NCBI GenBank assembly: GCA_963702415.1
Contig: CAVPCP010000021.1
Location: 145,383-209,382 of the forward strand
Direction of reading: 5' to 3'
Origin: an uncultured Bacteroidales bacterium
Lineage (GTDB): Bacteria; Bacteroidota; Bacteroidia; Bacteroidales; VadinHA17
Length of the DNA stretch: 64,000 nt
Shown piece after piece: positions 1-64,000 of this stretch. Below the pieces are notes generated by a model. That model did no database searches. It was not told the DNA's origin and was given only the letters and a program-made list of their open reading frames with translations. The position numbers and the translations under genes are program-made. The first letter of the stretch is position 1. Each line of letters begins with the position of its first letter.

Positions 1-255
1 GCCGAAGGTCTGGGAATAGAATCAGTCCGTCAAAGGATTTATTTAGGTACCTGCAGAAGCGAGGAGGTTTATCTGAATACACTGAAAGAGTTTGCAAATA
101 AAAAGGAATCATTTTATAAAGTCATTCGTGAATTCCCTTACCTGGATGAGAGGACAAAAAAGGATATGGTCCGCTATCTCGACGAATTCTACAGCGGCTT
201 TGACAAAAGAACAAGCATTGTTTATAAACTGCTTAATGAATGTAAAAACTTCTAA
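1..255 (+). CDS. 3' end of CotH-like (atypical kinase fold) protein, partial
   Basis: Frame 1 reads ...SVRQRIYLGTCRSEEVY...FPYLDERTKKDMVRYLDEFY...ECKNF*, matching the C-terminus of 36744..37814; lies next to DUF4956. Confidence 0.65.
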   Translation, partial: AEGLGIESVRQRIYLGTCRSEEVYLNTLKEFANKKESFYKVIREFPYLDERTKKDMVRYLDEFYSGFDKRTSIVYKLLNECKNF

Positions 256-266
256 TATTAATTGCC

Positions 267-923
267 ATGTCATTCTTTGCATTTGATCAGGATCCTATAT
301 GGAATGTATTTATCCGTTTTCTGGTAAGTATTGTTGTACAATTTATTGTAATACGACTTATCTATTACCGGTATACCAGAAACAGGAACACTGTATTTGC
401 ATTCTACCAGATGGGAATTATGATCTTCCTTGTTTGCGTTCTCATGAAAACTGTTGAGGTTCAGCTCGGGATCGCTCTCGGACTATTCGCCATTTTTGCC
501 ATTATGCGTTTCAGGTCGCGGAACCTGCCACTCAGGCAAATGGCTTATTTCTTCACTGTTATCGGAATATCCGTGATCAATGCCATGGCAGTTTTTTACC
601 ATCCTGTTCGCGGACCGATTTTGATAAACTCGATCATTATCCTGTCAGTGTTCCTTCTGGAGAAATTTCTTAACAGAACAGCAGAAGAAAAGAGTAAGAA
701 AAAGTTGAAGAAAAAGTCGAAGAAAAAAGCATTCAGGAAAACCGTACTACTCTATAACAGGCTCGAATTGCTGGATCCGGAGAACGAAAGCGATCTACTG
801 ACCGATATCTCCTCACGCACGCATATGAAAATTGAGAAGGCTGAAATAAGAAAAATCGATCTGGTAAAGGGCACCGCTGAACTTGAGATTTCGTACAGAG
901 ACAAAGTTTCCGGGGAGAAATAG
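267..923 (+). CDS. DUF4956 family membrane protein
   Basis: GIALGLFAIFAIMRFR and YFF..IGISVINA motifs; hydrophobic N-terminal half. Confidence 0.8.
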   Translation: MSFFAFDQDPIWNVFIRFLVSIVVQFIVIRLIYYRYTRNRNTVFAFYQMGIMIFLVCVLMKTVEVQLGIALGLFAIFAIMRFRSRNLPLRQMAYFFTVIGISVINAMAVFYHPVRGPILINSIIILSVFLLEKFLNRTAEEKSKKKLKKKSKKKAFRKTVLLYNRLELLDPENESDLLTDISSRTHMKIEKAEIRKIDLVKGTAELEISYRDKVSGEK

Positions 924-1075
924 ATCTTACGAAATATAAGACGCCGTTTCCTGCCGGGATCTTTTTTTTAGACCGTTATATAAAAGAGGTCTTAATAATT
1001 GTCCTGACAGAACAATTGGTCTGAATGCAGGTCATTTTTTTTATGTATTTTTGTTTTTTCCAAAACATGGTTTAA

Positions 1076-1795
1076 ATGAAAAAAACTATTCTTATTTTTT
1101 TATTGGTATTTATTGGTTATTCAGCTAATTCTCAGGTTCTTATTTCTCTCCTGCTTGGGGATGTCCTGAATTCCGATAAAATTGAATTCGGACTTGACGG
1201 AGGAGTGAACTTCGCTAACATTGCTAACCTGGATCCGGGTAAATCAGAAGCATTTTTTAACCTGGGATTTTACTTTGATATCAAATTGAAAAATCAGCTT
1301 ATGCTGCACACGGGGGTATTGGTTAAATCGAACCAGGGTGCAGACATGCTGGATCCTTATCCTCTGAATAATCCTGATCTGGATGCTGTATTTTCTACCG
1401 GTCATGTAACCAGGCAAATCAACAACTTCAGTGTCCCCATAATGCTTAAATACAGGTTTGCCGGGCTGTTTCATTTAGAAGCAGGCCCGATGCTTGCACT
1501 GAGGACCAAAGGATATGACGAATTCAAGAATACAATAATTGATGCGGAGGATGTTACTTACAAGCTTGATATTAAGGATAACTACAAAAGAATTGATGCC
1601 GGTATTATGGTTGGAGCCGGCTTCAAGTTGTCAAAAAAAATACCAAAAAGTTCTCAGATAGGAATCCGCTATTATTACGGACTGGTAGATCCGGTGATAG
1701 ATAACCCGGGAGAATCACAGAATTTTTCATCGCTGTACCTTTACTTCTCTATCCCTATCGGTGCACATAAAAAGCCTGAGGCAGAACCGAAATAA
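1076..1795 (+). CDS. Outer-membrane beta-barrel (porin family) protein
   Basis: Signal peptide, FGLDGGVNFAN, VPIMLKY, IRYYYGL motifs. Confidence 0.75.
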   Translation: MKKTILIFLLVFIGYSANSQVLISLLLGDVLNSDKIEFGLDGGVNFANIANLDPGKSEAFFNLGFYFDIKLKNQLMLHTGVLVKSNQGADMLDPYPLNNPDLDAVFSTGHVTRQINNFSVPIMLKYRFAGLFHLEAGPMLALRTKGYDEFKNTIIDAEDVTYKLDIKDNYKRIDAGIMVGAGFKLSKKIPKSSQIGIRYYYGLVDPVIDNPGESQNFSSLYLYFSIPIGAHKKPEAEPK

Positions 1796-1808
1796 TTGCA
1801 GGAAGTAA

Positions 1809-2648
1809 GTGAAATATTTTTTAAGAAAAATACTTAATTTATCCTGCAGCAAAATAACTCAGGCTCCTGAGGGTTGTAAAGGTACCTTTTTAGTATTTCT
1901 GGTTTTCATCTTCTCTCTATGTGTTAATGCTCAGACTACCAGCTACAACCAGTTAGCCAATGAGTTACAGTTTTCCAGGGCAATAAACGACAGATGGGCT
2001 GCAGAAACATGGCTCGGCGGTACTTTTAGCAGCACACCCACTGAGAGTCATGTACTTAATACAAATATTCAACGATATATATTTATATGGGGACACTATT
2101 ATTTATCACCCAGATGGAAGCTCTCTTCATCCCTTGCTTACTATTACAATAAGGATGTGCCTGATATCGGTCAGTATTTTTCTCCTGAATATCGTTTGAC
2201 ACTTCAGGGAATATATTATATCCATAAAACCGGATATACCTTATTAACAAGAATGAGGGGCGAGTTCAGGTATATGATGAATGCTGACGGAGTATTTGAA
2301 GATAAGTACCGGTATCGCCAGATGATAAAATTTGTTAAACCGGTAAACAGCCAGGTATTAAGGCAGGGGGTAGTTTATTTTGTCACAACTGAAGAACTTT
2401 TATTTAAACCTGAAGCAAAAACCAAAGGAGTCAACTTTTTCGACCGCAACCGCTTTGAAATCGGAGGCGGTTATCTTATTACGGATAACCTTCAGATTGA
2501 ATTAACTTATGTTAATGAATTTATGCCGCGCGATAATGGCAATGAGGTTTATAATGTTATTGCCTTTACTGTTACCCTTAATAATCTCTTACTCAATCTG
2601 AAAAAAAGTTTAACTTCCCAATCATCTGAAAAAGAAAAACCAGACTGA
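1809..2648 (+). CDS. DUF2490-like outer-membrane protein
   Basis: EYR...Q, R.R.E.R and FDRNRFEIGGGY motifs; start codon uncertain. Confidence 0.7.
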   Translation: MKYFLRKILNLSCSKITQAPEGCKGTFLVFLVFIFSLCVNAQTTSYNQLANELQFSRAINDRWAAETWLGGTFSSTPTESHVLNTNIQRYIFIWGHYYLSPRWKLSSSLAYYYNKDVPDIGQYFSPEYRLTLQGIYYIHKTGYTLLTRMRGEFRYMMNADGVFEDKYRYRQMIKFVKPVNSQVLRQGVVYFVTTEELLFKPEAKTKGVNFFDRNRFEIGGGYLITDNLQIELTYVNEFMPRDNGNEVYNVIAFTVTLNNLLLNLKKSLTSQSSEKEKPD

Positions 2649-3173
2649 TTACTTTTTCTTCCTCTCTTCTTCTTCCTTTAAAAAACATGCTAACTGTTCC
2701 TTCAGTGCTGCTTTATGCAGTTTAAATACATATGATCTTATACCTTCTTCACCCATCATGTCAATCTTTACTTCCATAACTTCATAATTCAACAATTGAT
2801 CCATCTCTTCTTTGCCGATAAGATAGAGCATTTCCATAACAGTATCCTTATCCGCATAGCGGGTATCGTAATGTCTGAGCTTATAAATGCTGTCATTCGA
2901 CAGCTTCAGTTCAAGTCCTTTTTTAAGCTTATTCCCTGCCGGTTTTTCGGGAAACGGGACAGGATGTAACTCCAGAAAGAAGTTTTCTCTGTCAGTGACA
3001 ATACATCCTTGTAATGATTTTGCCTCTGTCCAGTAAAAATTAACCGGTTCCATATAATACTGCATTGATCCGTCGGGAGAGACACGGTTAAGTATCTCGC
3101 ATTGCGTGAATCCGGGCGTTGAGCAAAACAAAAGTCCTGATGCCAGAATTAAAATTCTATTTGTTGTCTTCAT
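2649..3173 (-). CDS. Hypothetical exported protein
   Basis: 174-aa ORF with N-terminal signal-like segment. Confidence 0.6.
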   Translation of the reverse strand: MKTTNRILILASGLLFCSTPGFTQCEILNRVSPDGSMQYYMEPVNFYWTEAKSLQGCIVTDRENFFLELHPVPFPEKPAGNKLKKGLELKLSNDSIYKLRHYDTRYADKDTVMEMLYLIGKEEMDQLLNYEVMEVKIDMMGEEGIRSYVFKLHKAALKEQLACFLKEEEERKKK

Positions 3174-3349
3174 TAGTTATAAAGTTAGAAATTTATGGAG
3201 GATTCTCTTTCACGTTCTCCCTCCTGAAGAAATGATAATTGTCCTGTATTTGTAAACTTTCTTCCTGTTACTGTCATAGTTCACAAATTTAATCAGAACT
3301 AATTTGTTTTTCAAATAATGTTCAGCTTTTTGGGGGGTTAAGACCTTCA

Positions 3350-4480
3350 TTACCTAAGCCAGGCAGTTCCAAAAACGATATAAAATGCAAAATCATCCTG
3401 GCTAAAACCAAAATCCATCCCCATACTGGTCCCCAGTTTTCTGGCTGCAAGGTACCTGAATCCTGTACCGAAGGTTGTGACACTTTTTCCCTCGCTGAAA
3501 TTTTCGAAGTTTTCAAAAGCATTTCCTATGCCGGTGAAACCCGAAATAAACCAGCGCTTATATACATTCCAGGTCACTTCAGTTTCTAAAAGTGTAGTAT
3601 GATTATTCTGATATTTCATCATCGGGGCACCTCGTAAAACTACTATTGGCCGGGCATAAAACGGTACATTACCCAGTGTATAATTACTTTCGTACCTGAT
3701 GCCGGTAAAAAACTTTCTTCCTGAGGGTAAATATCCAATGAGAGTCACACCGATCCTGCCATATAAATCATCCCCTCCCATCCATGTGTCGCTGTATGTT
3801 CCTGCAAGTCCAAAGAATACTCCGCTTGTCGGAGTGAAAACATTATTCCTTGAATCAAATTCAAACTTCAGAGTAGCTTCGCTAAGAGTTGAGCTTTGTT
3901 CAAAGCCGGTGAATTCAGGTATATCAATGGGAACTTCGAAAGTATTGTCAGTCTTCAGAAGCAGGTATCTTCCTCCCGCAAAAAAATCCGTCTCCCCAAG
4001 TCTGAATTTTATCTGTTGGGCCAGAATCCATGCATCCATGTTCATGTTTACTTCTTCTAAATCCAGCAATCCCTGGTTCCCGGAACCATAAAAAGCTATA
4101 TTGGCGTTTGTTTTCGCAACAGCCCCCATATAGCGGATCCGGTCGTTTTTCCAGTAACCTGCATGAAAGATGCCTGCTGCCCAGGTTCCGTTCAGTGTTG
4201 CTCCTCCCATAACACCCGAAATGCTTGGCGGGCCTTTTTTCTCTGAATAGGATGAATGAAAAAACAGTGCTGCCATAGCTATTCCATAGTCAACAGCAGG
4301 TTCTGTAATCACCGTTGGCATAAGCAAAACACCTTTCTTGGTAATCAGCCAGTCGCCAATATCCAGTGCATTGTCCAGGCTGTCACGAAATATTGAAACT
4401 TTTTTTTCGTTCTGGGCATGAAGATTCAGCAGGGGGAGAAACATAAAAATTGCGATTATCAGGATTCCTCGTGGTTTCAT
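3350..4480 (-). CDS. BamA/TamA-like surface-antigen beta-barrel
   Basis: FDSRNNVFTPTSG, LRG and GTGFRY motifs; aromatic C-terminus. Confidence 0.75.
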   Translation of the reverse strand: MKPRGILIIAIFMFLPLLNLHAQNEKKVSIFRDSLDNALDIGDWLITKKGVLLMPTVITEPAVDYGIAMAALFFHSSYSEKKGPPSISGVMGGATLNGTWAAGIFHAGYWKNDRIRYMGAVAKTNANIAFYGSGNQGLLDLEEVNMNMDAWILAQQIKFRLGETDFFAGGRYLLLKTDNTFEVPIDIPEFTGFEQSSTLSEATLKFEFDSRNNVFTPTSGVFFGLAGTYSDTWMGGDDLYGRIGVTLIGYLPSGRKFFTGIRYESNYTLGNVPFYARPIVVLRGAPMMKYQNNHTTLLETEVTWNVYKRWFISGFTGIGNAFENFENFSEGKSVTTFGTGFRYLAARKLGTSMGMDFGFSQDDFAFYIVFGTAWLR

Positions 4481-4527
4481 TTTAATGAAATTAATATTCT
4501 GGTTCCATGCCTGCCATTATCATATTC

Positions 4528-5649
4528 TTAAAGACCAAACCGGTACTGCAATCCGGCTGTTAGTTGCTGACGGGTTCCGAGAAAGCCATACTCTGCCCTG
4601 ACCATGAAGTGTTTATTTATCTGGAATTGTGAACCTACAATAAAGTTCCACATATCCTTTGGTCGTTTAGTGAGTGAATACTGGACGGTTGCCGTCTGAT
4701 CATCATTCAGTGCGCCGTCAATTGTATTCAGGGTGTTGCCTGCGGTCTCAAGCACACGGTTTGCAGTTTCATATTTGGCTTTATTAACGGGGTTATTCTG
4801 CTCCTCCTGCGACAGATCGTTCCACCATTCGTCGACCATAATCCGGGTATCTTCAACTTTTTCCAGTCCGTCATCAACTTTTGCCTGCAAATCGTCGACG
4901 GGTAGAACATCATTAAGAGTAAGCGAACCATTGGTTTCGGAAGAGATATGAACCCTGAAACCGCCAGCCCAGAAAGCTAAAGTTCTTTCAGGCTTTTTAA
5001 ACTTTATTGATTTTCCAAATCTCGGGCCAAATACAAAACTAAATACAGGTTTATCAAGAGCATCCACATCAGTCCATGCTACATTCAAATCAAATGCCAT
5101 GAAGCCACCGGCAATACCGACGGTTGGTGTCATACCGAATCCCATTCCGGTAACGGCAAATTCTGCTTTGGAGGAGAATGAGGTTACTTCTCTCCAGACA
5201 TTTGCAGAATCTGGTAGCCAGAGTCCGGCATCGATGGCTGTAGAACTATTCCCCCTCATAAAAAGACCATAGACATTCAGGAAAGGTAATACCCAGAAAT
5301 CCGGCCTGAAAGTAAGCAGAGAAGTTGTTGATACTGCACTATTGAACCTTATAATCTCATCGATATTGTACATCGGACCATTATTGAATCCGACAGAAAG
5401 GTTATCAATCACCAGGTCCGATTGTTGCCAGGCATAATTCAGGCTTAATCCTGCAGAATAAGGAAGATCAAATCCTTTTGCCGCGATTTTGGCTCCCCAT
5501 GCGGGTAAAATGTAAGGGTAAGGCTTTTGCTTAATACTGTCTGACAGGGCTTGATTCTTTTTACCTACAATTTTATCCGAAGTTACCTGTCCTGTAGTCC
5601 GGGTAAACAGGAATAAGCTTAAAACGATAACAGAGATAGCTATTTTCAT
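4528..5649 (-). CDS. Outer-membrane beta-barrel protein, paralog of 19305..20429
   Basis: Signal peptide; ends QYRFGL; extensive protein similarity to 19305..20429. Confidence 0.7.
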   Translation of the reverse strand: MKIAISVIVLSLFLFTRTTGQVTSDKIVGKKNQALSDSIKQKPYPYILPAWGAKIAAKGFDLPYSAGLSLNYAWQQSDLVIDNLSVGFNNGPMYNIDEIIRFNSAVSTTSLLTFRPDFWVLPFLNVYGLFMRGNSSTAIDAGLWLPDSANVWREVTSFSSKAEFAVTGMGFGMTPTVGIAGGFMAFDLNVAWTDVDALDKPVFSFVFGPRFGKSIKFKKPERTLAFWAGGFRVHISSETNGSLTLNDVLPVDDLQAKVDDGLEKVEDTRIMVDEWWNDLSQEEQNNPVNKAKYETANRVLETAGNTLNTIDGALNDDQTATVQYSLTKRPKDMWNFIVGSQFQINKHFMVRAEYGFLGTRQQLTAGLQYRFGL

Positions 5650-5878
5650 GCGTAAGTAATTTTTATTTTTAATGATCACATGGAACCCAAATGTTCCGTG
5701 AGCGTTATTCGTAAAGGAATATTAGGTTCTTTAAAGATACATTTGGCCCGGCTTTTGGCAAATACCCATTGTTAGGCAATTTTTCACATCCCTGCCGGCA
5801 GAAGTTCGAAAGCAGGTGAATCATTAAGGTTTGTTTCAAAAATCTAAATATCTTTGGAAATAATCCAAGCCAGGTTAT

Positions 5879-6970
5879 ATGAAAACTAACTATGATAGTA
5901 ATCCTGAAAACGAACAAAGAACTATTGATACGGTCCTCAAACTGACACTGATAGCTCTTCTTCTTGCCTGGTGCGCAATGATTCTTCTGCCTTTTGTTAT
6001 GCCGGTTCTCTGGGGCATCATCCTTGCGGTCACATTATTCCCATTATATACCAGGCTTCTGAAACTGGTTAAGGGAAAGAAAGTTCTGTCAGCTACCCTC
6101 ATCACTTTAATATTACTCGCTTTACTGATTGTCCCTTCAGTATGGCTTATATCATCGATTGTCGGGAATGCCAGGGAATTGATTACCTCCGTTCGGGAAC
6201 ATACGCTGGTAATGCCTCCGCCAAAAGCTGAGGTTGCTGACTGGCCAATAGTTGGAAACCCTATATATGCTGCATGGCAGATGCTGTCAACCAATATTGA
6301 GACTGCCATACAAACATACCGTGATAAGCTTCTCGTGGTTGGCGATAAATTTCTGGGAATCATTAAAAGTGTGGGTTCCAGTTTCTTTATTCTGATCATT
6401 TCGGTAATTATTTCCGGAATATTATTAGCAGGTTCTGATAAATCTGAAACATCTGCAACAAATTTTGCAAACAGGCTCGTAGGTAAAACAGGTGACGAGT
6501 TTATAAAAATGATAATAATCACGATCCGGAATGTTGCCAAGGGAATCCTGGGAGTTGCTTTCATTCAGTTTGTATTGATGGGCGGTGCTCTCATTCTTGC
6601 CAAAGTTCCGTTTGCCGGACTCTGGGCACTGGCTGCTCTTCTCTTTGCTATAGTCCAGGCACCGGTCGGCATAGTGGCAATACCCATTGTGATTTATCTT
6701 TATTCAGCAAGAGAACCAGTACCTGCAACTTTATGGTCAATCCTGATAATACTGATTTCACTCAGTGACAATTTCATCAAACCATATCTGATGGGGAAAG
6801 GCGCTCCCGTTCCAACCCTTGTAATATTCCTTGGTGCAATAGGAGGTATGATAATGTCGGGATTTATCGGGCTATTTACCGGAGCCATAATTCTGTCACT
6901 TGGATATAAACTTGCAACTATGTGGCTGGAAGGAGGTCCGCAGGAACAGATTCCTGAATCGCAAACTTGA
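5879..6970 (+). CDS. AI-2E family transporter
   Basis: Multi-TM; DNFIKPYLMG and GAIGG...GFIGLFTGAIIL motifs. Confidence 0.85.
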   Translation: MKTNYDSNPENEQRTIDTVLKLTLIALLLAWCAMILLPFVMPVLWGIILAVTLFPLYTRLLKLVKGKKVLSATLITLILLALLIVPSVWLISSIVGNARELITSVREHTLVMPPPKAEVADWPIVGNPIYAAWQMLSTNIETAIQTYRDKLLVVGDKFLGIIKSVGSSFFILIISVIISGILLAGSDKSETSATNFANRLVGKTGDEFIKMIIITIRNVAKGILGVAFIQFVLMGGALILAKVPFAGLWALAALLFAIVQAPVGIVAIPIVIYLYSAREPVPATLWSILIILISLSDNFIKPYLMGKGAPVPTLVIFLGAIGGMIMSGFIGLFTGAIILSLGYKLATMWLEGGPQEQIPESQT

Positions 6971-7068
6971 TAGTACTTTCTGCCTGATTATAAGGTATTT
7001 TGTGAAGTCCATATCCTGTTCTATTATAGATATTTTTCTATCTTTACAATCAGATTAATTACAATGCC

Positions 7069-8061
7069 ATGGCTTCAAAGAAGATATCGTCCAAAAAGAA
7101 ATCCTCAGCTAATCCTTCCCGGGGTGCAGTTTCAAATCTTGAGGATATCAGCACATTAAGCAAAAAAGAGCTGAGAGAGCGTGCCAGAAAATTCTCAAAA
7201 AAATACCGTGTCGATGACGGAGATGATTTTCGGCTTGATAAATACAGTACAGACCCATTTATCGATCTTGGACCTGAAGATAAGCCGATGATGCGGCAGA
7301 CACTCCAGCTTGGTGTGGATGCACTGGCAGATTTACAGGATATCCTCTATGCACAGGACAAGTGGTCATTGTTGCTGATCTTCCAGGCCATGGATGCCGC
7401 GGGTAAAGACGGAGCAATCAAGCATGTAATGTCGGGGGTAAATCCGCAGGGATGCCAGGTGACATCCTTCAAGTCTCCCAGTGCAGAAGAACTCGACCAT
7501 GATTTCCTTTGGCGCTGCATGAAACAATTACCCGAACGGGGCCGGATTGGTATCTTCAACCGCTCTTATTATGAAGAAGTGCTGGTGGTACGTGTTCATG
7601 AACAGATACTAAGGGCTCAAAAGCTGCCTGAAAAGCTGATTACTGATGATATCTGGAAGGAACGCTTTAAAGACATCCGTAATTTTGAGAAATACCTATC
7701 CAGGAATGGGACGAAAGTTGTCAAGTTTTTCCTTAATGTCTCAAAAAACGAACAGAAAAAACGGTTTATTGAACGTATTGACAATCCGGATAAAAACTGG
7801 AAATTCAGTACAGCTGATGCCAAGGAGCGAACATTCTGGAAAGACTATATGAAAGCCTATGAAGAGATGATACGGAAAACTGCCTCGAGGGAATCTCCCT
7901 GGTATGTTGTTCCGGCTGACAATAAATCGTTTGCACGTATAGTAATTGCCTCTGCTGTTGTCAATGCACTTGCCGGCCTTGATCTGGAATATCCGGCAGT
8001 AGGCAAGGAGAAGGTTGAAGAGCTCAAAGCACTCAGGCAGACACTTATGGACGAAAAATAG
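7069..8061 (+). CDS. ppk2: Polyphosphate kinase 2 family protein
   Basis: Walker A QAMDAAGKDG, FNRSYYEEVL, WYVVPADNK. Confidence 0.92.
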   Translation: MASKKISSKKKSSANPSRGAVSNLEDISTLSKKELRERARKFSKKYRVDDGDDFRLDKYSTDPFIDLGPEDKPMMRQTLQLGVDALADLQDILYAQDKWSLLLIFQAMDAAGKDGAIKHVMSGVNPQGCQVTSFKSPSAEELDHDFLWRCMKQLPERGRIGIFNRSYYEEVLVVRVHEQILRAQKLPEKLITDDIWKERFKDIRNFEKYLSRNGTKVVKFFLNVSKNEQKKRFIERIDNPDKNWKFSTADAKERTFWKDYMKAYEEMIRKTASRESPWYVVPADNKSFARIVIASAVVNALAGLDLEYPAVGKEKVEELKALRQTLMDEK

Positions 8062-8110
8062 TTTCTAAAGATATTTATTTGGGAAAAAACAATTATTAAT
8101 TTATACTCAT

Positions 8111-8626
8111 ATGATCATCAGGAAAAGTTTATGGCTGATTCTCCTCACACTGATTCCGTGTACTGTTTTTTCTCAGGAAAAAAGTAAAAAGGAGCTGAAA
8201 GAGGAACGCAAACTCGAACAACAAAAGAAAACGGAGGAACTGGTAAACAGCAAAACCTTTGTTTTTACAGGCACGACTGCACATCCGCAGGGAGGCAGAT
8301 CGGTGAATCTGACAACCACTCCGAATTTTGTTAAATTCAGTCCCGATGAAATAGAAAGCGATATGCCTTTTTATGGAAGGGCTTACAGCGGAGCAGGTTA
8401 CGGTGGAACAACAGGGATGGACTTTAAAGGAAAACCTGATGATTTTAAAGTTGAGAAAACCAAGAAAGGATATTATATCCAGGCTTCTGTCAGGTCCGAT
8501 AATGAAAGTTATAAACTATCGCTTACAGTAGGAACAGAAGGGAATGCTTCACTTTCCATTTCCAGTGTTAACCGTAGCAGTATGTCTTACTCAGGAGAAA
8601 TCTCAAGTCCTAAAGGAACAGAATAA
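8111..8626 (+). CDS. DUF4251 domain protein
   Basis: Signal peptide; MPFYGRAY and SMSYSG motifs. Confidence 0.75.
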   Translation: MIIRKSLWLILLTLIPCTVFSQEKSKKELKEERKLEQQKKTEELVNSKTFVFTGTTAHPQGGRSVNLTTTPNFVKFSPDEIESDMPFYGRAYSGAGYGGTTGMDFKGKPDDFKVEKTKKGYYIQASVRSDNESYKLSLTVGTEGNASLSISSVNRSSMSYSGEISSPKGTE

Positions 8627-8792
8627 ATGTAAGAGGCTGTATCAAAAGTTTTATTTTGGATACTTTTCCCTTTGTGCAACTTTGTGTCGTACTTCGTGAT
8701 CCTTTGTGGTTCAAAGATTTAAAACTTAACCACAAAGGTCCTCAAAGGTAATCACAAAGGACCCTAAGGACTTTTGATACACCCTCCTACAT
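8627..8792. mobile_element. MITE-like element with 23-bp terminal inverted repeats
   Basis: ATGTAAGAGGCTGTATCAAAAGT (8627-8649) versus the reverse complement of 8770-8792, 21/23 match; interior has CTTTGTG/CACAAAG inverted repeats. Confidence 0.6.
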
Positions 8793-8887
8793 ACAAAAAT
8801 GGATTGAAGCCGGTCCCGTAAAACAAATACGGGACATTCACCGTTTATAGCATAAGGTTTTTTATATATTTGACTAAATTTATTACC

Positions 8888-9442
8888 ATGGAATTAAAAT
8901 ATTACGATAAACCCTGGCTGCCGGCATTCAAAGGAGTATTCCTGATTCTTTTCGGGATCATTGCCATGCTGAGGATCTTCGGAACCATTAAGTCGCTCGG
9001 AGCTCTATTTGCTGTTCTCATTGCCATGATTGGCATACTTCTGATTGCAACCGGCATACGCTATAAGAATTCAAATTTCAGAGTATGGACAATTGTATCA
9101 GGAGTGCTGAATCTGGCCTTCACTATTTATCTGGCGCTGAAAGTCGATTCAGCTAAAGATATTAATGCAGCAAGGATGGGGGTATCAATGGTAATCCTGG
9201 TCTGGGTCTTTTTTTATGCTGTTACAGAGATCATCGAAGCTGCTTTACTTTTTACCATGAAAAACGCCTTTGCAGCATTATTTATGCTAAACGCCCTTCT
9301 TACCCTTATGTTTGGATATTTCCTGCATATTGTTACAACTAACTTTACAGAACAGAGTGTATTTTATATTGGTTTGATAGCTCTCGTTTTTGGACTGGTT
9401 AACGTTCTGAGCTCGTACCTGTTGAGCAGGGTAAAAGAGTAA
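8888..9442 (+). CDS. HdeD/DUF308-like membrane protein
   Basis: W...KGVFLILFGIIA start; about six short TM segments. Confidence 0.6.
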   Translation: MELKYYDKPWLPAFKGVFLILFGIIAMLRIFGTIKSLGALFAVLIAMIGILLIATGIRYKNSNFRVWTIVSGVLNLAFTIYLALKVDSAKDINAARMGVSMVILVWVFFYAVTEIIEAALLFTMKNAFAALFMLNALLTLMFGYFLHIVTTNFTEQSVFYIGLIALVFGLVNVLSSYLLSRVKE

Positions 9443-9839
9443 TTCAGAAAATAGTTGTAACAAAAGGGGCAAAAGCCCCTTTCCTGTTAATTACCCCTAA
9501 ATCCCCCAAGGGGGACTTGAAATCCTGTCGCAAACAACTTGCTCAATAAATACAAAAGGGCTCTGAAAGAGCCAAATGTGAATAACCCCCTGTGCAACCC
9601 TAATCTTTATACACATCTCTCATTTTAATTCTTACGAGTTCATTACGTGCATATTACATATTGCTATAGGGAATATATTTATTGTATTGGATATAATATT
9701 TGTCGTATTACAATATGAAATTATTGCTATTTGTCCTGTAGGATCTCATAAATCCCCAGTACAATTAATAATTCGTGGACTTGTCAAATGATAATAAATC
9801 CTTAAAGGATTTAACAAAGGCACCACTGTTTGTGGTGCG

Positions 9840-10507
9840 ATATGAATAACCTCCGGTGAAACCGGAGGTCGTTACTCCCCACCACTTACCAGCTCTGAAA
9901 GAGCTGAATATGTTGTCTAAGGGAAATATCTTTCATCGATCTTTATTCCGGATTGCATTATCAGACTCCTGTACTCCTCCTCAAAGCCCTTTTTCCTGTG
10001 GTGCTCTGATTGGTTCCTGATATAATCTATCAGATTGCCCAGATCCATATAAGAACAGGTAAAGGATCCATATCCATCGGCCCATCCGTCAAATCCCGGG
10101 AAGAGTCCGCTTTCCTTCATCCATACCGAAGTTGATACTTTCAACTCCCTCATAAAATCTGAAAGAGCATTTGAGGGGTGAAGATCGGTAAGTATGTGCA
10201 AGTGATTTTCAGTACCGTTTATCCGATACAAGTGACTGTTCTTGTTCTTTATTATCCCTGTAATGTAGGAGAAGAGCTGGTCAGCATGCTCCGGGTTTAT
10301 TGAAAGCATGCTGTTTTTGGTCCTGAACACGATGTGATGCAGCAACTGTCGATAGCTGGCCATGGTAAAAAAGATTTAGTTAATAATACAACGAGACAAG
10401 ACCAAGTTACAAAACCTGAATTAGATAAGCAAATATATTAAGGCCTTTCAGGGCTTAGGGCTAGGAGGGCGGTCCCTACCTCCGGTTTCACCGGAGGTTA
10501 TTCATAT
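9840..10507 (-). mobile_element. IS200/IS605-type (or REP-associated) Y1 transposase element bounded by hairpin inverted repeats
   Basis: ATATGAATAACCTCCGGTGAAACCGGAGGT (9840-9869) is exactly inverted at 10478-10507; further hairpins GCTCTGAAAGAGC near 9560 and 9892. Confidence 0.8.
9917..10363 (-). CDS. tnpA: IS200-family HUH (Y1) transposase
   Basis: HIVFRTKN, HUH motif NHLHIL, W..GYG.F, catalytic YI.NQ..HH. Confidence 0.9.
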   Translation of the reverse strand: MASYRQLLHHIVFRTKNSMLSINPEHADQLFSYITGIIKNKNSHLYRINGTENHLHILTDLHPSNALSDFMRELKVSTSVWMKESGLFPGFDGWADGYGSFTCSYMDLGNLIDYIRNQSEHHRKKGFEEEYRSLIMQSGIKIDERYFP

Positions 10508-10718
10508 TCAGTCATATTCATGACTGTTCTGTAAAGCCCCTTGCAGGGCTTTGGATCTGAACTAAACTGCCGGCAGGCAGTTTAGCATCTCCGTCAGGTT
10601 TTGGAGGGGTGCAGAATTTGGATTCCCCATCTAACAACCTGATTATTCAGCAAGGAAGATGTGTATAAAGAGTAGGGGGGGTTGGTGGTAACACATGACT
10701 TTTTTGACTCCCGTTTTC

Positions 10719-11426
10719 TTATTTTTTGCCATTTTCTGATGTTACAGGGTTTCCCGCTACAAGCGATACCAGCCTTCCGATGAGCACAACCGGGTACAAA
10801 ACACCGATCAGTTGTTCGATTATAACCAGAGTTCTGGCAATTGAATGGACCGGAAGTATTTCACCATAGCCGGTTGTTGTAAGGGTTGTAAAGCTGAAAT
10901 ACAGAAACACCGAATTCGGGACACCGGTTTCCGTGTACAGTTCCGGAACCTGCAGTGAGCCGGGAATCATTGTATGAATGAACTGGAACATTATAGCCCA
11001 CACATTGCCAATAAGCATATATACCACGATAGAACCGATAACCCGGTGTATTGTCACTGATCCTCCTTCAAAAACTTTAATCATTACCATGCCGATAAGG
11101 AGAGCGAACACTGAAAGTTCGACCATAAAATCAATATAGGCCAGGACTTTTAAATCCAGAATAATCTGCAATGCACTGACAACAACAAGAAGGATGGGAA
11201 TAACAGAGAATTTCCTCATCTGGGTTCTGTTCCGGGCCATGGTAGTGATGCCGGCTACCAATATCAGGAACCAGCTGATGCGTACAAGTATAAGGATAGT
11301 CAGTCGCTGATTAAAAAAAGGCACTACCAGAAAATTACTGATGCACAGCAATATAAATATACTCGTCAGGCCCCTGTCCTCATTCCAGAAGTGTGCTGGT
11401 AGCTTTTTTGATAAAAGCTTTGCCAT
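10719..11426 (-). CDS. Potassium channel family protein (Ion_trans_2)
   Basis: YFSFTTLTTTGYGEILP selectivity-filter motif. Confidence 0.85.
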   Translation of the reverse strand: MAKLLSKKLPAHFWNEDRGLTSIFILLCISNFLVVPFFNQRLTILILVRISWFLILVAGITTMARNRTQMRKFSVIPILLVVVSALQIILDLKVLAYIDFMVELSVFALLIGMVMIKVFEGGSVTIHRVIGSIVVYMLIGNVWAIMFQFIHTMIPGSLQVPELYTETGVPNSVFLYFSFTTLTTTGYGEILPVHSIARTLVIIEQLIGVLYPVVLIGRLVSLVAGNPVTSENGKK

Positions 11427-11455
11427 CAGTTAGAATTTTGTATGATTTATCCTTT

Positions 11456-12865
11456 TTACCAGCCTCCGCCAAGAGCCCTGTAAAGAGAGACCGTCGTCGC
11501 AAGCTGCTGTCCCCTTGTATAGGAGGCAAGCATTTCAGCATCAAATGCATAGCTCTCAGCTATCAAAACTTCCATGTAGTTGCTGAATCCCTGGTCATAT
11601 TTTGCTTTGGTTAACATGAGGGCTTTTCTTGCCGCTTCAACCTGTCTCATCCTTGCCGCATATTCATCTTTGTACAACTTAATACCAATCAGGGCATTCT
11701 CGACATCAGCCAGTGCTCTCCTGTAGGTATCTAAAAAGCTGTTCATCGCTATTTCAGCTTCAGCCTTCTGGATATCAACCCGTCGCTTGTTTCTTCCGAA
11801 TTCAAAAATTGGTCCCATAACCATTCCGGTAACTCCTGCAGTAAGCGCTTCTCCGTCCAGCAGAGTAGTAATATCATTGCTTGCCAGGCCGAACAATCCT
11901 GTCAGACTGAAGCTTGGGAACCTCATAGCCTGTGCAACACCAATTCTTTCTGTTTCAGCAATAAGCTGTTGTTCTGCCGCTTTTACATCCGGCCGGTTTT
12001 CAAGCAGGTTTGAGGGAAGTCCGGCAGGTATTTCCGGAATACCAGGCTGATCCGCATTCTGTAATCCGCGGGGAACTGCTCCTGGCGTCTGGCCAATAAG
12101 TATGTTCATACTCCTTTCGGTAATGCTTTGCTCACGCTGAAGGCTGTTAAGGTCAGCCTGACCCATTGCCAGCTGTTGTTCAGCCTGTAGCTTATCAAGT
12201 TCTGCCGATTCTCCTTTCAGAAACCGTTCGTTTACCATATTGTAAAACTCCGTCCTGCTTGCAAATGTTTGTTTAGCCACTTCCACCCTGTTATCAAGAT
12301 CCCTTAAAAGGAAATAAAGGCTGGCAACGTCGCTGACCAGTGTTGTCTTGACCGCTCTCAATCCTTCTTCACTTGCCAGCATCTGAGCATATGCTGCACG
12401 CTTGGAGTGACGGATTTTGCCCCAGAAATCAAGCTCCCAGGCTGCAGTTCCAAGAAGCTTGAAATTGTCATCAGCCGGATCATTAATATTGGCTGATCCT
12501 GAATAGCCTATTGAAGGCCATAAATATGAACCTGCATTCTTGTAGACCGACCGTGACTGTTGAATCCTCAGGGCTGCTATTTTCAGGTTTGTATTGAAGT
12601 CGAGTGCCTGGGTAATCAGTGAATTCAGGATTGAATCCCCGAACAGTTCAAACCACTGCAGATTCAGGGTTGTGTCTTTGGCTGCAAATTCAGACAGAGT
12701 GCCTGAGCTGACAATTACAGACAATGAATCTGTTACAGCAGCTGTTGAATCACTGTTGATGTAGTTCCCCGGAACATTCATATCGGGCCTCTGGTAACGT
12801 TTACCAACCAGACAGGAAGAAAGCAATACTGCAATCAATAACTGTATAAATATCAATTTCTTCAT
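11456..12865 (-). CDS. RND efflux outer-membrane factor (NodT/OprM-like lipoprotein)
   Basis: Lipobox LSSC, WELDFWG, RPDVKAAE, LYRALGGGW. Confidence 0.9.
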   Translation of the reverse strand: MKKLIFIQLLIAVLLSSCLVGKRYQRPDMNVPGNYINSDSTAAVTDSLSVIVSSGTLSEFAAKDTTLNLQWFELFGDSILNSLITQALDFNTNLKIAALRIQQSRSVYKNAGSYLWPSIGYSGSANINDPADDNFKLLGTAAWELDFWGKIRHSKRAAYAQMLASEEGLRAVKTTLVSDVASLYFLLRDLDNRVEVAKQTFASRTEFYNMVNERFLKGESAELDKLQAEQQLAMGQADLNSLQREQSITERSMNILIGQTPGAVPRGLQNADQPGIPEIPAGLPSNLLENRPDVKAAEQQLIAETERIGVAQAMRFPSFSLTGLFGLASNDITTLLDGEALTAGVTGMVMGPIFEFGRNKRRVDIQKAEAEIAMNSFLDTYRRALADVENALIGIKLYKDEYAARMRQVEAARKALMLTKAKYDQGFSNYMEVLIAESYAFDAEMLASYTRGQQLATTVSLYRALGGGW

Positions 12866-12866
12866 A

Positions 12867-15800
12867 TTATTCTCCCTCCGATTTTTTTTCAATTACTGGC
12901 TGGGATTTCTTTTTACCGATTCCCTCTATCATTATGTATAGTGATGGAACGATCAGAACTCCGAGAATAGTTGCGATAAGCATACCGCTGAAAACGGCCA
13001 TTCCCATAACTTTTCTTCCTTCAGCACCGGCGCCTGTGGCTGTAAGCAATGGTGTTACTCCAAGGATGAAAGCAAAAGCTGTCATTAAAATTGGTCTGAA
13101 GCGCAATTTTGCCGCTGACATGGCTGCTTCAAAAAGCGGGATTCCTTTTTCGTGTTCAGCCTTGGCGAATTCCACTATCAGGATAGCATTCTTGGCAACA
13201 AGGCCGATAAGCAATACAAGCCCGATTTGTGCAAAAACGTTATTAAGGTAAGAGTTGTCAACAAGTCTGGCGAAATAGAGTCCCAGGAATGCCCCGAAAA
13301 CTGATAATGGTACCCCGAGAAGCACACTGAAAGGAAGTTTCCAGCTTTCATACTGTGCAGCCAGGATCAGGAATACAAAAAGCAAAGCCATCAGGAAGAT
13401 CGAACCTGCTGAGCCTTCCGCCTGTTTCTCCTGGAAAGACATGTTCGACCATGCATAGCCAATTGTCTGAGGCAGCACTTCGCTCGCTGTCTCTTCCAGA
13501 GCTTTAAGAGCCTGTGCAGAACTATAACCCGGAGCAGGCACCCCGCTTATTTCAGCCGAGCGGTAAAGGTTAAAACGGTTTGTAAATTCAGGTGCACTTA
13601 TCTTACTGGCTGTAACCAGTGTTGTGACAGGGACCATCTCTCCTTTATTGTTTTTCACATAAGCCATGCTGAGGTCTTCCGGTTTAACCCTGTATGCGGC
13701 ATCTGCCTGCACGTATACCTTATACTGACGCCCGAACCTGTTGAAATCATTAACATAGGCCCCTCCCAGAAATGCTCCGATTGTTGTATTAACTGTCGAC
13801 AGCGGGACTCCCAGTTTCATTGCTTTCTGTCTGTCAACTTCAAGCTTTATCTGAGGTGAACTGGCATTGAAAGTGGTATTAATACGGCCTATTTCCGGTC
13901 GCTTCCTGGCTGCTGCGACAAATGCATTTGTCTGTTCCTGGAGATATTCCGGTGAGTTTCCTACCCTGTCCTGGATAAACATACTGAATCCGGCACCGGT
14001 TCCAAGTCCCGGAATGGGTGGTGGGCCAAATGCAACTGCCGTTCCGCTGGTTATCTCTTTTGCAAGAACTGCATTAAGTCCAGCAATAATTTCCTCTACA
14101 GTCTGATCCCTTTCTGACCATTCCTTAGTCATAACAAAATAGGTTGCAACATTTGACTGATAGGCACCATTTATAAAACTGAATCCAACAATAGGAGTGA
14201 CAAATTCAAGGGATTCATATCTGCCGAGAATTCCTTCAATCTTTAAGCAGGTTTCATTTGTACGCTGAAGGGATGATGAAGCAGGCAAGGTTACATTCAT
14301 TATAAAATAGCCCTGGTCTTCATCAGGAACAAATCCTCCCGGAAGGCTCTTGCCGAAAAATCCTGCAAATGCAACGACGATCACAAGAATTATTATAACA
14401 CGAAAGGCTTTCCGTGACAGGAAGCCGGCTAAACCAACATACCCTCCGGTCACTTTATCGAATATCCGGTTGAAGCCGTTGAAGAACTTAGCCAGCAAGC
14501 CTTTTCGCTCACTCATTGGTTTTGAAGGTTTAAGAAGGATTGAAGCAAGAGCAGGGCTCAGTGAAAGTGCCGAAAATGCTGAGAAAGCAACTGAAACGGC
14601 AATAGTTATTGCGAACTGCTGATACAAACGGCCTGTTATACCCGGCACCATTGCAACAGGGATGAACACTGCACAGAGGATAAGCGCAATAGCCACAACC
14701 GGTCCCGAAACCTCTTTCATTGCCTGAATGGTTGCTTCGCGGGGAGTCTTGCCATGCTCCATATGGTGCATGACAGCCTCCACAACCACAATGGCATCGT
14801 CCACCACAATTCCGATTGCAAGAACAAGGCCAAGAAGCGAAAGTACGTTTACAGAGAATCCGAGAAGAGGGAAAACGATAAAAGTTCCGACAAGTGAAAC
14901 CGGTACTGTAATAAGCGGGATCAGTGTAGCTCTCCAGTTCTGAAGGAAAATAAAAACAACAAGAATTACCAGCAGAATTGCTTCTTCGAGAGTTTTCACT
15001 ATCTCATGAATACCTTCAGTAACAGCAAGGGTTGTATCGAGGGAAATATCATATTTAATATCACTGGGGAACCTCTGCGAGAGCTCGGCCGTTGTTGCCT
15101 TGACCTGATCAGCCACCTCAAGGGCATTCGTACCAGGAGTCTGGTAAATTGCTATCGTAGCAGCAGGTTTGCCGTTCATACGGGAGGTTGAGTTATAATT
15201 CTCCGTACCCAGTTTTATGTCAGCTATATCCCCGAGGAGGACTTTCGAACCATCCTCCTTGCTTTTTATGATAACGTCTGAAAATTGTTCCTCCTGTATA
15301 AGCCTGTCAGAAAGAACCACAGCATAAGTAAATTCTGTTCCAGCCGGAGCCGGTTCGGCTCCGAATTTACCACCAGGGCTGATCACGTTCTGATCCTGAA
15401 GGGCTTTTGTTACATCTTCAATTGTTATATCAAGTTTAGACATGAGATCAGGCTTTACCCATACTCTCATCGCATAGTCGCTGGAACCCAGAAGCTTGAC
15501 TTCACCGACTCCACTGATACGTGCTAGAGCATCAACCAGATTGATTGTCGCATAGTTTGCAAGAAACCTGTCATCATAAGCTGGATTCTCAGAGGTAAGT
15601 GAGATAATCAGAAGAGGGAAGGTAAGTGATTTTTTCGTCGTTATCCCGTATTGTTTCACAGAAGGAGGCATAAACGGTTGAGCCTGGCTCACCCTGTTCT
15701 GTGTCAGCATATTTGCGTTGTCGAGATTGGTGCCAACTTTAAATGATACATCCAGACTCAGGTTTCCGTCGGATGCGTTGGTACTCTTCATATATATCAT

Positions 15801-16022
15801 CTCTTCCACACCATTGATCTTCTGTTCCATAACAGCAGCAACTCCCTGTTCCACATTTACTGCATTTGCGCCAACGAAACTTGTGTTAATTTTAATGGTA
15901 GGCGGAGTTATTTCGGGGTACTGGCTTATCGGAACGCTCCTCAGAGCCAGTAATCCAATGATCACAATAACGATGGATATCACCATTGCAACAATCGGCC
16001 TTCGTACAAAGAATTCTCCCAT
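12867..16022 (-). CDS. RND efflux permease (HAE1/AcrB-like)
   Basis: GIVVDDAIVVVE, KNAILIVEFA, RFRPILMT; 1051 aa. Confidence 0.95.
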   Translation of the reverse strand: MGEFFVRRPIVAMVISIVIVIIGLLALRSVPISQYPEITPPTIKINTSFVGANAVNVEQGVAAVMEQKINGVEEMIYMKSTNASDGNLSLDVSFKVGTNLDNANMLTQNRVSQAQPFMPPSVKQYGITTKKSLTFPLLIISLTSENPAYDDRFLANYATINLVDALARISGVGEVKLLGSSDYAMRVWVKPDLMSKLDITIEDVTKALQDQNVISPGGKFGAEPAPAGTEFTYAVVLSDRLIQEEQFSDVIIKSKEDGSKVLLGDIADIKLGTENYNSTSRMNGKPAATIAIYQTPGTNALEVADQVKATTAELSQRFPSDIKYDISLDTTLAVTEGIHEIVKTLEEAILLVILVVFIFLQNWRATLIPLITVPVSLVGTFIVFPLLGFSVNVLSLLGLVLAIGIVVDDAIVVVEAVMHHMEHGKTPREATIQAMKEVSGPVVAIALILCAVFIPVAMVPGITGRLYQQFAITIAVSVAFSAFSALSLSPALASILLKPSKPMSERKGLLAKFFNGFNRIFDKVTGGYVGLAGFLSRKAFRVIIILVIVVAFAGFFGKSLPGGFVPDEDQGYFIMNVTLPASSSLQRTNETCLKIEGILGRYESLEFVTPIVGFSFINGAYQSNVATYFVMTKEWSERDQTVEEIIAGLNAVLAKEITSGTAVAFGPPPIPGLGTGAGFSMFIQDRVGNSPEYLQEQTNAFVAAARKRPEIGRINTTFNASSPQIKLEVDRQKAMKLGVPLSTVNTTIGAFLGGAYVNDFNRFGRQYKVYVQADAAYRVKPEDLSMAYVKNNKGEMVPVTTLVTASKISAPEFTNRFNLYRSAEISGVPAPGYSSAQALKALEETASEVLPQTIGYAWSNMSFQEKQAEGSAGSIFLMALLFVFLILAAQYESWKLPFSVLLGVPLSVFGAFLGLYFARLVDNSYLNNVFAQIGLVLLIGLVAKNAILIVEFAKAEHEKGIPLFEAAMSAAKLRFRPILMTAFAFILGVTPLLTATGAGAEGRKVMGMAVFSGMLIATILGVLIVPSLYIMIEGIGKKKSQPVIEKKSEGE

Positions 16023-16040
16023 AGTGGTATGTATTGCTGC

Positions 16041-17213
16041 TCAGTTAATAATAGATGAAATATTGGTGCTGTCGGGAGACCATGTTTTCATTACAGGATT
16101 AATTATTGTGCCGTTGCGCAGCAACTGAGTCCCCCCGATAACTATCCTGTCCCCTTCCTTCAGTCCATCCTCGACAATGTAGCTCATATTGTACCGGGGG
16201 CCAAGCCTGATAAGCTTAAGATTAAGCTTATTACTGTCGGCAACTGTGAATACCTGGTACAACCCCTGCATTTCGCTTACAGCCCTTTGCGGAATGAGTA
16301 GTGCATTATCCCTGAAATCCGTGATAAGCCTCAGTTTAACATATTGCCCGGGACGAAGTATATTATCAGTATTTTTGAACTGAGCTTCGAGGGTCATTGC
16401 TCCAGTTGAGGGATCGATTTCCCTGTTGGCAAAATTCATTTTTCCCTTAAGCGGATAAAGCGAGCCATCAGCCAGGATCATTTTGATAACATCTCCCCTA
16501 TCCCCTATTGAACCTCCCATTTTCTGCATCAGTCTTGTAATCCGTAAATATTCCACTTCACTGATAGTAAACCGTATTCTTATATTATCGATGCCCGAAA
16601 CAGTATTTATAACAAATTGCGGACCCATGTTTACATAATCACCCACCTTGACTGAGGAAATGCCTATCATACCGGTGATAGGTGCAACCACACTGCAATA
16701 ACCAAGTTCTATCTTTGCATTATCGAGAGCAGCTTTACTCGACTGAACAAGTGCCTGACTCGATTCGTAGGATGCACGCGCTGCAACCAGTTCACGCTGG
16801 CTTACAGCGCCTATAGCGGCAAGTGGCTCAATACGATCCAGATCGTTCTTTGTTTTTATAAGTGAGCTGTTTGCCTCTGCAAGACCTGCCGCTGCTTCAT
16901 CGACCTTATTCTTATATGGTAATGGATCGATGGAATAGAGTAGCTGGCCTTTTCTCACCATCGAACCTTCCTTGAAATTCATACTCAGAATCCAGCCCTC
17001 AACCCGGGGTCGAATTTCCACATCAGATTCTCCGTATGTTTGTCCGGTGTACTCCGATTCAAGGGCTACATTCTGCTGCATCACCTGAACAACAGGTACT
17101 TCCAAAGGCATAACAACCTGAACTCCCTTATTGTCTTTACAGGAGGGAAGAATAAGCATTGTCATGATAAATAAAAAGGCAAAGCATGTTTTTTTCATAT
17201 GCGCGGCTTTCAT
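16041..17213 (-). CDS. RND efflux periplasmic adaptor (MFP)
   Basis: Lipobox LPSC, EIRPRVEG, APITG.IG, LRPGQYV. Confidence 0.9.
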   Translation of the reverse strand: MKAAHMKKTCFAFLFIMTMLILPSCKDNKGVQVVMPLEVPVVQVMQQNVALESEYTGQTYGESDVEIRPRVEGWILSMNFKEGSMVRKGQLLYSIDPLPYKNKVDEAAAGLAEANSSLIKTKNDLDRIEPLAAIGAVSQRELVAARASYESSQALVQSSKAALDNAKIELGYCSVVAPITGMIGISSVKVGDYVNMGPQFVINTVSGIDNIRIRFTISEVEYLRITRLMQKMGGSIGDRGDVIKMILADGSLYPLKGKMNFANREIDPSTGAMTLEAQFKNTDNILRPGQYVKLRLITDFRDNALLIPQRAVSEMQGLYQVFTVADSNKLNLKLIRLGPRYNMSYIVEDGLKEGDRIVIGGTQLLRNGTIINPVMKTWSPDSTNISSIIN

Positions 17214-17688
17214 TGTGATTATAATATAAATTGTTTAGTAAAGGAAAGGATCCTTTAAAAATTTAGGTTTTATATGCCAAATATATTAAAATTTTTAAGA
17301 CTGAAATGGATGATGACATCTTAAAATTATCTCAGCCCTGCGGTTCCGAAAACACTTTTGAAGGCAAAGTAATCAGTGTTATCAATATCATACCTGTCCG
17401 GAACATACCTTGTCAAAAAACATATATACAAATTCCAGGTTGCCGGGAGCAATGCTTCCAGGTCACAAATTACGTTCATAAAATGCAACAACATATGATA
17501 TTATTTTACGAATATTTAATGTATTAAAACAATTATTTTATGTAATACAACAAATATATTACCTGTAACAATATGAATTTAGACTATCATAAAAAAAATC
17601 ATGGTACGCGGTTCCGCTGTTAACAAAAAGGAAACGACAAACTCGAAAAAAATATTATTATATTTGAAAGAGTAATTGTTCTGTACTG

Positions 17689-19203
17689 ATGATCCGAAAC
17701 CCTGAGCCTAAAACACATAACATTTATTTACAGGTTGCCTTCCTGGTGTTCCTGTTTGTTTATTGTAATATTCCCATATGGTCTCAGGGAGGACGGTACT
17801 GGGATCAGAACCTGAATTCGGAAGCTGCCCTTCTTTCAGGTGCTGTCGTTGCAGGTGAAAGCGGCATAGCTGCCATCTATTATAATCCTGCCACCATTTC
17901 GGAGATGACAAAGAACAATCTTTCCCTTTCGGCTAATCTGGCTTCTGTTTATTATTTTAAAGCTCAGAATGCTCTCGGAGCAGATTTCCCGGCTGACCGT
18001 ACACAATTGTCGATATACCCCAGGATCATAACATTGACACTGAATCCAAAAAAACAACCTGATCTTACTATTGAGATGGCTTATTTTACAAGAAACAATG
18101 AATATCTGCAGATCAATCGCGGTATTTCGCTTTCAGACGATATTATTTCTTCGAACCCCGGCGATGAATCTTATACCGGGGAATATTACCTGCGTTCCAA
18201 ATACCAGAACTATTATGGTGGCGCAGGTTTCGGTTACAAGTTATCCAATTCCCTGGCTCTTGGTTTTTCGGGATTGATCTCTTATAAGGATGACCAGTAT
18301 TATAATCTCATTACCGCCAATGCATTTACGATGGCCGATCAGGGAAATACCGTTCAATATTTATCTGATTCAAGATATCACCTTAAATACAATATGTTCG
18401 ATGTGCGGCTCGTCACAAAGCTGGGACTCCATATGAAACAGGATTTATGGTCATTTGGTGCGAATATCAGTTTCCCTTCGATTAAAATTTTCGGGAATGG
18501 CACAGTTGTTAAACAAATTGAATACTCCAATATTCATAAAGAGACCGGTAATCCTGAGGGATCAGATCAATATTATGCCAGCAGGCAGAAGAAATGCCCT
18601 GCCCATTTTAAGGATCCTTTATCGGTTGCAGCCGGATTCAATTATTATAGTCCATCCGGAAAGTCTATAATACTTCTCACAGCTGAGTATTTTTTTGGTT
18701 TGCCTGAATTTTACTATATTGAAGCAAGTAATGATCCCGGAGAAGACGGGTACAATTTCAGCCCTGCAGAGGCCTCGGAATGGCTCTCCTTTACCAAACA
18801 ACAGAATCCGGTGTTTAATGCCGGAGTCGCATTTAAGAAGATTGTCAGTAGTAAGCTGATGCTGTCAGGAGGGTTCCGGACTGATTTTAATTATTTAAAT
18901 CCCTCTGAGGAAACCAGTCCTTTGGACCTTAATAAAAAAATAAGTTATTCCCTTGATGTATATCACTTCAACTATGGATTGGGCTACAATTTTAAGAGGG
19001 GATCAGTTACCCTGGGAACGCAGTTTTCGTACGGACAACGAAAAAACGAGAAACAGATCGTAAACCTGTCTGAACCAGTGGAGTTCATCAGCGACAAATA
19101 TATGGCATTAACCGGACCGGTAAGCAACAGTGTCCTGGTGAGACTTCTTGATATTTCAGTATATTTCGGATTTATATTCGATTTTCTAAAGCAACCGGAA
19201 TGA
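17689..19203 (+). CDS. FadL/long-chain-fatty-acid-transport-like outer-membrane protein
   Basis: GAVVAG...AIYYNPA N-terminal motif; beta-strand pattern. Confidence 0.55.
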   Translation: MIRNPEPKTHNIYLQVAFLVFLFVYCNIPIWSQGGRYWDQNLNSEAALLSGAVVAGESGIAAIYYNPATISEMTKNNLSLSANLASVYYFKAQNALGADFPADRTQLSIYPRIITLTLNPKKQPDLTIEMAYFTRNNEYLQINRGISLSDDIISSNPGDESYTGEYYLRSKYQNYYGGAGFGYKLSNSLALGFSGLISYKDDQYYNLITANAFTMADQGNTVQYLSDSRYHLKYNMFDVRLVTKLGLHMKQDLWSFGANISFPSIKIFGNGTVVKQIEYSNIHKETGNPEGSDQYYASRQKKCPAHFKDPLSVAAGFNYYSPSGKSIILLTAEYFFGLPEFYYIEASNDPGEDGYNFSPAEASEWLSFTKQQNPVFNAGVAFKKIVSSKLMLSGGFRTDFNYLNPSEETSPLDLNKKISYSLDVYHFNYGLGYNFKRGSVTLGTQFSYGQRKNEKQIVNLSEPVEFISDKYMALTGPVSNSVLVRLLDISVYFGFIFDFLKQPE

Positions 19204-19304
19204 TTTGGCAAATACTCATCAATAAGTATTGTAATGGATCGGGACTGCATTTAAATTTACAACAAAAACCAGAATCAAAAAAATCAGAACTTGATAGATT
19301 TATT

Positions 19305-20429
19305 ATGAAAAAACTTTCAATTATAGCAATCATGGTTCTTCTGATCTCAGGAGAAACAATTGCACAGGTTTATACCAATAAAGTTGTTGGTGAAAAAAAT
19401 ACGGAATTAAAAGACAGTCTCAAATCAACGGAATATCCCTATTCCCTGCCGATTCTTGGAGCCAAGGTTGCAAAAGCCGGGTATGACCTCCCCTATTCAG
19501 CCGGATTTGGAATAAATTACCTGTGGCAGGAGTCGGACCTGATAATTGAAGATCTTCTTGTAGGCTTCAATAACGGGCCCATGTACGATCTCGATGAAAT
19601 AGTCCGCTTTACAGGTGCAACAGCAACAGCTTCGGCAATAAACCTCAGACCTGATATCTGGTTACTGCCCTTTCTGAACGTTTACGGTATCTTTACACAG
19701 GCTAAGACATCAACTGCAATTGACGCAGGGGTATGGATCCCCAACGAGTCGAATGAATGGAGTGAAGTTGCAAGCTTTTCTACAAAGGCTGACTTCGATG
19801 CAACGGGATTTGGTTTCGGCATGACCCCCACAATGGGGATTGCCGGAGGATTTCTGGCCCTTGACATGAACGTCTCCTGGCAAAGTATCAGCGCTCTTGA
19901 TAAACCTGTTGTGACATTTGTCTTCGGGCCAAGGATGGGAAAATCTTTTAAATTCAAGCAAAATCCTCAGAGCAATATTTCTATCTGGGCCGGAGGCTTC
20001 AGGCTGCATCTCCAATCAGAAACCAGCGGTTCGCTGCCGCTTAACGAGATTATTCCTGCTGATGAACTCCAGGTGAAAGTTGACAACGGTATTCAGAAAG
20101 TGGCTGATACACAAATAGCGGTAGATGAATGGTGGGCAGGGTTATCTGCAATTGAGCAGAATAATCCCGTAAATAAGGCAAAATATGAAACTGCCAACCG
20201 GACACTGGAGACGACCGGTAATCTTTTAAACAGTATTGACGGTGCATTGAATGATGATGAGACAGCTACAGTGCAGTATTCACTCAGTAAGCGTCCGAAA
20301 GACATGTGGAACTTCGTAATCGGATCACAATATCAGATCAATAAGCATTTTATGTTCCGTGCTGAAGCAGGTTTCCTTGGAAGCCGTAAACAGTTTATCG
20401 GAGGACTGCAGTATCGTTTCGGACTTTAG
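19305..20429 (+). CDS. Outer-membrane beta-barrel protein, paralog of 4528..5649
   Basis: Signal peptide MKKLSII; ends QYRFGL. Confidence 0.7.
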   Translation: MKKLSIIAIMVLLISGETIAQVYTNKVVGEKNTELKDSLKSTEYPYSLPILGAKVAKAGYDLPYSAGFGINYLWQESDLIIEDLLVGFNNGPMYDLDEIVRFTGATATASAINLRPDIWLLPFLNVYGIFTQAKTSTAIDAGVWIPNESNEWSEVASFSTKADFDATGFGFGMTPTMGIAGGFLALDMNVSWQSISALDKPVVTFVFGPRMGKSFKFKQNPQSNISIWAGGFRLHLQSETSGSLPLNEIIPADELQVKVDNGIQKVADTQIAVDEWWAGLSAIEQNNPVNKAKYETANRTLETTGNLLNSIDGALNDDETATVQYSLSKRPKDMWNFVIGSQYQINKHFMFRAEAGFLGSRKQFIGGLQYRFGL

Positions 20430-20478
20430 TGACTGACATTAAGTATCTTATCTGATTAAATGAAAGGTACTCCGCAAA

Positions 20479-22134
20479 ATGAATATAATTAAGAATCTGC
20501 TTACCCATAAAATAATAAAGGCAGCAGCCTTACACGCGGCACTCCTGCTTTTACTTTTCTTTCATACTGCTGGTTCAGCCGCACAGGAGATAGTTGATAC
20601 CGATCCCGAATTGCCGGGCATTCAGCAACCAGTGGCACCTGTAAAAGTTGATGGCCGTGAATTGTTCAATGTCCGTGGTATAAGTTCCTTCACTCCTGAA
20701 CAGAGAGCTGCTGCCATCAGTAAAAGAATCAGGGAAGCAGCTGCGGATACTTCCTTATCAGCTGATTCCATCAGGGTAATCGTTGAAAAAGATCATACCC
20801 AGATATTTGCCGGCACTAAGTTCATAATGAATATTTTTGATGCAGATGCCGTTGTGGAAGGGATCAGCAGGGAATTATTTACCCATATAGTATCCCTGGC
20901 CACTACTGAAGCAATTCAGATCTACAGGAAGAATCGTACCCGTCCGGTACTGATAAGAAAATCGCTGAATGCTCTGGGTACCCTGATAATTCTGACTCTT
21001 CTGATAATTGCGATCTTTTGGGTATTCAGGAGGATCAACAGGGGATTACAGAAGTTAATAAAAACAAAGATCGATTCGGTAGAAAACAAATCTTTCAAAC
21101 TTATCCGTGCCAATCAACTTTGGAAAACCTACAATCTGGCATTTAAAATACTGAAAATAGCTGTTATTGTGACTGTAGCAGCTTTTTTATTAAATTATAT
21201 TCTGGGCCTGTTTCCCTGGACCAATAACGTTGCAACCTATCTCCTTAAGCTTCTCCTGGATCCCATCGTGTCGCTGGGTAAAGGATTTCTTGCTTTCCTG
21301 CCCAACCTTGTATTTCTCATTGTAATATTCCTCGTTACAAGGTATATAATTAAGCTGGGCAAACTGCTTTTTACCAGTCTGCAGCAAAACGTTATAACAA
21401 TTAAAAATTTTGAGCCCGACTGGGCCATGCCAACCTTCAGTATATTGAGAACCTTTATTATTGTATTTGCTGTGATAGTTGCCTTCCCGTATATACCGGG
21501 ATCCGGAACCAGCGCTTTTAAAGGGATTTCAGTGTTTATGGGTATTCTGCTTTCGCTGGGTTCATCGTCATTTATTTCAAACATTATTGCCGGTTATACC
21601 ATGACATACAGAGGGGCATTCAAAAAGGGTGACTTTATTCAGGCGGGAGAGAGGTCAGGTTACGTGCAGGAGAACAAAATTCTTGACACCCGGCTTCTGT
21701 CGATTCAGAACGAAGAAATAGTAATCCCGAATTCGGTCCTGCTGAACAGCAATATTATTAACTATACTACAAAAGCAAGAAATGAGAGCCTGATTATCCA
21801 TACAACTGTGGGCATCGGTTATGAAACTCCCTGGCGCCTGGTGGATGAAATGCTGAAACTGGCTGCCGACCGGACGGAGGGTTTACTGAAGCAACCTCCT
21901 CCTTTTGTTCTGAAGCGGTCGCTGGGTGATTTTGCTATCACTTATGAGATCAATGTTTATTGCAACGATACATCCAGGATGCACTTGTACTATAACACCC
22001 TTATTCAGAATATTCTGGATGTATTTAACGAAAACAATGTACAGATAATGACACCTGCATACAGGAGGGATCCGGAAGATCCCAAAGTCGTTCCACGGGA
22101 TAAATGGTTTATCCCTCTCTCAAAGGAGGAATAA
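20479..22134 (+). CDS. Mechanosensitive ion channel MscS family protein
   Basis: SNIIAG...FKKGDFI, IPNSVLL, VGIGYETPW, VQIMTP. Confidence 0.88.
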   Translation: MNIIKNLLTHKIIKAAALHAALLLLLFFHTAGSAAQEIVDTDPELPGIQQPVAPVKVDGRELFNVRGISSFTPEQRAAAISKRIREAAADTSLSADSIRVIVEKDHTQIFAGTKFIMNIFDADAVVEGISRELFTHIVSLATTEAIQIYRKNRTRPVLIRKSLNALGTLIILTLLIIAIFWVFRRINRGLQKLIKTKIDSVENKSFKLIRANQLWKTYNLAFKILKIAVIVTVAAFLLNYILGLFPWTNNVATYLLKLLLDPIVSLGKGFLAFLPNLVFLIVIFLVTRYIIKLGKLLFTSLQQNVITIKNFEPDWAMPTFSILRTFIIVFAVIVAFPYIPGSGTSAFKGISVFMGILLSLGSSSFISNIIAGYTMTYRGAFKKGDFIQAGERSGYVQENKILDTRLLSIQNEEIVIPNSVLLNSNIINYTTKARNESLIIHTTVGIGYETPWRLVDEMLKLAADRTEGLLKQPPPFVLKRSLGDFAITYEINVYCNDTSRMHLYYNTLIQNILDVFNENNVQIMTPAYRRDPEDPKVVPRDKWFIPLSKEE

Positions 22135-22164
22135 ACTCATTTTATCATTTGTCCCCCGTTATAT

Positions 22165-22866
22165 TTATCTCAGTCTGAATACCAGGCCACCTCCAAGGCT
22201 GAACTGCCAGAATGTCGAAAAACCTGTTACTCCTGCCCCTGCGCCTCCGGTTCCGAAATAAACACCACCGCCGACGGCCTGAACAGCCGAAATAAGGCCT
22301 GCCTGCAACTTGATCCCGACTTTCTCATTGGCCCATATATTCGCCCCGGCCTTAATACCCCAGGCAAATTTTGTGGCACCGCCTGATCGTCCGTCATCAG
22401 GATCAGTTATATTATAAATGCCCATTCCCAGCTGCATTCCTGCAAAAGGTTCTATCTTGGGATTAACCGGCATATATTTGTTAAAACTCAAAAACAGATA
22501 GTTATGGGCCATATCAAATTCTGTGAACTGAATGCCGTTATTATAATAATTTATCGGTGCTTTTGAATCGAGCCTCAGGTAGGTAAATTCAACCCCGATG
22601 GTTGGAGCCGGCATAACTTCAAGTCCTCCTCCCCATTGAAACCCTCCGTTTACTGAGCCTTCAAAATATTGCGTATCCGAGTAATACGAATCCACACTGT
22701 TGTCGTCGAATGCATAAGTCGTATATCCGTGCAGGCGTACAGCCGGGCCGCTGCTTTTCTGAGGTGCGGGCTGCGGCTGAGTATTGGTTGATGCCTGTTG
22801 CGGGTAGTATTGCGCAAAAGCATATGTTCCCGTCAGAAAGAATAAAATTGTGAATAGTTTTTTCAT
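22165..22866 (-). CDS. Outer-membrane beta-barrel protein
   Basis: Signal peptide; C-terminal FSLGGGLVFRLR. Confidence 0.7.
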   Translation of the reverse strand: MKKLFTILFFLTGTYAFAQYYPQQASTNTQPQPAPQKSSGPAVRLHGYTTYAFDDNSVDSYYSDTQYFEGSVNGGFQWGGGLEVMPAPTIGVEFTYLRLDSKAPINYYNNGIQFTEFDMAHNYLFLSFNKYMPVNPKIEPFAGMQLGMGIYNITDPDDGRSGGATKFAWGIKAGANIWANEKVGIKLQAGLISAVQAVGGGVYFGTGGAGAGVTGFSTFWQFSLGGGLVFRLR

Positions 22867-22904
22867 CTGTTAGTTTTTAAATTGAGTTGGTTCTGTTCCG
22901 CTAT

Positions 22905-23440
22905 TTAGAGCTTAGGTGGATATTTCATAAATATCTGCTTAACGGCATAGTTGATATTCTGTTCCCTTTTCTTTTCACTTGCATCAGGTTCAATCGTCTT
23001 TGTGCCTCTCCCCTGCCATACGAGCTGATTTTTCTTTGTATCAATCATATCAATGAACAGCGTTCCGTCGACATAGGTATCATAATTTATAGTTGTGGTT
23101 GAGAAGCCTCCCCCCAGCCGTACCTGTAGCCATAGCCATAACCCCCTGTATTTGTCGCTGTGGCTGTCTGCTTCTGTTCTCCCTTGAGCTTAATATCTAT
23201 CATAACATCAGGATTACTTTCTGATTTGGTAAAGCCTTTGGCAGCCAGTTCGGATTCTATTGCAGTAAAAAGCCTCTTCTTGTTGAGATCATCTACCGCA
23301 AGATTCAAGGCCTCTTCCGTGAAGGAATATGTCTTGTAAGCCGAAAATCCTGCTGTCCTGTCAAAATCAGACGAAATCTTTACACTGCTGCATGATGCGG
23401 CAATTATCAAAACAATCGCTAAAAAAAGTAACTTTTTCAT
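22905..23440 (-). CDS. DUF4136 lipoprotein with a 1-bp frameshift in a G6 run (probable assembly error)
   Basis: Adding one G at 23110-23115 gives ...GWGGGFSTTTINYDTYVDGTLFIDMIDTKKNQLVWQGRG...KYPPKL*. Confidence 0.75.
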
Positions 23441-23457
23441 TATTTATTTATATGTAT

Positions 23458-24045
23458 TTAATTTGAAAAAACGAATCCAACATTTATTGTAACAAATCCC
23501 TGCGCCGGAAGATCGCCAGCCTTGAATCCATAATAATACTTCGAGGCTAGCATGATCCCTACTCCTGGCGCCGGCTGAATCAGCACACCTATCTCAGGCC
23601 TCAATGCAAAATGCCATGCATCCTTCTCAAACGTATAGGCTCCCATATCCGTATTCTGCAGCGTGTACATTGTGCCTAATCCAAGGCCTGCGAAAGCACT
23701 GATCTGTTCTCCCGGGTTCATGTAATAATCTGCTGCCACAAGTATCGGCCAGTGGTTGCTGTACCTCCACTGTTTGGCTGAATAGGTGATATCCTTGTAC
23801 TCATATGTATCGTATGGCTTCTCCTCATAGAACACGTTCCACCCTATGTCCACTCCTACTCCTACGTTAGTTTGTACCAGCTTCCGGTAATCGATAGTGA
23901 AGCCCCTGAAACTCGTCTTGCTGATGTAATCATGCATGTCCCCCGTCCCGAATCCTATGGAATACGACAGGGCTGTTATGCTCGACTGTCCGTATGCTGA
24001 AATACCCAGTACCGTTATTATGGCTATTGTAAATATCTTTTTCAT
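23458..24045 (-). CDS. Outer-membrane beta-barrel protein
   Basis: Signal peptide; FAGLGLG; C-terminal INVGFVF. Confidence 0.7.
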   Translation of the reverse strand: MKKIFTIAIITVLGISAYGQSSITALSYSIGFGTGDMHDYISKTSFRGFTIDYRKLVQTNVGVGVDIGWNVFYEEKPYDTYEYKDITYSAKQWRYSNHWPILVAADYYMNPGEQISAFAGLGLGTMYTLQNTDMGAYTFEKDAWHFALRPEIGVLIQPAPGVGIMLASKYYYGFKAGDLPAQGFVTINVGFVFSN

Positions 24046-24058
24046 ATCCGATGGTTTT

Positions 24059-24688
24059 TTAGTTGGTTTTCAGATAGGGTGACTGGATAAACGTATTGTC
24101 GATGGCTGTACGCAGACGTTCAGCATCATACGATCCCGTAAGTATACCGTTGATCGCTCCTGTCCACTGTGTTACAGGGTTACCATTGCTCCCCACTATA
24201 TCCTTGTCTATAAGATTCATCACAAGTGTCCCTGTTGTATAGGAACTCACATATACAGGCGGATAGTAGCCTCCCCAGCCCCAGCCGGGATAATAGCCCC
24301 CATACCACCAGTACCAGTAATCGTAGTAGTAGTAGACGGTAGTTACTTCCCATGCTGCCGGGGTAAGTAACAGATCAGGATCGGCTGATACATCAACTTT
24401 CTGCCATCCCAGTGACTCCATATTATCGTCGATCATTCCAAGGATAGCTTGTGCTGTTGCCTCCGGAATAAATTCAGGCTCATCGCCTTCAATCAGGTTT
24501 CCTGTGATCTTTACAATCTGATCGGGCATGGCATATGTTGCTTTTGCAGCAAAATCATATTCAGGATTGTGCTTCGAAAGCGACACGTCCAGTTCCTCAT
24601 AGTAGTCTGGTCCCCCGGGGTAACATCCCCAGAGAAGAACTAAGCCCATACTGAATAAAACAAATTTAATTCCTCTTTTCATAAACAT
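24059..24688 (-). CDS. DUF4136-like lipoprotein
   Basis: Lipobox LWGC; Y/W/G-rich segment; YTTGTLVMNLID; QSPYL. Confidence 0.7.
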   Translation of the reverse strand: MFMKRGIKFVLFSMGLVLLWGCYPGGPDYYEELDVSLSKHNPEYDFAAKATYAMPDQIVKITGNLIEGDEPEFIPEATAQAILGMIDDNMESLGWQKVDVSADPDLLLTPAAWEVTTVYYYYDYWYWWYGGYYPGWGWGGYYPPVYVSSYTTGTLVMNLIDKDIVGSNGNPVTQWTGAINGILTGSYDAERLRTAIDNTFIQSPYLKTN

Positions 24689-24922
24689 CGCGTTTTAATT
24701 GTTATTAAATATTCTTTAAGCTCATTACATTTCAATGATGATCAACATTACATATAATGCCATTACAAAGCATCAAAAAAGCAAAAACAGATCAAAATTT
24801 AACATGACTGCAGACGGGTCCGTTTAATAATTGTCTTAAAATTGTCATGACTAAACATGATATTCAACATTATTGTTCATTTTATGAGTGTATGGTCAAC
24901 AATAATATGCTTGAGAATTGTT

Positions 24923-25471
24923 TCAGAATTTAAATCCGATTCCTCCCATTGCAGAATTTATCCAGCCATCCTTGTAACAGCTGTTTGATGCCCAGGCTAT
25001 TTCATATTCAGCATTAATGAAGAAATTTTCTTTAAGGAATATCATTATTCCGGCTCCACCGCCACCGTAAAATCCCAAATCATTGTCACTAAAGCTTACA
25101 AAACCTTCCCTCTTAAGACCGGAAAACTGCATACCAAGTGCTCCTTTTACAAATGCCTTGATTTTCTCATTGCCAAACATAACTTTTGGCGCATAGTACA
25201 GAGGGAAAGAATTTATAGTGCTTGTGGTTTCCAGGGAACCTGATCCTTCTGTTGAAACAAGATTAATATAACCGAATGAAATCCCGTGTGCAAGTTTACC
25301 TCCACCCGGATTGAATTCGTAAAGACCGTTGATTCGCCAGCCTGTTCCTTTATCATCCGAATCTTCGATGTTTGCAAATGCGTAGCCTCCGCTGATGGTG
25401 ATCATGTTTTCCTGTGATAAGGCTTTAAATGAAACCAATATCAAAAATGCGATTAAAATGTTTGTTTTCAT
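24923..25471 (-). CDS. Outer-membrane beta-barrel protein
   Basis: Signal peptide; ends GIGFKF. Confidence 0.7.
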   Translation of the reverse strand: MKTNILIAFLILVSFKALSQENMITISGGYAFANIEDSDDKGTGWRINGLYEFNPGGGKLAHGISFGYINLVSTEGSGSLETTSTINSFPLYYAPKVMFGNEKIKAFVKGALGMQFSGLKREGFVSFSDNDLGFYGGGGAGIMIFLKENFFINAEYEIAWASNSCYKDGWINSAMGGIGFKF

Positions 25472-25698
25472 AATTTAAAGATTTATGTAAAATTAATAAA
25501 ACTTCTTATACCAGGTCTGTTATTTAGTGGTGTTGTCCGGGCAAACATTTTTTGGGCAAATACAATAATAATAACCGTGTATATAATCCGGTTAACTGTC
25601 CTGAATAAATAATTTGGTTTCACTTTTTAAATTTAGGTAAAATTACACACATAAAGTCCTGCCGGCAATACTTAATGCTAAGTATATTCTGATATCCA

Positions 25699-26742
25699 TT
25701 AAAAGGTATAACCAAGTGATGTAATGATTCCCCAGTCATTTTTTGAGGAGCTGCTTTCCGAAGAAACACTATCGAAATTATCGTAAATAGTAATATCGAA
25801 AAACAGATCCTTCAGGATTTCAATTTTGGATGAAAGGTCATATTCCAGTCTGGTACGTCCTCTTGTTGTCAGGCTGGGAAAAACATTAAAACCACTTGAA
25901 ATGTCAATTTTAGGATGACTGTACCTGAACCATTTGTATTGCACACTCAACAACATTTCAATATTATTTGATTCGAGTGCTTCCTCGATTGTACGTTCAC
26001 GGTTGGCCAGCAATCCTGTTATAAAAGACAGCCTGTGGGAATTGTTCCTGACAAAATCGTACCCGCCACCCACTCCTACCTGTAGCCGCTGATCCAGATC
26101 CAGCTCACTGTTCTGCTGGTCAATTACCTGGACAGCTGCCAACCATTTACCTTTTAAAAAGCGTGTGACGCTTAACCCTATATCATTATTTCTGGATATT
26201 AAACTATCTACTTCAGATAATATGCTGCTCATATCGAAAGTCGTTGAATAGTTCGTTGTACGGTAGGTTGCAGTGGCTGCGACATTGTATTGAAGCACAT
26301 CAGTTGCCTTTGTATAACTTAACCCCATACTGACTGATCCGTCAATCCTTTGAAAAAACTGGTTTTTAATTGAGGTTATCTGTACAATGCTCCACATCGG
26401 CCTCGGAACAGTGTCGGTGATTGTCAGAATATTAACAGTGCCGGGTATTTTTGAATCCATCAGCGAACCAAAATATCGTAAGCCTGAAGTTGTGCGGATC
26501 TCGAACTGTTTTGATGAATATATTGTTGAGATCCTGTCGAATTCGATGTTAACCGTCTGCATTGCATCGGTTTTCAGAAACAGCAAACCGTATTCAAATT
26601 TTTTCAGCTCTCCTGTAAGCCGGTCGCCATTGCTCAGGTATATAGTATCGTTCTTCTGTGCCTGCGACGGAAGAAAAGAGAGGCAGCATACAGCTATAAA
26701 TGAGATCGCATATCTGATCGTTCCTGAATCAGTAATCATAAA
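25699..26742 (-). CDS. DUF481 domain outer-membrane protein
   Basis: DTIYLSNGDRLTGELK N-terminus; ends TSLGYTF. Confidence 0.75.
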   Translation of the reverse strand, partial: FMITDSGTIRYAISFIAVCCLSFLPSQAQKNDTIYLSNGDRLTGELKKFEYGLLFLKTDAMQTVNIEFDRISTIYSSKQFEIRTTSGLRYFGSLMDSKIPGTVNILTITDTVPRPMWSIVQITSIKNQFFQRIDGSVSMGLSYTKATDVLQYNVAATATYRTTNYSTTFDMSSILSEVDSLISRNNDIGLSVTRFLKGKWLAAVQVIDQQNSELDLDQRLQVGVGGGYDFVRNNSHRLSFITGLLANRERTIEEALESNNIEMLLSVQYKWFRYSHPKIDISSGFNVFPSLTTRGRTRLEYDLSSKIEILKDLFFDITIYDNFDSVSSESSSSKNDWGIITSLGYTF

Positions 26743-27424
26743 ATTCCAGGTTCCTGAACATAAGGACATTCAGGGAGAAGTAAAAGACATTTGAATTCAG
26801 TCCCTCATAAGGTTTGAATCCAGATGCATTAACATAATCCTGGTTATGGAATCCGCTCAGATAATACTTGAATTTCAGGTTAGTTCCATAGGGAAACTGG
26901 ACTCCTACCAGAAAACCATGCTGAAAAAGCTCCTGTCTTGAGCTGAACCAACCGGTTATTTTACCGATTTTATCCCCGCCTTCAAAAGTTTTTTCCTTAT
27001 AAAGCCAGGCAAGCTCAACCTCATATCCTCCGTACAGAAACAGATTGTCGAGGTTCCCTATTTTAACCCCGAAAGGAACACCGATATTATAGGAGCGGAA
27101 CTTCTTTTTGTAGTTGGCGCCGTCTTCAGGATCTGTATAGTGACCATAGATATATCCAACGTTTCTTATACCCAGGCCGGTAAACAATCCGAATCTGTCG
27201 CTCATATCGGCGTTTAAGATCGTCTCTATATTGATAACCGGGGCAAACCGTAAGATGGAACTCTGATCCTTACCGTTATCTTCAATATCGGCCAGGGAGA
27301 AGATAATCTCGAGACCGGTGGTAGTGTATGTATCCAACTGGCTGAATGAAGGAATGGCCAGTAAAACGAAAGCGATCGTCAGAATTGCTTTTTGTTTCAT
27401 CTTCTTAAGTATTAAATAAAACAT
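26729..27424 (-). CDS. Outer-membrane beta-barrel protein
   Basis: Signal peptide; GLFTGLGIRNVG, IGVPFGVKIG. Confidence 0.65.
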   Translation of the reverse strand: MFYLILKKMKQKAILTIAFVLLAIPSFSQLDTYTTTGLEIIFSLADIEDNGKDQSSILRFAPVINIETILNADMSDRFGLFTGLGIRNVGYIYGHYTDPEDGANYKKKFRSYNIGVPFGVKIGNLDNLFLYGGYEVELAWLYKEKTFEGGDKIGKITGWFSSRQELFQHGFLVGVQFPYGTNLKFKYYLSGFHNQDYVNASGFKPYEGLNSNVFYFSLNVLMFRNLEFYDY

Positions 27425-27502
27425 CGGGCAAAAATAGAAATTTTTATCAGAAAAAAATCCGGACAGATAATAATCTCACTATTCTTTCAATTCATCAACC
27501 GG

Positions 27503-27582
27503 CGTGTGACGTGCGGCGTGTGACTTGCGGCGTGCGGCTTGCGGTGTGTGGTAAATAACCAGCAACCAGGACCCGGCACCTG
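27503..27582. repeat. Tandem degenerate heptamer repeats
   Basis: CGTGTGA CGTGCGG CGTGTGA CTTGCGG CGTGCGG CTTGCGG TGTGTGG, then AACCAGC AACCAGG ACCCGGC. Confidence 0.7.
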
Positions 27583-27659
27583 TTTATCAGGAACCTGAAT
27601 TAATTATTATATTTGAACCCGTTGAAGTAAATGCTCAAACTAAAATCAAATCAGGTATT

Positions 27660-28285
27660 ATGAAAAATTTGAAAGTCATTTATTCATTGTCAGCAGTATT
27701 GGCGCTTTTGCTTTCGTTCTCAGCTCCCCTGACTGCCCAGAAATTTGAAGTGATCCCTTTTATAGGATATGAGACAAGCGGAAAGATCAATTCCCTTTCT
27801 GGAGGTGTTTTCCGGATAAACGACGGGATGGCTTATGGGGGTTCATTCAGCTATGGCTCCGGCGAAGGATTCAGGTTTGAGATCACTTACACCCGTCAGG
27901 GATCAGATCTTACCTATACAATAGATGAAAGTACAGACCATATCTGCGACCTTGCAGTCAATCAGATCTCATTTGGTGCAGTTTATGAGTATAATCCCGA
28001 GGACAAAGTGGTGCCGTTCGGAAGGTTTGCGCTTGGTTCTTCTATCTATGAGCCTCTTGATACGGATATTGAATCAGAGAAGATTTTCCATTTCAGCTTT
28101 GCCGGCGGAACAAAATTAAATTTAAACGATCGTATTGGATTCCGATTACAGGCAACCCTCTATCTGCCCCTGTTTTTTGAGGGACTATATTTCAGCGAGG
28201 GGCCAGGGGGGAGGAACCTGAAGTCGGAACGAAAGTTGCAGGAGTTCAGGGTGAATTTACAGGGGGGATTATTTTCAGATTCTGA
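27660..28285 (+). CDS. Outer-membrane beta-barrel protein with a 1-bp frameshift in a G6 run (probable assembly error)
   Basis: Adding one G at 28206-28211 gives ...GEEPEVGTKVAGVQGEFTGGIIFRF*, a typical barrel C-terminal Phe. Confidence 0.7.
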
Positions 28286-28409
28286 AAAATAATCTGCAGC
28301 GGGGAATACCTTTAATGATTTTTAAAGACTGATTGGTGAACACCGGTAAGGAATTTTTGTTTTTGACGTTTTCATTCCTGAATCCTTATCAAAAGATATT
28401 AAACCCGGG

Positions 28410-28730
28410 CCAAAAAATACCAATTTTGTCATAAGATAAATTCCATTTGTCAAAATCATAAATATTCTGTCCCAATCTATTCATGCTTTGCTATTATATT
28501 AAATATCTGCATATTAACTGACATCTTCATCAGTCATTCCGGCCAGCATCCTGATTCCTTATAAATTATAATCTGCAAATGACGAACGGCTCAATTCTTA
28601 CCTTGAGTTGTGTCTGCCTGTAAACAATCATCAGTTTTTCATTGACAAAGGTTCCCTGAAAAGCCATCAATTCTTTATTGAATGGGCGCAAGCAGCTTGC
28701 CAGCGTGATCCAGGAACGTTACCTTTACCA
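28410..28730 (+). promoter_or_regulatory. Upstream module F, copy 1 (copy 2 at ~32175-32495)
   Basis: Shared blocks TTRTCATAA-N12-TTGTCAAAATCA, ATAAATTATAATC...TGACGAAC, TGCCTGTAAACAATCATC.GTTTTTCAT. Confidence 0.65.
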
Positions 28731-28777
28731 GGTAGCAAAATCATTTTTCCCAACCCCTGCAAAAATGAATATTCTTA

Positions 28778-29242
28778 ATGAAAGAATTACTTATAGAGCA
28801 GACTCCAAAAACTCCCCTGATTGATCTGAATCAATTGACAGGAGACCTTGTTTTTTCCGGCAAATCAATTCCTGAAAATGCAGCCAAATTATATGAACCA
28901 GTAGTCAACTGGGCGACTGAATATATTCTGAATGCTAAACCAATTACAAATTTAAGACTCAAACTGGAGTATTACAATTCTGCATCATCAATATGGCTGA
29001 CAAAACTGCTTAAAGTACTTATTCGGATAAGCCAGCCTGATTATACTTTAATAATCCATCTCTATCTGCCCTTAGAGGATTATGATGAAATTGATGATTT
29101 TGATGATATTAAAGATACTTTTATGCCCATATCAAATATTGATAACAGTACAATACTTTCTGTTGGCATTAAACTGTATGGTGTAGATGATAATGGCGGA
29201 ATAAGAAAAGAAACATTGGTTTTTATTGAGCCTGACAATTAA
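28778..29242 (+). CDS. SiaC family (DUF1987) regulatory phosphoprotein
   Basis: TPKTP, SGKSIPENA, LEYYNSASS motifs. Confidence 0.8.
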   Translation: MKELLIEQTPKTPLIDLNQLTGDLVFSGKSIPENAAKLYEPVVNWATEYILNAKPITNLRLKLEYYNSASSIWLTKLLKVLIRISQPDYTLIIHLYLPLEDYDEIDDFDDIKDTFMPISNIDNSTILSVGIKLYGVDDNGGIRKETLVFIEPDN

Positions 29243-29348
29243 TAGCAAGCTTAACCCAAATTATATTTTAATTACCACCCGACGGCTCACATATTTCATT
29301 TATCCTTCTGAGCAAGAAAAAACCCGGCTTTTAACCGGGTCGCTCCTA

Positions 29349-29450
29349 TCAGTTAAGGTAAAATTCAAATAATCGTGTAGGATCAATAATGATCGGCCCT
29401 GTTTCCAGCTCCCAGAAAGGGAATATACATCTGATGCTTTCTTCGTCCAT
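29349..29450 (-). CDS. Possible 33-aa small protein
   Basis: MDEESIRCIFPFWELETGPIIIDPTRLFEFYLN*; A-rich upstream; followed by hairpin ACCCGG...CCGGGT plus T-run on the - strand. Confidence 0.35.
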   Translation of the reverse strand: MDEESIRCIFPFWELETGPIIIDPTRLFEFYLN

Positions 29451-29669
29451 TTTTTAAGTTCTTTAAAGCACCAAAATAATTAATGTCCCCGTATCCTCTG
29501 ATATAAAGACTCCCGGATTTGATAACAGGCTTATCCGCTTACATTAAAGGGGCCAATCAATTGACTAAAATTATTTGACATCCTTTTAATACCTGCTTCC
29601 CGTTCTGTAATTGGAAGGAATCAGCACAATCAGAAAGTCGTGTTTGAGGCGTTAAAAGCCTCACTGATC

Positions 29670-29828
29670 TTATTTAATAGTAAAGAATTTTTTGGGATTG
29701 TAATAAGGTGAGAGTTTCTGGTTCTCATAAAATCTCTTCAGCACCTGTTCATCCGGCACATTGGGCTGAGTCCCTATCCAGGTGTAAGCATTTACACGGA
29801 CATATCTGATCTGTTTCTCCGGTTTCAT
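29670..29828 (-). CDS. 52-aa small protein
   Basis: MKPEKQIRYVRVNAYTWIGTQPNVPDEQVLKRFYENQK...; followed by hairpin TGAGGC...GCCTCA; faint similarity to 30475..30687. Confidence 0.5.
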   Translation of the reverse strand: MKPEKQIRYVRVNAYTWIGTQPNVPDEQVLKRFYENQKLSPYYNPKKFFTIK

Positions 29829-30041
29829 TATATCTGATTTTTCACACTAAGTTTTCAAATCTATCATTAAGCAAATAACGTAAAAAAAGGAATTGAATTT
29901 AGTTATGGCACGTTTTTTAAATCAAACATAATGTAAATATTTCAAAATAAATGAATTATGTTATGGTATATCAATATATTATTAGTATCTTACAAAATAT
30001 GCATTTCAAAATTATGCCAATAATACACCAATATTTATATA

Positions 30042-30239
30042 ATGATAAACACAATTAAAAAAACAAAAAGAAGTAGAAATGACCTGCCATCAACGTCTAA
30101 AGAAACGAAAAAGATAATTTCTGAGGAAGATATACGCAAGAGAGCATTTGAAATCTATCAGGAGAATGGCCCTCAATCTTCCAATGAACTGGATAATTGG
30201 TTTTATGCTAAAAGAGAGTTGGATGGATATTACCTATAG
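30042..30239 (+). CDS. DUF2934 domain protein
   Basis: EEDIRKRAFEIYQENG...LDNWFYAKREL. Confidence 0.8.
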   Translation: MINTIKKTKRSRNDLPSTSKETKKIISEEDIRKRAFEIYQENGPQSSNELDNWFYAKRELDGYYL

Positions 30240-30288
30240 GATAATCTAATCTCAGGTTGAAATCAGAAACATCCTGGGATCAAGCGGG

Positions 30289-30314
30289 ACCCCCGGTGAA
30301 AATCGGGGGTTCTT
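30289..30314 (+). terminator. Hairpin T, variant copy
   Basis: ACCCCCGGTGAAAATCGGGGGTTCTTT. Confidence 0.6.
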
Positions 30315-30474
30315 TGTTAGAATAAACCAGGTATTTATCTTACATTCAGATACATCAGGATAGATTAGCCTGTCAGAAAACATATTATAACGGTTTTTAT
30401 AAAATATATATCATCACCTGTTAAAGTAATTACCATAACAGGACAGATAAGAGAATTAAAATTTCGTTAATTGA

Positions 30475-30687
30475 ATGGAGTATATTATGCTAGAAAAAAA
30501 ACACATCATTTTCAAAACGCCCGACATTACTAAAATGCAGGAAGTTATTATAAATTATAAGACAAAACTATACATTGCGATAGGAGCTGATCCTGAAGAA
30601 GCCAGAAGTCGTTATTTAAACAGACCGGATTCAAAATACAAATCACTTATTGTACAGAAAAAAACAGCCATACCTAAAGCAGGATAA
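30475..30687 (+). CDS. Small hypothetical protein
   Basis: 70-aa ORF, ...IINYKTKLYIAIGADPEEARSRY. Confidence 0.6.
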   Translation: MEYIMLEKKHIIFKTPDITKMQEVIINYKTKLYIAIGADPEEARSRYLNRPDSKYKSLIVQKKTAIPKAG

Positions 30688-30775
30688 GGTTTTTTCACAC
30701 TAACTTCGTAAGATGTTTTCTGAATTATTCGGAACAGGACATGAAAATCAGGTTTTTCTAAGACAAAAAAAAATC

Positions 30776-31993
30776 ATGAGACGAATATCCTATTTTATAA
30801 CTGCATTGTTATTAGTGTCTTCAGGATGCGGCCAAAAAGCAGAAGAGTATATAAACTCAGGGCTTTTAAAGTACAACCTAAGGGATTACAACGGAGCAAT
30901 TGCTGACTATAATGAAGTAATCGGACTTGACCCTGATAATGCAACAGCATATCGTAACAGAGGAGCAGCAAAGAGCAACCTTCTTGACTACAATGGAGCA
31001 ATTACAGACTATAATAAAGCTATTGAGCTTAATCCTGGTGATGCAAACACTTATTATGACAGAGGTTTAGTAAAGTACAGCCTCAGGGACTACAAGGGAG
31101 CAATTACAGACTATAGTAAGGCTATTGAACTTAACCCTGATCATGCATTGTCTTATTGTAACAGAGGAGCAGCAAAGAGCAATCTGCTGGACTACAATGG
31201 CGCAATTACTGATTTTAGTAAGGCTGTTGAACTTAACCCGGATTATGCAATGGCTTATTTTAACAGAGGTGTGGTAAAAAGCATCCTCACTGACTACAGT
31301 GGAGCAATAGAGGACTATAATAATGCAATTGAGATTGATCCTGAATATGCAGAGACCTATAGCAACAGAGGATTGGCAAAGGTAAAGCTAAAAGACTTCA
31401 ATGGTGCAATTGCTGACTATTCCAAAGCAATAGAAATTAAACCTGAGAATGCGAATGCTTATTATCAAAGCAGAGCCTTTCTGAATTTCTCTGTCGGAGA
31501 CTACGATGGAGCAATTGCTGATTTTACAAAGATAACAGAGATTAGCCCTGATGCAAATACTTATAATGTCAGAGGATTGGCAAAGGCCAACCTTAAGGAC
31601 TTTAATGGCGCAATTGCAGATTATACTGAAGCTTTGGCGATTGATAGTGATTATATAAAGGCATATTCTAACAGAGGAATAGCAAAGGATAGTCTCCTGG
31701 ACTACACAGGAGCAGTTTCTGATTACTCTTCAGTTATTGAACTTGACCCTGACAATGCAGCTAGTTATTATGACCGAGGAGTAGTAAAGAATAAACTTAA
31801 ACACTATAGGGGTGCAATTGATGATTTTACTAAAGCTATAGAACTTAATCCTGAGTATGCAGAGGCCTGGTATAACCGAGGTATAACTAAACTTAATATC
31901 GGGCAGATCAAAAGTGGATGCGGGGATTTCAGAAAAGCTGCAGAATTAGGATTTTCCCAGGCTGAAAGGTATATAAGGAAATACTGTAAATAA
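30776..31993 (+). CDS. Tetratricopeptide-repeat lipoprotein
   Basis: Lipobox SSGC; about 11 repeats of AY.NRG..K..L.DY.GAI.DY.KAIEL.P. Confidence 0.9.
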   Translation: MRRISYFITALLLVSSGCGQKAEEYINSGLLKYNLRDYNGAIADYNEVIGLDPDNATAYRNRGAAKSNLLDYNGAITDYNKAIELNPGDANTYYDRGLVKYSLRDYKGAITDYSKAIELNPDHALSYCNRGAAKSNLLDYNGAITDFSKAVELNPDYAMAYFNRGVVKSILTDYSGAIEDYNNAIEIDPEYAETYSNRGLAKVKLKDFNGAIADYSKAIEIKPENANAYYQSRAFLNFSVGDYDGAIADFTKITEISPDANTYNVRGLAKANLKDFNGAIADYTEALAIDSDYIKAYSNRGIAKDSLLDYTGAVSDYSSVIELDPDNAASYYDRGVVKNKLKHYRGAIDDFTKAIELNPEYAEAWYNRGITKLNIGQIKSGCGDFRKAAELGFSQAERYIRKYCK

Positions 31994-32174
31994 TCTTCCT
32001 AGAGCACGTGTCATCCCGAAGAAGAAAAACCCGAGCCTGCGAGGTTTTGACGACTGAGGGATCCCCCAGGTTAAATTGCACTACCTGTATGACCGAAGAT
32101 CCTGAATTTAAAGCGATGATTACCTTTTTGATGTTTTCATACCTGAATCTAACCTGAAAAGTATCAAAATTGGG

Positions 32175-32495
32175 CATAAAATCACCAAATTTATCATAAT
32201 AAAAATCCAGTTTGTCAAAATCAGGGATTTCTGATACCTCTCTTAAAACAATGCACATATTATTTTGAATATCAATATAATAGTTCGCTTTTTGTTACAA
32301 TTTCACTGTAAACATTCTGATTTCTCATAAATTATAATCCGTTTTTGACGAACCACCTGCTTCCGAAAGTAAAGTGCGTTTGCCTGTAAACAATCATCCG
32401 TTTTTCATACACAAAGCATCTGTAGATCGTCCTTATTTCCGCACTAAATGGACATTTGCATCATGTCACCATGATAAATCGCTATTATCTTTACT
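32175..32495 (+). promoter_or_regulatory. Upstream module F, copy 2
   Basis: Diverged duplicate of ~28410-28730. Confidence 0.65.
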
Positions 32496-32568
32496 TCGAA
32501 CATAATACCAATAGCTTTGAAAACACTTTATGAGATTTCAAAAGATTTGTCTAACTAAATTTTAAAAA

Positions 32569-33654
32569 ATGAAAAGATTAACAACACTTATGGTTTTACT
32601 TACCCTCATTCTTGGTTCATGTGAAAAAGAAAACTTTAAAGAGGGGCGGGAGTTCAATGAGATGGCTGCCCTTAAACACAATTCTTATGTAATCCTTGAT
32701 TCCAAATCCGATGCAGCCGGGATGCCGGAACTGACAATTTCCAAAAACGGAGTTGTTCAGGAAGAATCACTGGCAAGATTGTTTTGCAAGGAGGCTTCAT
32801 TTGACCTCATTGCAGGCCAGCATATAAATACAGGTAACGTTATCGTTTCCAACGATAATATGAACATGTACGTCACATATAAATCTGGTAATGGCTGGAA
32901 GATAAAAGAGATTCATCTCTATGCCGGTACTTTCGAAAATATACCTGTAAACAAACAAGGTGTACCTGTTCCGGGTCAGTTCCCTGTTAAAGAGTCCTTT
33001 AATCCACCAGTCGAAATGGTGACCTACGAAATTCCACTTGCAAACCTGCCCGAATGTCCCTTTGTGCTGGCCCATGCGGTTGTTGCTAAAGATGGACAGG
33101 AAGAGACTGCCTGGGGCAAAGGAGAACTATCCTTTGAAGAAGCATTTGATATTAGCCGATGGGGTTGGATGATGAATTTTTGCCCTGAAAAATGTGACGG
33201 CAAGGAACTGGTTATCGGTTTGAAATCTTATGTAGCTGATCCAAAAACGTATATCCCTGAAAATGGCAATCACCTTTGGTGGGTTGTCGCTAAAGGTGAA
33301 GGTTCAGTTGAGAACTGCCTGTCGCTTGGTTTCAATACTTTTAATACTCTTCAGACCGGGTCATCTGTGTACGACCTTATCAAATGGGGTGGTTTTGATG
33401 CCAAAGCCGGAACCATGACGGTTTTCACTACCGAAGAAAACAATATCAGGTATCTTAATGTGGTGATTGATCTTGATGACGAGACTCTGGCATTTGCCAA
33501 ATCATATCTGTATGTCGGATCAGAGGATGGTCTTGATAAATACCGTTATGTTTATCTTAATAAGGAATGTTTCAGATTTTATGAATGGTTTTTCCAAAAC
33601 GGGGAGATCTTAAATACCAAAACTTTCAAAATCGCATTAACAGATATAAAATAA
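32569..33654 (+). CDS. Hypothetical lipoprotein
   Basis: Lipobox LGSC; LIAGQH, HLYAG, PGQFP, ETAWG motifs. Confidence 0.75.
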   Translation: MKRLTTLMVLLTLILGSCEKENFKEGREFNEMAALKHNSYVILDSKSDAAGMPELTISKNGVVQEESLARLFCKEASFDLIAGQHINTGNVIVSNDNMNMYVTYKSGNGWKIKEIHLYAGTFENIPVNKQGVPVPGQFPVKESFNPPVEMVTYEIPLANLPECPFVLAHAVVAKDGQEETAWGKGELSFEEAFDISRWGWMMNFCPEKCDGKELVIGLKSYVADPKTYIPENGNHLWWVVAKGEGSVENCLSLGFNTFNTLQTGSSVYDLIKWGGFDAKAGTMTVFTTEENNIRYLNVVIDLDDETLAFAKSYLYVGSEDGLDKYRYVYLNKECFRFYEWFFQNGEILNTKTFKIALTDIK

Positions 33655-33680
33655 AAGTAATTCTGTTTTGTGCTAATTTC

Positions 33681-33713
33681 AGAAAGGAGGGAGATTCAAA
33701 ATCCCTCCTTTCT
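33681..33713 (+). terminator. Intrinsic terminator-like hairpin
   Basis: AGAAAGGAGGGA...TCCCTCCTTTCT directly after the CDS. Confidence 0.7.
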
Positions 33714-34115
33714 TATTTAGCCATTAAAATTAAGCCGGGCAATGGTATGCGACTTACCATAATTCAGGAAAATTTACAGCAGAATCAATACATGAGATCA
33801 GAGTAGTAAAATTAATCTGACGAAATATTTTGGCCGCTGCTTTTAATCTGAATAAGTTATTCATAAAACGAAAGAAATTGCTTCAGATTGAAATTTCACT
33901 TCATGTATTTCAACCTAACTTTATATTAACACATTCAGCTGATTGAATGACGAAAGTGAAAATGATTGAAAGGATGCTGGTTCCACTGATCAAAGGATTA
34001 GGTTAATAGGGTAACTTCTCGTCATTTTGTTCGGGCCAGCCTCCTTTTTTCTTTCTGCTTCTGTTTGTAAATTACAATAAGACTCATGTATAATTTTTTC
34101 TAAAATCTTAAAACT

Positions 34116-34445
34116 ATGAAAACTAAAGTATTTATTCTGTTATGCCTCTTTATAGGCATTGGATTGAATCAACTTTCAGCCCAAAATGGCAAGAATGGTT
34201 CCGGAATAGTCAGATTTGATTTCTCAGTTACGGGTAAGTTTTTTCCAGTATTCTGTGAAGGTGCTGTTGTTGATTTATTGTATAGTCCTGACGGCTGGAC
34301 CTGTTATACAACTCAACATTATGTAAATGGCGAATTGACATGGTATAGAGACAAGCCAAACAAGGACGTTCAGATGGTCAGTATGAACACAGGAGAGGTC
34401 TTCAGCCTTGGGGGAGGAATGGACCTTCAACACTTCTTCCCTTGA
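34116..34445 (+). CDS. Exported protein (MKTK...QLSAQ family), possibly C-terminally truncated
   Basis: Signal peptide very similar to that at 42526; shares C.G, (N/D)GEL and TGE(V/I)F motifs. Confidence 0.6.
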   Translation: MKTKVFILLCLFIGIGLNQLSAQNGKNGSGIVRFDFSVTGKFFPVFCEGAVVDLLYSPDGWTCYTTQHYVNGELTWYRDKPNKDVQMVSMNTGEVFSLGGGMDLQHFFP

Positions 34446-34534
34446 TTTTGTCTTGCATAATTATCAAAGACGTAAATACCAGCGATCGTGACCATTTATT
34501 GTCGTCGCATTCTGACCTCTGAAAGTTGGAGTAA

Positions 34535-34736
34535 AATCAAACTTAGAGAAGCAGGTACAACACATTGGGTGTCTCCTAATCCAAATTCTGGTACAGCGAA
34601 CATAAGTGGGTTCACAGGATTACCAGCAGGTAGCCGACAATATTTTGACGTAAGTTTCTTTGGTATTAATTATTACACCCATTGGTGGAGTTCTGATACA
34701 GACGAGGATGACGAAAATTATGCCTGGGTAAGTTGA
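34535..34736 (+). pseudogene. Orphan internal/3' fragment of a FISUMP-domain gene
   Basis: KLREAGTTHWVSPN...SGFTGLPAGSR...WWSS...AW parallels the C-terminus of 34823..36082. Confidence 0.75.
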
Positions 34737-34822
34737 AAATAAATTTGACTTGTATAGTATTTGTCTCGTAACTTTAATAAAGGTAAAACTGAAATTTTCC
34801 CTTAAATCTAAAACTATCCCCC

Positions 34823-36082
34823 ATGCACCACTCATTTAGAATTATCGTAATTCCAATCGTGCTGATAGGATTAACCTTATGTCTTACGTCCTGTAAACCG
34901 AAGCCAACCCTGGCTGTTGTGACAACCACTAATGTGACTGACAAAACACAGACAACTGCAACCTCAGGAGGAAATGTGACAAGCGATGGAAATGTTGAGG
35001 TAACTGCCCGTGGTATCTGTTGGGGTACTTCGCAGAATCCGACAACCGGTTCCAGTAAAACAAGCGATGGGACAGGAACAGGTACTTTTACCAGCAGTAT
35101 AACCGGATTAACACCCGGCACCAACTATTTTGTCAGGGCATATGCAACCAATAGTGAAGGTACTGCCTATGGTAGCGAGGTTTCATTCAGTTCAAATCCT
35201 GTACTCCTGGCAACTCTGACAACGACTACTGCTACTTCAATTACTCAAACAACTGCAGTTTCAGGGGGTACCGTTGCATCTGATGGTGGGGGAGCAATTA
35301 CAGCAAGAGGTGTATGCTGGGGCACAGCATCAGCTCCTTTGGCTACAGGATTACATACAACTGAGATTGGAACCACGGGTACCTTTACAAGTAACCTGAC
35401 CGGATTAACTGCAAATACAAAGTATTATATAAGAGCCTACGCCATTAATGGTGCAGGCACAGCTTATGGAGATGAAAAATCATTTACGACGGACCAACTT
35501 AAAGATGCTGATGGTAACCTTTATTCAACTGTAACTATTGGTACGCAGGTTTGGATGGTTGAAAACCTTAAGACAACCAAATATAATGATAATACAGCAA
35601 TCCCCTTTGTTACTGACGACATTGCATGGAGTTTACTAACCTCTCCAGGCTATTGTTGGTATGATAATGATGCTACAACTTACAAAACACCTTATGGTGC
35701 ATTATATAATTGGTATGCAGTTAATACAGGAAAGTTATGTCCTGAGGGGTGGCATGTTCCATTACATACAGAATGGACTCTGTTAGTTACTTTTCTGGGA
35801 GGTGAAGGTTCTGCCGGTACTAAATTGAGGGAAGCGGGCACGGCACATTGGATTAATCAGCCTAGTCCGGAGGCAACTAATGAAACTGGATTTACAGCCT
35901 TGCCTGGCGGAGCCCGTGAAACAAATTGCTATACTTTAGGTCAGCAGGGATTCTGGTGGAGTTCAACGGAAGCTGATGTCACCACTGCATGGTGCAGATA
36001 CCTACTTTATAGCGATATCAGGTTTAGCTATCAAGCTTACTCAAAGCCTGCAGGTTATTCAGTCCGTTGTATTAAGGATTGA
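34823..36082 (+). CDS. FN3-like repeats plus FISUMP (Fibrobacter succinogenes major paralogous) domain lipoprotein
   Basis: Lipobox LTSC; YFVRAYATN; DADGNLY.TV.IGTQVWMVENL; YGALYNWYAV; SVRCIKD. Confidence 0.88.
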   Translation: MHHSFRIIVIPIVLIGLTLCLTSCKPKPTLAVVTTTNVTDKTQTTATSGGNVTSDGNVEVTARGICWGTSQNPTTGSSKTSDGTGTGTFTSSITGLTPGTNYFVRAYATNSEGTAYGSEVSFSSNPVLLATLTTTTATSITQTTAVSGGTVASDGGGAITARGVCWGTASAPLATGLHTTEIGTTGTFTSNLTGLTANTKYYIRAYAINGAGTAYGDEKSFTTDQLKDADGNLYSTVTIGTQVWMVENLKTTKYNDNTAIPFVTDDIAWSLLTSPGYCWYDNDATTYKTPYGALYNWYAVNTGKLCPEGWHVPLHTEWTLLVTFLGGEGSAGTKLREAGTAHWINQPSPEATNETGFTALPGGARETNCYTLGQQGFWWSSTEADVTTAWCRYLLYSDIRFSYQAYSKPAGYSVRCIKD

Positions 36083-36109
36083 CCATTTGTTACAATAACT
36101 TATCACCAA

Positions 36110-36191
36110 CCCCCGGAAATCAGCTTCGGGGGCTTTGTAATTATTATCAGGGAAATAAAATTTACTTTGGCTTTTTGCTGGTTTAAATTCG
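36110..36191 (+). repeat. Cassette boundary: hairpin T plus promoter P variant
   Basis: CCCCCGGAAATCAGCTTCGGGGGCTTT, then TTTACTTTGG...TAAATTCG. Confidence 0.8.
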
Positions 36192-36211
36192 TTTTTTAAA
36201 TCCTAAAAGGT

Positions 36212-36412
36212 ATGAAGACAAAAAAAGTCCTGTATAGATTATTTTTTGTTTTGCTGCTTCTCTTTGTTTTAAGTTTCAATTCGTGTAAAAAGAAAAAGAA
36301 ATGCTACTGGTGCGGTGAGCCTGATAGTAATATTTTTTACTATGAAAAGGTATGTGATGAGTCAGGGCTGAACTATCATTTATCGCATGGTGATGAATGC
36401 CTTGGTTGGTAA
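36212..36412 (+). CDS. Small Cys-rich lipoprotein
   Basis: FNSCKKKKKCYWC...VCDESGLNY...GDEC; paralog of 44727..44930. Confidence 0.65.
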   Translation: MKTKKVLYRLFFVLLLLFVLSFNSCKKKKKCYWCGEPDSNIFYYEKVCDESGLNYHLSHGDECLGW

Positions 36413-36430
36413 GAGGATAAGCATAGTCGG

Positions 36431-36708
36431 TATTTTACCTGACGTGTCCTTATAGGTGTCTTCCGGTGCAGCCATAACAGACAAAATTGATAGTAAAGTA
36501 TCAATCAGACTATATACCTTCATAATGTAAACATACTGATGCCATACGACATAAATTCAGAAAAGATATATTTGGAATTAATCCGATGACATCAGCCATT
36601 TTCCCGCTTTTAGGCTAAAATTCCCTGAAAATGTAACAAAAGTGCTATTTTTTGATACAAATGAGGTGGTTTTTGTCATTTGGGTGGTCGAACTTTGTAT
36701 AAGAATTC
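36431..36708 (+). repeat. Spacer/promoter module B (also ~41750-42010, 43668-43775, ~46770-46990, 53941-54190; 5' half at 60173-60290)
   Basis: Shared TATATACCCTCATAATGTA, TCAGAAAAGATATATTTGGA, CAGCCATTTTCCCG, ACAAAAGTG and TTGTCAT-N10-GAACTTTG. Confidence 0.8.
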
Positions 36709-36743
36709 ACTTAGACTATTCAGCTAATAAAACAAAACTTTAT

Positions 36744-37814
36744 ATGAAAAAGATAATCTTACCTCCGATTTTCCTGCTAGGTTTATTATTCCAGCCTGCA
36801 TTTGCCCAGATTGACCCGGTGAATGCTAAGTTTGTAGTTAAGGATACACAGAACCTGAACATCAGACTTTTTGACAGTAATGACCCATTTGAGATATCTC
36901 TCAGATTCGATATTACCACCTATAAAAGGGAAAGGTCTGACACTAATTATCTTGATGCTATCCTTACATATCATACAACTAAAACTGATTCTATTAACAA
37001 GAAAATAAAGCTTAAGGCCAGAGGGGAAATCGTACGAACAACAATATGTGATTTGCCTCCGATGAGTCTGAATTTTAAGCTTAAGGATACGATCGGAGGT
37101 GAATTTACTGGAATAGATGAGCTGAAGATTATGACGTATTGCAATCTTGGTTATGAGGATTACATTCTGAGGGAATATCTGATTTACAGACTATATAATT
37201 TACTGACTGATAACAGCTTAAAAGTAAGGCTATTAAGAATCAACTTTATTAATACGGCAAAAGAAAGCAAGCCCATCAGACAGTACGGATTTGCGATAGA
37301 ACCAGTAAAACTAATGGCCAATAGAACAAATACACTTGAAATAAAACCTGTAACCCTGAGCCAGAAAAACATCAAGCCTGAAATGCTGGACCGTTTCGCA
37401 ATATTTAATTTAATGATTGGCAATACAGACTGGTCGGTATCAAATCAGCACAATACCCTGATCCTTTCCCAACCAGGATCAGCACAACCTGAGCTTTATG
37501 TAATAGTTCCTTTCGAATTTGACTACTCGGGTCTAGTTAATGCTGATTATGCTGTTCCACACGAAAATCTGCCCATCAAGACGGTGCGAGAAAGGCTTTA
37601 TATGGGTATGTGCAGAAGTGAAGAGGTTTATAAAAATGAAGTCAGGGAATTTGCAGAAAAAAAGGATGATTTTTATAAGCTGATTAATGATTTTCCATAT
37701 CTCAATCCAAGATCAAAAGAGGATATGATAAACTACCTGAACGGATTTTTTGATATGTTCGATAAACATAATTCTATAGTTCACGATATGCTTAACCAGT
37801 GCAAGGATCTTTGA
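36744..37814 (+). CDS. Exported CotH-like atypical kinase-fold protein
   Basis: KARG, EYLIYRLYN, MIGNTDWS...HN, VPFEFDYSG; signal peptide at MKKII. Confidence 0.6.
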   Translation: MKKIILPPIFLLGLLFQPAFAQIDPVNAKFVVKDTQNLNIRLFDSNDPFEISLRFDITTYKRERSDTNYLDAILTYHTTKTDSINKKIKLKARGEIVRTTICDLPPMSLNFKLKDTIGGEFTGIDELKIMTYCNLGYEDYILREYLIYRLYNLLTDNSLKVRLLRINFINTAKESKPIRQYGFAIEPVKLMANRTNTLEIKPVTLSQKNIKPEMLDRFAIFNLMIGNTDWSVSNQHNTLILSQPGSAQPELYVIVPFEFDYSGLVNADYAVPHENLPIKTVRERLYMGMCRSEEVYKNEVREFAEKKDDFYKLINDFPYLNPRSKEDMINYLNGFFDMFDKHNSIVHDMLNQCKDL

Positions 37815-37853
37815 AAAGCCAATATACTTTTAGGACTTTTATCCTTCTTTTAA

Positions 37854-37930
37854 ATGTATGTTAGAGCCTATACTACAAATAGTTCTGATATTTCATATGG
37901 AAATGAAATTACATTAACAACCAGCCCGCA
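37854..37930 (+). pseudogene. Orphan FN3-like fragment of a FISUMP-type gene
   Basis: Reads YVRAYTTNSSDISYGNEITLTT; compare FVRAYATNSEGTAYGSEVSFSS in 34823..36082. Confidence 0.65.
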
Positions 37931-37936
37931 GTTGAT

Positions 37937-38007
37937 GCCCTCCGAAATCACTTCCGGTGTTTTTTGTAAAATTAAATTGACTTTGGTTTTTTACTGGTAT
38001 AACTTTG
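37937..38007 (+). repeat. Cassette boundary: hairpin T plus promoter P
   Basis: GCCCTCCGAAATCACTTCCGGTGTTTTTT; TTGAC at 37977, TAACTTTG at 38000. Confidence 0.75.
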
Positions 38008-38028
38008 GTTAAACAAAAAAAAAGGATC

Positions 38029-39048
38029 ATGAAACAAGCATTGTTAATATTATTTGTTGGTATTTATTTTCAGCTTTCCTGTTCTGATTATAAACCAAAT
38101 GTTAAGCCCCTGAATGATCTGGACAGAATGAAGTTAAAAGGAGATGTCAGATCCCTGACCGTAGCAATTTACAAGGCAGTGGAAAAGCCTGAAGGAATTA
38201 TAAAGAAGGGATTTGTATCCAAATTTAATTACCTGTTTAATGAATATGGGTATATGACTGAATCAGTGTACTTTAAATCAGATAGCGGTCAAGATGCAAA
38301 AACAACCTGCAAGTATGATGAGAAAGGAAATATTATTGAAAAAGTTACAACTAATAATGCTGATGATCTTTTGAGTAAAACTATCCTAAAGTATGATGAA
38401 AAAGGAAATTTAATTGAAACTGCTTATTTAAATAATACAGGTGATTTAATATATAAAGAAATTTTAAAATACGATGAGAAAGGGAATGCAATTGAAAGGG
38501 ATCGTAACAGATCAGATGACAGTCCGGGGGAAATAAGTCTATACTATGATGAAGAAGAGGGAAAATTTAAAAGAAATCATTTCAGACCAACCGGAAGCCA
38601 AAATACTAAATCAACTTATGAATATGATGAAAAAGGAAATCAGGTTAGTGAAAGATTTTACTTATCAGATGGTAGTTTATCCTCTAAACGAATTAATAAA
38701 TATGATGAAGAAGGCAATAAAATTGAGACTAATGTTTTTAGTTCAACCGATACATTAAAATTTAAACAGACCTTTAAATATGATGGAAAGGGGAACATAA
38801 TTGAGGAGAACCAGGGTAAGTCAGATTCTGATATGGAACTGGCTCACAGTTATAAATATGATGAAAAAGGAAATATAGTTGAGGAAATTATCAATTATGG
38901 CCTCAGGATTTCAAAAGCTACTTATAAATACGACAAATATGACAGTTTTGGAAATTGGCTTAGTCAAACAAGGGAAGAGTCTTCAATGAATACGGGAAAA
39001 GTGTACTCAAAAATTATTACAGAAAGAATAATTGAATACTCAAAATAG
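38029..39048 (+). CDS. YD-repeat (RHS-like repeat) lipoprotein
   Basis: Lipobox QLSC; LKG.V.S; many YDEKGN repeats; ends ITERIIEY. Confidence 0.8.
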   Translation: MKQALLILFVGIYFQLSCSDYKPNVKPLNDLDRMKLKGDVRSLTVAIYKAVEKPEGIIKKGFVSKFNYLFNEYGYMTESVYFKSDSGQDAKTTCKYDEKGNIIEKVTTNNADDLLSKTILKYDEKGNLIETAYLNNTGDLIYKEILKYDEKGNAIERDRNRSDDSPGEISLYYDEEEGKFKRNHFRPTGSQNTKSTYEYDEKGNQVSERFYLSDGSLSSKRINKYDEEGNKIETNVFSSTDTLKFKQTFKYDGKGNIIEENQGKSDSDMELAHSYKYDEKGNIVEEIINYGLRISKATYKYDKYDSFGNWLSQTREESSMNTGKVYSKIITERIIEYSK

Positions 39049-39062
39049 TCTGAGTTACTCAA

Positions 39063-39442
39063 GACCGCGCATCAGTTCCTGAGGCTTTTACTAAATATAA
39101 TTGACTTTGGTATTTAACTTTTACTGTGAAAATATATTTGACTTGTATTATTAGGGGTTGTAACTTTGTTAATCTCTATAATTTAATGTCTAACACGAGA
39201 CATCGTGCTTTTCTAACCCAATTCGGGGCGGTACGTCAATAAACCAAAGCGATCAATCAGGTGAAATGAAAAGTCATTTTTCCTCTTGTCATTGATGTTT
39301 GTATTAATAGGTCTTTCCTGAAATCAGGAGCACTTTCATAACCGGACTTTGTATTTGAATTTATTTAATAAGAATCACTGAAATTGGTATTGCAAACTAT
39401 TATTTCTAATCTCTTTTTATTAACCAAAATCTTACTGTTATG
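39063..39442 (+). repeat. Degenerate hairpin T plus promoter P plus long leader E (copy 2 at 59255-59570)
   Basis: TTGAC at 39138, TAACTTTG at 39161; ~310 bp closely similar to 59255-59570. Confidence 0.8.
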
Positions 39443-39913
39443 AAAACATTAAAGATTCTTTGTGCACTATGCATTATGCTTGGATTTGCGGCATCAGCAA
39501 ACTCCCAGGGTAAAGTAAAACAGGTCGAAAGGCCATTTAAAGGCACATTTCATGGCAAGGTTGTCGAAACATATCCAACTACTGAGGTAATGTCAATAAC
39601 CGGCAATGCATCGCATTTCGGAATAATTAGGAACAGCGAAATGACATTAGTTCGACCAACACCGCCTCCACCGTTAATTTCTACTTTTAACGGAATTTTA
39701 ATAGCTGCAAACGGCGATTATGTTAATTTCAATGGCAGTTGTAATATGACAATTACTAACCCACCTGCTGGTGGCACAATGATGGGGACAATTTATATCA
39801 CTGGGGGAAGCGGAAGATTCTCAGGCTGCACCGGAGAGGCTCTAATGACAGGGACATTCAGCATGTCAGAGGATTGGGCGGAGTGGACCCTCGATGGTAC
39901 TATAACTTATTAG
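39440..39913 (+). CDS. Exported small beta-rich protein
   Basis: Signal peptide; AANGD and GGSGRF.G.TG motifs shared with 43857..44435. Confidence 0.7.
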   Translation: MKTLKILCALCIMLGFAASANSQGKVKQVERPFKGTFHGKVVETYPTTEVMSITGNASHFGIIRNSEMTLVRPTPPPPLISTFNGILIAANGDYVNFNGSCNMTITNPPAGGTMMGTIYITGGSGRFSGCTGEALMTGTFSMSEDWAEWTLDGTITY

Positions 39914-39975
39914 TCAGTAATTATTTATAACTGTTCACTTTCTTCAATATTTTTCTGAAAAGAAGAACATATTAT

Positions 39976-40046
39976 CCTCCCGGAAATCAGCTCCGGGGCT
40001 TCCCTTTAAATAAAGTTGACTTTGGTTTAAACAAGGTGTAACTTAG
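39976..40046 (+). repeat. Cassette boundary: hairpin T plus promoter P
   Basis: CCTCCCGGAAATCAGCTCCGGGGCTT; TTGAC at 40016, TAACTTAG at 40039. Confidence 0.8.
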
Positions 40047-40156
40047 CATAATTATTCACTTTTTTTGGCAGATAACAGAGTGCTTTTGTTAAGGATATAT
40101 TGGTTAGCGGCATCCATAAAGACAACACTAATGCTACGTCAAAGCAAATAAATCAA

Positions 40157-40627
40157 ATGAATATTATATTCAAGATAGCAAGTACCAATTTAGAGTTTGA
40201 CGATGGACGTGACTTATTTCGACAATACACAGACTCTCTTAACATTAATATGTATTCTAAAGATGTCTATCTTGAACTTTTATTGATAGACAAGCGATAC
40301 AATCTGCCAGATGGTGCGTTGCTTCTTGTTTATGATAATAATGTTGCGGTAGGTTGTGCGGCAATTCAGAAATTTAATAAAAACACGGCTGAATTGAAAC
40401 GATTCTTTGTTCAGACAAAATACAAGGGATATAAAATTGGTGTGAAATTATTGGAACTGGCATTTGACATTGCTAAAGAACTCAACTATAGCAGAATCAG
40501 ACTTGATGCAAGACCAGCTATAACACAAACACGAAGCCTGTTTCGTTCATTAGGTTTTTATGAAATACCACCTTATGGTTTCAATCCAACCGAAGAGACT
40601 ACTTTAATGGAAAAGACACTGGTTTGA
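40157..40627 (+). CDS. GNAT family N-acetyltransferase
   Basis: VGCAAI...AELKRFFV...KGYKIG..LL; IRLD...LFRSLGFYEI. Confidence 0.8.
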   Translation: MNIIFKIASTNLEFDDGRDLFRQYTDSLNINMYSKDVYLELLLIDKRYNLPDGALLLVYDNNVAVGCAAIQKFNKNTAELKRFFVQTKYKGYKIGVKLLELAFDIAKELNYSRIRLDARPAITQTRSLFRSLGFYEIPPYGFNPTEETTLMEKTLV

Positions 40628-40647
40628 TATCTGCCCCCGGATCAACA

Positions 40648-40803
40648 TTAGATATGCTCCTAACGGCATTGGCAGATCTGGAAAGTATTATGTAAAATAT
40701 TATAGTCAAGATGAATATGAGATTTATTTCAATTCAACTTTCGTTCTCAAGGCTATAATGGAAGGTTATCAGATTAGTAAAACAAGATATGATAATTTCC
40801 ATT
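40648..40803 (+). pseudogene. Internal fragment duplicated from gene 43119..43457
   Basis: 156 bp matching 43234-43389 with 6 mismatches by manual count. Confidence 0.9.
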
Positions 40804-40924
40804 AAACTGTTTGCTTTTGTATTATATTCTGTGTAACCACTACCGGTGGTGTTGACATGGTAAGTATGCTGAAAGGGGTTGATGTGCGGGGATAATTGAT
40901 TACTTAGTCGTTCTATCTGGCTGG

Positions 40925-41188
40925 TTACAGATACGGATCCCTTTGGTCCAGGATATGCTTCTCTTTTTTAAGAAGTTCGTCCTGACTTTCACAATGTTCA
41001 GGATCACTGGCTATTGCATCAACCGGACAAATCCTGATGCATTGCGGTTCATCAAAATCACCCACACATTCCGTACACAGATTAGGATCAATAACATAAA
41101 CCGAATCACTTTCCGAAATTGCATCATTGGGGCACACCTCGATACACAGGCCGCATGATATACAATCAACGCAAATCACGAAAGCCAT
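40925..41188 (-). CDS. YfhL-type 4Fe-4S dicluster ferredoxin
   Basis: CISCGLCIEVCP and CTECVG.FDEPQC...CPVD. Confidence 0.88.
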   Translation of the reverse strand: MAFVICVDCISCGLCIEVCPNDAISESDSVYVIDPNLCTECVGDFDEPQCIRICPVDAIASDPEHCESQDELLKKEKHILDQRDPYL

Positions 41189-41359
41189 ATTATACCTCCT
41201 AGTTTTAAACTACAGTTGTTAACAGTCTGCATTTTATCCAACTCCGTAAAGCATTAAACCGAAATCTATTTAAGCTTTCGATTAATCAATCAGCTGACTC
41301 ACTTCATAATATAAAAATAATAATATTTTCCCATTAATATTACAACTAATTGAAGATAA

Positions 41360-41520
41360 ATGGGAACAATTGAAGAAAGTGTTGTTTTAGTAGTGGATGA
41401 TTCTGATACAGAGCTTTACCCATTTTTACCCTATTTGCTGCAAGACCTTTGGAAATTGGGGCAGATCCCGATGCAATGATCAAACCTACAATTATGTTCA
41501 TGGGAAAGGCAGTTTCATGG
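41360..41520 (+). pseudogene. Decayed 5' part of a probable class I SAM-dependent methyltransferase gene
   Basis: MGTIEESVV..VDDSDTELYPFLPYLLQDLW, then after a frameshift EIGADPDAMIK and a GKAVS-like remnant; family recalled from memory. Confidence 0.45.
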
Positions 41521-42107
41521 TCCGACAGAGGAACTTAAATCAAAGGGCTTATTCTGTTTATCTTCATTAAACTCCGGCTAATTCATTTTAAAATACAAAA
41601 AATTCAAAAAGAGGCTGTTACAAGTATAGGCTCATGGGAAAAAAATTCTTGACTGATAATGAACACTTGTTTAATTTTATTAAGGCTTAGAAAAACAAAT
41701 GGGTATCGGGATACAATAATAAAGCAGTTAACCTGCCACCCTTTATGAGAACCCTTGGAATACCCTTGGAAGGTCGACAAACAAGCTAAAGTGACAGTCA
41801 GTTACCACTTAAATAATATACCCTCATAATGTACCAGTACTGATGCCATACGGCATAATTTCAGAAAAGATATATTTGGAATAGATCAAATGTCATCAGC
41901 TATTTTCCCGCTTTTCAGCTAAAATTCCCTGAAAATTTAACAAAAGTGTCAGAAAATGATACAAAAGTGGTAGAATTTGTCATTGGGGTAGCTGAACTTT
42001 GATAAGAATTTGGTTGATAATGATTGTAGAAATTTATGTTGCACATATTTCTTACTTCTTTTCATTCACTAAAAACTATCATTAGTGGGCATTAAATTAT
42101 TAAAGTT

Positions 42108-42466
42108 GTTCTTTGAAATTATGAGATAATCGCATTTGCGGCTTTTTTTTAGAGCGTGACGATTTGAATTAGTCAAATTTTCTAATTATAAATCTATCAA
42201 TCTATTTTGTTGCTATTTTAAATTACCGTTGGCTTTAGCCAACGGTATATAGACCTCATTTATAAGGACTTTAGTCCACTACTTTTGGGCTAAAGCCCGA
42301 CCAGTGGTGTGTCTTAATCCGTTGGCTAAAGCCAACGGTAAAGTAAAACGATCTTAAAAGAGATTTTCAATATACGAAAATCTATAAATTTTGAACATCC
42401 CCTCACTTAATAAAATACCTATAAAAGAGATACTTACGATATGCGATTACAATAATGTCAAAGAAC
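42108..42466. mobile_element. REP/MITE-like element with four hairpins and 12-bp terminal inverted repeats
   Basis: Ends GTTCTTTGAAAT and ATGTCAAAGAAC; core CCGTTGGCTTTAGCCAACGG, GGACTTTAGTCC, GGGCTAAAGCCC, CCGTTGGCTAAAGCCAACGG; inverted copy at 55843-56172. Confidence 0.75.
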
Positions 42467-42525
42467 TTAAAAATATCCAATTAATAATCAGAGGGTTTTA
42501 ATTGCCCACTACTGAAAAACTATTA

Positions 42526-42946
42526 ATGATGAAGACAAAAACTCTATTACTATTATGCCTTTTTTTAGGCATTGGATTGACTCAACTTTCTGCACAAAAA
42601 ACAACAGTTAAGTATGCAATGGGTGGTGATGCCTTGCCGGAGCCTATATTGTGTGATGGGGTAGAGTATTGGTTGACGGGGGTTTATTTCGGACAAGAAA
42701 TTAACATTTACTATAAAGATTGGGGAGCTTAAGAAGGGAATAAATCATCTTAAGGGGGAACTTACAAATGTAGAGACTGGTGAAATATTTCAAATACACA
42801 TTAAATACAAGGGTGATTATGTTGATGGGTATGTAATTGAGACAACCAATTTTAAAGGGAATATGGGTACACATGCTAATCAAAGGTTGGTATGGGACGT
42901 AGTAGCCGGATGGGAGTATTATTGGCTTAAAACGAATTGTCATTAA
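42526..42946 (+). pseudogene. Exported protein (MKTK...QLSAQ family) with a 1-bp frameshift near 42720
   Basis: Removing one T gives ...YYKDGELKKGINHLKGELTNVETGEIF...KGNMGTH...KTNCH*; may be a sequence error. Confidence 0.65.
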
Positions 42947-42988
42947 GACTAAAATTAAAGAACCTCAAAAATCATTTCAGAAATCCCA

Positions 42989-43015
42989 GCCCTCGGAAAT
43001 AAGCTAAGGAGGTTT
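42989..43015 (+). repeat. Hairpin T, degenerate
   Basis: GCCCTCGGAAATAAGCTAAGGAGGTTT. Confidence 0.65.
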
Positions 43016-43118
43016 ATGTTCAAGAAAAGATGAGATGCTTAAGACTAAGACAATATCAGATTCAAGACTTCCGTTTATAAAAAGAAGTCTGCTCAAATCT
43101 GAATTATCAGCATAGTGT

Positions 43119-43457
43119 ATGGTTATGATATCACTTAGGGAATTGCTAAGAAGGATTGCATCGAGTAATATCCGGAATAAGATTGCATCTGGTACAATGG
43201 TCTACTTTGAAAGTCCTTTGGAAGAATTGGCATTTAGATATGCTCCCAACGGAATTGGCAGACCTGGAAAGTACTATGTAAAATATTATGGTCAAGATGA
43301 ATATGAGATTTATTTCAATTCAACTTTCGTCCTCAAGGCTATAATGGAAGGTTATCAGATTAGTAAAACAAGATATGATAATTTCCATTTAATTAAGGGT
43401 GTCCTTTGGTACAGGCATATTAAAACTCCTGAAACTCCAAAGTCTGTTGGAAATTAG
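43119..43457 (+). CDS. Hypothetical protein
   Basis: 112-aa ORF; part of it is duplicated at 40648. Confidence 0.6.
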   Translation: MVMISLRELLRRIASSNIRNKIASGTMVYFESPLEELAFRYAPNGIGRPGKYYVKYYGQDEYEIYFNSTFVLKAIMEGYQISKTRYDNFHLIKGVLWYRHIKTPETPKSVGN

Positions 43458-43856
43458 TTCATTGGTCTGGAGCGGTAAATAAGTGTGTTTTTGAAGTCCG
43501 GAAGTTATCAGCTAACAGGACTTTTTTTATTAAGAAGCCAGCACCCTGAAAGTGAATTGGAGAACCCTATTTCACTACTAACCTAAACCTAACCTGATAG
43601 GATGCTGGCATAAATTTAAACAGTTCTGCTCTGAATAAGTTCAAATAGAATATTTCCTTCGCTTTTAGCCATTTTCCCGTTTTTAGGATAAAATTCCCTG
43701 AAAATGTAACAAAAGTGCTATTTTTTGATACAAAAGTGGTAGACTTTGTCATTGGGGTGGTCGAACTTTGTATGTGAATCTGGTTAATCAGGATCGTAGA
43801 AATTGATATTGCATACACTTATATCTAACTCTTTTTATAAACCAAAATCATCAAAA

Positions 43857-44435
43857 ATGAAGACACTGAAAAAGATCTTATTCTTTATTGCAGGACTTGG
43901 GCTGCTTATTGCATGCTCTAAATCTGACCATTTCTGGGGTGATGAACCCCTTGGTAATACAATGAAAGGTGGAAAATCTGATCCGGTTATGGTTACTACA
44001 CCTTTTAAAGCTGACTTTCTTGGCAATTATACATCTGTGGAAGTAAGTGCAGAATGTGGTGATTATCCAAATATGCGCGTTGTTGTAGATGCTACAGGAA
44101 CAGGTACTCATGTTGGAAAATCCACAGTGCACTTTGATTTCTGCTGCAATATGGAAACAGGGGTGTATGGTTCTAGTGCACCGTATGCAATTGTGGCTGC
44201 TAATGGAGATATTCTCTATATTTACGGTGAAGGTCAGGTTATAGATGGAAGGTTACCAGATCATCCTGATTATGTGACCTCTTATTGGAGAGATCCTTTT
44301 GTAATACAAGGAGGTACAGGTCGGTTTAAAGGTGCAACAGGAGGTGGTATGATGGATGATTATAACAGTAGTGAGGACCCTTATTCTCACCACCACTGGA
44401 CTGGAACCATTACATTGGTTAAAGGAAAACAATAA
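43857..44435 (+). CDS. Lipoprotein related to 39440..39913
   Basis: Lipobox LIAC; PFK..F.G, AANGD, GGTGRFKGATG, W.GTI. Confidence 0.75.
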   Translation: MKTLKKILFFIAGLGLLIACSKSDHFWGDEPLGNTMKGGKSDPVMVTTPFKADFLGNYTSVEVSAECGDYPNMRVVVDATGTGTHVGKSTVHFDFCCNMETGVYGSSAPYAIVAANGDILYIYGEGQVIDGRLPDHPDYVTSYWRDPFVIQGGTGRFKGATGGGMMDDYNSSEDPYSHHHWTGTITLVKGKQ

Positions 44436-44480
44436 ACTTGTCCATCCCCAATTTAAGAATACAATTCTCTCAAAAGCTAA

Positions 44481-44693
44481 AGCCCTCAGAAATCATCTCT
44501 GTGGGCTTTTTCTTGCCAAATTTCCTTTGGAGAATTAGGAAATCGCGCGATAAAACTAATTATCTGCTCTCGGGTGGTATCTACCATTGGCTTAATGACG
44601 ATCATTGATCAGATACATAAATAGGTGCACCTAGAATGAATTTCTTGAGTAGATAAATAAAGTTGACAAAGGCTTTTTGGTGATGTAACTTTA
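44481..44693 (+). repeat. Cassette boundary: hairpin T plus spacer C plus promoter P
   Basis: AGCCCTCAGAAATCATCTCTGTGGGCTTTTT; spacer closely matches 61221-61366; TTGAC at 44663, TAACTTTA at 44686. Confidence 0.85.
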
Positions 44694-44726
44694 CTTATTA
44701 AATCCCACTTAGTTAAAGCAATAATT

Positions 44727-44930
44727 ATGAAAACGAGAAAAATTCTTACAAAAGTAGCAATTGTAATTTTTCTTCTTCTTTCAAGTGCAAGTAGCGAATC
44801 CTGTAAAAAAAAATGTTGGACATGTGACGAAGTTTCCAGTGGAGGCGGATATATTTATAGGACACGAATTACGTGCAATGAGAGTAAATTGAATTACTAT
44901 ATAAGCCAAGGGTGGGATTGTGGTAAATAA
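44727..44930 (+). CDS. Small Cys-rich lipoprotein
   Basis: SESCKKKCWTC...TCNESKLNY...GWDC; paralog of 36212..36412. Confidence 0.65.
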   Translation: MKTRKILTKVAIVIFLLLSSASSESCKKKCWTCDEVSSGGGYIYRTRITCNESKLNYYISQGWDCGK

Positions 44931-44952
44931 ACAGGCATGCTTTATAGAAGTC

Positions 44953-44984
44953 AGCCGTCGGAAATCAACTTCTGGGGCTTTTTT
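44953..44984 (+). repeat. Hairpin T
   Basis: AGCCGTCGGAAATCAACTTCTGGGGCTTTTTT. Confidence 0.75.
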
Positions 44985-45212
44985 GTTAGCTATTGCGATG
45001 CTCCATACACAAGTTAAAGCAAATCGATTCATCAGGTTTGATTAGATTTTGGTGGATAAGTCGGATTTTAGGATAAAGCTGCTCAAATTTTTGATGAACA
45101 GGCTAAATCCATTGACTGAAATATGTTTAACTATTAAGGTTACAATTTGAAAGTAGCCTAACTTCATAAATTATAAATATTTTCCCTTAATGACTAATTC
45201 AAAAAAATTGTC

Positions 45213-46649
45213 ATGAAATCACTAAGATTTTTATTCTTTTCAAGTACAAAATTCTTTGGAATTTTGTTAGGATTTTTAATTCTGTTATTCAGTTCGGGAT
45301 GTCAGGAAGACCTCCTTAAAACAGAGAATGCTGATGAACCTGAATCCCCTGCGCCAAAGAAGGCGAAAACCAGTAATTTTATGGTTATTACTAAATCAGA
45401 AACACTTCCTGCAGATTTTGAAATCCAACTTTCCGCCTATGGGAAAATCGTAAGATCGATTCCTGAAATCGGAATAGTGGTTGTAAAAACTGCAGTTTCA
45501 GATTTTGAAAAGAAAGTTGCAAAACTTTCGGAGGTTCAGGCTGTTGTTCCTGATCTTATTGTTAAGTGGATTGAACCAACTGAATATTTCACCGAAGAAA
45601 ATCCACCGAGCATAGGTTCTGATGAGACTTACTTCTGGTACCAATGGGGTCTGGATGCCATTGATGCTCCTGAAGCATGGAATGCAGGATATACTGGCAA
45701 AGGAGCAAGAGTTTTTATTCTTGACAGTGGCATTGACGCTGAACATCCTGATCTGGCGTCAAACCTGAATACTGATCTTTGCGCTTCCTTTGTTCCGGGC
45801 GAAAGTTATAATGCTGCCGATGGATTCTATTTTAATCATGGTACACATGTTGCTGGGATTATTGCTGCTGCAGATAACAGTTTTGGTGTTATCGGAGTAG
45901 CCCCTGAAGCTGAAATAGTGGCGGTGAAAGTCATTTCTGAATCTACCGGCTCAGGCGCTTTCAGCTGGATCAATGCCGGAATTATATATGCTGCCGATAA
46001 CGGTGCCGACGTAATTAATATGAGCCTTGGAGCAACAATTTACAGAAATGGCTTTTATTATGATGAAGATGGGGTCCTGCAAAAGATGCCTGCTTCTTAT
46101 TACCAAATGCTTATTCTGGCCACAAAGCGTGCGATTGACTATGCATACAAGAAAGGTGCTGTCATTGTTACATCGGCAGGGAATGATGGATTAAATATGG
46201 ATGGCAATGGTTCTCTTTTCAAATTGCCGGCCGGACTTCAAAAAGTAATCACTGTTTCTGCAACAGCTCCTGATTACTGGTACAGGGATCTGATTAACGG
46301 AATAGATCCTGTTTTGGATATACCTTCGAGTTACACTGATTATGGAAAATCATTCATTGAAGTCGCTGCACCCGGAGGTGATTATGATTTTTACCCTGGA
46401 GTTAATTATCATTGGGATTGTGTGCTTAGCACAATTCCTGGAGGATGGGCCTGGGCTGCCGGAACAAGTATGGCATCACCGCATGTGGCAGGAGTGGCTG
46501 CACTGATTATCGGCAAAAACGGAGGAGAAATGGATCCGCAAGAAGTCACAAAGCAACTGCTTAATACTGCTGATAAAATTGACAGGCAGGGAATTTCAGC
46601 ATATTTCGGGAAAGGACGAGTTAATGCTTTCAGGGCAGTAATGGAATAA
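45213..46649 (+). CDS. S8 subtilisin-family serine peptidase (lipoprotein)
   Basis: Catalytic triad motifs LDSG, HGTHVAG, GTSMASPHVAG; SAGN; lipobox SSGC. Confidence 0.93.
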   Translation: MKSLRFLFFSSTKFFGILLGFLILLFSSGCQEDLLKTENADEPESPAPKKAKTSNFMVITKSETLPADFEIQLSAYGKIVRSIPEIGIVVVKTAVSDFEKKVAKLSEVQAVVPDLIVKWIEPTEYFTEENPPSIGSDETYFWYQWGLDAIDAPEAWNAGYTGKGARVFILDSGIDAEHPDLASNLNTDLCASFVPGESYNAADGFYFNHGTHVAGIIAAADNSFGVIGVAPEAEIVAVKVISESTGSGAFSWINAGIIYAADNGADVINMSLGATIYRNGFYYDEDGVLQKMPASYYQMLILATKRAIDYAYKKGAVIVTSAGNDGLNMDGNGSLFKLPAGLQKVITVSATAPDYWYRDLINGIDPVLDIPSSYTDYGKSFIEVAAPGGDYDFYPGVNYHWDCVLSTIPGGWAWAAGTSMASPHVAGVAALIIGKNGGEMDPQEVTKQLLNTADKIDRQGISAYFGKGRVNAFRAVME

Positions 46650-46669
46650 ACGAATTTACCGGGATTAGG

Positions 46670-46700
46670 GAGCAGGTTTCATTAAACCTGCTCTTTTTTT
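46670..46700 (+). terminator. Intrinsic terminator
   Basis: GAGCAGGTTT-CATT-AAACCTGCTC followed by a T-run. Confidence 0.8.
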
Positions 46701-47068
46701 ATTCCATCAGATACTGATCGTAAATTAATCAGTTAAAGGTCTGCCACTGCTCCAGATGACAGATAAGAGTGATAGTTAGGTATCACTTTGGGTATATACC
46801 CTTACTTATATAGACCATATAAATGACAGGTGGGATGATTCCAGAAAAGATCTTTTTGGGATTAATCCGATGTCCTCAGCCAATTCCCCGCTTTTAAGCT
46901 AAAATCACCTTAAAATGTTACAAAAGTGTCAGAAAATGATACAAAAGTGGTAGAATTTGTCATTTGGGTAGTAGAACTTTGATAAGAATTTGGCTAATCT
47001 GGATCGCAGAAATTGATATTACAGGCACTTATAATTAACTTCTTTTTATTAACTAAAATCTTTTAATT

Positions 47069-47530
47069 ATGAAAACACTTAGGTTTTTTGTTATTCTTTG
47101 CTTCATTCTTGGGTTTATCTCTAAAGTAAATGCCCAATCAACTTCAACAAGAGATATTGACATTCCCTACAGCTTTTACATAGATTGTATTGGCGAAAAT
47201 GCAGTGGGAACACTGACTATCCATATATTACTTCATTTTGATAAAGACGGGTATTGGACTTCATTTCACTATCAACCACAAGGAGGGGCATTAATCGGCG
47301 AAAACACAGGCAACGTTTACCATCCAATTGGTGTTACTCAAGAACACTGGAAATCCTGGCAAAATGGAGTAAATGGAGCATTTACTGATACTTTTATAAA
47401 TAACTATATTGCGGTAGGTGTTGGTAAGGACGCAGTCAAATGGGGAGGTAAAGAAACATATCATATCACTGCAACAAAAGACGGCGAGATTACAGTAGAG
47501 GTTATAAAATCTGAAACTTTTTGTAAATGA
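47069..47530 (+). CDS. Exported hypothetical protein
   Basis: Signal peptide MKTLRFF...VNAQ. Confidence 0.7.
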   Translation: MKTLRFFVILCFILGFISKVNAQSTSTRDIDIPYSFYIDCIGENAVGTLTIHILLHFDKDGYWTSFHYQPQGGALIGENTGNVYHPIGVTQEHWKSWQNGVNGAFTDTFINNYIAVGVGKDAVKWGGKETYHITATKDGEITVEVIKSETFCK

Positions 47531-47580
47531 ATCTTGTTAAATTCATAAAGAATTAGGTTGTCATAAAAATTAAGCGTACG

Positions 47581-47794
47581 AGCCCTAGGAAATCTGCTTC
47601 TGGGGCTTTTTCTTACCAAATTTTCATTGGAGTTAGCTAAATTCTCTATGTCTTCTCAATTATCTGCACATGAGTGATATCTACCATTGGCTAAAAGGAG
47701 ATCGTTTAAGACTATCAGTAAAAATGCATGCCTTGTCAGAAATTTCTTGAATAGAAAATAAAGTTGACAAAGGCTTTTTGCTGGTGTAAATTTG
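47581..47794 (+). repeat. Cassette boundary: hairpin T plus spacer C plus promoter P
   Basis: AGCCCTAGGAAATCTGCTTCTGGGGCTTTTT; TTGAC at 47764, TAAATTTG at 47787. Confidence 0.85.
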
Positions 47795-47819
47795 GTAAAG
47801 TAATTCCATTTAAATACCC

Positions 47820-48302
47820 ATGAAAAAATATTCACAAATACAGGAGTTTATTTCCGTTCTAATGGTTTTCATTTTATTGACATACCCGTCTGGTTGTACG
47901 AGCACCAAGATTATTTCAAAATCCGATCTTCCCTTGCCTGACTCAAGCAAATATTATAAATATCCTTTTGTTGTCCATGGTGACACATCAAAGTTTTTGC
48001 TGGATAAGCCGACAATTTCAGATAGTATATTATCGGGCACAATTAAACAGATTCATAAACATTATCCCTCAAAGAAAAAAATTCATTTATATCTCTCCTC
48101 TGATTCGATGATTAAAATAGATAAAGGAGAATTTCTCAGTGTACCACTCGATGAGGTCACCAAGGTAGAATTAAAGAAACCGAGTGGAGTAAAAACGGCT
48201 ATTGTCGTTGTTATTGGTGTTTTCGCAGGAGTTGCAGTTAGTGCGCTTGTCCTCTACGGCATTTTTGCTTTCTTCTCTCTTTTCATGGAGGATGGAGGCT
48301 AA
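47820..48302 (+). CDS. Hypothetical lipoprotein with C-terminal TM segment
   Basis: PSGC lipobox-like motif; hydrophobic C-terminus. Confidence 0.6.
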   Translation: MKKYSQIQEFISVLMVFILLTYPSGCTSTKIISKSDLPLPDSSKYYKYPFVVHGDTSKFLLDKPTISDSILSGTIKQIHKHYPSKKKIHLYLSSDSMIKIDKGEFLSVPLDEVTKVELKKPSGVKTAIVVVIGVFAGVAVSALVLYGIFAFFSLFMEDGG

Positions 48303-48426
48303 TAAAAATTAAAAATAAAACTTCTGCATCTTAATGAGGGATTTATCTCCCTGATGACAAGAGGAAGACACAGTTGTAATATAATATTTATTCTGCATTT
48401 ATGAGATGTTATCCTGATATGTAATC

Positions 48427-48534
48427 AGCCCTCAGATCAGCTTCATAATTTTCTATACCTTTAATCTGACCCTCACTTGACTTTCATATCAGGATAGCAT
48501 AACTTTACTTACATTAAGCCCAAAAAGTTACCTG
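48427..48534 (+). repeat. Half hairpin T plus leader G/promoter P
   Basis: AGCCCTCAGATCAGCTTC; ATCTGACCCTCACTTGACTTT...GGATAGCATAACTTTAC. Confidence 0.8.
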
Positions 48535-50451
48535 ATGGCTCACAAAACCAATAGTTTTGAAAGGTTCTGGAAGGAACTGAAGAGACGTAAGGTCTTTAGT
48601 GTCGTCACCACTTATGCTGCGACTGCTTATATCATAATCGAAGTTGTAAACAATCTAATCGGGCCATTGCATCTTCCGGACTGGTTTGCAACATTAGTTA
48701 TAATACTACTCATAACAGGACTCCCAGTTATTGTTATTCTGTCATGGATATTTGATTTTACACCCCAAGGGATTAAGAAAACCGAGTCGCTTGAAGAATT
48801 AGAAAACAAACAGATTGTAGTAAAACCTGTCAAAGGTAAACTGAGGGCAAGTTATGTTCTAAATGCTATTCTTATCATAGCTGTTATGGTTCTTGTCTAT
48901 CCGAAAATATTCAAAAGGGACACTCTTGAAAGCCTTCGGGCAAAAGGTAAGATTTCTGTTGCCGTGATGCCATTTCAGAATATGACAAATGATAAATCGT
49001 TAAATGTTTGGCAAGAAGGTGTCCAGAATGAAATTATTACTTCCCTTACAAACTCTGAAGAACTAAAAATCAGGCAAACAGAAACAATAAACAGTTTAAT
49101 CCAGAGCAAAGGCATTACAAATTATGAATCGATTACACCTTTGGTGGCCAGTGCACTTTCGCTAAATCTTGATGCTAACGCATTTATCATTGGAACAATT
49201 AAGCAGGCAGGTACAACAATACGTCTGAATGCACAGATAATTGATCCAAACACAAAAAATGCTTTAAGGTCTTTTCAAATTGACGGATCATCGGACGAAA
49301 TCCTAAATCTGATTGATACTCTTTCTGTAGATATAAGGAACTCTCTTGAAATATCTAAATTGGAAAGGGGGGTTACCGCTGAATTCCACTCCTTTGGATA
49401 TACGACTTCTTCAGAAGCATATAAGAATTTTATTTATGGCCAGGATGCTTTCTTGAAAGGAGATTATTCTACAGCGATTCAATATCTTTCTCAATCTGTA
49501 AGATTAGATTCAAGTTTAATACACTCTTCTTTCTTATTGGCTTTTGCCAACCTTTTTAGTGGTGATATGAATAAAGCGAAATATATTGTTTCAAGGATTC
49601 ATAATAAAAGAGATCAAATATCACATGTGCTGTGGAAAACATTTACTGATTATCAATATGCATTACTTTTTGAGACCCCCACAGACCAATTAAAATACAT
49701 AAGACAATCCCTTCAATTAGACGATCAATTACCATTCAGTAATTTTGATTTAGGCAAAGCTTATTTGGATTTGCGTCAATATGATGAAGCAATTCCAGCA
49801 TTTGAAAAAGCATTGGGGATATATAAAAAATGGAAAACAAAACCTGTCTGGGTTTGGAACTATACTGCACTTGGATTGGCTTATCATGAGACTGGTCAGT
49901 ATAAGAAAGAAATAATACTCTATAAGAAAGCTGAACTGGATTTTCCTGAGAATTCTGATCTGGTCTACAGACAGGCAGTCCTTTCCTTAACACTTGGAGA
50001 TACAGTTGAAGCAAAAAGATATATTGAGAAATTCATAACAATTCAGGGGAAAAACTCTGTTCCTGAGGCTGGCATAATGACCGATTTGGCAAATATTTAT
50101 TTGGAAGCAGGTATCCTTGATAATGCGGAGGACTTCTATCGGCAGGCACTTTCGGTAGAACCTGAAAGTGATGGCAGGATTAATAATCTTGCATATTTTC
50201 TTATTGATAAGGATCGGAATATTAATAAGGGGATTGAGCTCATTGAAAGCGGTCTGGAACTGGATCCCGATAACTATCTGCTTCTGCACACCAAAGGATG
50301 GGCATTATTTAAAAAAGGTAAATATCAGGAAGCATTGAATATGCTTCAGAAAAGCTGGGATTTACGAAGACAAAATGCTGTTTACGATCACGAAGCATTT
50401 CTTCATCTCGAAGCAGCAAAGAAAGCTGTTGCCGGGATGAAGAATAATTAA
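48535..50451 (+). CDS. Membrane-anchored TolB-N/FlgO-like plus TPR protein
   Basis: FWKELKRRKV TM module, SVAVMPFQN, IRLNAQII, TPRs; ends HLEAAKKAVAG. Confidence 0.8.
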   Translation: MAHKTNSFERFWKELKRRKVFSVVTTYAATAYIIIEVVNNLIGPLHLPDWFATLVIILLITGLPVIVILSWIFDFTPQGIKKTESLEELENKQIVVKPVKGKLRASYVLNAILIIAVMVLVYPKIFKRDTLESLRAKGKISVAVMPFQNMTNDKSLNVWQEGVQNEIITSLTNSEELKIRQTETINSLIQSKGITNYESITPLVASALSLNLDANAFIIGTIKQAGTTIRLNAQIIDPNTKNALRSFQIDGSSDEILNLIDTLSVDIRNSLEISKLERGVTAEFHSFGYTTSSEAYKNFIYGQDAFLKGDYSTAIQYLSQSVRLDSSLIHSSFLLAFANLFSGDMNKAKYIVSRIHNKRDQISHVLWKTFTDYQYALLFETPTDQLKYIRQSLQLDDQLPFSNFDLGKAYLDLRQYDEAIPAFEKALGIYKKWKTKPVWVWNYTALGLAYHETGQYKKEIILYKKAELDFPENSDLVYRQAVLSLTLGDTVEAKRYIEKFITIQGKNSVPEAGIMTDLANIYLEAGILDNAEDFYRQALSVEPESDGRINNLAYFLIDKDRNINKGIELIESGLELDPDNYLLLHTKGWALFKKGKYQEALNMLQKSWDLRRQNAVYDHEAFLHLEAAKKAVAGMKNN

Positions 50452-50882
50452 AACAAACATACACAGGTAAGGAGACCTCCTGAAAGGTAGGGGTAGCAAA
50501 AATAAAAGGGAAGTCTAAAGATCGCATGCCATGGCCTCGGGAAAAGCATGCTTTCCCCTTCAGTATAAAAAAGTATTGTCGGCATCCACGCCCACCTGAA
50601 CAATAAGCAATTTGGATAATAATAGAAAGAGGGCTTTCCAGATGATTTTTTACAATGCACTACCATTGCATTCATTATAAACAAACAGCAGGATATAGCT
50701 ATCAATTGCCTGATTTTGTCAACTTATCTAATTGGCAGATAAAAAAATCGTCTGTAAAAGTAAAAGCAAATGTACATCAAATCCAACTTCTCAATTCGCT
50801 GTATTAAAAACTAAGATCCACTATTTCGTGGAATACTCTTGTGATTTGGAACGAACAAACCTGCTTGAGTTAACCATCACTC

Positions 50883-51176
50883 AGAGGAAGGCCATATTCA
50901 AAGAAGGGGATCGATTTTGTTGCATTCGGTGGCCTCAAATAGTAATTCTTTTATTTTCCTGAAAACAAAAAGTAATTTCCCCTTTTCTCGATTTGGGACA
51001 AGCACACCAAAATTTAATACCCCTTAAGGTCCGTGCTCATCCAGTACTCAATGATAACTCCTTGGCAATGGTAACCAATGGCTAAAGATATATGGACTTA
51101 TATATACCCTATATACAAGACACCTGTCAGGATGCGAAAATAAACTTGACTTGGGCCTTTTATTGTAATAAATTAG
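50883..51176 (+). repeat. Spacer module D plus promoter P (also 58968-59205; partial ~50495-50580)
   Basis: Shared GTGGCCT...AGTAATTCTT, AAAAAGTAATT, TTAATACCCCTT, ATCCAGT.CTCAATGA, ATGGTAACCA...AAAGATATATG. Confidence 0.75.
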
Positions 51177-51205
51177 CTTATTCGAGACATTAAATCAGTA
51201 TTAAT

Positions 51206-51535
51206 ATGAAGGCAATCCAGTATTTACCCACAAGCCTCCTCCTACTTTTATGTGTTTTGAATCTCTACCTTGGAATTATTACGAAGCCAGATCCCAGTTC
51301 TGTTATATATATAGTTTTTGGTGTAGTCTATTTTACTCTTGGGGTGTTATTGATTAGCAAAATGAGGGGCTCCGAATTACTTGGATTCATTATACCTCTG
51401 GCAATAGTGTTTATTTACCCATTAATCGTGGATTTTAAAAATCTGCATCCATGGTCGTCAGGTTTTTTGGGAGCGACTAATGCAGTAGTTGTATTATGTT
51501 ATCTATATCTGTTATTGGTAAAAATTAAAAACTAA
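51206..51535 (+). CDS. Small four-TM membrane protein
   Basis: 109 aa, four hydrophobic segments. Confidence 0.65.
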   Translation: MKAIQYLPTSLLLLLCVLNLYLGIITKPDPSSVIYIVFGVVYFTLGVLLISKMRGSELLGFIIPLAIVFIYPLIVDFKNLHPWSSGFLGATNAVVVLCYLYLLLVKIKN

Positions 51536-51561
51536 TTCATAGTAATAATATTATGTTTGTC

Positions 51562-51650
51562 GCCCTCGGAAATCAGCTTCGGGGGCTCTTGCTTACTTAC
51601 CAATATCTGACCCCACTTGACTTTGATATCAGGATAGCGTAATTTTACTT
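51562..51650 (+). repeat. Cassette boundary: hairpin T plus leader G/promoter P
   Basis: GCCCTCGGAAATCAGCTTCGGGGGCTCTT; TTGAC at 51617, TAATTTTA at 51640. Confidence 0.85.
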
Positions 51651-51691
51651 GTGTATACCGATATCTTTAATGATTGTAAATAGTTTTGCTA

Positions 51692-53698
51692 ATGGCAATC
51701 TGGTCTGCTGAAATAAAAGAACTTGAGAAACTCTATGAATCCTTCAAAGGTAAGCTTCCTGATCTGGAAAAGGAAATGGAGCGGTTAGTTAAAGCTGATG
51801 ATGAGAACATGATTCTTCTGTATTCAAGAAGATGCCTGGAGGTGATTATTACTGATCTCTGCGAGTGCGAACTTAAAAGAGATAGGGGAAGTGAACCTCT
51901 CAAAGGCATAATTGATAAGCTGCACAAGGACAAAAAGATATCTGCCAATATTATCGCTTCAATGCATGGCTTGAATGAGCTATCTACATTCGGAACGCAT
52001 CCCAAGGATTTCGATCCTGAACAGGTGAAGCCAGTTCTTGTTAATCTTGACATAATCATTAAGTGGTATCTGAAATATAAGCAGACTGGAACAGATATTA
52101 AAGCAAAACCTGCTGAAGAGATCAGGCAGATAATAAAAAGCACTGGAGAAGTAAAAAAGGATATAACTATCTCAAGAAAAAGGCTGGCTGGCATACTCGG
52201 AGGATCAATGGGAATTATTGCGTCCGTGTTTGCTGTGTTATACTTTACCAATATCATAGAAGATAGAAACCAAACCAAAGAACTTGATAAATCAATCGCT
52301 GTTCTTCCTTTCAGAAATCTGAGCAATGATACAACCCAGTTATATTTCAGTGATGGTATTGTGGAAGCAATTCTGGATCATCTTTTCAAGGTAGGTGAAC
52401 TAAAGGTGATATCCAGCACATCGACAAAGAGATACAGGGATACAGAACTTTCTATCAAAGAGATAGCCAGAGAACTGGGTGTTGTTTCAATTCTGGAAGG
52501 CAGCGTACAAAAAATAGGAAACAATGTACGAATAACTGCTCAGCTTATTGAAGCAAAAACAGATGTGCGTTTATGGTCAGAAACATATGATAGAGACTTT
52601 TCGGATATTTTCTCAATTCAGACTGAAGTGGCTGAAAATGTAGCAAAGGAGTTGAAGGCAACATTGACATCTGAAGAAAAGGAACTGATCAAAAAGAACC
52701 ATACACAAAATCCCGAAGCATATAACTTATACTTGCAGGGGCGCTTTTTCTGGAACAAAAGAACAGCAGAAGGTCTTAAAAAGAGCGTGGAATATTTTGA
52801 AAAGTCAATTGAAAAGGATCCTGATTATGCATTAGCTTATGCTGGAATGGCTGATGCATATTGCATCCTTGCATGGTGGGGATGGATTCCAAGGTCTGAT
52901 GGTTATGCCAAAGCGAAAGAATTTGCTTTAAGAGCTCTGGAAATCGACAAAAATCTTGCAGAAGCTCATACAATTCTGGGTGACATTTTGTGCTGGAGTG
53001 AATGGAAATGGGAGGAAGCCCGTAAGGAATTAAAGCTTGCTGTTGAGCTAAATCCGAATTATGCTACAGCACACCAATACTATTCTGAAATTTTGGATAT
53101 TATAGGGAAAAACGATGAGGCTCGTGCACAAATTAACATAGCAGCCGGACTTGATCCTTTATCCGCAGCAATAAGCGGAACGAGTGCGTTGTATTATTAC
53201 AATGAACACAAATTCAAAGAATCACTGGATGTTTGTCGTAAAACAATGGAGATTAATCCGGATTATAACGGGGTGTATTGGACATCTTTTGATGCTTATA
53301 TTAAAATTGGCGAGAATTTAAATGCTGCTGAAATCCTGCAGAAATTAATGTTCCGGGATACATTGACATTAAAGGTTTCCGGCATTCTGAAAGAGGTTTA
53401 CAGTAAATCCGGAATAAATGGTATATTGAATTGGTTGATTGAATGGCAAAAAAACAATCCTGCTGCTAATCTTTATGTAGCAAAGTGGTACTCTATGCTT
53501 GGGAGGAAAGAGGAATCATTGGACAGGCTGGAAAAAGCGCTGAAGGGACGCTTATCTGAAATCCCCGCGATTAATAGTTTACCCGACGAAATTCCCAGAA
53601 TTTTTAATTCCCCCGATTACGATAACCTGCGTTCAGAACCGAGGTTTAAGGTGATAATTGAAAAATTAGGATTATCAAAATATACAAGGCAAGAGTAA
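51692..53698 (+). CDS. DUF4145-like N-terminal domain, TM, TolB-N-like and TPR protein
   Basis: SRRCLEVII...IIDKL...GTH; KSIAVLPFRNLS; LEGSVQK.GN.VRITAQLI; EAYNLYLQG; LRSEPRF. Confidence 0.8.
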   Translation: MAIWSAEIKELEKLYESFKGKLPDLEKEMERLVKADDENMILLYSRRCLEVIITDLCECELKRDRGSEPLKGIIDKLHKDKKISANIIASMHGLNELSTFGTHPKDFDPEQVKPVLVNLDIIIKWYLKYKQTGTDIKAKPAEEIRQIIKSTGEVKKDITISRKRLAGILGGSMGIIASVFAVLYFTNIIEDRNQTKELDKSIAVLPFRNLSNDTTQLYFSDGIVEAILDHLFKVGELKVISSTSTKRYRDTELSIKEIARELGVVSILEGSVQKIGNNVRITAQLIEAKTDVRLWSETYDRDFSDIFSIQTEVAENVAKELKATLTSEEKELIKKNHTQNPEAYNLYLQGRFFWNKRTAEGLKKSVEYFEKSIEKDPDYALAYAGMADAYCILAWWGWIPRSDGYAKAKEFALRALEIDKNLAEAHTILGDILCWSEWKWEEARKELKLAVELNPNYATAHQYYSEILDIIGKNDEARAQINIAAGLDPLSAAISGTSALYYYNEHKFKESLDVCRKTMEINPDYNGVYWTSFDAYIKIGENLNAAEILQKLMFRDTLTLKVSGILKEVYSKSGINGILNWLIEWQKNNPAANLYVAKWYSMLGRKEESLDRLEKALKGRLSEIPAINSLPDEIPRIFNSPDYDNLRSEPRFKVIIEKLGLSKYTRQE

Positions 53699-53777
53699 AG
53701 TATAGCAAGATATTTCAGAGTGAAAAAATAGCTGGAGAGCCGGGAATGCTTGAGATAAAATAAATTAAAATACTGAA

Positions 53778-53900
53778 CTATATAAACAGGGTAAATACCA
53801 GCAAGCATTGGAAATACTTCAAAAAAGCTGGGATTTAAGAATGAAGAATTCCATTTATAATCTTACAGCGTATCTTCATCTCGAAGATGCAAAAAAAAAG
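53778..53900 (+). pseudogene. Orphan 3' tail of a 48535-type TPR gene
   Basis: Reads LYKQGKYQQALEILQKSWDLRMKNSIYNLTAYLHLEDAKK. Confidence 0.85.
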
Positions 53901-54227
53901 CAATTGATCCTTATCTCGTAGCTGAGGTAACAACAGCCGATATTTTACCTGACGTGTCCCTGTTATACCCTTGATAGGTCGGCAAAAATGCTAAATTGAT
54001 GGTAAAGTATCATTCAGACTATATACCCTCATAATGTACCTATACAGATGTCATACGACATAATTTCAGAAAAGATATATTCAGAATATTTCCGATTTCA
54101 TCAGCCATTTTCCATCTTTTAGGCTAAAATCATCTTAAAATGTAACAAAAGTGGTAGACTTTGTCATATGGGTAGCTGAACTTTGGATGAAAATTTGACT
54201 TATTAATCATTAAAAGATCTAAAGGAA

Positions 54228-54725
54228 ATGAAGGAATTATGTTTAACAGCAGTAATTTTTGTACTCCTTTTAACAGTTACTAATGGAATACAAGCGCAAA
54301 CTACGCAAACAAAACTCAATCAGGTTGAGTTAGTGAAACAGTGGCTTGGTACGTGGCAAAATGATGTTAGCAAAGACACGGTTGATATATGGGAGGCTAG
54401 ACCCTATGGAAAAGCAATTATAGCAACCGTATATAGGGTTATTAAGGGTGTTAAATCTGATTCGTATGTGGTCAATTTTGGTTATGATGACAGAGATGAT
54501 AAGTTAAAAGGCTTTAATCTTTCTCCGAATACAGATTTTATGACATGGATTGGTGTGTTTACTACAGATAAATTGTTCAAGGTAGATGCCTTGGATTCCT
54601 TTAAACCTGATATTGTGTGGTGGAAAAATGAAGTAGAGTTTAAGACTCCAAAAGAAATGGTTGTTAGAGCCTATAACTCTAAAGGGGAAAAGACTGGTGA
54701 GTGGATTTATAAAAAAGTTAAATAA
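54228..54725 (+). CDS. Exported hypothetical protein
   Basis: Signal peptide ending IQAQ; LNQVELVKQWLGTW. Confidence 0.7.
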   Translation: MKELCLTAVIFVLLLTVTNGIQAQTTQTKLNQVELVKQWLGTWQNDVSKDTVDIWEARPYGKAIIATVYRVIKGVKSDSYVVNFGYDDRDDKLKGFNLSPNTDFMTWIGVFTTDKLFKVDALDSFKPDIVWWKNEVEFKTPKEMVVRAYNSKGEKTGEWIYKKVK

Positions 54726-54895
54726 CACGAACTCACTCACATTAAATTAATACTCTTATTAATAAAAAGTTACAGGCTTTGCTGGAATTAAGGAATGATA
54801 CATTATTCCAAAAATATAATAACGATCCGATAGGTGATAGTTTTGAGTTACGAGATGGGTATACCACTGAAGTATATGTTAAGTTGAAATAACCT

Positions 54896-55122
54896 CTCCG
54901 TCCTCGTTATTCAGCTTGACCTCAGATCGGGAGCTTTTTATTACCAGATATCCTTTGGAGTGAATCAAATTCTGAATGACTTTTCAATTATCTCCACATA
55001 AGTAGTCCCTGCCATTAGCTAAAAAGAGATCGTTAAGGACTATCAGTAAATACTAATGTCACCAAAGAAATTTCTTGAATAGATAATAAACTTGACTTTG
55101 GCTTTTTGTGGGAGTAACTTTG
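54896..55122 (+). repeat. Rearranged hairpin T plus spacer C plus promoter P
   Basis: CTCCG...TCAGCTT...TCGGGAGCTTTTT; spacer resembles 47612-47763; TTGAC at 55092, TAACTTTG at 55115. Confidence 0.75.
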
Positions 55123-55254
55123 TTTAAGAATTTATTTGAAGTATTTAATATGAATTGATATCATTGAAATTCACATATACGTTATTAAGGCTTTTAATAG
55201 TCCGAGTTATCTCTTTAATAAAAGATTTCATTTCTTAAATAAAAATATTGCATT

Positions 55255-55728
55255 ATGAAAGAAAATCTGTTCAAGTTACTCTGTATCGCTTTAATGTCGG
55301 TCGTTTTAATTTCATGCACCAGCACATCAACATCTAAACTAATAAGTATAGAAGATTATACTTTTGCCCGCACGGGTGATAGCGACCAGCTTGTAGCCGT
55401 TGACAATCCGGCTGTTTTTAAAAGAGGAGATGCTGTCCACCTTGTCTTACAGAATGTTGGTCCTTTCAAAAAGGCCGATGACGGGCTTAACTGGTTTGAC
55501 CTTGATATGGAAATCACCGGTCCTGATGGAGTGATTCTGTTATCACAAACCGGAATGCTTGGTGATGGCGGACATGTTGCTCTTGAAAATAACAGGGCTA
55601 AGTCACCCTTCGCCACCTGCACCACAACTCCAGACGTAGTTCCGGGAAAATACAAGTTTAAGCTTACAATTTACGACAAGATCGGAAGCGGGAAAGCTAC
55701 ACAGACTGCAATTTTTACTCTGGAGTAG
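55255..55728 (+). CDS. Hypothetical lipoprotein (Ig-like)
   Basis: Lipobox LISC; PGKYKFKLTIYDK. Confidence 0.7.
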   Translation: MKENLFKLLCIALMSVVLISCTSTSTSKLISIEDYTFARTGDSDQLVAVDNPAVFKRGDAVHLVLQNVGPFKKADDGLNWFDLDMEITGPDGVILLSQTGMLGDGGHVALENNRAKSPFATCTTTPDVVPGKYKFKLTIYDKIGSGKATQTAIFTLE

Positions 55729-55842
55729 ATTTCAATTTTAATGATTAACTATGTGAAAATTTAAAGAAAGATTTTATTTTTTTGATATAGAAGCACATTA
55801 GTGTCCACTTAAGTATAATTGTTTTCAACTGTATACAATTTA

Positions 55843-56172
55843 GTTCTTTGACATCTTGGTAATCCTGGTTTGTAAGTAGTTAATTTTGAGATAATTTGTT
55901 TATATATGTTATGTTCAGTAGGTGTATAATTTCATTGTTAAAATCAATTACCGTTGGCTTTAGCCAACGGATGAAGATACAACCCAAGGTAGGGCTTTAG
56001 CCCACAAATGAAGGACTAAAGTCCTATATAGTGAGGCTGATATACCGTTGGCTAAAGCCACCGGTAACTAAAATTAACCTTAATCTGATCAAAGTCTAAA
56101 TATGATTTCATTTCAAATAGTCACGCTATTAAAAAACGCTACACCCAATATTTATTCATTATTTCAAAGAAC
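55843..56172. mobile_element. Second, inverted copy of the four-hairpin REP/MITE-like element
   Basis: Ends GTTCTTTGACAT and ATTTCAAAGAAC; the same four hairpins in reverse order. Confidence 0.75.
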
Positions 56173-56253
56173 GATATTTATTTTTAAGTGGAAACTAATG
56201 ATAGAAACAGATAAATTATCTACATCATTCTTATAAAATGATTTTAAAATTAC

Positions 56254-56364
56254 AAGCCCTCGGAAATGAAATCCGGGGGCTTTCTGTTCTATTTATCTGA
56301 CCCTCACTTGACTTTGGTATCAGTATGGTGTAACTTTACATATATAAAGCCAAAAAAAGACCTA
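56254..56364 (+). repeat. Cassette boundary: hairpin T plus leader G/promoter P
   Basis: AAGCCCTCGGAAATGAAATCCGGGGGCTTT; TTGAC at 56308, TAACTTTA at 56331. Confidence 0.85.
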
Positions 56365-58497
56365 ATGATCAAAAATCTAAAAGATCTGGTTCAATTCTGG
56401 CAGGAACTTAAACAAAGAAATGTTGTCAGGGTACTGACAGTCTATCTCGCAGCTGCTTTTGCTGTATTGCAAGCAGCTGATATGATTTTCCCTCGTGTTG
56501 GCCTTCCTGAATGGACTGTAACTCTTGTATTAGTTTTACTTGGTGCAGGATTAATCATTGTAATAGTAATTACCTGGATTTATGATATAACACCTGAAGG
56601 GATCAAGAAAACCAGCGATTTAAAACAAGCTCTGAAAAATGGTAACAAAGAAATAGAAATTGAACTTCCTCTCTGGGAATCAACCGCTACTCAGTCTGGG
56701 AAAGAACCAGTTTCGATTAGTAATGATTTGTATACAGAAAGGATCAGGCAGTTAAAGAGGAAAGGAAAAATTTACAGCTATAGTTCTATTATTGTCATTC
56801 TTGCCGTTACTGTCCTGTTCGTTTTCTCAAGTGCAAATATTGTTCCTTTTGACAAACGTGACTGGTTATTAATAACAGATTTTGAAAATCTGACTGAAAA
56901 TCCTGTCTTTGACAGATCACTTTATGCAGCATTCTCGCTCACAATAAATCAATCAAGGTATATAAATGTCTTTTCCAGATCCAGAATGATTGAAACTTTG
57001 ACAAGAATGAAAGTAAAAGATCTGGTATTTATAGATGAAAGAATAGGGAGAGAATTAGCATTGAGGGAAGGTATTAGTGTTTATATTGTGCCTAGTATAG
57101 CTGAAGTCGGAAACAAGTATGTTATTACTGCAAAAATACAAGAGACCAAAACCGGGAATATTTTAAAATCGATTATTTTAAATGCCGAAAATCAGGACAA
57201 AATTCTAACAAAGTTAGACAAGCTGAGTAAAATAATTCGTCGTGACCTTGGTGAACCAAGATATAAGATTTCTATTAAGGACAAACCATTAACGAAAGTA
57301 ACTACCTCATCACTAGAGGCTTTAAAACAATATTCCCTGGGTATTGAATCCCATTATAAGCTTGACTTTGCAGCTGCAAAAAACTATTATGAAAATGCCT
57401 TACGGATTGATTCCGGTTTTACAGCAGCGAGAGCATCGCTAGGCAATATTCTAATTGAGAGATTTGACCCTGAAAAGGGACGTGAATTACTAAATCAGGC
57501 GGTTAAACATGTTGACAATCTGACAGACAGGGAAAAATACGGTATCCTTGCTTTTCATGCTATTAATGTAGAAAATAATAATATTAAGGGTATTGACTAT
57601 GCCAAGACTCTAACAGAGTTATACCCTGATGATCCTGCTTATCGTAACAATCTTGGCTGGTATTATCAGAAATCTGGGCAATTTGAAGAAGCCTTGAAAG
57701 AGTACAAAACAGCTGTACATATTAATCCAAACCAAACACTTACTTTCTCAGGGATAGTGTGGGTTTATCTTGAAATGCTAGGGAAACCTGATTCCGCCCT
57801 GGGCTGGGCTGAAAAAATGATTTCTGCTAATGCTCAGAATGCCTGGGGTTATTACTATTTAGGGTCAGCCTGGTTGAGCCTTGATGACATTGAAAAAGCC
57901 GAAATTGCCTATCAGAGAGCGAGAGAGATTGATCCTTATTTTTTGACTAATCAATATGCCCTGGCTCATGCTTATAATATTCAAGGACGGTATAAGGAAG
58001 CCATCAGGATATTAGAAAGAATTATTGAGAATAGTAAAAATGGACCTTCAACTTATTTTGAAAGAATTATTGCGACCGACCAAAATGATCCATCAGCTTA
58101 TTACGATTTAGGTATCAACTATCAAGCTATGGGAAATCAGGAAGAAGCCCGGAAATATTTTAACATTTACAAAAATATTGTAACAGAAGAATGGATGAAG
58201 AAACGGCCGAATAATGCCGTAACATTTATTGCAATAAGTGATGTGACAGCACATTTAGGCGATATTGAATTCTCAAAGGAAATGCTTCAGAAAGCAAAGG
58301 ATATCGACTCAACACTTCATGAACGGTTCGCAGAAGTGCTTTGTATACAGGGTAATATACCAGAAGCTCTTTATGAAATAGAAAAAGCACTTGATAACGG
58401 ATTTCGCAATCTGTTATGGTTAAAACAAAATCCTGACCTGCAAATCTTACATAATGATGCCCGATTCCGAAATTTGTTGGGAAAGTATTTCAAGTAG
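56365..58497 (+). CDS. Membrane-anchored TolB-N-like plus TPR protein
   Basis: FWQELKQRNV module, LITDFENLT, TTSSLEALKQY, TPRs. Confidence 0.8.
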   Translation: MIKNLKDLVQFWQELKQRNVVRVLTVYLAAAFAVLQAADMIFPRVGLPEWTVTLVLVLLGAGLIIVIVITWIYDITPEGIKKTSDLKQALKNGNKEIEIELPLWESTATQSGKEPVSISNDLYTERIRQLKRKGKIYSYSSIIVILAVTVLFVFSSANIVPFDKRDWLLITDFENLTENPVFDRSLYAAFSLTINQSRYINVFSRSRMIETLTRMKVKDLVFIDERIGRELALREGISVYIVPSIAEVGNKYVITAKIQETKTGNILKSIILNAENQDKILTKLDKLSKIIRRDLGEPRYKISIKDKPLTKVTTSSLEALKQYSLGIESHYKLDFAAAKNYYENALRIDSGFTAARASLGNILIERFDPEKGRELLNQAVKHVDNLTDREKYGILAFHAINVENNNIKGIDYAKTLTELYPDDPAYRNNLGWYYQKSGQFEEALKEYKTAVHINPNQTLTFSGIVWVYLEMLGKPDSALGWAEKMISANAQNAWGYYYLGSAWLSLDDIEKAEIAYQRAREIDPYFLTNQYALAHAYNIQGRYKEAIRILERIIENSKNGPSTYFERIIATDQNDPSAYYDLGINYQAMGNQEEARKYFNIYKNIVTEEWMKKRPNNAVTFIAISDVTAHLGDIEFSKEMLQKAKDIDSTLHERFAEVLCIQGNIPEALYEIEKALDNGFRNLLWLKQNPDLQILHNDARFRNLLGKYFK

Positions 58498-58557
58498 ACC
58501 TTTTTTGAGCATGAAAAGGGAAGAAAATGGCTTGAAGAGCAGGGGATGCTGTTATCC

Positions 58558-58608
58558 CTTCATCTTGAAGCAGCAAAAAAGGCTGTTGCAGGGCAAAAGA
58601 ACAATTAA
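58558..58608 (+). pseudogene. Orphan 3' tail of a 48535-type TPR gene
   Basis: Reads LHLEAAKKAVAGQKNN*; compare LHLEAAKKAVAGMKNN* at 50401-50451. Confidence 0.85.
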
Positions 58609-58702
58609 CTTTAATTTTAATCTGCTCTATCACCAGATTTTATAATTTCACAATAAAAAGAGAAAATAGGGGAAAGTAAATAGTAATTTAATTAATACAA
58701 TT

Positions 58703-58903
58703 ATGGCATTCATCGGTTCTCACAACAGATTTAATGAATTCAGAGATGATTTCTTAAAAGATACGGGAGTAAAAAATGTCGATGACAATATGGAACTTTA
58801 TACCCAATATGTAACCGCAAGATTTGCTGATCAAAATCATCGCTTATTGAGTAATCTTGTGAATGAAATTCAGGACTTATACAAAGTACTTAAAAAGGTT
58901 TAA
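58703..58903 (+). CDS. Small hypothetical protein
   Basis: 66-aa ORF with AT-rich upstream. Confidence 0.55.
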   Translation: MAFIGSHNRFNEFRDDFLKDTGVKNVDDNMELYTQYVTARFADQNHRLLSNLVNEIQDLYKVLKKV

Positions 58904-59254
58904 TGTTCCAATGTCAAACCTGAGGATTTAAACAAACAAACTTAGTTTAGGTCACTTATTTCATGACAGGGAGGCCAAAATAAAAGGAAGACAAAAAAAT
59001 CGCATCCCGTGGCCTAAAAAAGTAATTCTTCTTTCTACCTGAAAGCAAAAAGTAATTGATCTTTTTCTCTTACATAGGAAAAGTATGCCAAAACTTAATA
59101 CCCCTTCAAGGTCAATGCTTATCCAGTGCTCAATGAAAACGCATTGGTCATGGTAACCACTAGCCAAAGATATATGCCCTTATAAAGGACTTATGCAACA
59201 AGACAGGGGGTTTGTTTCTAAAATGCAATTGCAATTGGCTTTTAACTAAAACAA

Positions 59255-59570
59255 TGAAAATATATTTGACTTGTATTATTAAGGGTTGTAACTTTGTTAA
59301 ACTCTATAATTTAATGTCTAACACGAGACATCGTGTTTTCCGAACCCAACTCAGGGCGGTACGACAATAAATTCAAAGCAATCAATCAGGTGAAATGAAA
59401 AGTCATTTTTTTCTTGTCATTGATGTTTGAATTAATAGGTCTTTCCTTCAATCAGGGGCACTTTCATAACCAGACTTTGCATTTGAGTTTATTTAATAAG
59501 AATCACTGAAATTGGTATTGCAAACTATAATATCTAACTTTTTTTTATTAACTAAAATCTATCAGCTATG
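59255..59570 (+). repeat. Promoter P plus long leader E, copy 2
   Basis: Close copy of 39126-39442; TTGAC at 59266, TAACTTTG at 59289. Confidence 0.85.
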
Positions 59571-60014
59571 AAGACTAAGATTTTTTTGTTTTTATCATTT
59601 CTATGTGGTATTACAACAATGCAACTTTCCGCACAGAAATTAGATCAAAATCGTAAAAACGTTGTTTTTGATTCTTACATAGTCACTCTTCGTCCCGGTG
59701 TTACAATGAATCAGTATGTGGATTTTCTAAAAACTAAGGTCGTATCTGAATATGATAAAAATTTCCCAGGATCAAAAATGACTATAGGGTGTCCTGATTC
59801 CTGGAGGGAGAAAAATCAATATTGCTTCCTTTATAGCTTTGACTCAGAGAAAGAATTCAACAAATATATTAGAAATGGAACTGGAATGTCAGATGAACCT
59901 AGAGCAGCCTGGGAGAAAACAAGACAATCAATTGAAGAGGAAGGAAGTAAATATATTTTAGATAAAGAACAAGTGGATGTTGAATGGGAAGCGTGGATGG
60001 AAGATGCAAAATAA
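59568..60014 (+). CDS. Exported hypothetical protein (MKTK...QLSAQ signal)
   Basis: Signal peptide; unrelated mature domain. Confidence 0.65.
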   Translation: MKTKIFLFLSFLCGITTMQLSAQKLDQNRKNVVFDSYIVTLRPGVTMNQYVDFLKTKVVSEYDKNFPGSKMTIGCPDSWREKNQYCFLYSFDSEKEFNKYIRNGTGMSDEPRAAWEKTRQSIEEEGSKYILDKEQVDVEWEAWMEDAK

Positions 60015-60089
60015 AATATTTTTAATAGTTCATAAACATTTAAGTAAAACACTCAGTTTTATATCAATTATTTTATAATATTTTACGTC

Positions 60090-60336
60090 GCCTCGGAAAT
60101 CAGCTCCGGGCGCTTTCTACAGGAAACATAAGCAACTGATTTTTTTCTCAAGCGAGTGATAACTATGCCAATTCTTATCTGACGTATCCTTGGAATAACC
60201 TTGAAGGTCAGCAAACTTGTGAAAGTCATAGTTAAGTATCACTTTTTATATATACCCTCATACGGTACCTAAACTGATGACACATGGGATGATTATGAAA
60301 TAAGTTTGACTTTGGATTAAACAGGGTGTAATTTTG
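60090..60336 (+). repeat. Cassette boundary: hairpin T plus 5' half of module B plus promoter P
   Basis: GCCTCGGAAATCAGCTCCGGGCGCTTT; TTGAC at 60306, TAATTTTG at 60329. Confidence 0.8.
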
Positions 60337-60414
60337 GTATAAGATATGGAGAGACAGATTGCACTTTTATTACTTTAATTCTATGCTAATAATGTTTTTT
60401 TAAAATATACAGTA

Positions 60415-61020
60415 ATGTGGAAAAAAATCATTTTTCTGACCATAACACTACTAATTCCATCATGCAAGATACAAATTGATTGCCCAGGCTATCCTGAAAA
60501 ATATTTGGTTTGGATGCCCTATATACAGGGTGAAGAATTTTCATTAACAGACGGAATTGATACGTTTCAACTTATTGTGGAAACGACAGATATAACAAAG
60601 GCATATACAATAAAAGAATATAAGTATCTGGCAAATGATTGCTCTTGTCGTGCAAACGCCACTATTACAAGTGACTTCTTCCCAACCATTCTCTTTTTTA
60701 GCGAAAATAGAGAAGATTATGCTGCAGACTTTGTTATTTCTTTTCTGACCCCTTATCATGAATTTCCCAATACAGTTCAATCTTTCCAATTTCAGGATAA
60801 TAATGGAGATACAATCTATTCATTCTATCCATATGAACATAATGAGTTATTAAGTAGTTATAACAATGGCTACAAAATATTTAATGATGTTTTAAAAATA
60901 GAATCTGATACATTGCTATCTGATATACTGATTTATCAGATTTATATTGCAAAAAGGGTTGGAATCATTCAGTTTAAAGATCGCTTTAATCACAAAACAT
61001 GGAGTCTTATTAAATTGTAG
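60415..61020 (+). CDS. Hypothetical lipoprotein
   Basis: Lipobox IPSC; IYIAKRVGIIQF C-terminal motif. Confidence 0.7.
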   Translation: MWKKIIFLTITLLIPSCKIQIDCPGYPEKYLVWMPYIQGEEFSLTDGIDTFQLIVETTDITKAYTIKEYKYLANDCSCRANATITSDFFPTILFFSENREDYAADFVISFLTPYHEFPNTVQSFQFQDNNGDTIYSFYPYEHNELLSSYNNGYKIFNDVLKIESDTLLSDILIYQIYIAKRVGIIQFKDRFNHKTWSLIKL

Positions 61021-61192
61021 TACTATAGATATCAAACAGTATTAAAATTTCTTGTTACGATTCTTGACTGCTTGGGCGGATTACTGTTTAGTACAACTTT
61101 ATAAGAAATATCAATTGATAGCGAGTTATTCTTGAGGATTGCATTCTCTCTTATAAATACAAGAACTACTGTAAGATAATATCTTTTTTTAA

Positions 61193-61396
61193 CCCTAGGA
61201 CATCAGCTTCCGTTTTTTTTGCCAAATTTCCTTAGGAGAATTAGGAAATCGCGCGATCAAACTAATTATCTTCTCTTGGGTGGTATCTAGCATTGGCTTA
61301 AACGATAATTGATCAGATGCATAAATAGGTGCACTTAGAATGGATTTCTTGAATAGATAAATAAAATTGACAAAGGCTTTTAGTGGTGTAACTTTG
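61193..61396 (+). repeat. Truncated hairpin T plus spacer C plus promoter P
   Basis: CCCTAGGACATCAGCTTCCGTTTTTTTT; spacer matches 44512-44662; TTGAC at 61367. Confidence 0.85.
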
Positions 61397-61417
61397 ATAT
61401 TAATAAAATTCAAAATC

Positions 61418-61858
61418 ATGAAGAATGAGATTGGCAGTATCGTAAACTATTTTGTAGCATTTTGCTACATAGTGATTGGAATAATTTACCTGATTAAGGA
61501 CAGTTTTATGCCTTACCACCAAAAAGCAGTATCTCTTCAATGGAGCCAAATAGATTTGAACATTCAGTTTTTAATACTTGCACTTATGCGCGCTGTAAGC
61601 GCAGGATTTATTCTAATAGGTCTTATTATTATCTGGTTACAAATTGAATTTTTTAAAACTAAATTAAGATGGATTCCATCTTTGATTTTAATATCTGTTA
61701 CTGTTTTTTCATTAATCCAAATATATGCGACCATGATAGTAAGATTAAATACTCCCGGAAATCCTCCTACTACATTGATCTTAACAGGTCTTCTCCTAAT
61801 CGTTATAGGTTTCGTATTCAACCGGAAGTCCTTATCAGATATATCCTCTTCTCAATAA
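61418..61858 (+). CDS. Four-TM membrane protein
   Basis: FMPYHQKAV...W, LALMR, TPGNPP motifs. Confidence 0.7.
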   Translation: MKNEIGSIVNYFVAFCYIVIGIIYLIKDSFMPYHQKAVSLQWSQIDLNIQFLILALMRAVSAGFILIGLIIIWLQIEFFKTKLRWIPSLILISVTVFSLIQIYATMIVRLNTPGNPPTTLILTGLLLIVIGFVFNRKSLSDISSSQ

Positions 61859-62000
61859 CTTTCTTTAATTTAGACTTTTATATAAAATATTCACGACATT
61901 TTATTTAGCGGCATTCCCTTCCACAAGGCGACCGCACAATGGCTTTAAATCAGATAGAAAGTATTGTAAACTCATAGGGGTGCCGTTCCCATAACTTATA

Positions 62001-62109
62001 CTTCGGAAATCAACCGTGGGCTTTTTCTTACTTACCAATATCTGACCCTCACTTGACTTTGGTATCAGGATAGCATAACTTTACCTACATAAAGACAAAA
62101 AGTTACCTG
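62001..62109 (+). repeat. Cassette boundary: degenerate hairpin T plus leader G/promoter P
   Basis: CTTCGGAAATCAACCGTGGGCTTTTT; TTGAC at 62053, TAACTTTA at 62076. Confidence 0.8.
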
Positions 62110-64000
62110 ATGGCTCACAAAACCAATAGTTTTGGAAGGTTCTGGAAGGAACTAAAAGACGTAAAGTCTTCAGCGTAGTCACCACATATGCTGCTACTGC
62201 TTATATCATAATTGAAGTAACCAATAATCTTGTTGAACCATTAAGTCTGCCAGCATGGATTGCTAAACTGGTAGTATTATTGCTTGGCGCTGGACTCCCA
62301 GTTGTTATCATTCTGTCATGGATATTTGATTTTACACCCCATGGGATAAAGAAAACCGAGTCTCTTGAAGAATTAGAAGGCAAAGAGGTTGTAGCAAAAC
62401 CTGTTAAAAGTAAACTGAGGGCAAGTTATGTATTAAATGCTGTTCTAATAATTGCAGTCATAATTCTTGCTTACCCAAAGATATTCAAAAGGGATACATT
62501 GGAAAGGTTGAGATCATCAGGTGAGAAGATAATCTGTTGCAGTAATGCCGTTCTAGAATATGACAAATGATTCCACACTTGATGTCTGGCAGGATGGAAT
62601 TCAAAATGAAGTAATAACATCTCTAACGAACTCTGAAGAACTAAAAGTCAGGCAGGTAGAATCCGTAACCAATCTTATTCAAAGCAAAGGCCTTACAAAT
62701 TATGCATCCATTACTCCCTCATTTGCAAGTAATATATCAAAGAAACTGGATGCACATGTATTTATTTATGGAAGTATAAAACAATCAGGCAACACAGTAC
62801 GTCTGAATGCTCAACTAATTGAATCAAACAGAGACGAAGCTTTTAAGTCCTTTCAGATAGATGGGACCACTGATAAGATTCTAAAGATGATTGATTCACT
62901 CTCTGTGATGGTCAAAAATACTCTTATAATATCTAATCTGGAGAAGGAATCACCTCCTATAAACATCACTATCCCAATACAAATTCTCCTGAAGCATACA
63001 CGTATTACCTTTATGGGAAGATAAAGCTATAGAAACGAGATTATCCAACATCAAGAAATAGGTATTGCAGGCATTGGTTATAGATTCAAACTTTACAATT
63101 GCGACTTTAAAACTTTCTGTAGCATATGGTAATCAGGGCTTATATAAGGATGCAAAAAAATGGTGTACTTAAAGCCTATAAGAAAAGAGATCAGATGCCT
63201 ATACGATTGAAGATTGATCACAAATAGGGTATTATGCTTTCTTTTTTGAAACACCTAATGAAGAAATTAAATACCTGAAGCAACTACAGGAAATTGATGA
63301 CTAGTTCCAAGCCATTATTATGGTATAGGTTTATACATTCTACTTGTATCAATATGATAAGGCAATCCCTGAATTTGAAAAATCTCTGGAGATTTATGAT
63401 AAATCAGCTGAAAACCCTGATGGAGTTTATAATTATGAATTACTTGGAGAAGCATATCATAAGACGGGGCAATATAAAAAGGAGAAAAAACTATATAAAA
63501 AAGCAGAGAAGGATTTTCCCAACAATCTCCTGGTCTACCTACCAAATGGCATCTTGTCACAGTTGAAGGAGACACAGTTAATGCAAAGAAATATCTTGAG
63601 AAATGAATTGTATAACAAAAGAAAATTCATCGACTGATGGAAATATAGCACACAAATTGCCATTTGGTCTTAACGGAACAGGCAAAATGAATAAAGCAGA
63701 GGAATATTACCGCAAAACTCTCAATGCAACCAGATAATGTTTAGCAGGATCAATGATCTTGCATGGTTTCTTATTGACAGAAATCGGGAATATCATGAAG
63801 GCATGAATCTCATTGATAAAGCACTTGAATAAGAAGATCTGATAATGATAATTATCTGATTACAAAAGGATGGGGTTTCTTTAAACAAGGGTAAATATAG
63901 GAAGCATTAGATGTCCTTAGAAGAATGCTGGGAATTAAGAAGGCGGTATCATTTATCATCATGCAGCATATCTTCATCTCGAAGCAGCAAAAAAGCAGTT
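62110..64000 (+). pseudogene. Multiply frameshifted paralog of 48535..50451 (pseudogene or low-quality sequence)
   Basis: Same start ATGGCTCACAAAACCAATAGTTTTG; collinear fragments to ...HLEAAKKAV at the window end; many 1-bp indels. Confidence 0.75.

What the first reader, a model, noticed from the sequence alone, without database searches (positions are those of the whole stretch)
36110..62026. Terminator-like hairpin with a conserved loop, repeated about 18 times
Seen: consensus GCCCYCGGAA-ATCAGC-TTCGGGGGC-TTTT at 36110, 37937, 39976, 42989, 44481, 44953, 47581, 51562, 56254, 60090 and 62001, with variant or partial copies at 30289, 39063, 40633, 43495, 48427, 54896 and 61193. In the best copies (36110, 51562) the left arm has one unpaired G. 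Known: intrinsic terminators behind unrelated genes do not normally share loop sequence; attC sites and REPs are recognised as folded single-stranded DNA with extrahelical bases. Inference: T may be both a terminator and a recombination or recognition site.
Basis: partly seen in the sequence, partly recalled or inferred. Interest (0 to 1): 0.75.

Follow-up and report, generated by a model that had tools for sequence, protein, structure and literature searches.

The report
Terminator-promoter joints shuffling tRNA-island genes
In one genus of uncultured sediment Bacteroidales, a 30-base hairpin, likely a transcription terminator, sits between unrelated genes in arrays beside tRNA genes, and relatives differ by gene swaps that often end at it, likely through ordinary recombination between these shared joints rather than an integron-type enzyme.

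Summary
The repeat (T) is real: 17 of the 18 listed copies belong to one family, all on the + strand, each behind a gene; 30289 is an unrelated hairpin. The 'unpaired G' is a G-U wobble, not a conserved bulge. T is not genome-wide: 20 of 23 model hits lie in four arrays that end at tRNA 3' ends (here tRNA-Cys, just past the window). It occurs in 57 of 201 genomes of the genus and 0 of 398 other genomes of the order. T is usually followed by a shared Bacteroidota promoter. A close relative has the same island reshuffled; a two-gene block bounded by T (43017-44514) sits there at another tRNA. 11 of 32 independent intergenic breakpoints fall at T (8% expected); others fall in the shared promoters or elsewhere. 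No covariation, attC cores, empty sites or linked recombinase were found. Best reading (0.6): terminator-promoter joints acting as short homology for gene exchange, as PeSLs do in T4-type phages, here in bacterial tRNA islands. Termination and the enzyme are untested. The scan's earlier notes describe similar tRNA-side arrays in other bacteria.

The parts
33742..64000 (+). Variable island: about 26 unrelated genes and gene fragments, all on +; it runs past the window to the 3' end of tRNA-Cys(GCA), which lies on the - strand at window-equivalent 64591-64662
   Evidence: identity to relative G048 stops at 33741 and resumes beyond the tRNA
36109..36140 (+). T, intact; behind the Fib_succ_major gene 34823-36082
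36153..36191 (+). Shared promoter module P1 (TTGAC ... TAnnTTTG type); a junction with G048 starts here
   Evidence: (D4)
36476..36707 (+). Long shared upstream module D2 ending in a GAACTTTG box (also near 41780-42010, 43645-43770, 46760-46990, 53985-54200); several junctions fall in it
37937..38007 (+). Decayed T joined directly to P1 (37969-38007); block 36533-38005 is 94% identical in G226 at another tRNA island and ends at the -7 box
39063..39092 (+). Decayed T; contigs of three runs stop matching at 39075, in the loop
39976..40046 (+). T joined directly to P1 (40008-40046); block 40008-40801 is 97% identical in G048 with another left neighbour
40633..40806 (+). Left half of T fused to the 3' part of a copy of gene 43119 (96% to 43234-43392): an old deletion that began in the loop, shared with G048
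   Evidence: (D15)
42989..43017 (+). Decayed T; left end of the moved block
43017..44514 (+). Two-gene block (43119-43457, 43858-44435, inner variant hairpin 43495-43530) found at 96% in G048 at the tRNA-Pro island, both ends at T
44482..44514 (+). T; the same upstream gene end is followed by three different promoter modules in the window, G048 and a metagenome contig (L238)
44954..44986 (+). T; one strain contig switches here to the P3 module, three others keep the window's order
47582..47614 (+). T, intact
48427..48507 (+). Left half of T followed by promoter module P3 (48469-48507)
   Evidence: (D20)
51137..51590 (+). Unit P1 - 109-aa membrane protein gene - T (51562-51590), 92% identical in G123 from promoter start to T end
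54920..54942 (+).
56256..56338 (+). T joined to P3 (56300-56338)
60089..60120 (+). T
61193..61222 (+). Decayed T; alignment to G048 starts in its loop
62003..62083 (+). T lacking most of its left arm, joined to P3 (62045-62083); this right side follows the 43017-44514 block in G048

Best explanation
T is a genus-specific hairpin, likely an intrinsic terminator, that with a few shared promoter modules forms the joint between self-contained gene units in islands at tRNA 3' ends, and these joints likely serve as short homology through which the host's general recombination swaps, adds and removes genes. Shown: the repeat, its place behind genes and before promoter motifs, its confinement to tRNA-side arrays of one genus, reshuffling between close relatives, and an excess of breakpoints at T. 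Inferred: that it terminates transcription; that the islands were founded by tRNA-integrating elements whose integrase was lost; that exchange is by homologous recombination (a crossover in T, in a promoter module, or one in each) with DNA from another island, strain or species; that this copying, not selection on the loop, keeps the loop alike. Each unit carries its own start and stop, so a swap would not disturb its neighbours.
For: Terminator: 10-bp GC-rich stem plus T run on the coding strand; 167 of 208 copies have a same-strand ORF ending within 300 nt upstream; a group II intron sits directly behind the T run in L019, the kind of target class C introns use (PMC4424553; class read from its 5' end by recall). 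Joint: promoter-like motif within 250 nt downstream in 35 of 106 copies against 3% at random (consensus in PMC7366714). Islands: 15 of 39 exact-match loci have a convergent tRNA downstream against 1.6% expected; 74 of 75 copies in tRNA-bearing stretches are on the tRNA's 3' side; integrases or remnants at some islands. Exchange: G048 (flanks 91-98% identical) has the same island with 4 of 24 window genes at 95-99.5% in another order and 2 more at the tRNA-Pro island, bounded by T at both ends; a 1.9-kb gene unit in the tRNA-Gln island is missing in G048 from just after T to the start of P3; 11 of 32 independent intergenic ends at T against 8.1% (binomial 2.5e-5; 8.5e-3 if the null is doubled); flanks reassort (pairs sharing both flanks 23, one flank 1125); two strain-level joints at T. 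Copied sequence: no covariation; four exact copies behind unrelated genes within 2.1 kb in L231. Precedent: PeSL crossovers in the stem-loop and near the -10 box (PMC2839356).
Against: No RNA data, so termination is untested. 18 of 39 independent ends are at other intergenic places (some in module D2) and 7 in ORFs; two indels against G048 have no T at their ends. Alignments of diverged homologs (85-92%) tend to stop at the end of a terminator anyway; among ends of alignments at 94% or more only 4 of 11 are at T. T offers only about 27-30 nt of homology, short for RecA (recalled). Substitutions outside the fixed wobble do not clearly favour coding-strand pairing (44 G-U against 34 A-C). 16 of 75 copies point away from the tRNA and 41 of 208 have no ORF just upstream. 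The genomes are MAGs with frameshifts; the strain joints rest on few contigs of depth 4-7 from runs that may be one campaign. No circular intermediate was seen.
Confidence: 0.6

Rival explanations
1. T is a passively inherited terminator. It spread with duplicated gene ends (often Fib_succ_major genes) and with repeated arrival of integrative elements at tRNAs; illegitimate deletions and selection for intact start-gene-stop units then give the look of T-bounded cassettes.
For: 18 of 106 copies sit directly behind a Fib_succ_major-type C-terminus and that type forms the largest neighbour cluster (53 of 288 ORFs); integrases, remnants and att-like repeats at the tRNA ends; many junctions and truncated genes with no T.
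Against: Near-identical gene ends (93-99%) are followed right after T by different modules that themselves follow T elsewhere; neighbours fall into 135 families; no tRNA-Cys 3' fragment of 14 nt or more inside the array.
Confidence: 0.2
2. T is a dedicated recombination site, read as a folded strand by an enzyme encoded elsewhere in the genome, and the arrays are an integron-like system without a linked integrase.
For: Fixed orientation (100 of 106 neighbouring pairs alike); a kept T-G/C-A irregularity (78 of 110); several breaks and small indels in the loop (40647, 39075, 48446, 61202).
Against: No covariation; no attC cores; crossovers also in promoter modules; the tRNA-Gln indel is not a clean T-by-T excision, since the spacer after the second T is lost too; none of 5 tyrosine-recombinase hits lies near a T array; the genome's integron-like recombinase is found in 9 of 20 T-bearing and 9 of 19 T-negative genomes; none among 100 neighbour families scanned. 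G000 is only 73% complete.
Confidence: 0.15
3. T is a small mobile repeat (REP- or MITE-like) inserted behind genes by a HUH transposase.
For: About 30-nt imperfect palindrome, intergenic, genus-specific, decaying from one master; three Y1 transposase genes in the genome.
Against: No empty site at 13 sites whose two flanks were found side by side elsewhere (240 copies tested); single copies in one orientation, not inverted pairs; not genome-wide; no T hit near the three Y1 genes; no fixed four-base foot.
Confidence: 0.05

Closest known systems
PeSL (promoter-early stem-loop) cassettes of T4-type phages (Arbiol et al. 2010, PMC2839356; Comeau et al. 2014, PMC4122927)
   Same: Terminator stem-loop just upstream of a promoter, repeated between orphan genes in hypervariable regions; indels and swaps between close relatives end at the joints; half-decayed joints; no dedicated recombinase found.
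   Different: Bacterial chromosome, not a lytic phage; Bacteroidota -33/-7 promoters; several promoter modules share one terminator; arrays sit at many different tRNA 3' ends and trade genes; genes are larger (to 2 kb) and often exported; termination and mini-circles not shown here.
Integrons and attC arrays (incl. CALINs); the same genome's integron-like array on contig C8
   Same: Co-oriented array of unrelated genes, one repeat per junction, reshuffled between relatives.
   Different: No attC cores, no covariation, no fixed crossover, no linked integrase, and units carry their own promoter. The C8 array has long TAAC...GTTA sites and its own recombinase and shows no intergenic match to the T array.
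tRNA-integrating elements of Bacteroidota (arm-binding tyrosine integrases, NBU-like; recalled)
   Same: Position at tRNA 3' ends, att-like direct repeats behind the tRNA terminator, integrase plus HTH_17 gene beside a tRNA fragment in L022, remnants elsewhere.
   Different: T is shared by islands at many tRNA species with different att-like repeats, most arrays have no integrase, and no att fragments lie between the units.
REP / BIME / REPIN repeats with RAYT (recalled)
   Same: Short imperfect GC-rich palindrome behind genes, taxon-specific.
   Different: Not genome-wide, no inverted pairs, no fixed foot, no empty sites, no linked Y1 gene.

Membership tests
PeSL cassettes | Stem-loop directly upstream of a promoter, repeated between variable genes | tested here: met
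   T then P1/P3/D2-type module; promoter-like motif behind 35 of 106 copies against 3%
PeSL cassettes | Concentrated in hypervariable regions | tested here: met
   20 of 23 hits in four tRNA-side islands; island reshuffled in G048
PeSL cassettes | Indels and swaps between close relatives end at the joints | tested here: met
   11 ends at T and 3 at P1/P3 of 39; 25 elsewhere
PeSL cassettes | Stem-loop is a working terminator | not testable with these tools
   no RNA run listed; form and position fit
PeSL cassettes | Mini-circles formed between neighbouring joints | tested here: inconclusive
   only contigs were available; no joint that closes one unit into a circle among those shown
PeSL cassettes | Located in a T4-type phage genome, sigma70-type early promoter | tested here: not met
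   chromosomal contig with housekeeping flanks; 0 exact matches in viral contigs. It works like a PeSL but is not filed as one
Integron attC | RYYYAAC and GTTRRRY core boxes at the ends (motif recalled) | tested here: not met
   both present in 0 of 110
Integron attC | Conserved extrahelical bases, structure kept by covariation (recalled) | tested here: not met
   bulge variant 11 of 110; paired cells 87.3% against 86.9% shuffled
Integron attC | IntI-type integrase next to the array or tracking it | tested here: not met
   genome 73% complete
REP/RAYT | Fixed foot tetranucleotide, inverted doublets, genome-wide spread, flanking a Y1 gene (recalled) | tested here: not met
tRNA-integrating element island | Lies at a tRNA 3' end | tested here: met
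tRNA-integrating element island | Integrase and duplicated tRNA 3' end bounding the island | tested here: not met
   none in this island; present in some relatives' islands
DGR target hairpin | Reverse transcriptase and template repeat; hairpin behind the variable gene only (recalled) | tested here: not met
   no RVT_1 in G000; only 18 of 106 copies behind Fib_succ_major ends

The most novel reading that the evidence does not exclude
One terminator sequence acts as a common plug for a genus-wide, integrase-free gene-exchange network that links all tRNA islands of these bacteria, and it is actively cut or recombined in its loop by a host enzyme not yet known, so that self-expressing gene units move between islands, strains and species as circles.
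Probability: 0.17. Interest if true: 0.8.

Novelty: new variant of a known kind. Interest (0 to 1): 0.52.

Why it matters
Joint-mediated shuffling of self-contained genes has been shown in T4-type phages. Here the same layout is in a bacterial chromosome, across more than fifty species of one sediment genus, and ties islands at many tRNAs into one pool of mostly unknown, often exported proteins (67 of 100 neighbour families without a Pfam hit). It offers a route to integron-like plasticity with no integrase, which integron finders would miss, and gives a 30-base marker for finding these accessory genes. The mechanism can be tested in a laboratory Bacteroides strain.

Tried and rejected
Rfam on the window: no match. 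No tRNA inside the window; the anchor lies 590 nt beyond it. No RNA holder listed among public runs, so no evidence on expression either way. Viral contigs: 0 exact matches. DGR hairpin idea: dropped. Retro-cassette idea (units bounded by transcript start and end): disfavoured, as promoter spacer variants travel with their gene and no reverse transcriptase was found, not excluded. T as an inserting element: no empty site. Link to the C8 integron-like recombinase: no association, tested with its N-terminal 215 aa only. att fragments between units: none of 14 nt or more. Position of the crossover inside T from arm variants: too few pairs (7 + 2) to place it. Sigma70 scan is uninformative for this phylum (84 sites against 71 in shuffles). 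ComEC is present but is near-universal and proves nothing. 30289 dropped from the family. Literature: no paper held all terms; one search gave two unrelated listings; some searches gave the papers cited. None of these searches showed a description of this element; subscription papers and supplements were not seen.
Full report
1. Observation. The repeat is in the sequence. The consensus matches 6 times with up to 3 mismatches, all on +, against 0.00 in shuffles. 17 of the 18 listed copies are family members, several decayed or halved; 30289 is a different hairpin in the conserved flank. Over 110 distinct copies from the genus the element is a 10-bp stem with one T-G wobble (78 of 110), a 7-nt loop AATCAGC and a T run. 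The 'unpaired G' arises only in a right-arm variant (11 of 110) and folds as a G-U pair. No Rfam family matches.

2. Surroundings. From about 28.8 kb on, the long ORFs are on +. They are unrelated: Fib_succ_major, RHS-repeat, GNAT, subtilase and TPR proteins, and many signal-peptide proteins without a Pfam hit. All 17 copies lie behind a gene or fragment. A second repeat family, TTGAC ... TAACTTTG (D4), fits the Bacteroidota -33/-7 promoter consensus (PMC7366714, one passage read); with its variants and the longer module D2 it precedes most genes, often directly after T. The array ends at the 3' end of tRNA-Cys, on the opposite strand, 590 nt beyond the window.

3. Distribution. A covariance model finds 23 hits in the genome (150 candidates scored): 10 in this array, 4 at tRNA-Pro, 4 at tRNA-Gln, 2 near tRNA-Arg, all facing the tRNA, and 3 elsewhere. 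The pattern is in 57 of 201 genomes of the genus, the reversed control in none, in 0 of 398 genomes of other genera of the order and in no viral contig. 15 of 39 of those loci (one overlapping locus dropped) have a convergent tRNA downstream, against 1.6% for random places in G000. In larger stretches 74 of 75 copies are on the 3' side of the nearest tRNA, 58 facing it and 16 pointing away (stretches were chosen around T). Behind these tRNAs are paired 8-10-nt direct repeats that I read, from memory, as integrase arm sites; integrases or remnants occur at some islands but none of 5 tyrosine-recombinase hits in G000 is near a T array. Neighbouring copies share orientation in 100 of 106 pairs. 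288 neighbouring ORFs fall into 135 families; of 100 representatives scanned, 33 have a Pfam hit and none is a recombinase (one IS91-linked recombinase neighbour was scanned).

4. Exchange. Relative G048 has 91-98% identical flanks at the same tRNA-Cys locus but a reshuffled island. Of 24 window genes tested against the fetched part of G048, 4 are in the same island at 95-99.5% in another order and 2 are at the tRNA-Pro island at 97-98%. That block (43017-44514) starts right after a T remnant, where G048 leaves the G000 tRNA-Pro island, and ends in a T whose right side continues like window 62003 onward. In the tRNA-Gln island a 1.9-kb unit present in G000 is absent from G048; the gap runs from just after one T to the start of promoter P3, which fits two crossovers in two shared modules better than a T-by-T excision. 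A second indel there has no T. All-against-all comparison of 103 stretches (1.77 Mb; alignments of 300-6000 nt, 85% or more, within 1.5 kb of a T, not continued collinearly) gave 66 ends, 39 independent: 11 at T, 3 at P1/P3, 18 at other intergenic places, 7 in ORFs; T covers 8.1% of the null (binomial 2.5e-5; 8.5e-3 with the null doubled). Among alignments at 94% or more, 4 of 11 ends are at T. Of 230 copies, 127 share a downstream module with a copy whose upstream flank is unrelated and 107 the reverse. Contigs from sediment runs span T at 37937, 44481 and 44953 and the half-T at 40633 in the window's order, which supports the assembly; three runs diverge at 39075 in a T loop and one contig switches at T 44953 to P3 (few contigs, low depth, possibly one campaign).

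5. What T is not. There is no covariation: paired cells 87.3% against 86.9% in shuffles, 4 pairs with double changes (128 of 500 shuffles as high), covariation score reached by 21 of 500. attC core boxes (recalled motif) flank 0 of 110 copies. No empty site was found at 13 sites with both flanks adjacent elsewhere. The genome has a true integron-like array on contig C8 (earlier notes; located); its recombinase is found in 9 of 20 T-bearing and 9 of 19 T-negative genomes (G227 left out, T status not counted). No reverse transcriptase was found, which with only 18 of 106 copies behind Fib_succ_major ends removes the DGR idea. G000 is 73% complete, so absences are soft.

6. Mechanism. Most likely (0.6) T is a terminator, and T plus the promoter modules are short shared homologies through which general recombination exchanges self-contained units in islands founded by tRNA-integrating elements. 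Termination, founding by such elements and RecA dependence are inferred. The shared loop then reflects copying of one master sequence. Rivals: passive inheritance with illegitimate deletion (0.2), a dedicated site with an unlinked enzyme (0.15), a REP-like insert (0.05).

7. Comparison. It works like the PeSLs of T4-type phages: stem-loop upstream of a promoter, grouped in hypervariable regions, near indels, often half-degraded (PMC4122927, parts 1 and 2 of 3 read), with crossovers seen in the loop and near the -10 box and no dedicated recombinase identified (PMC2839356, abstract and 12 passages). It is not a member: it is chromosomal, with Bacteroidota promoters, and circles are not shown. 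Class C group II introns insert behind intrinsic terminators or at attC (PMC4424553, 3 passages); one intron sits right behind T, which fits a terminator but does not separate the two.

8. Novelty. My searches found no paper on this element or on such arrays in Bacteroidales (the library lacks most subscription papers). I reached the PeSL comparison; the scan's earlier notes, seen, report similar terminator-promoter arrays, mostly beside tRNAs, in CPR bacteria, Saccharibacteria, an alphaproteobacterium, a rumen Bacteroidales genus and an archaeon. They are unchecked and are not evidence, but they suggest a recurring layout, not a one-off. No note matched this sequence. Verdict: new variant of a known kind, interest 0.52.

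Noticed in passing
L301 (G000 C23, about 392-415 kb): A third array type in this genome: 8 copies of an about 70-nt site between accessory genes of both orientations, downstream of tRNA-Met(CAT). Unrelated to T; could be a recombination site.
   Followed up: no
L300, L302 (G000 C8, 209-290 kb): Integron-like array, 43 copies of one 16-mer, long TAAC...GTTA sites, split tyrosine recombinase upstream; it holds paralogs of window genes 40157 (72%) and 51692 (68%), so the two systems draw on related cargo.
   Followed up: partly
window 42216-42348 and 55930-56067: Paired palindromes of another repeat family, with copies across the genome up to 96% identical over 370-400 nt; REP- or MITE-like insertions into the array.
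   Followed up: no
window 9917-10363: IS200/RAYT-type Y1 transposase (Pfam Y1_Tnp), one of three in the genome.
   Followed up: partly
L019 18225-18876: Group II intron of about 650 nt without an ORF directly behind T's T run; 1 of 253 copies checked.
   Followed up: partly
L020 2837-4808: IS91-type transposase with a tyrosine recombinase gene, right behind T and a promoter module shared with cargo genes.
   Followed up: partly
L001 6800-6975; L029 12680-12850: About 170-nt palindromic module behind tRNA-Cys ending in a piece of the tRNA's 3' end; similar modules behind other tRNAs.
   Followed up: no
window 62110-64000, 34116-34736, 42526-42947: Frameshifted genes; decay or assembly error cannot be told apart here.
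   Followed up: no
window 34102, 42515, 59554: Unrelated mature domains share one leader and signal-peptide start (repeat D19), so the shared joint can reach into the gene.
   Followed up: no
window 31995-32105: Palindromic 110-nt insertion absent from G048.
   Followed up: no
window 44954-44986: The orthologous T in G048 differs at 5 of 30 bases while its flanks differ by 2-3%; one case only.
   Followed up: no
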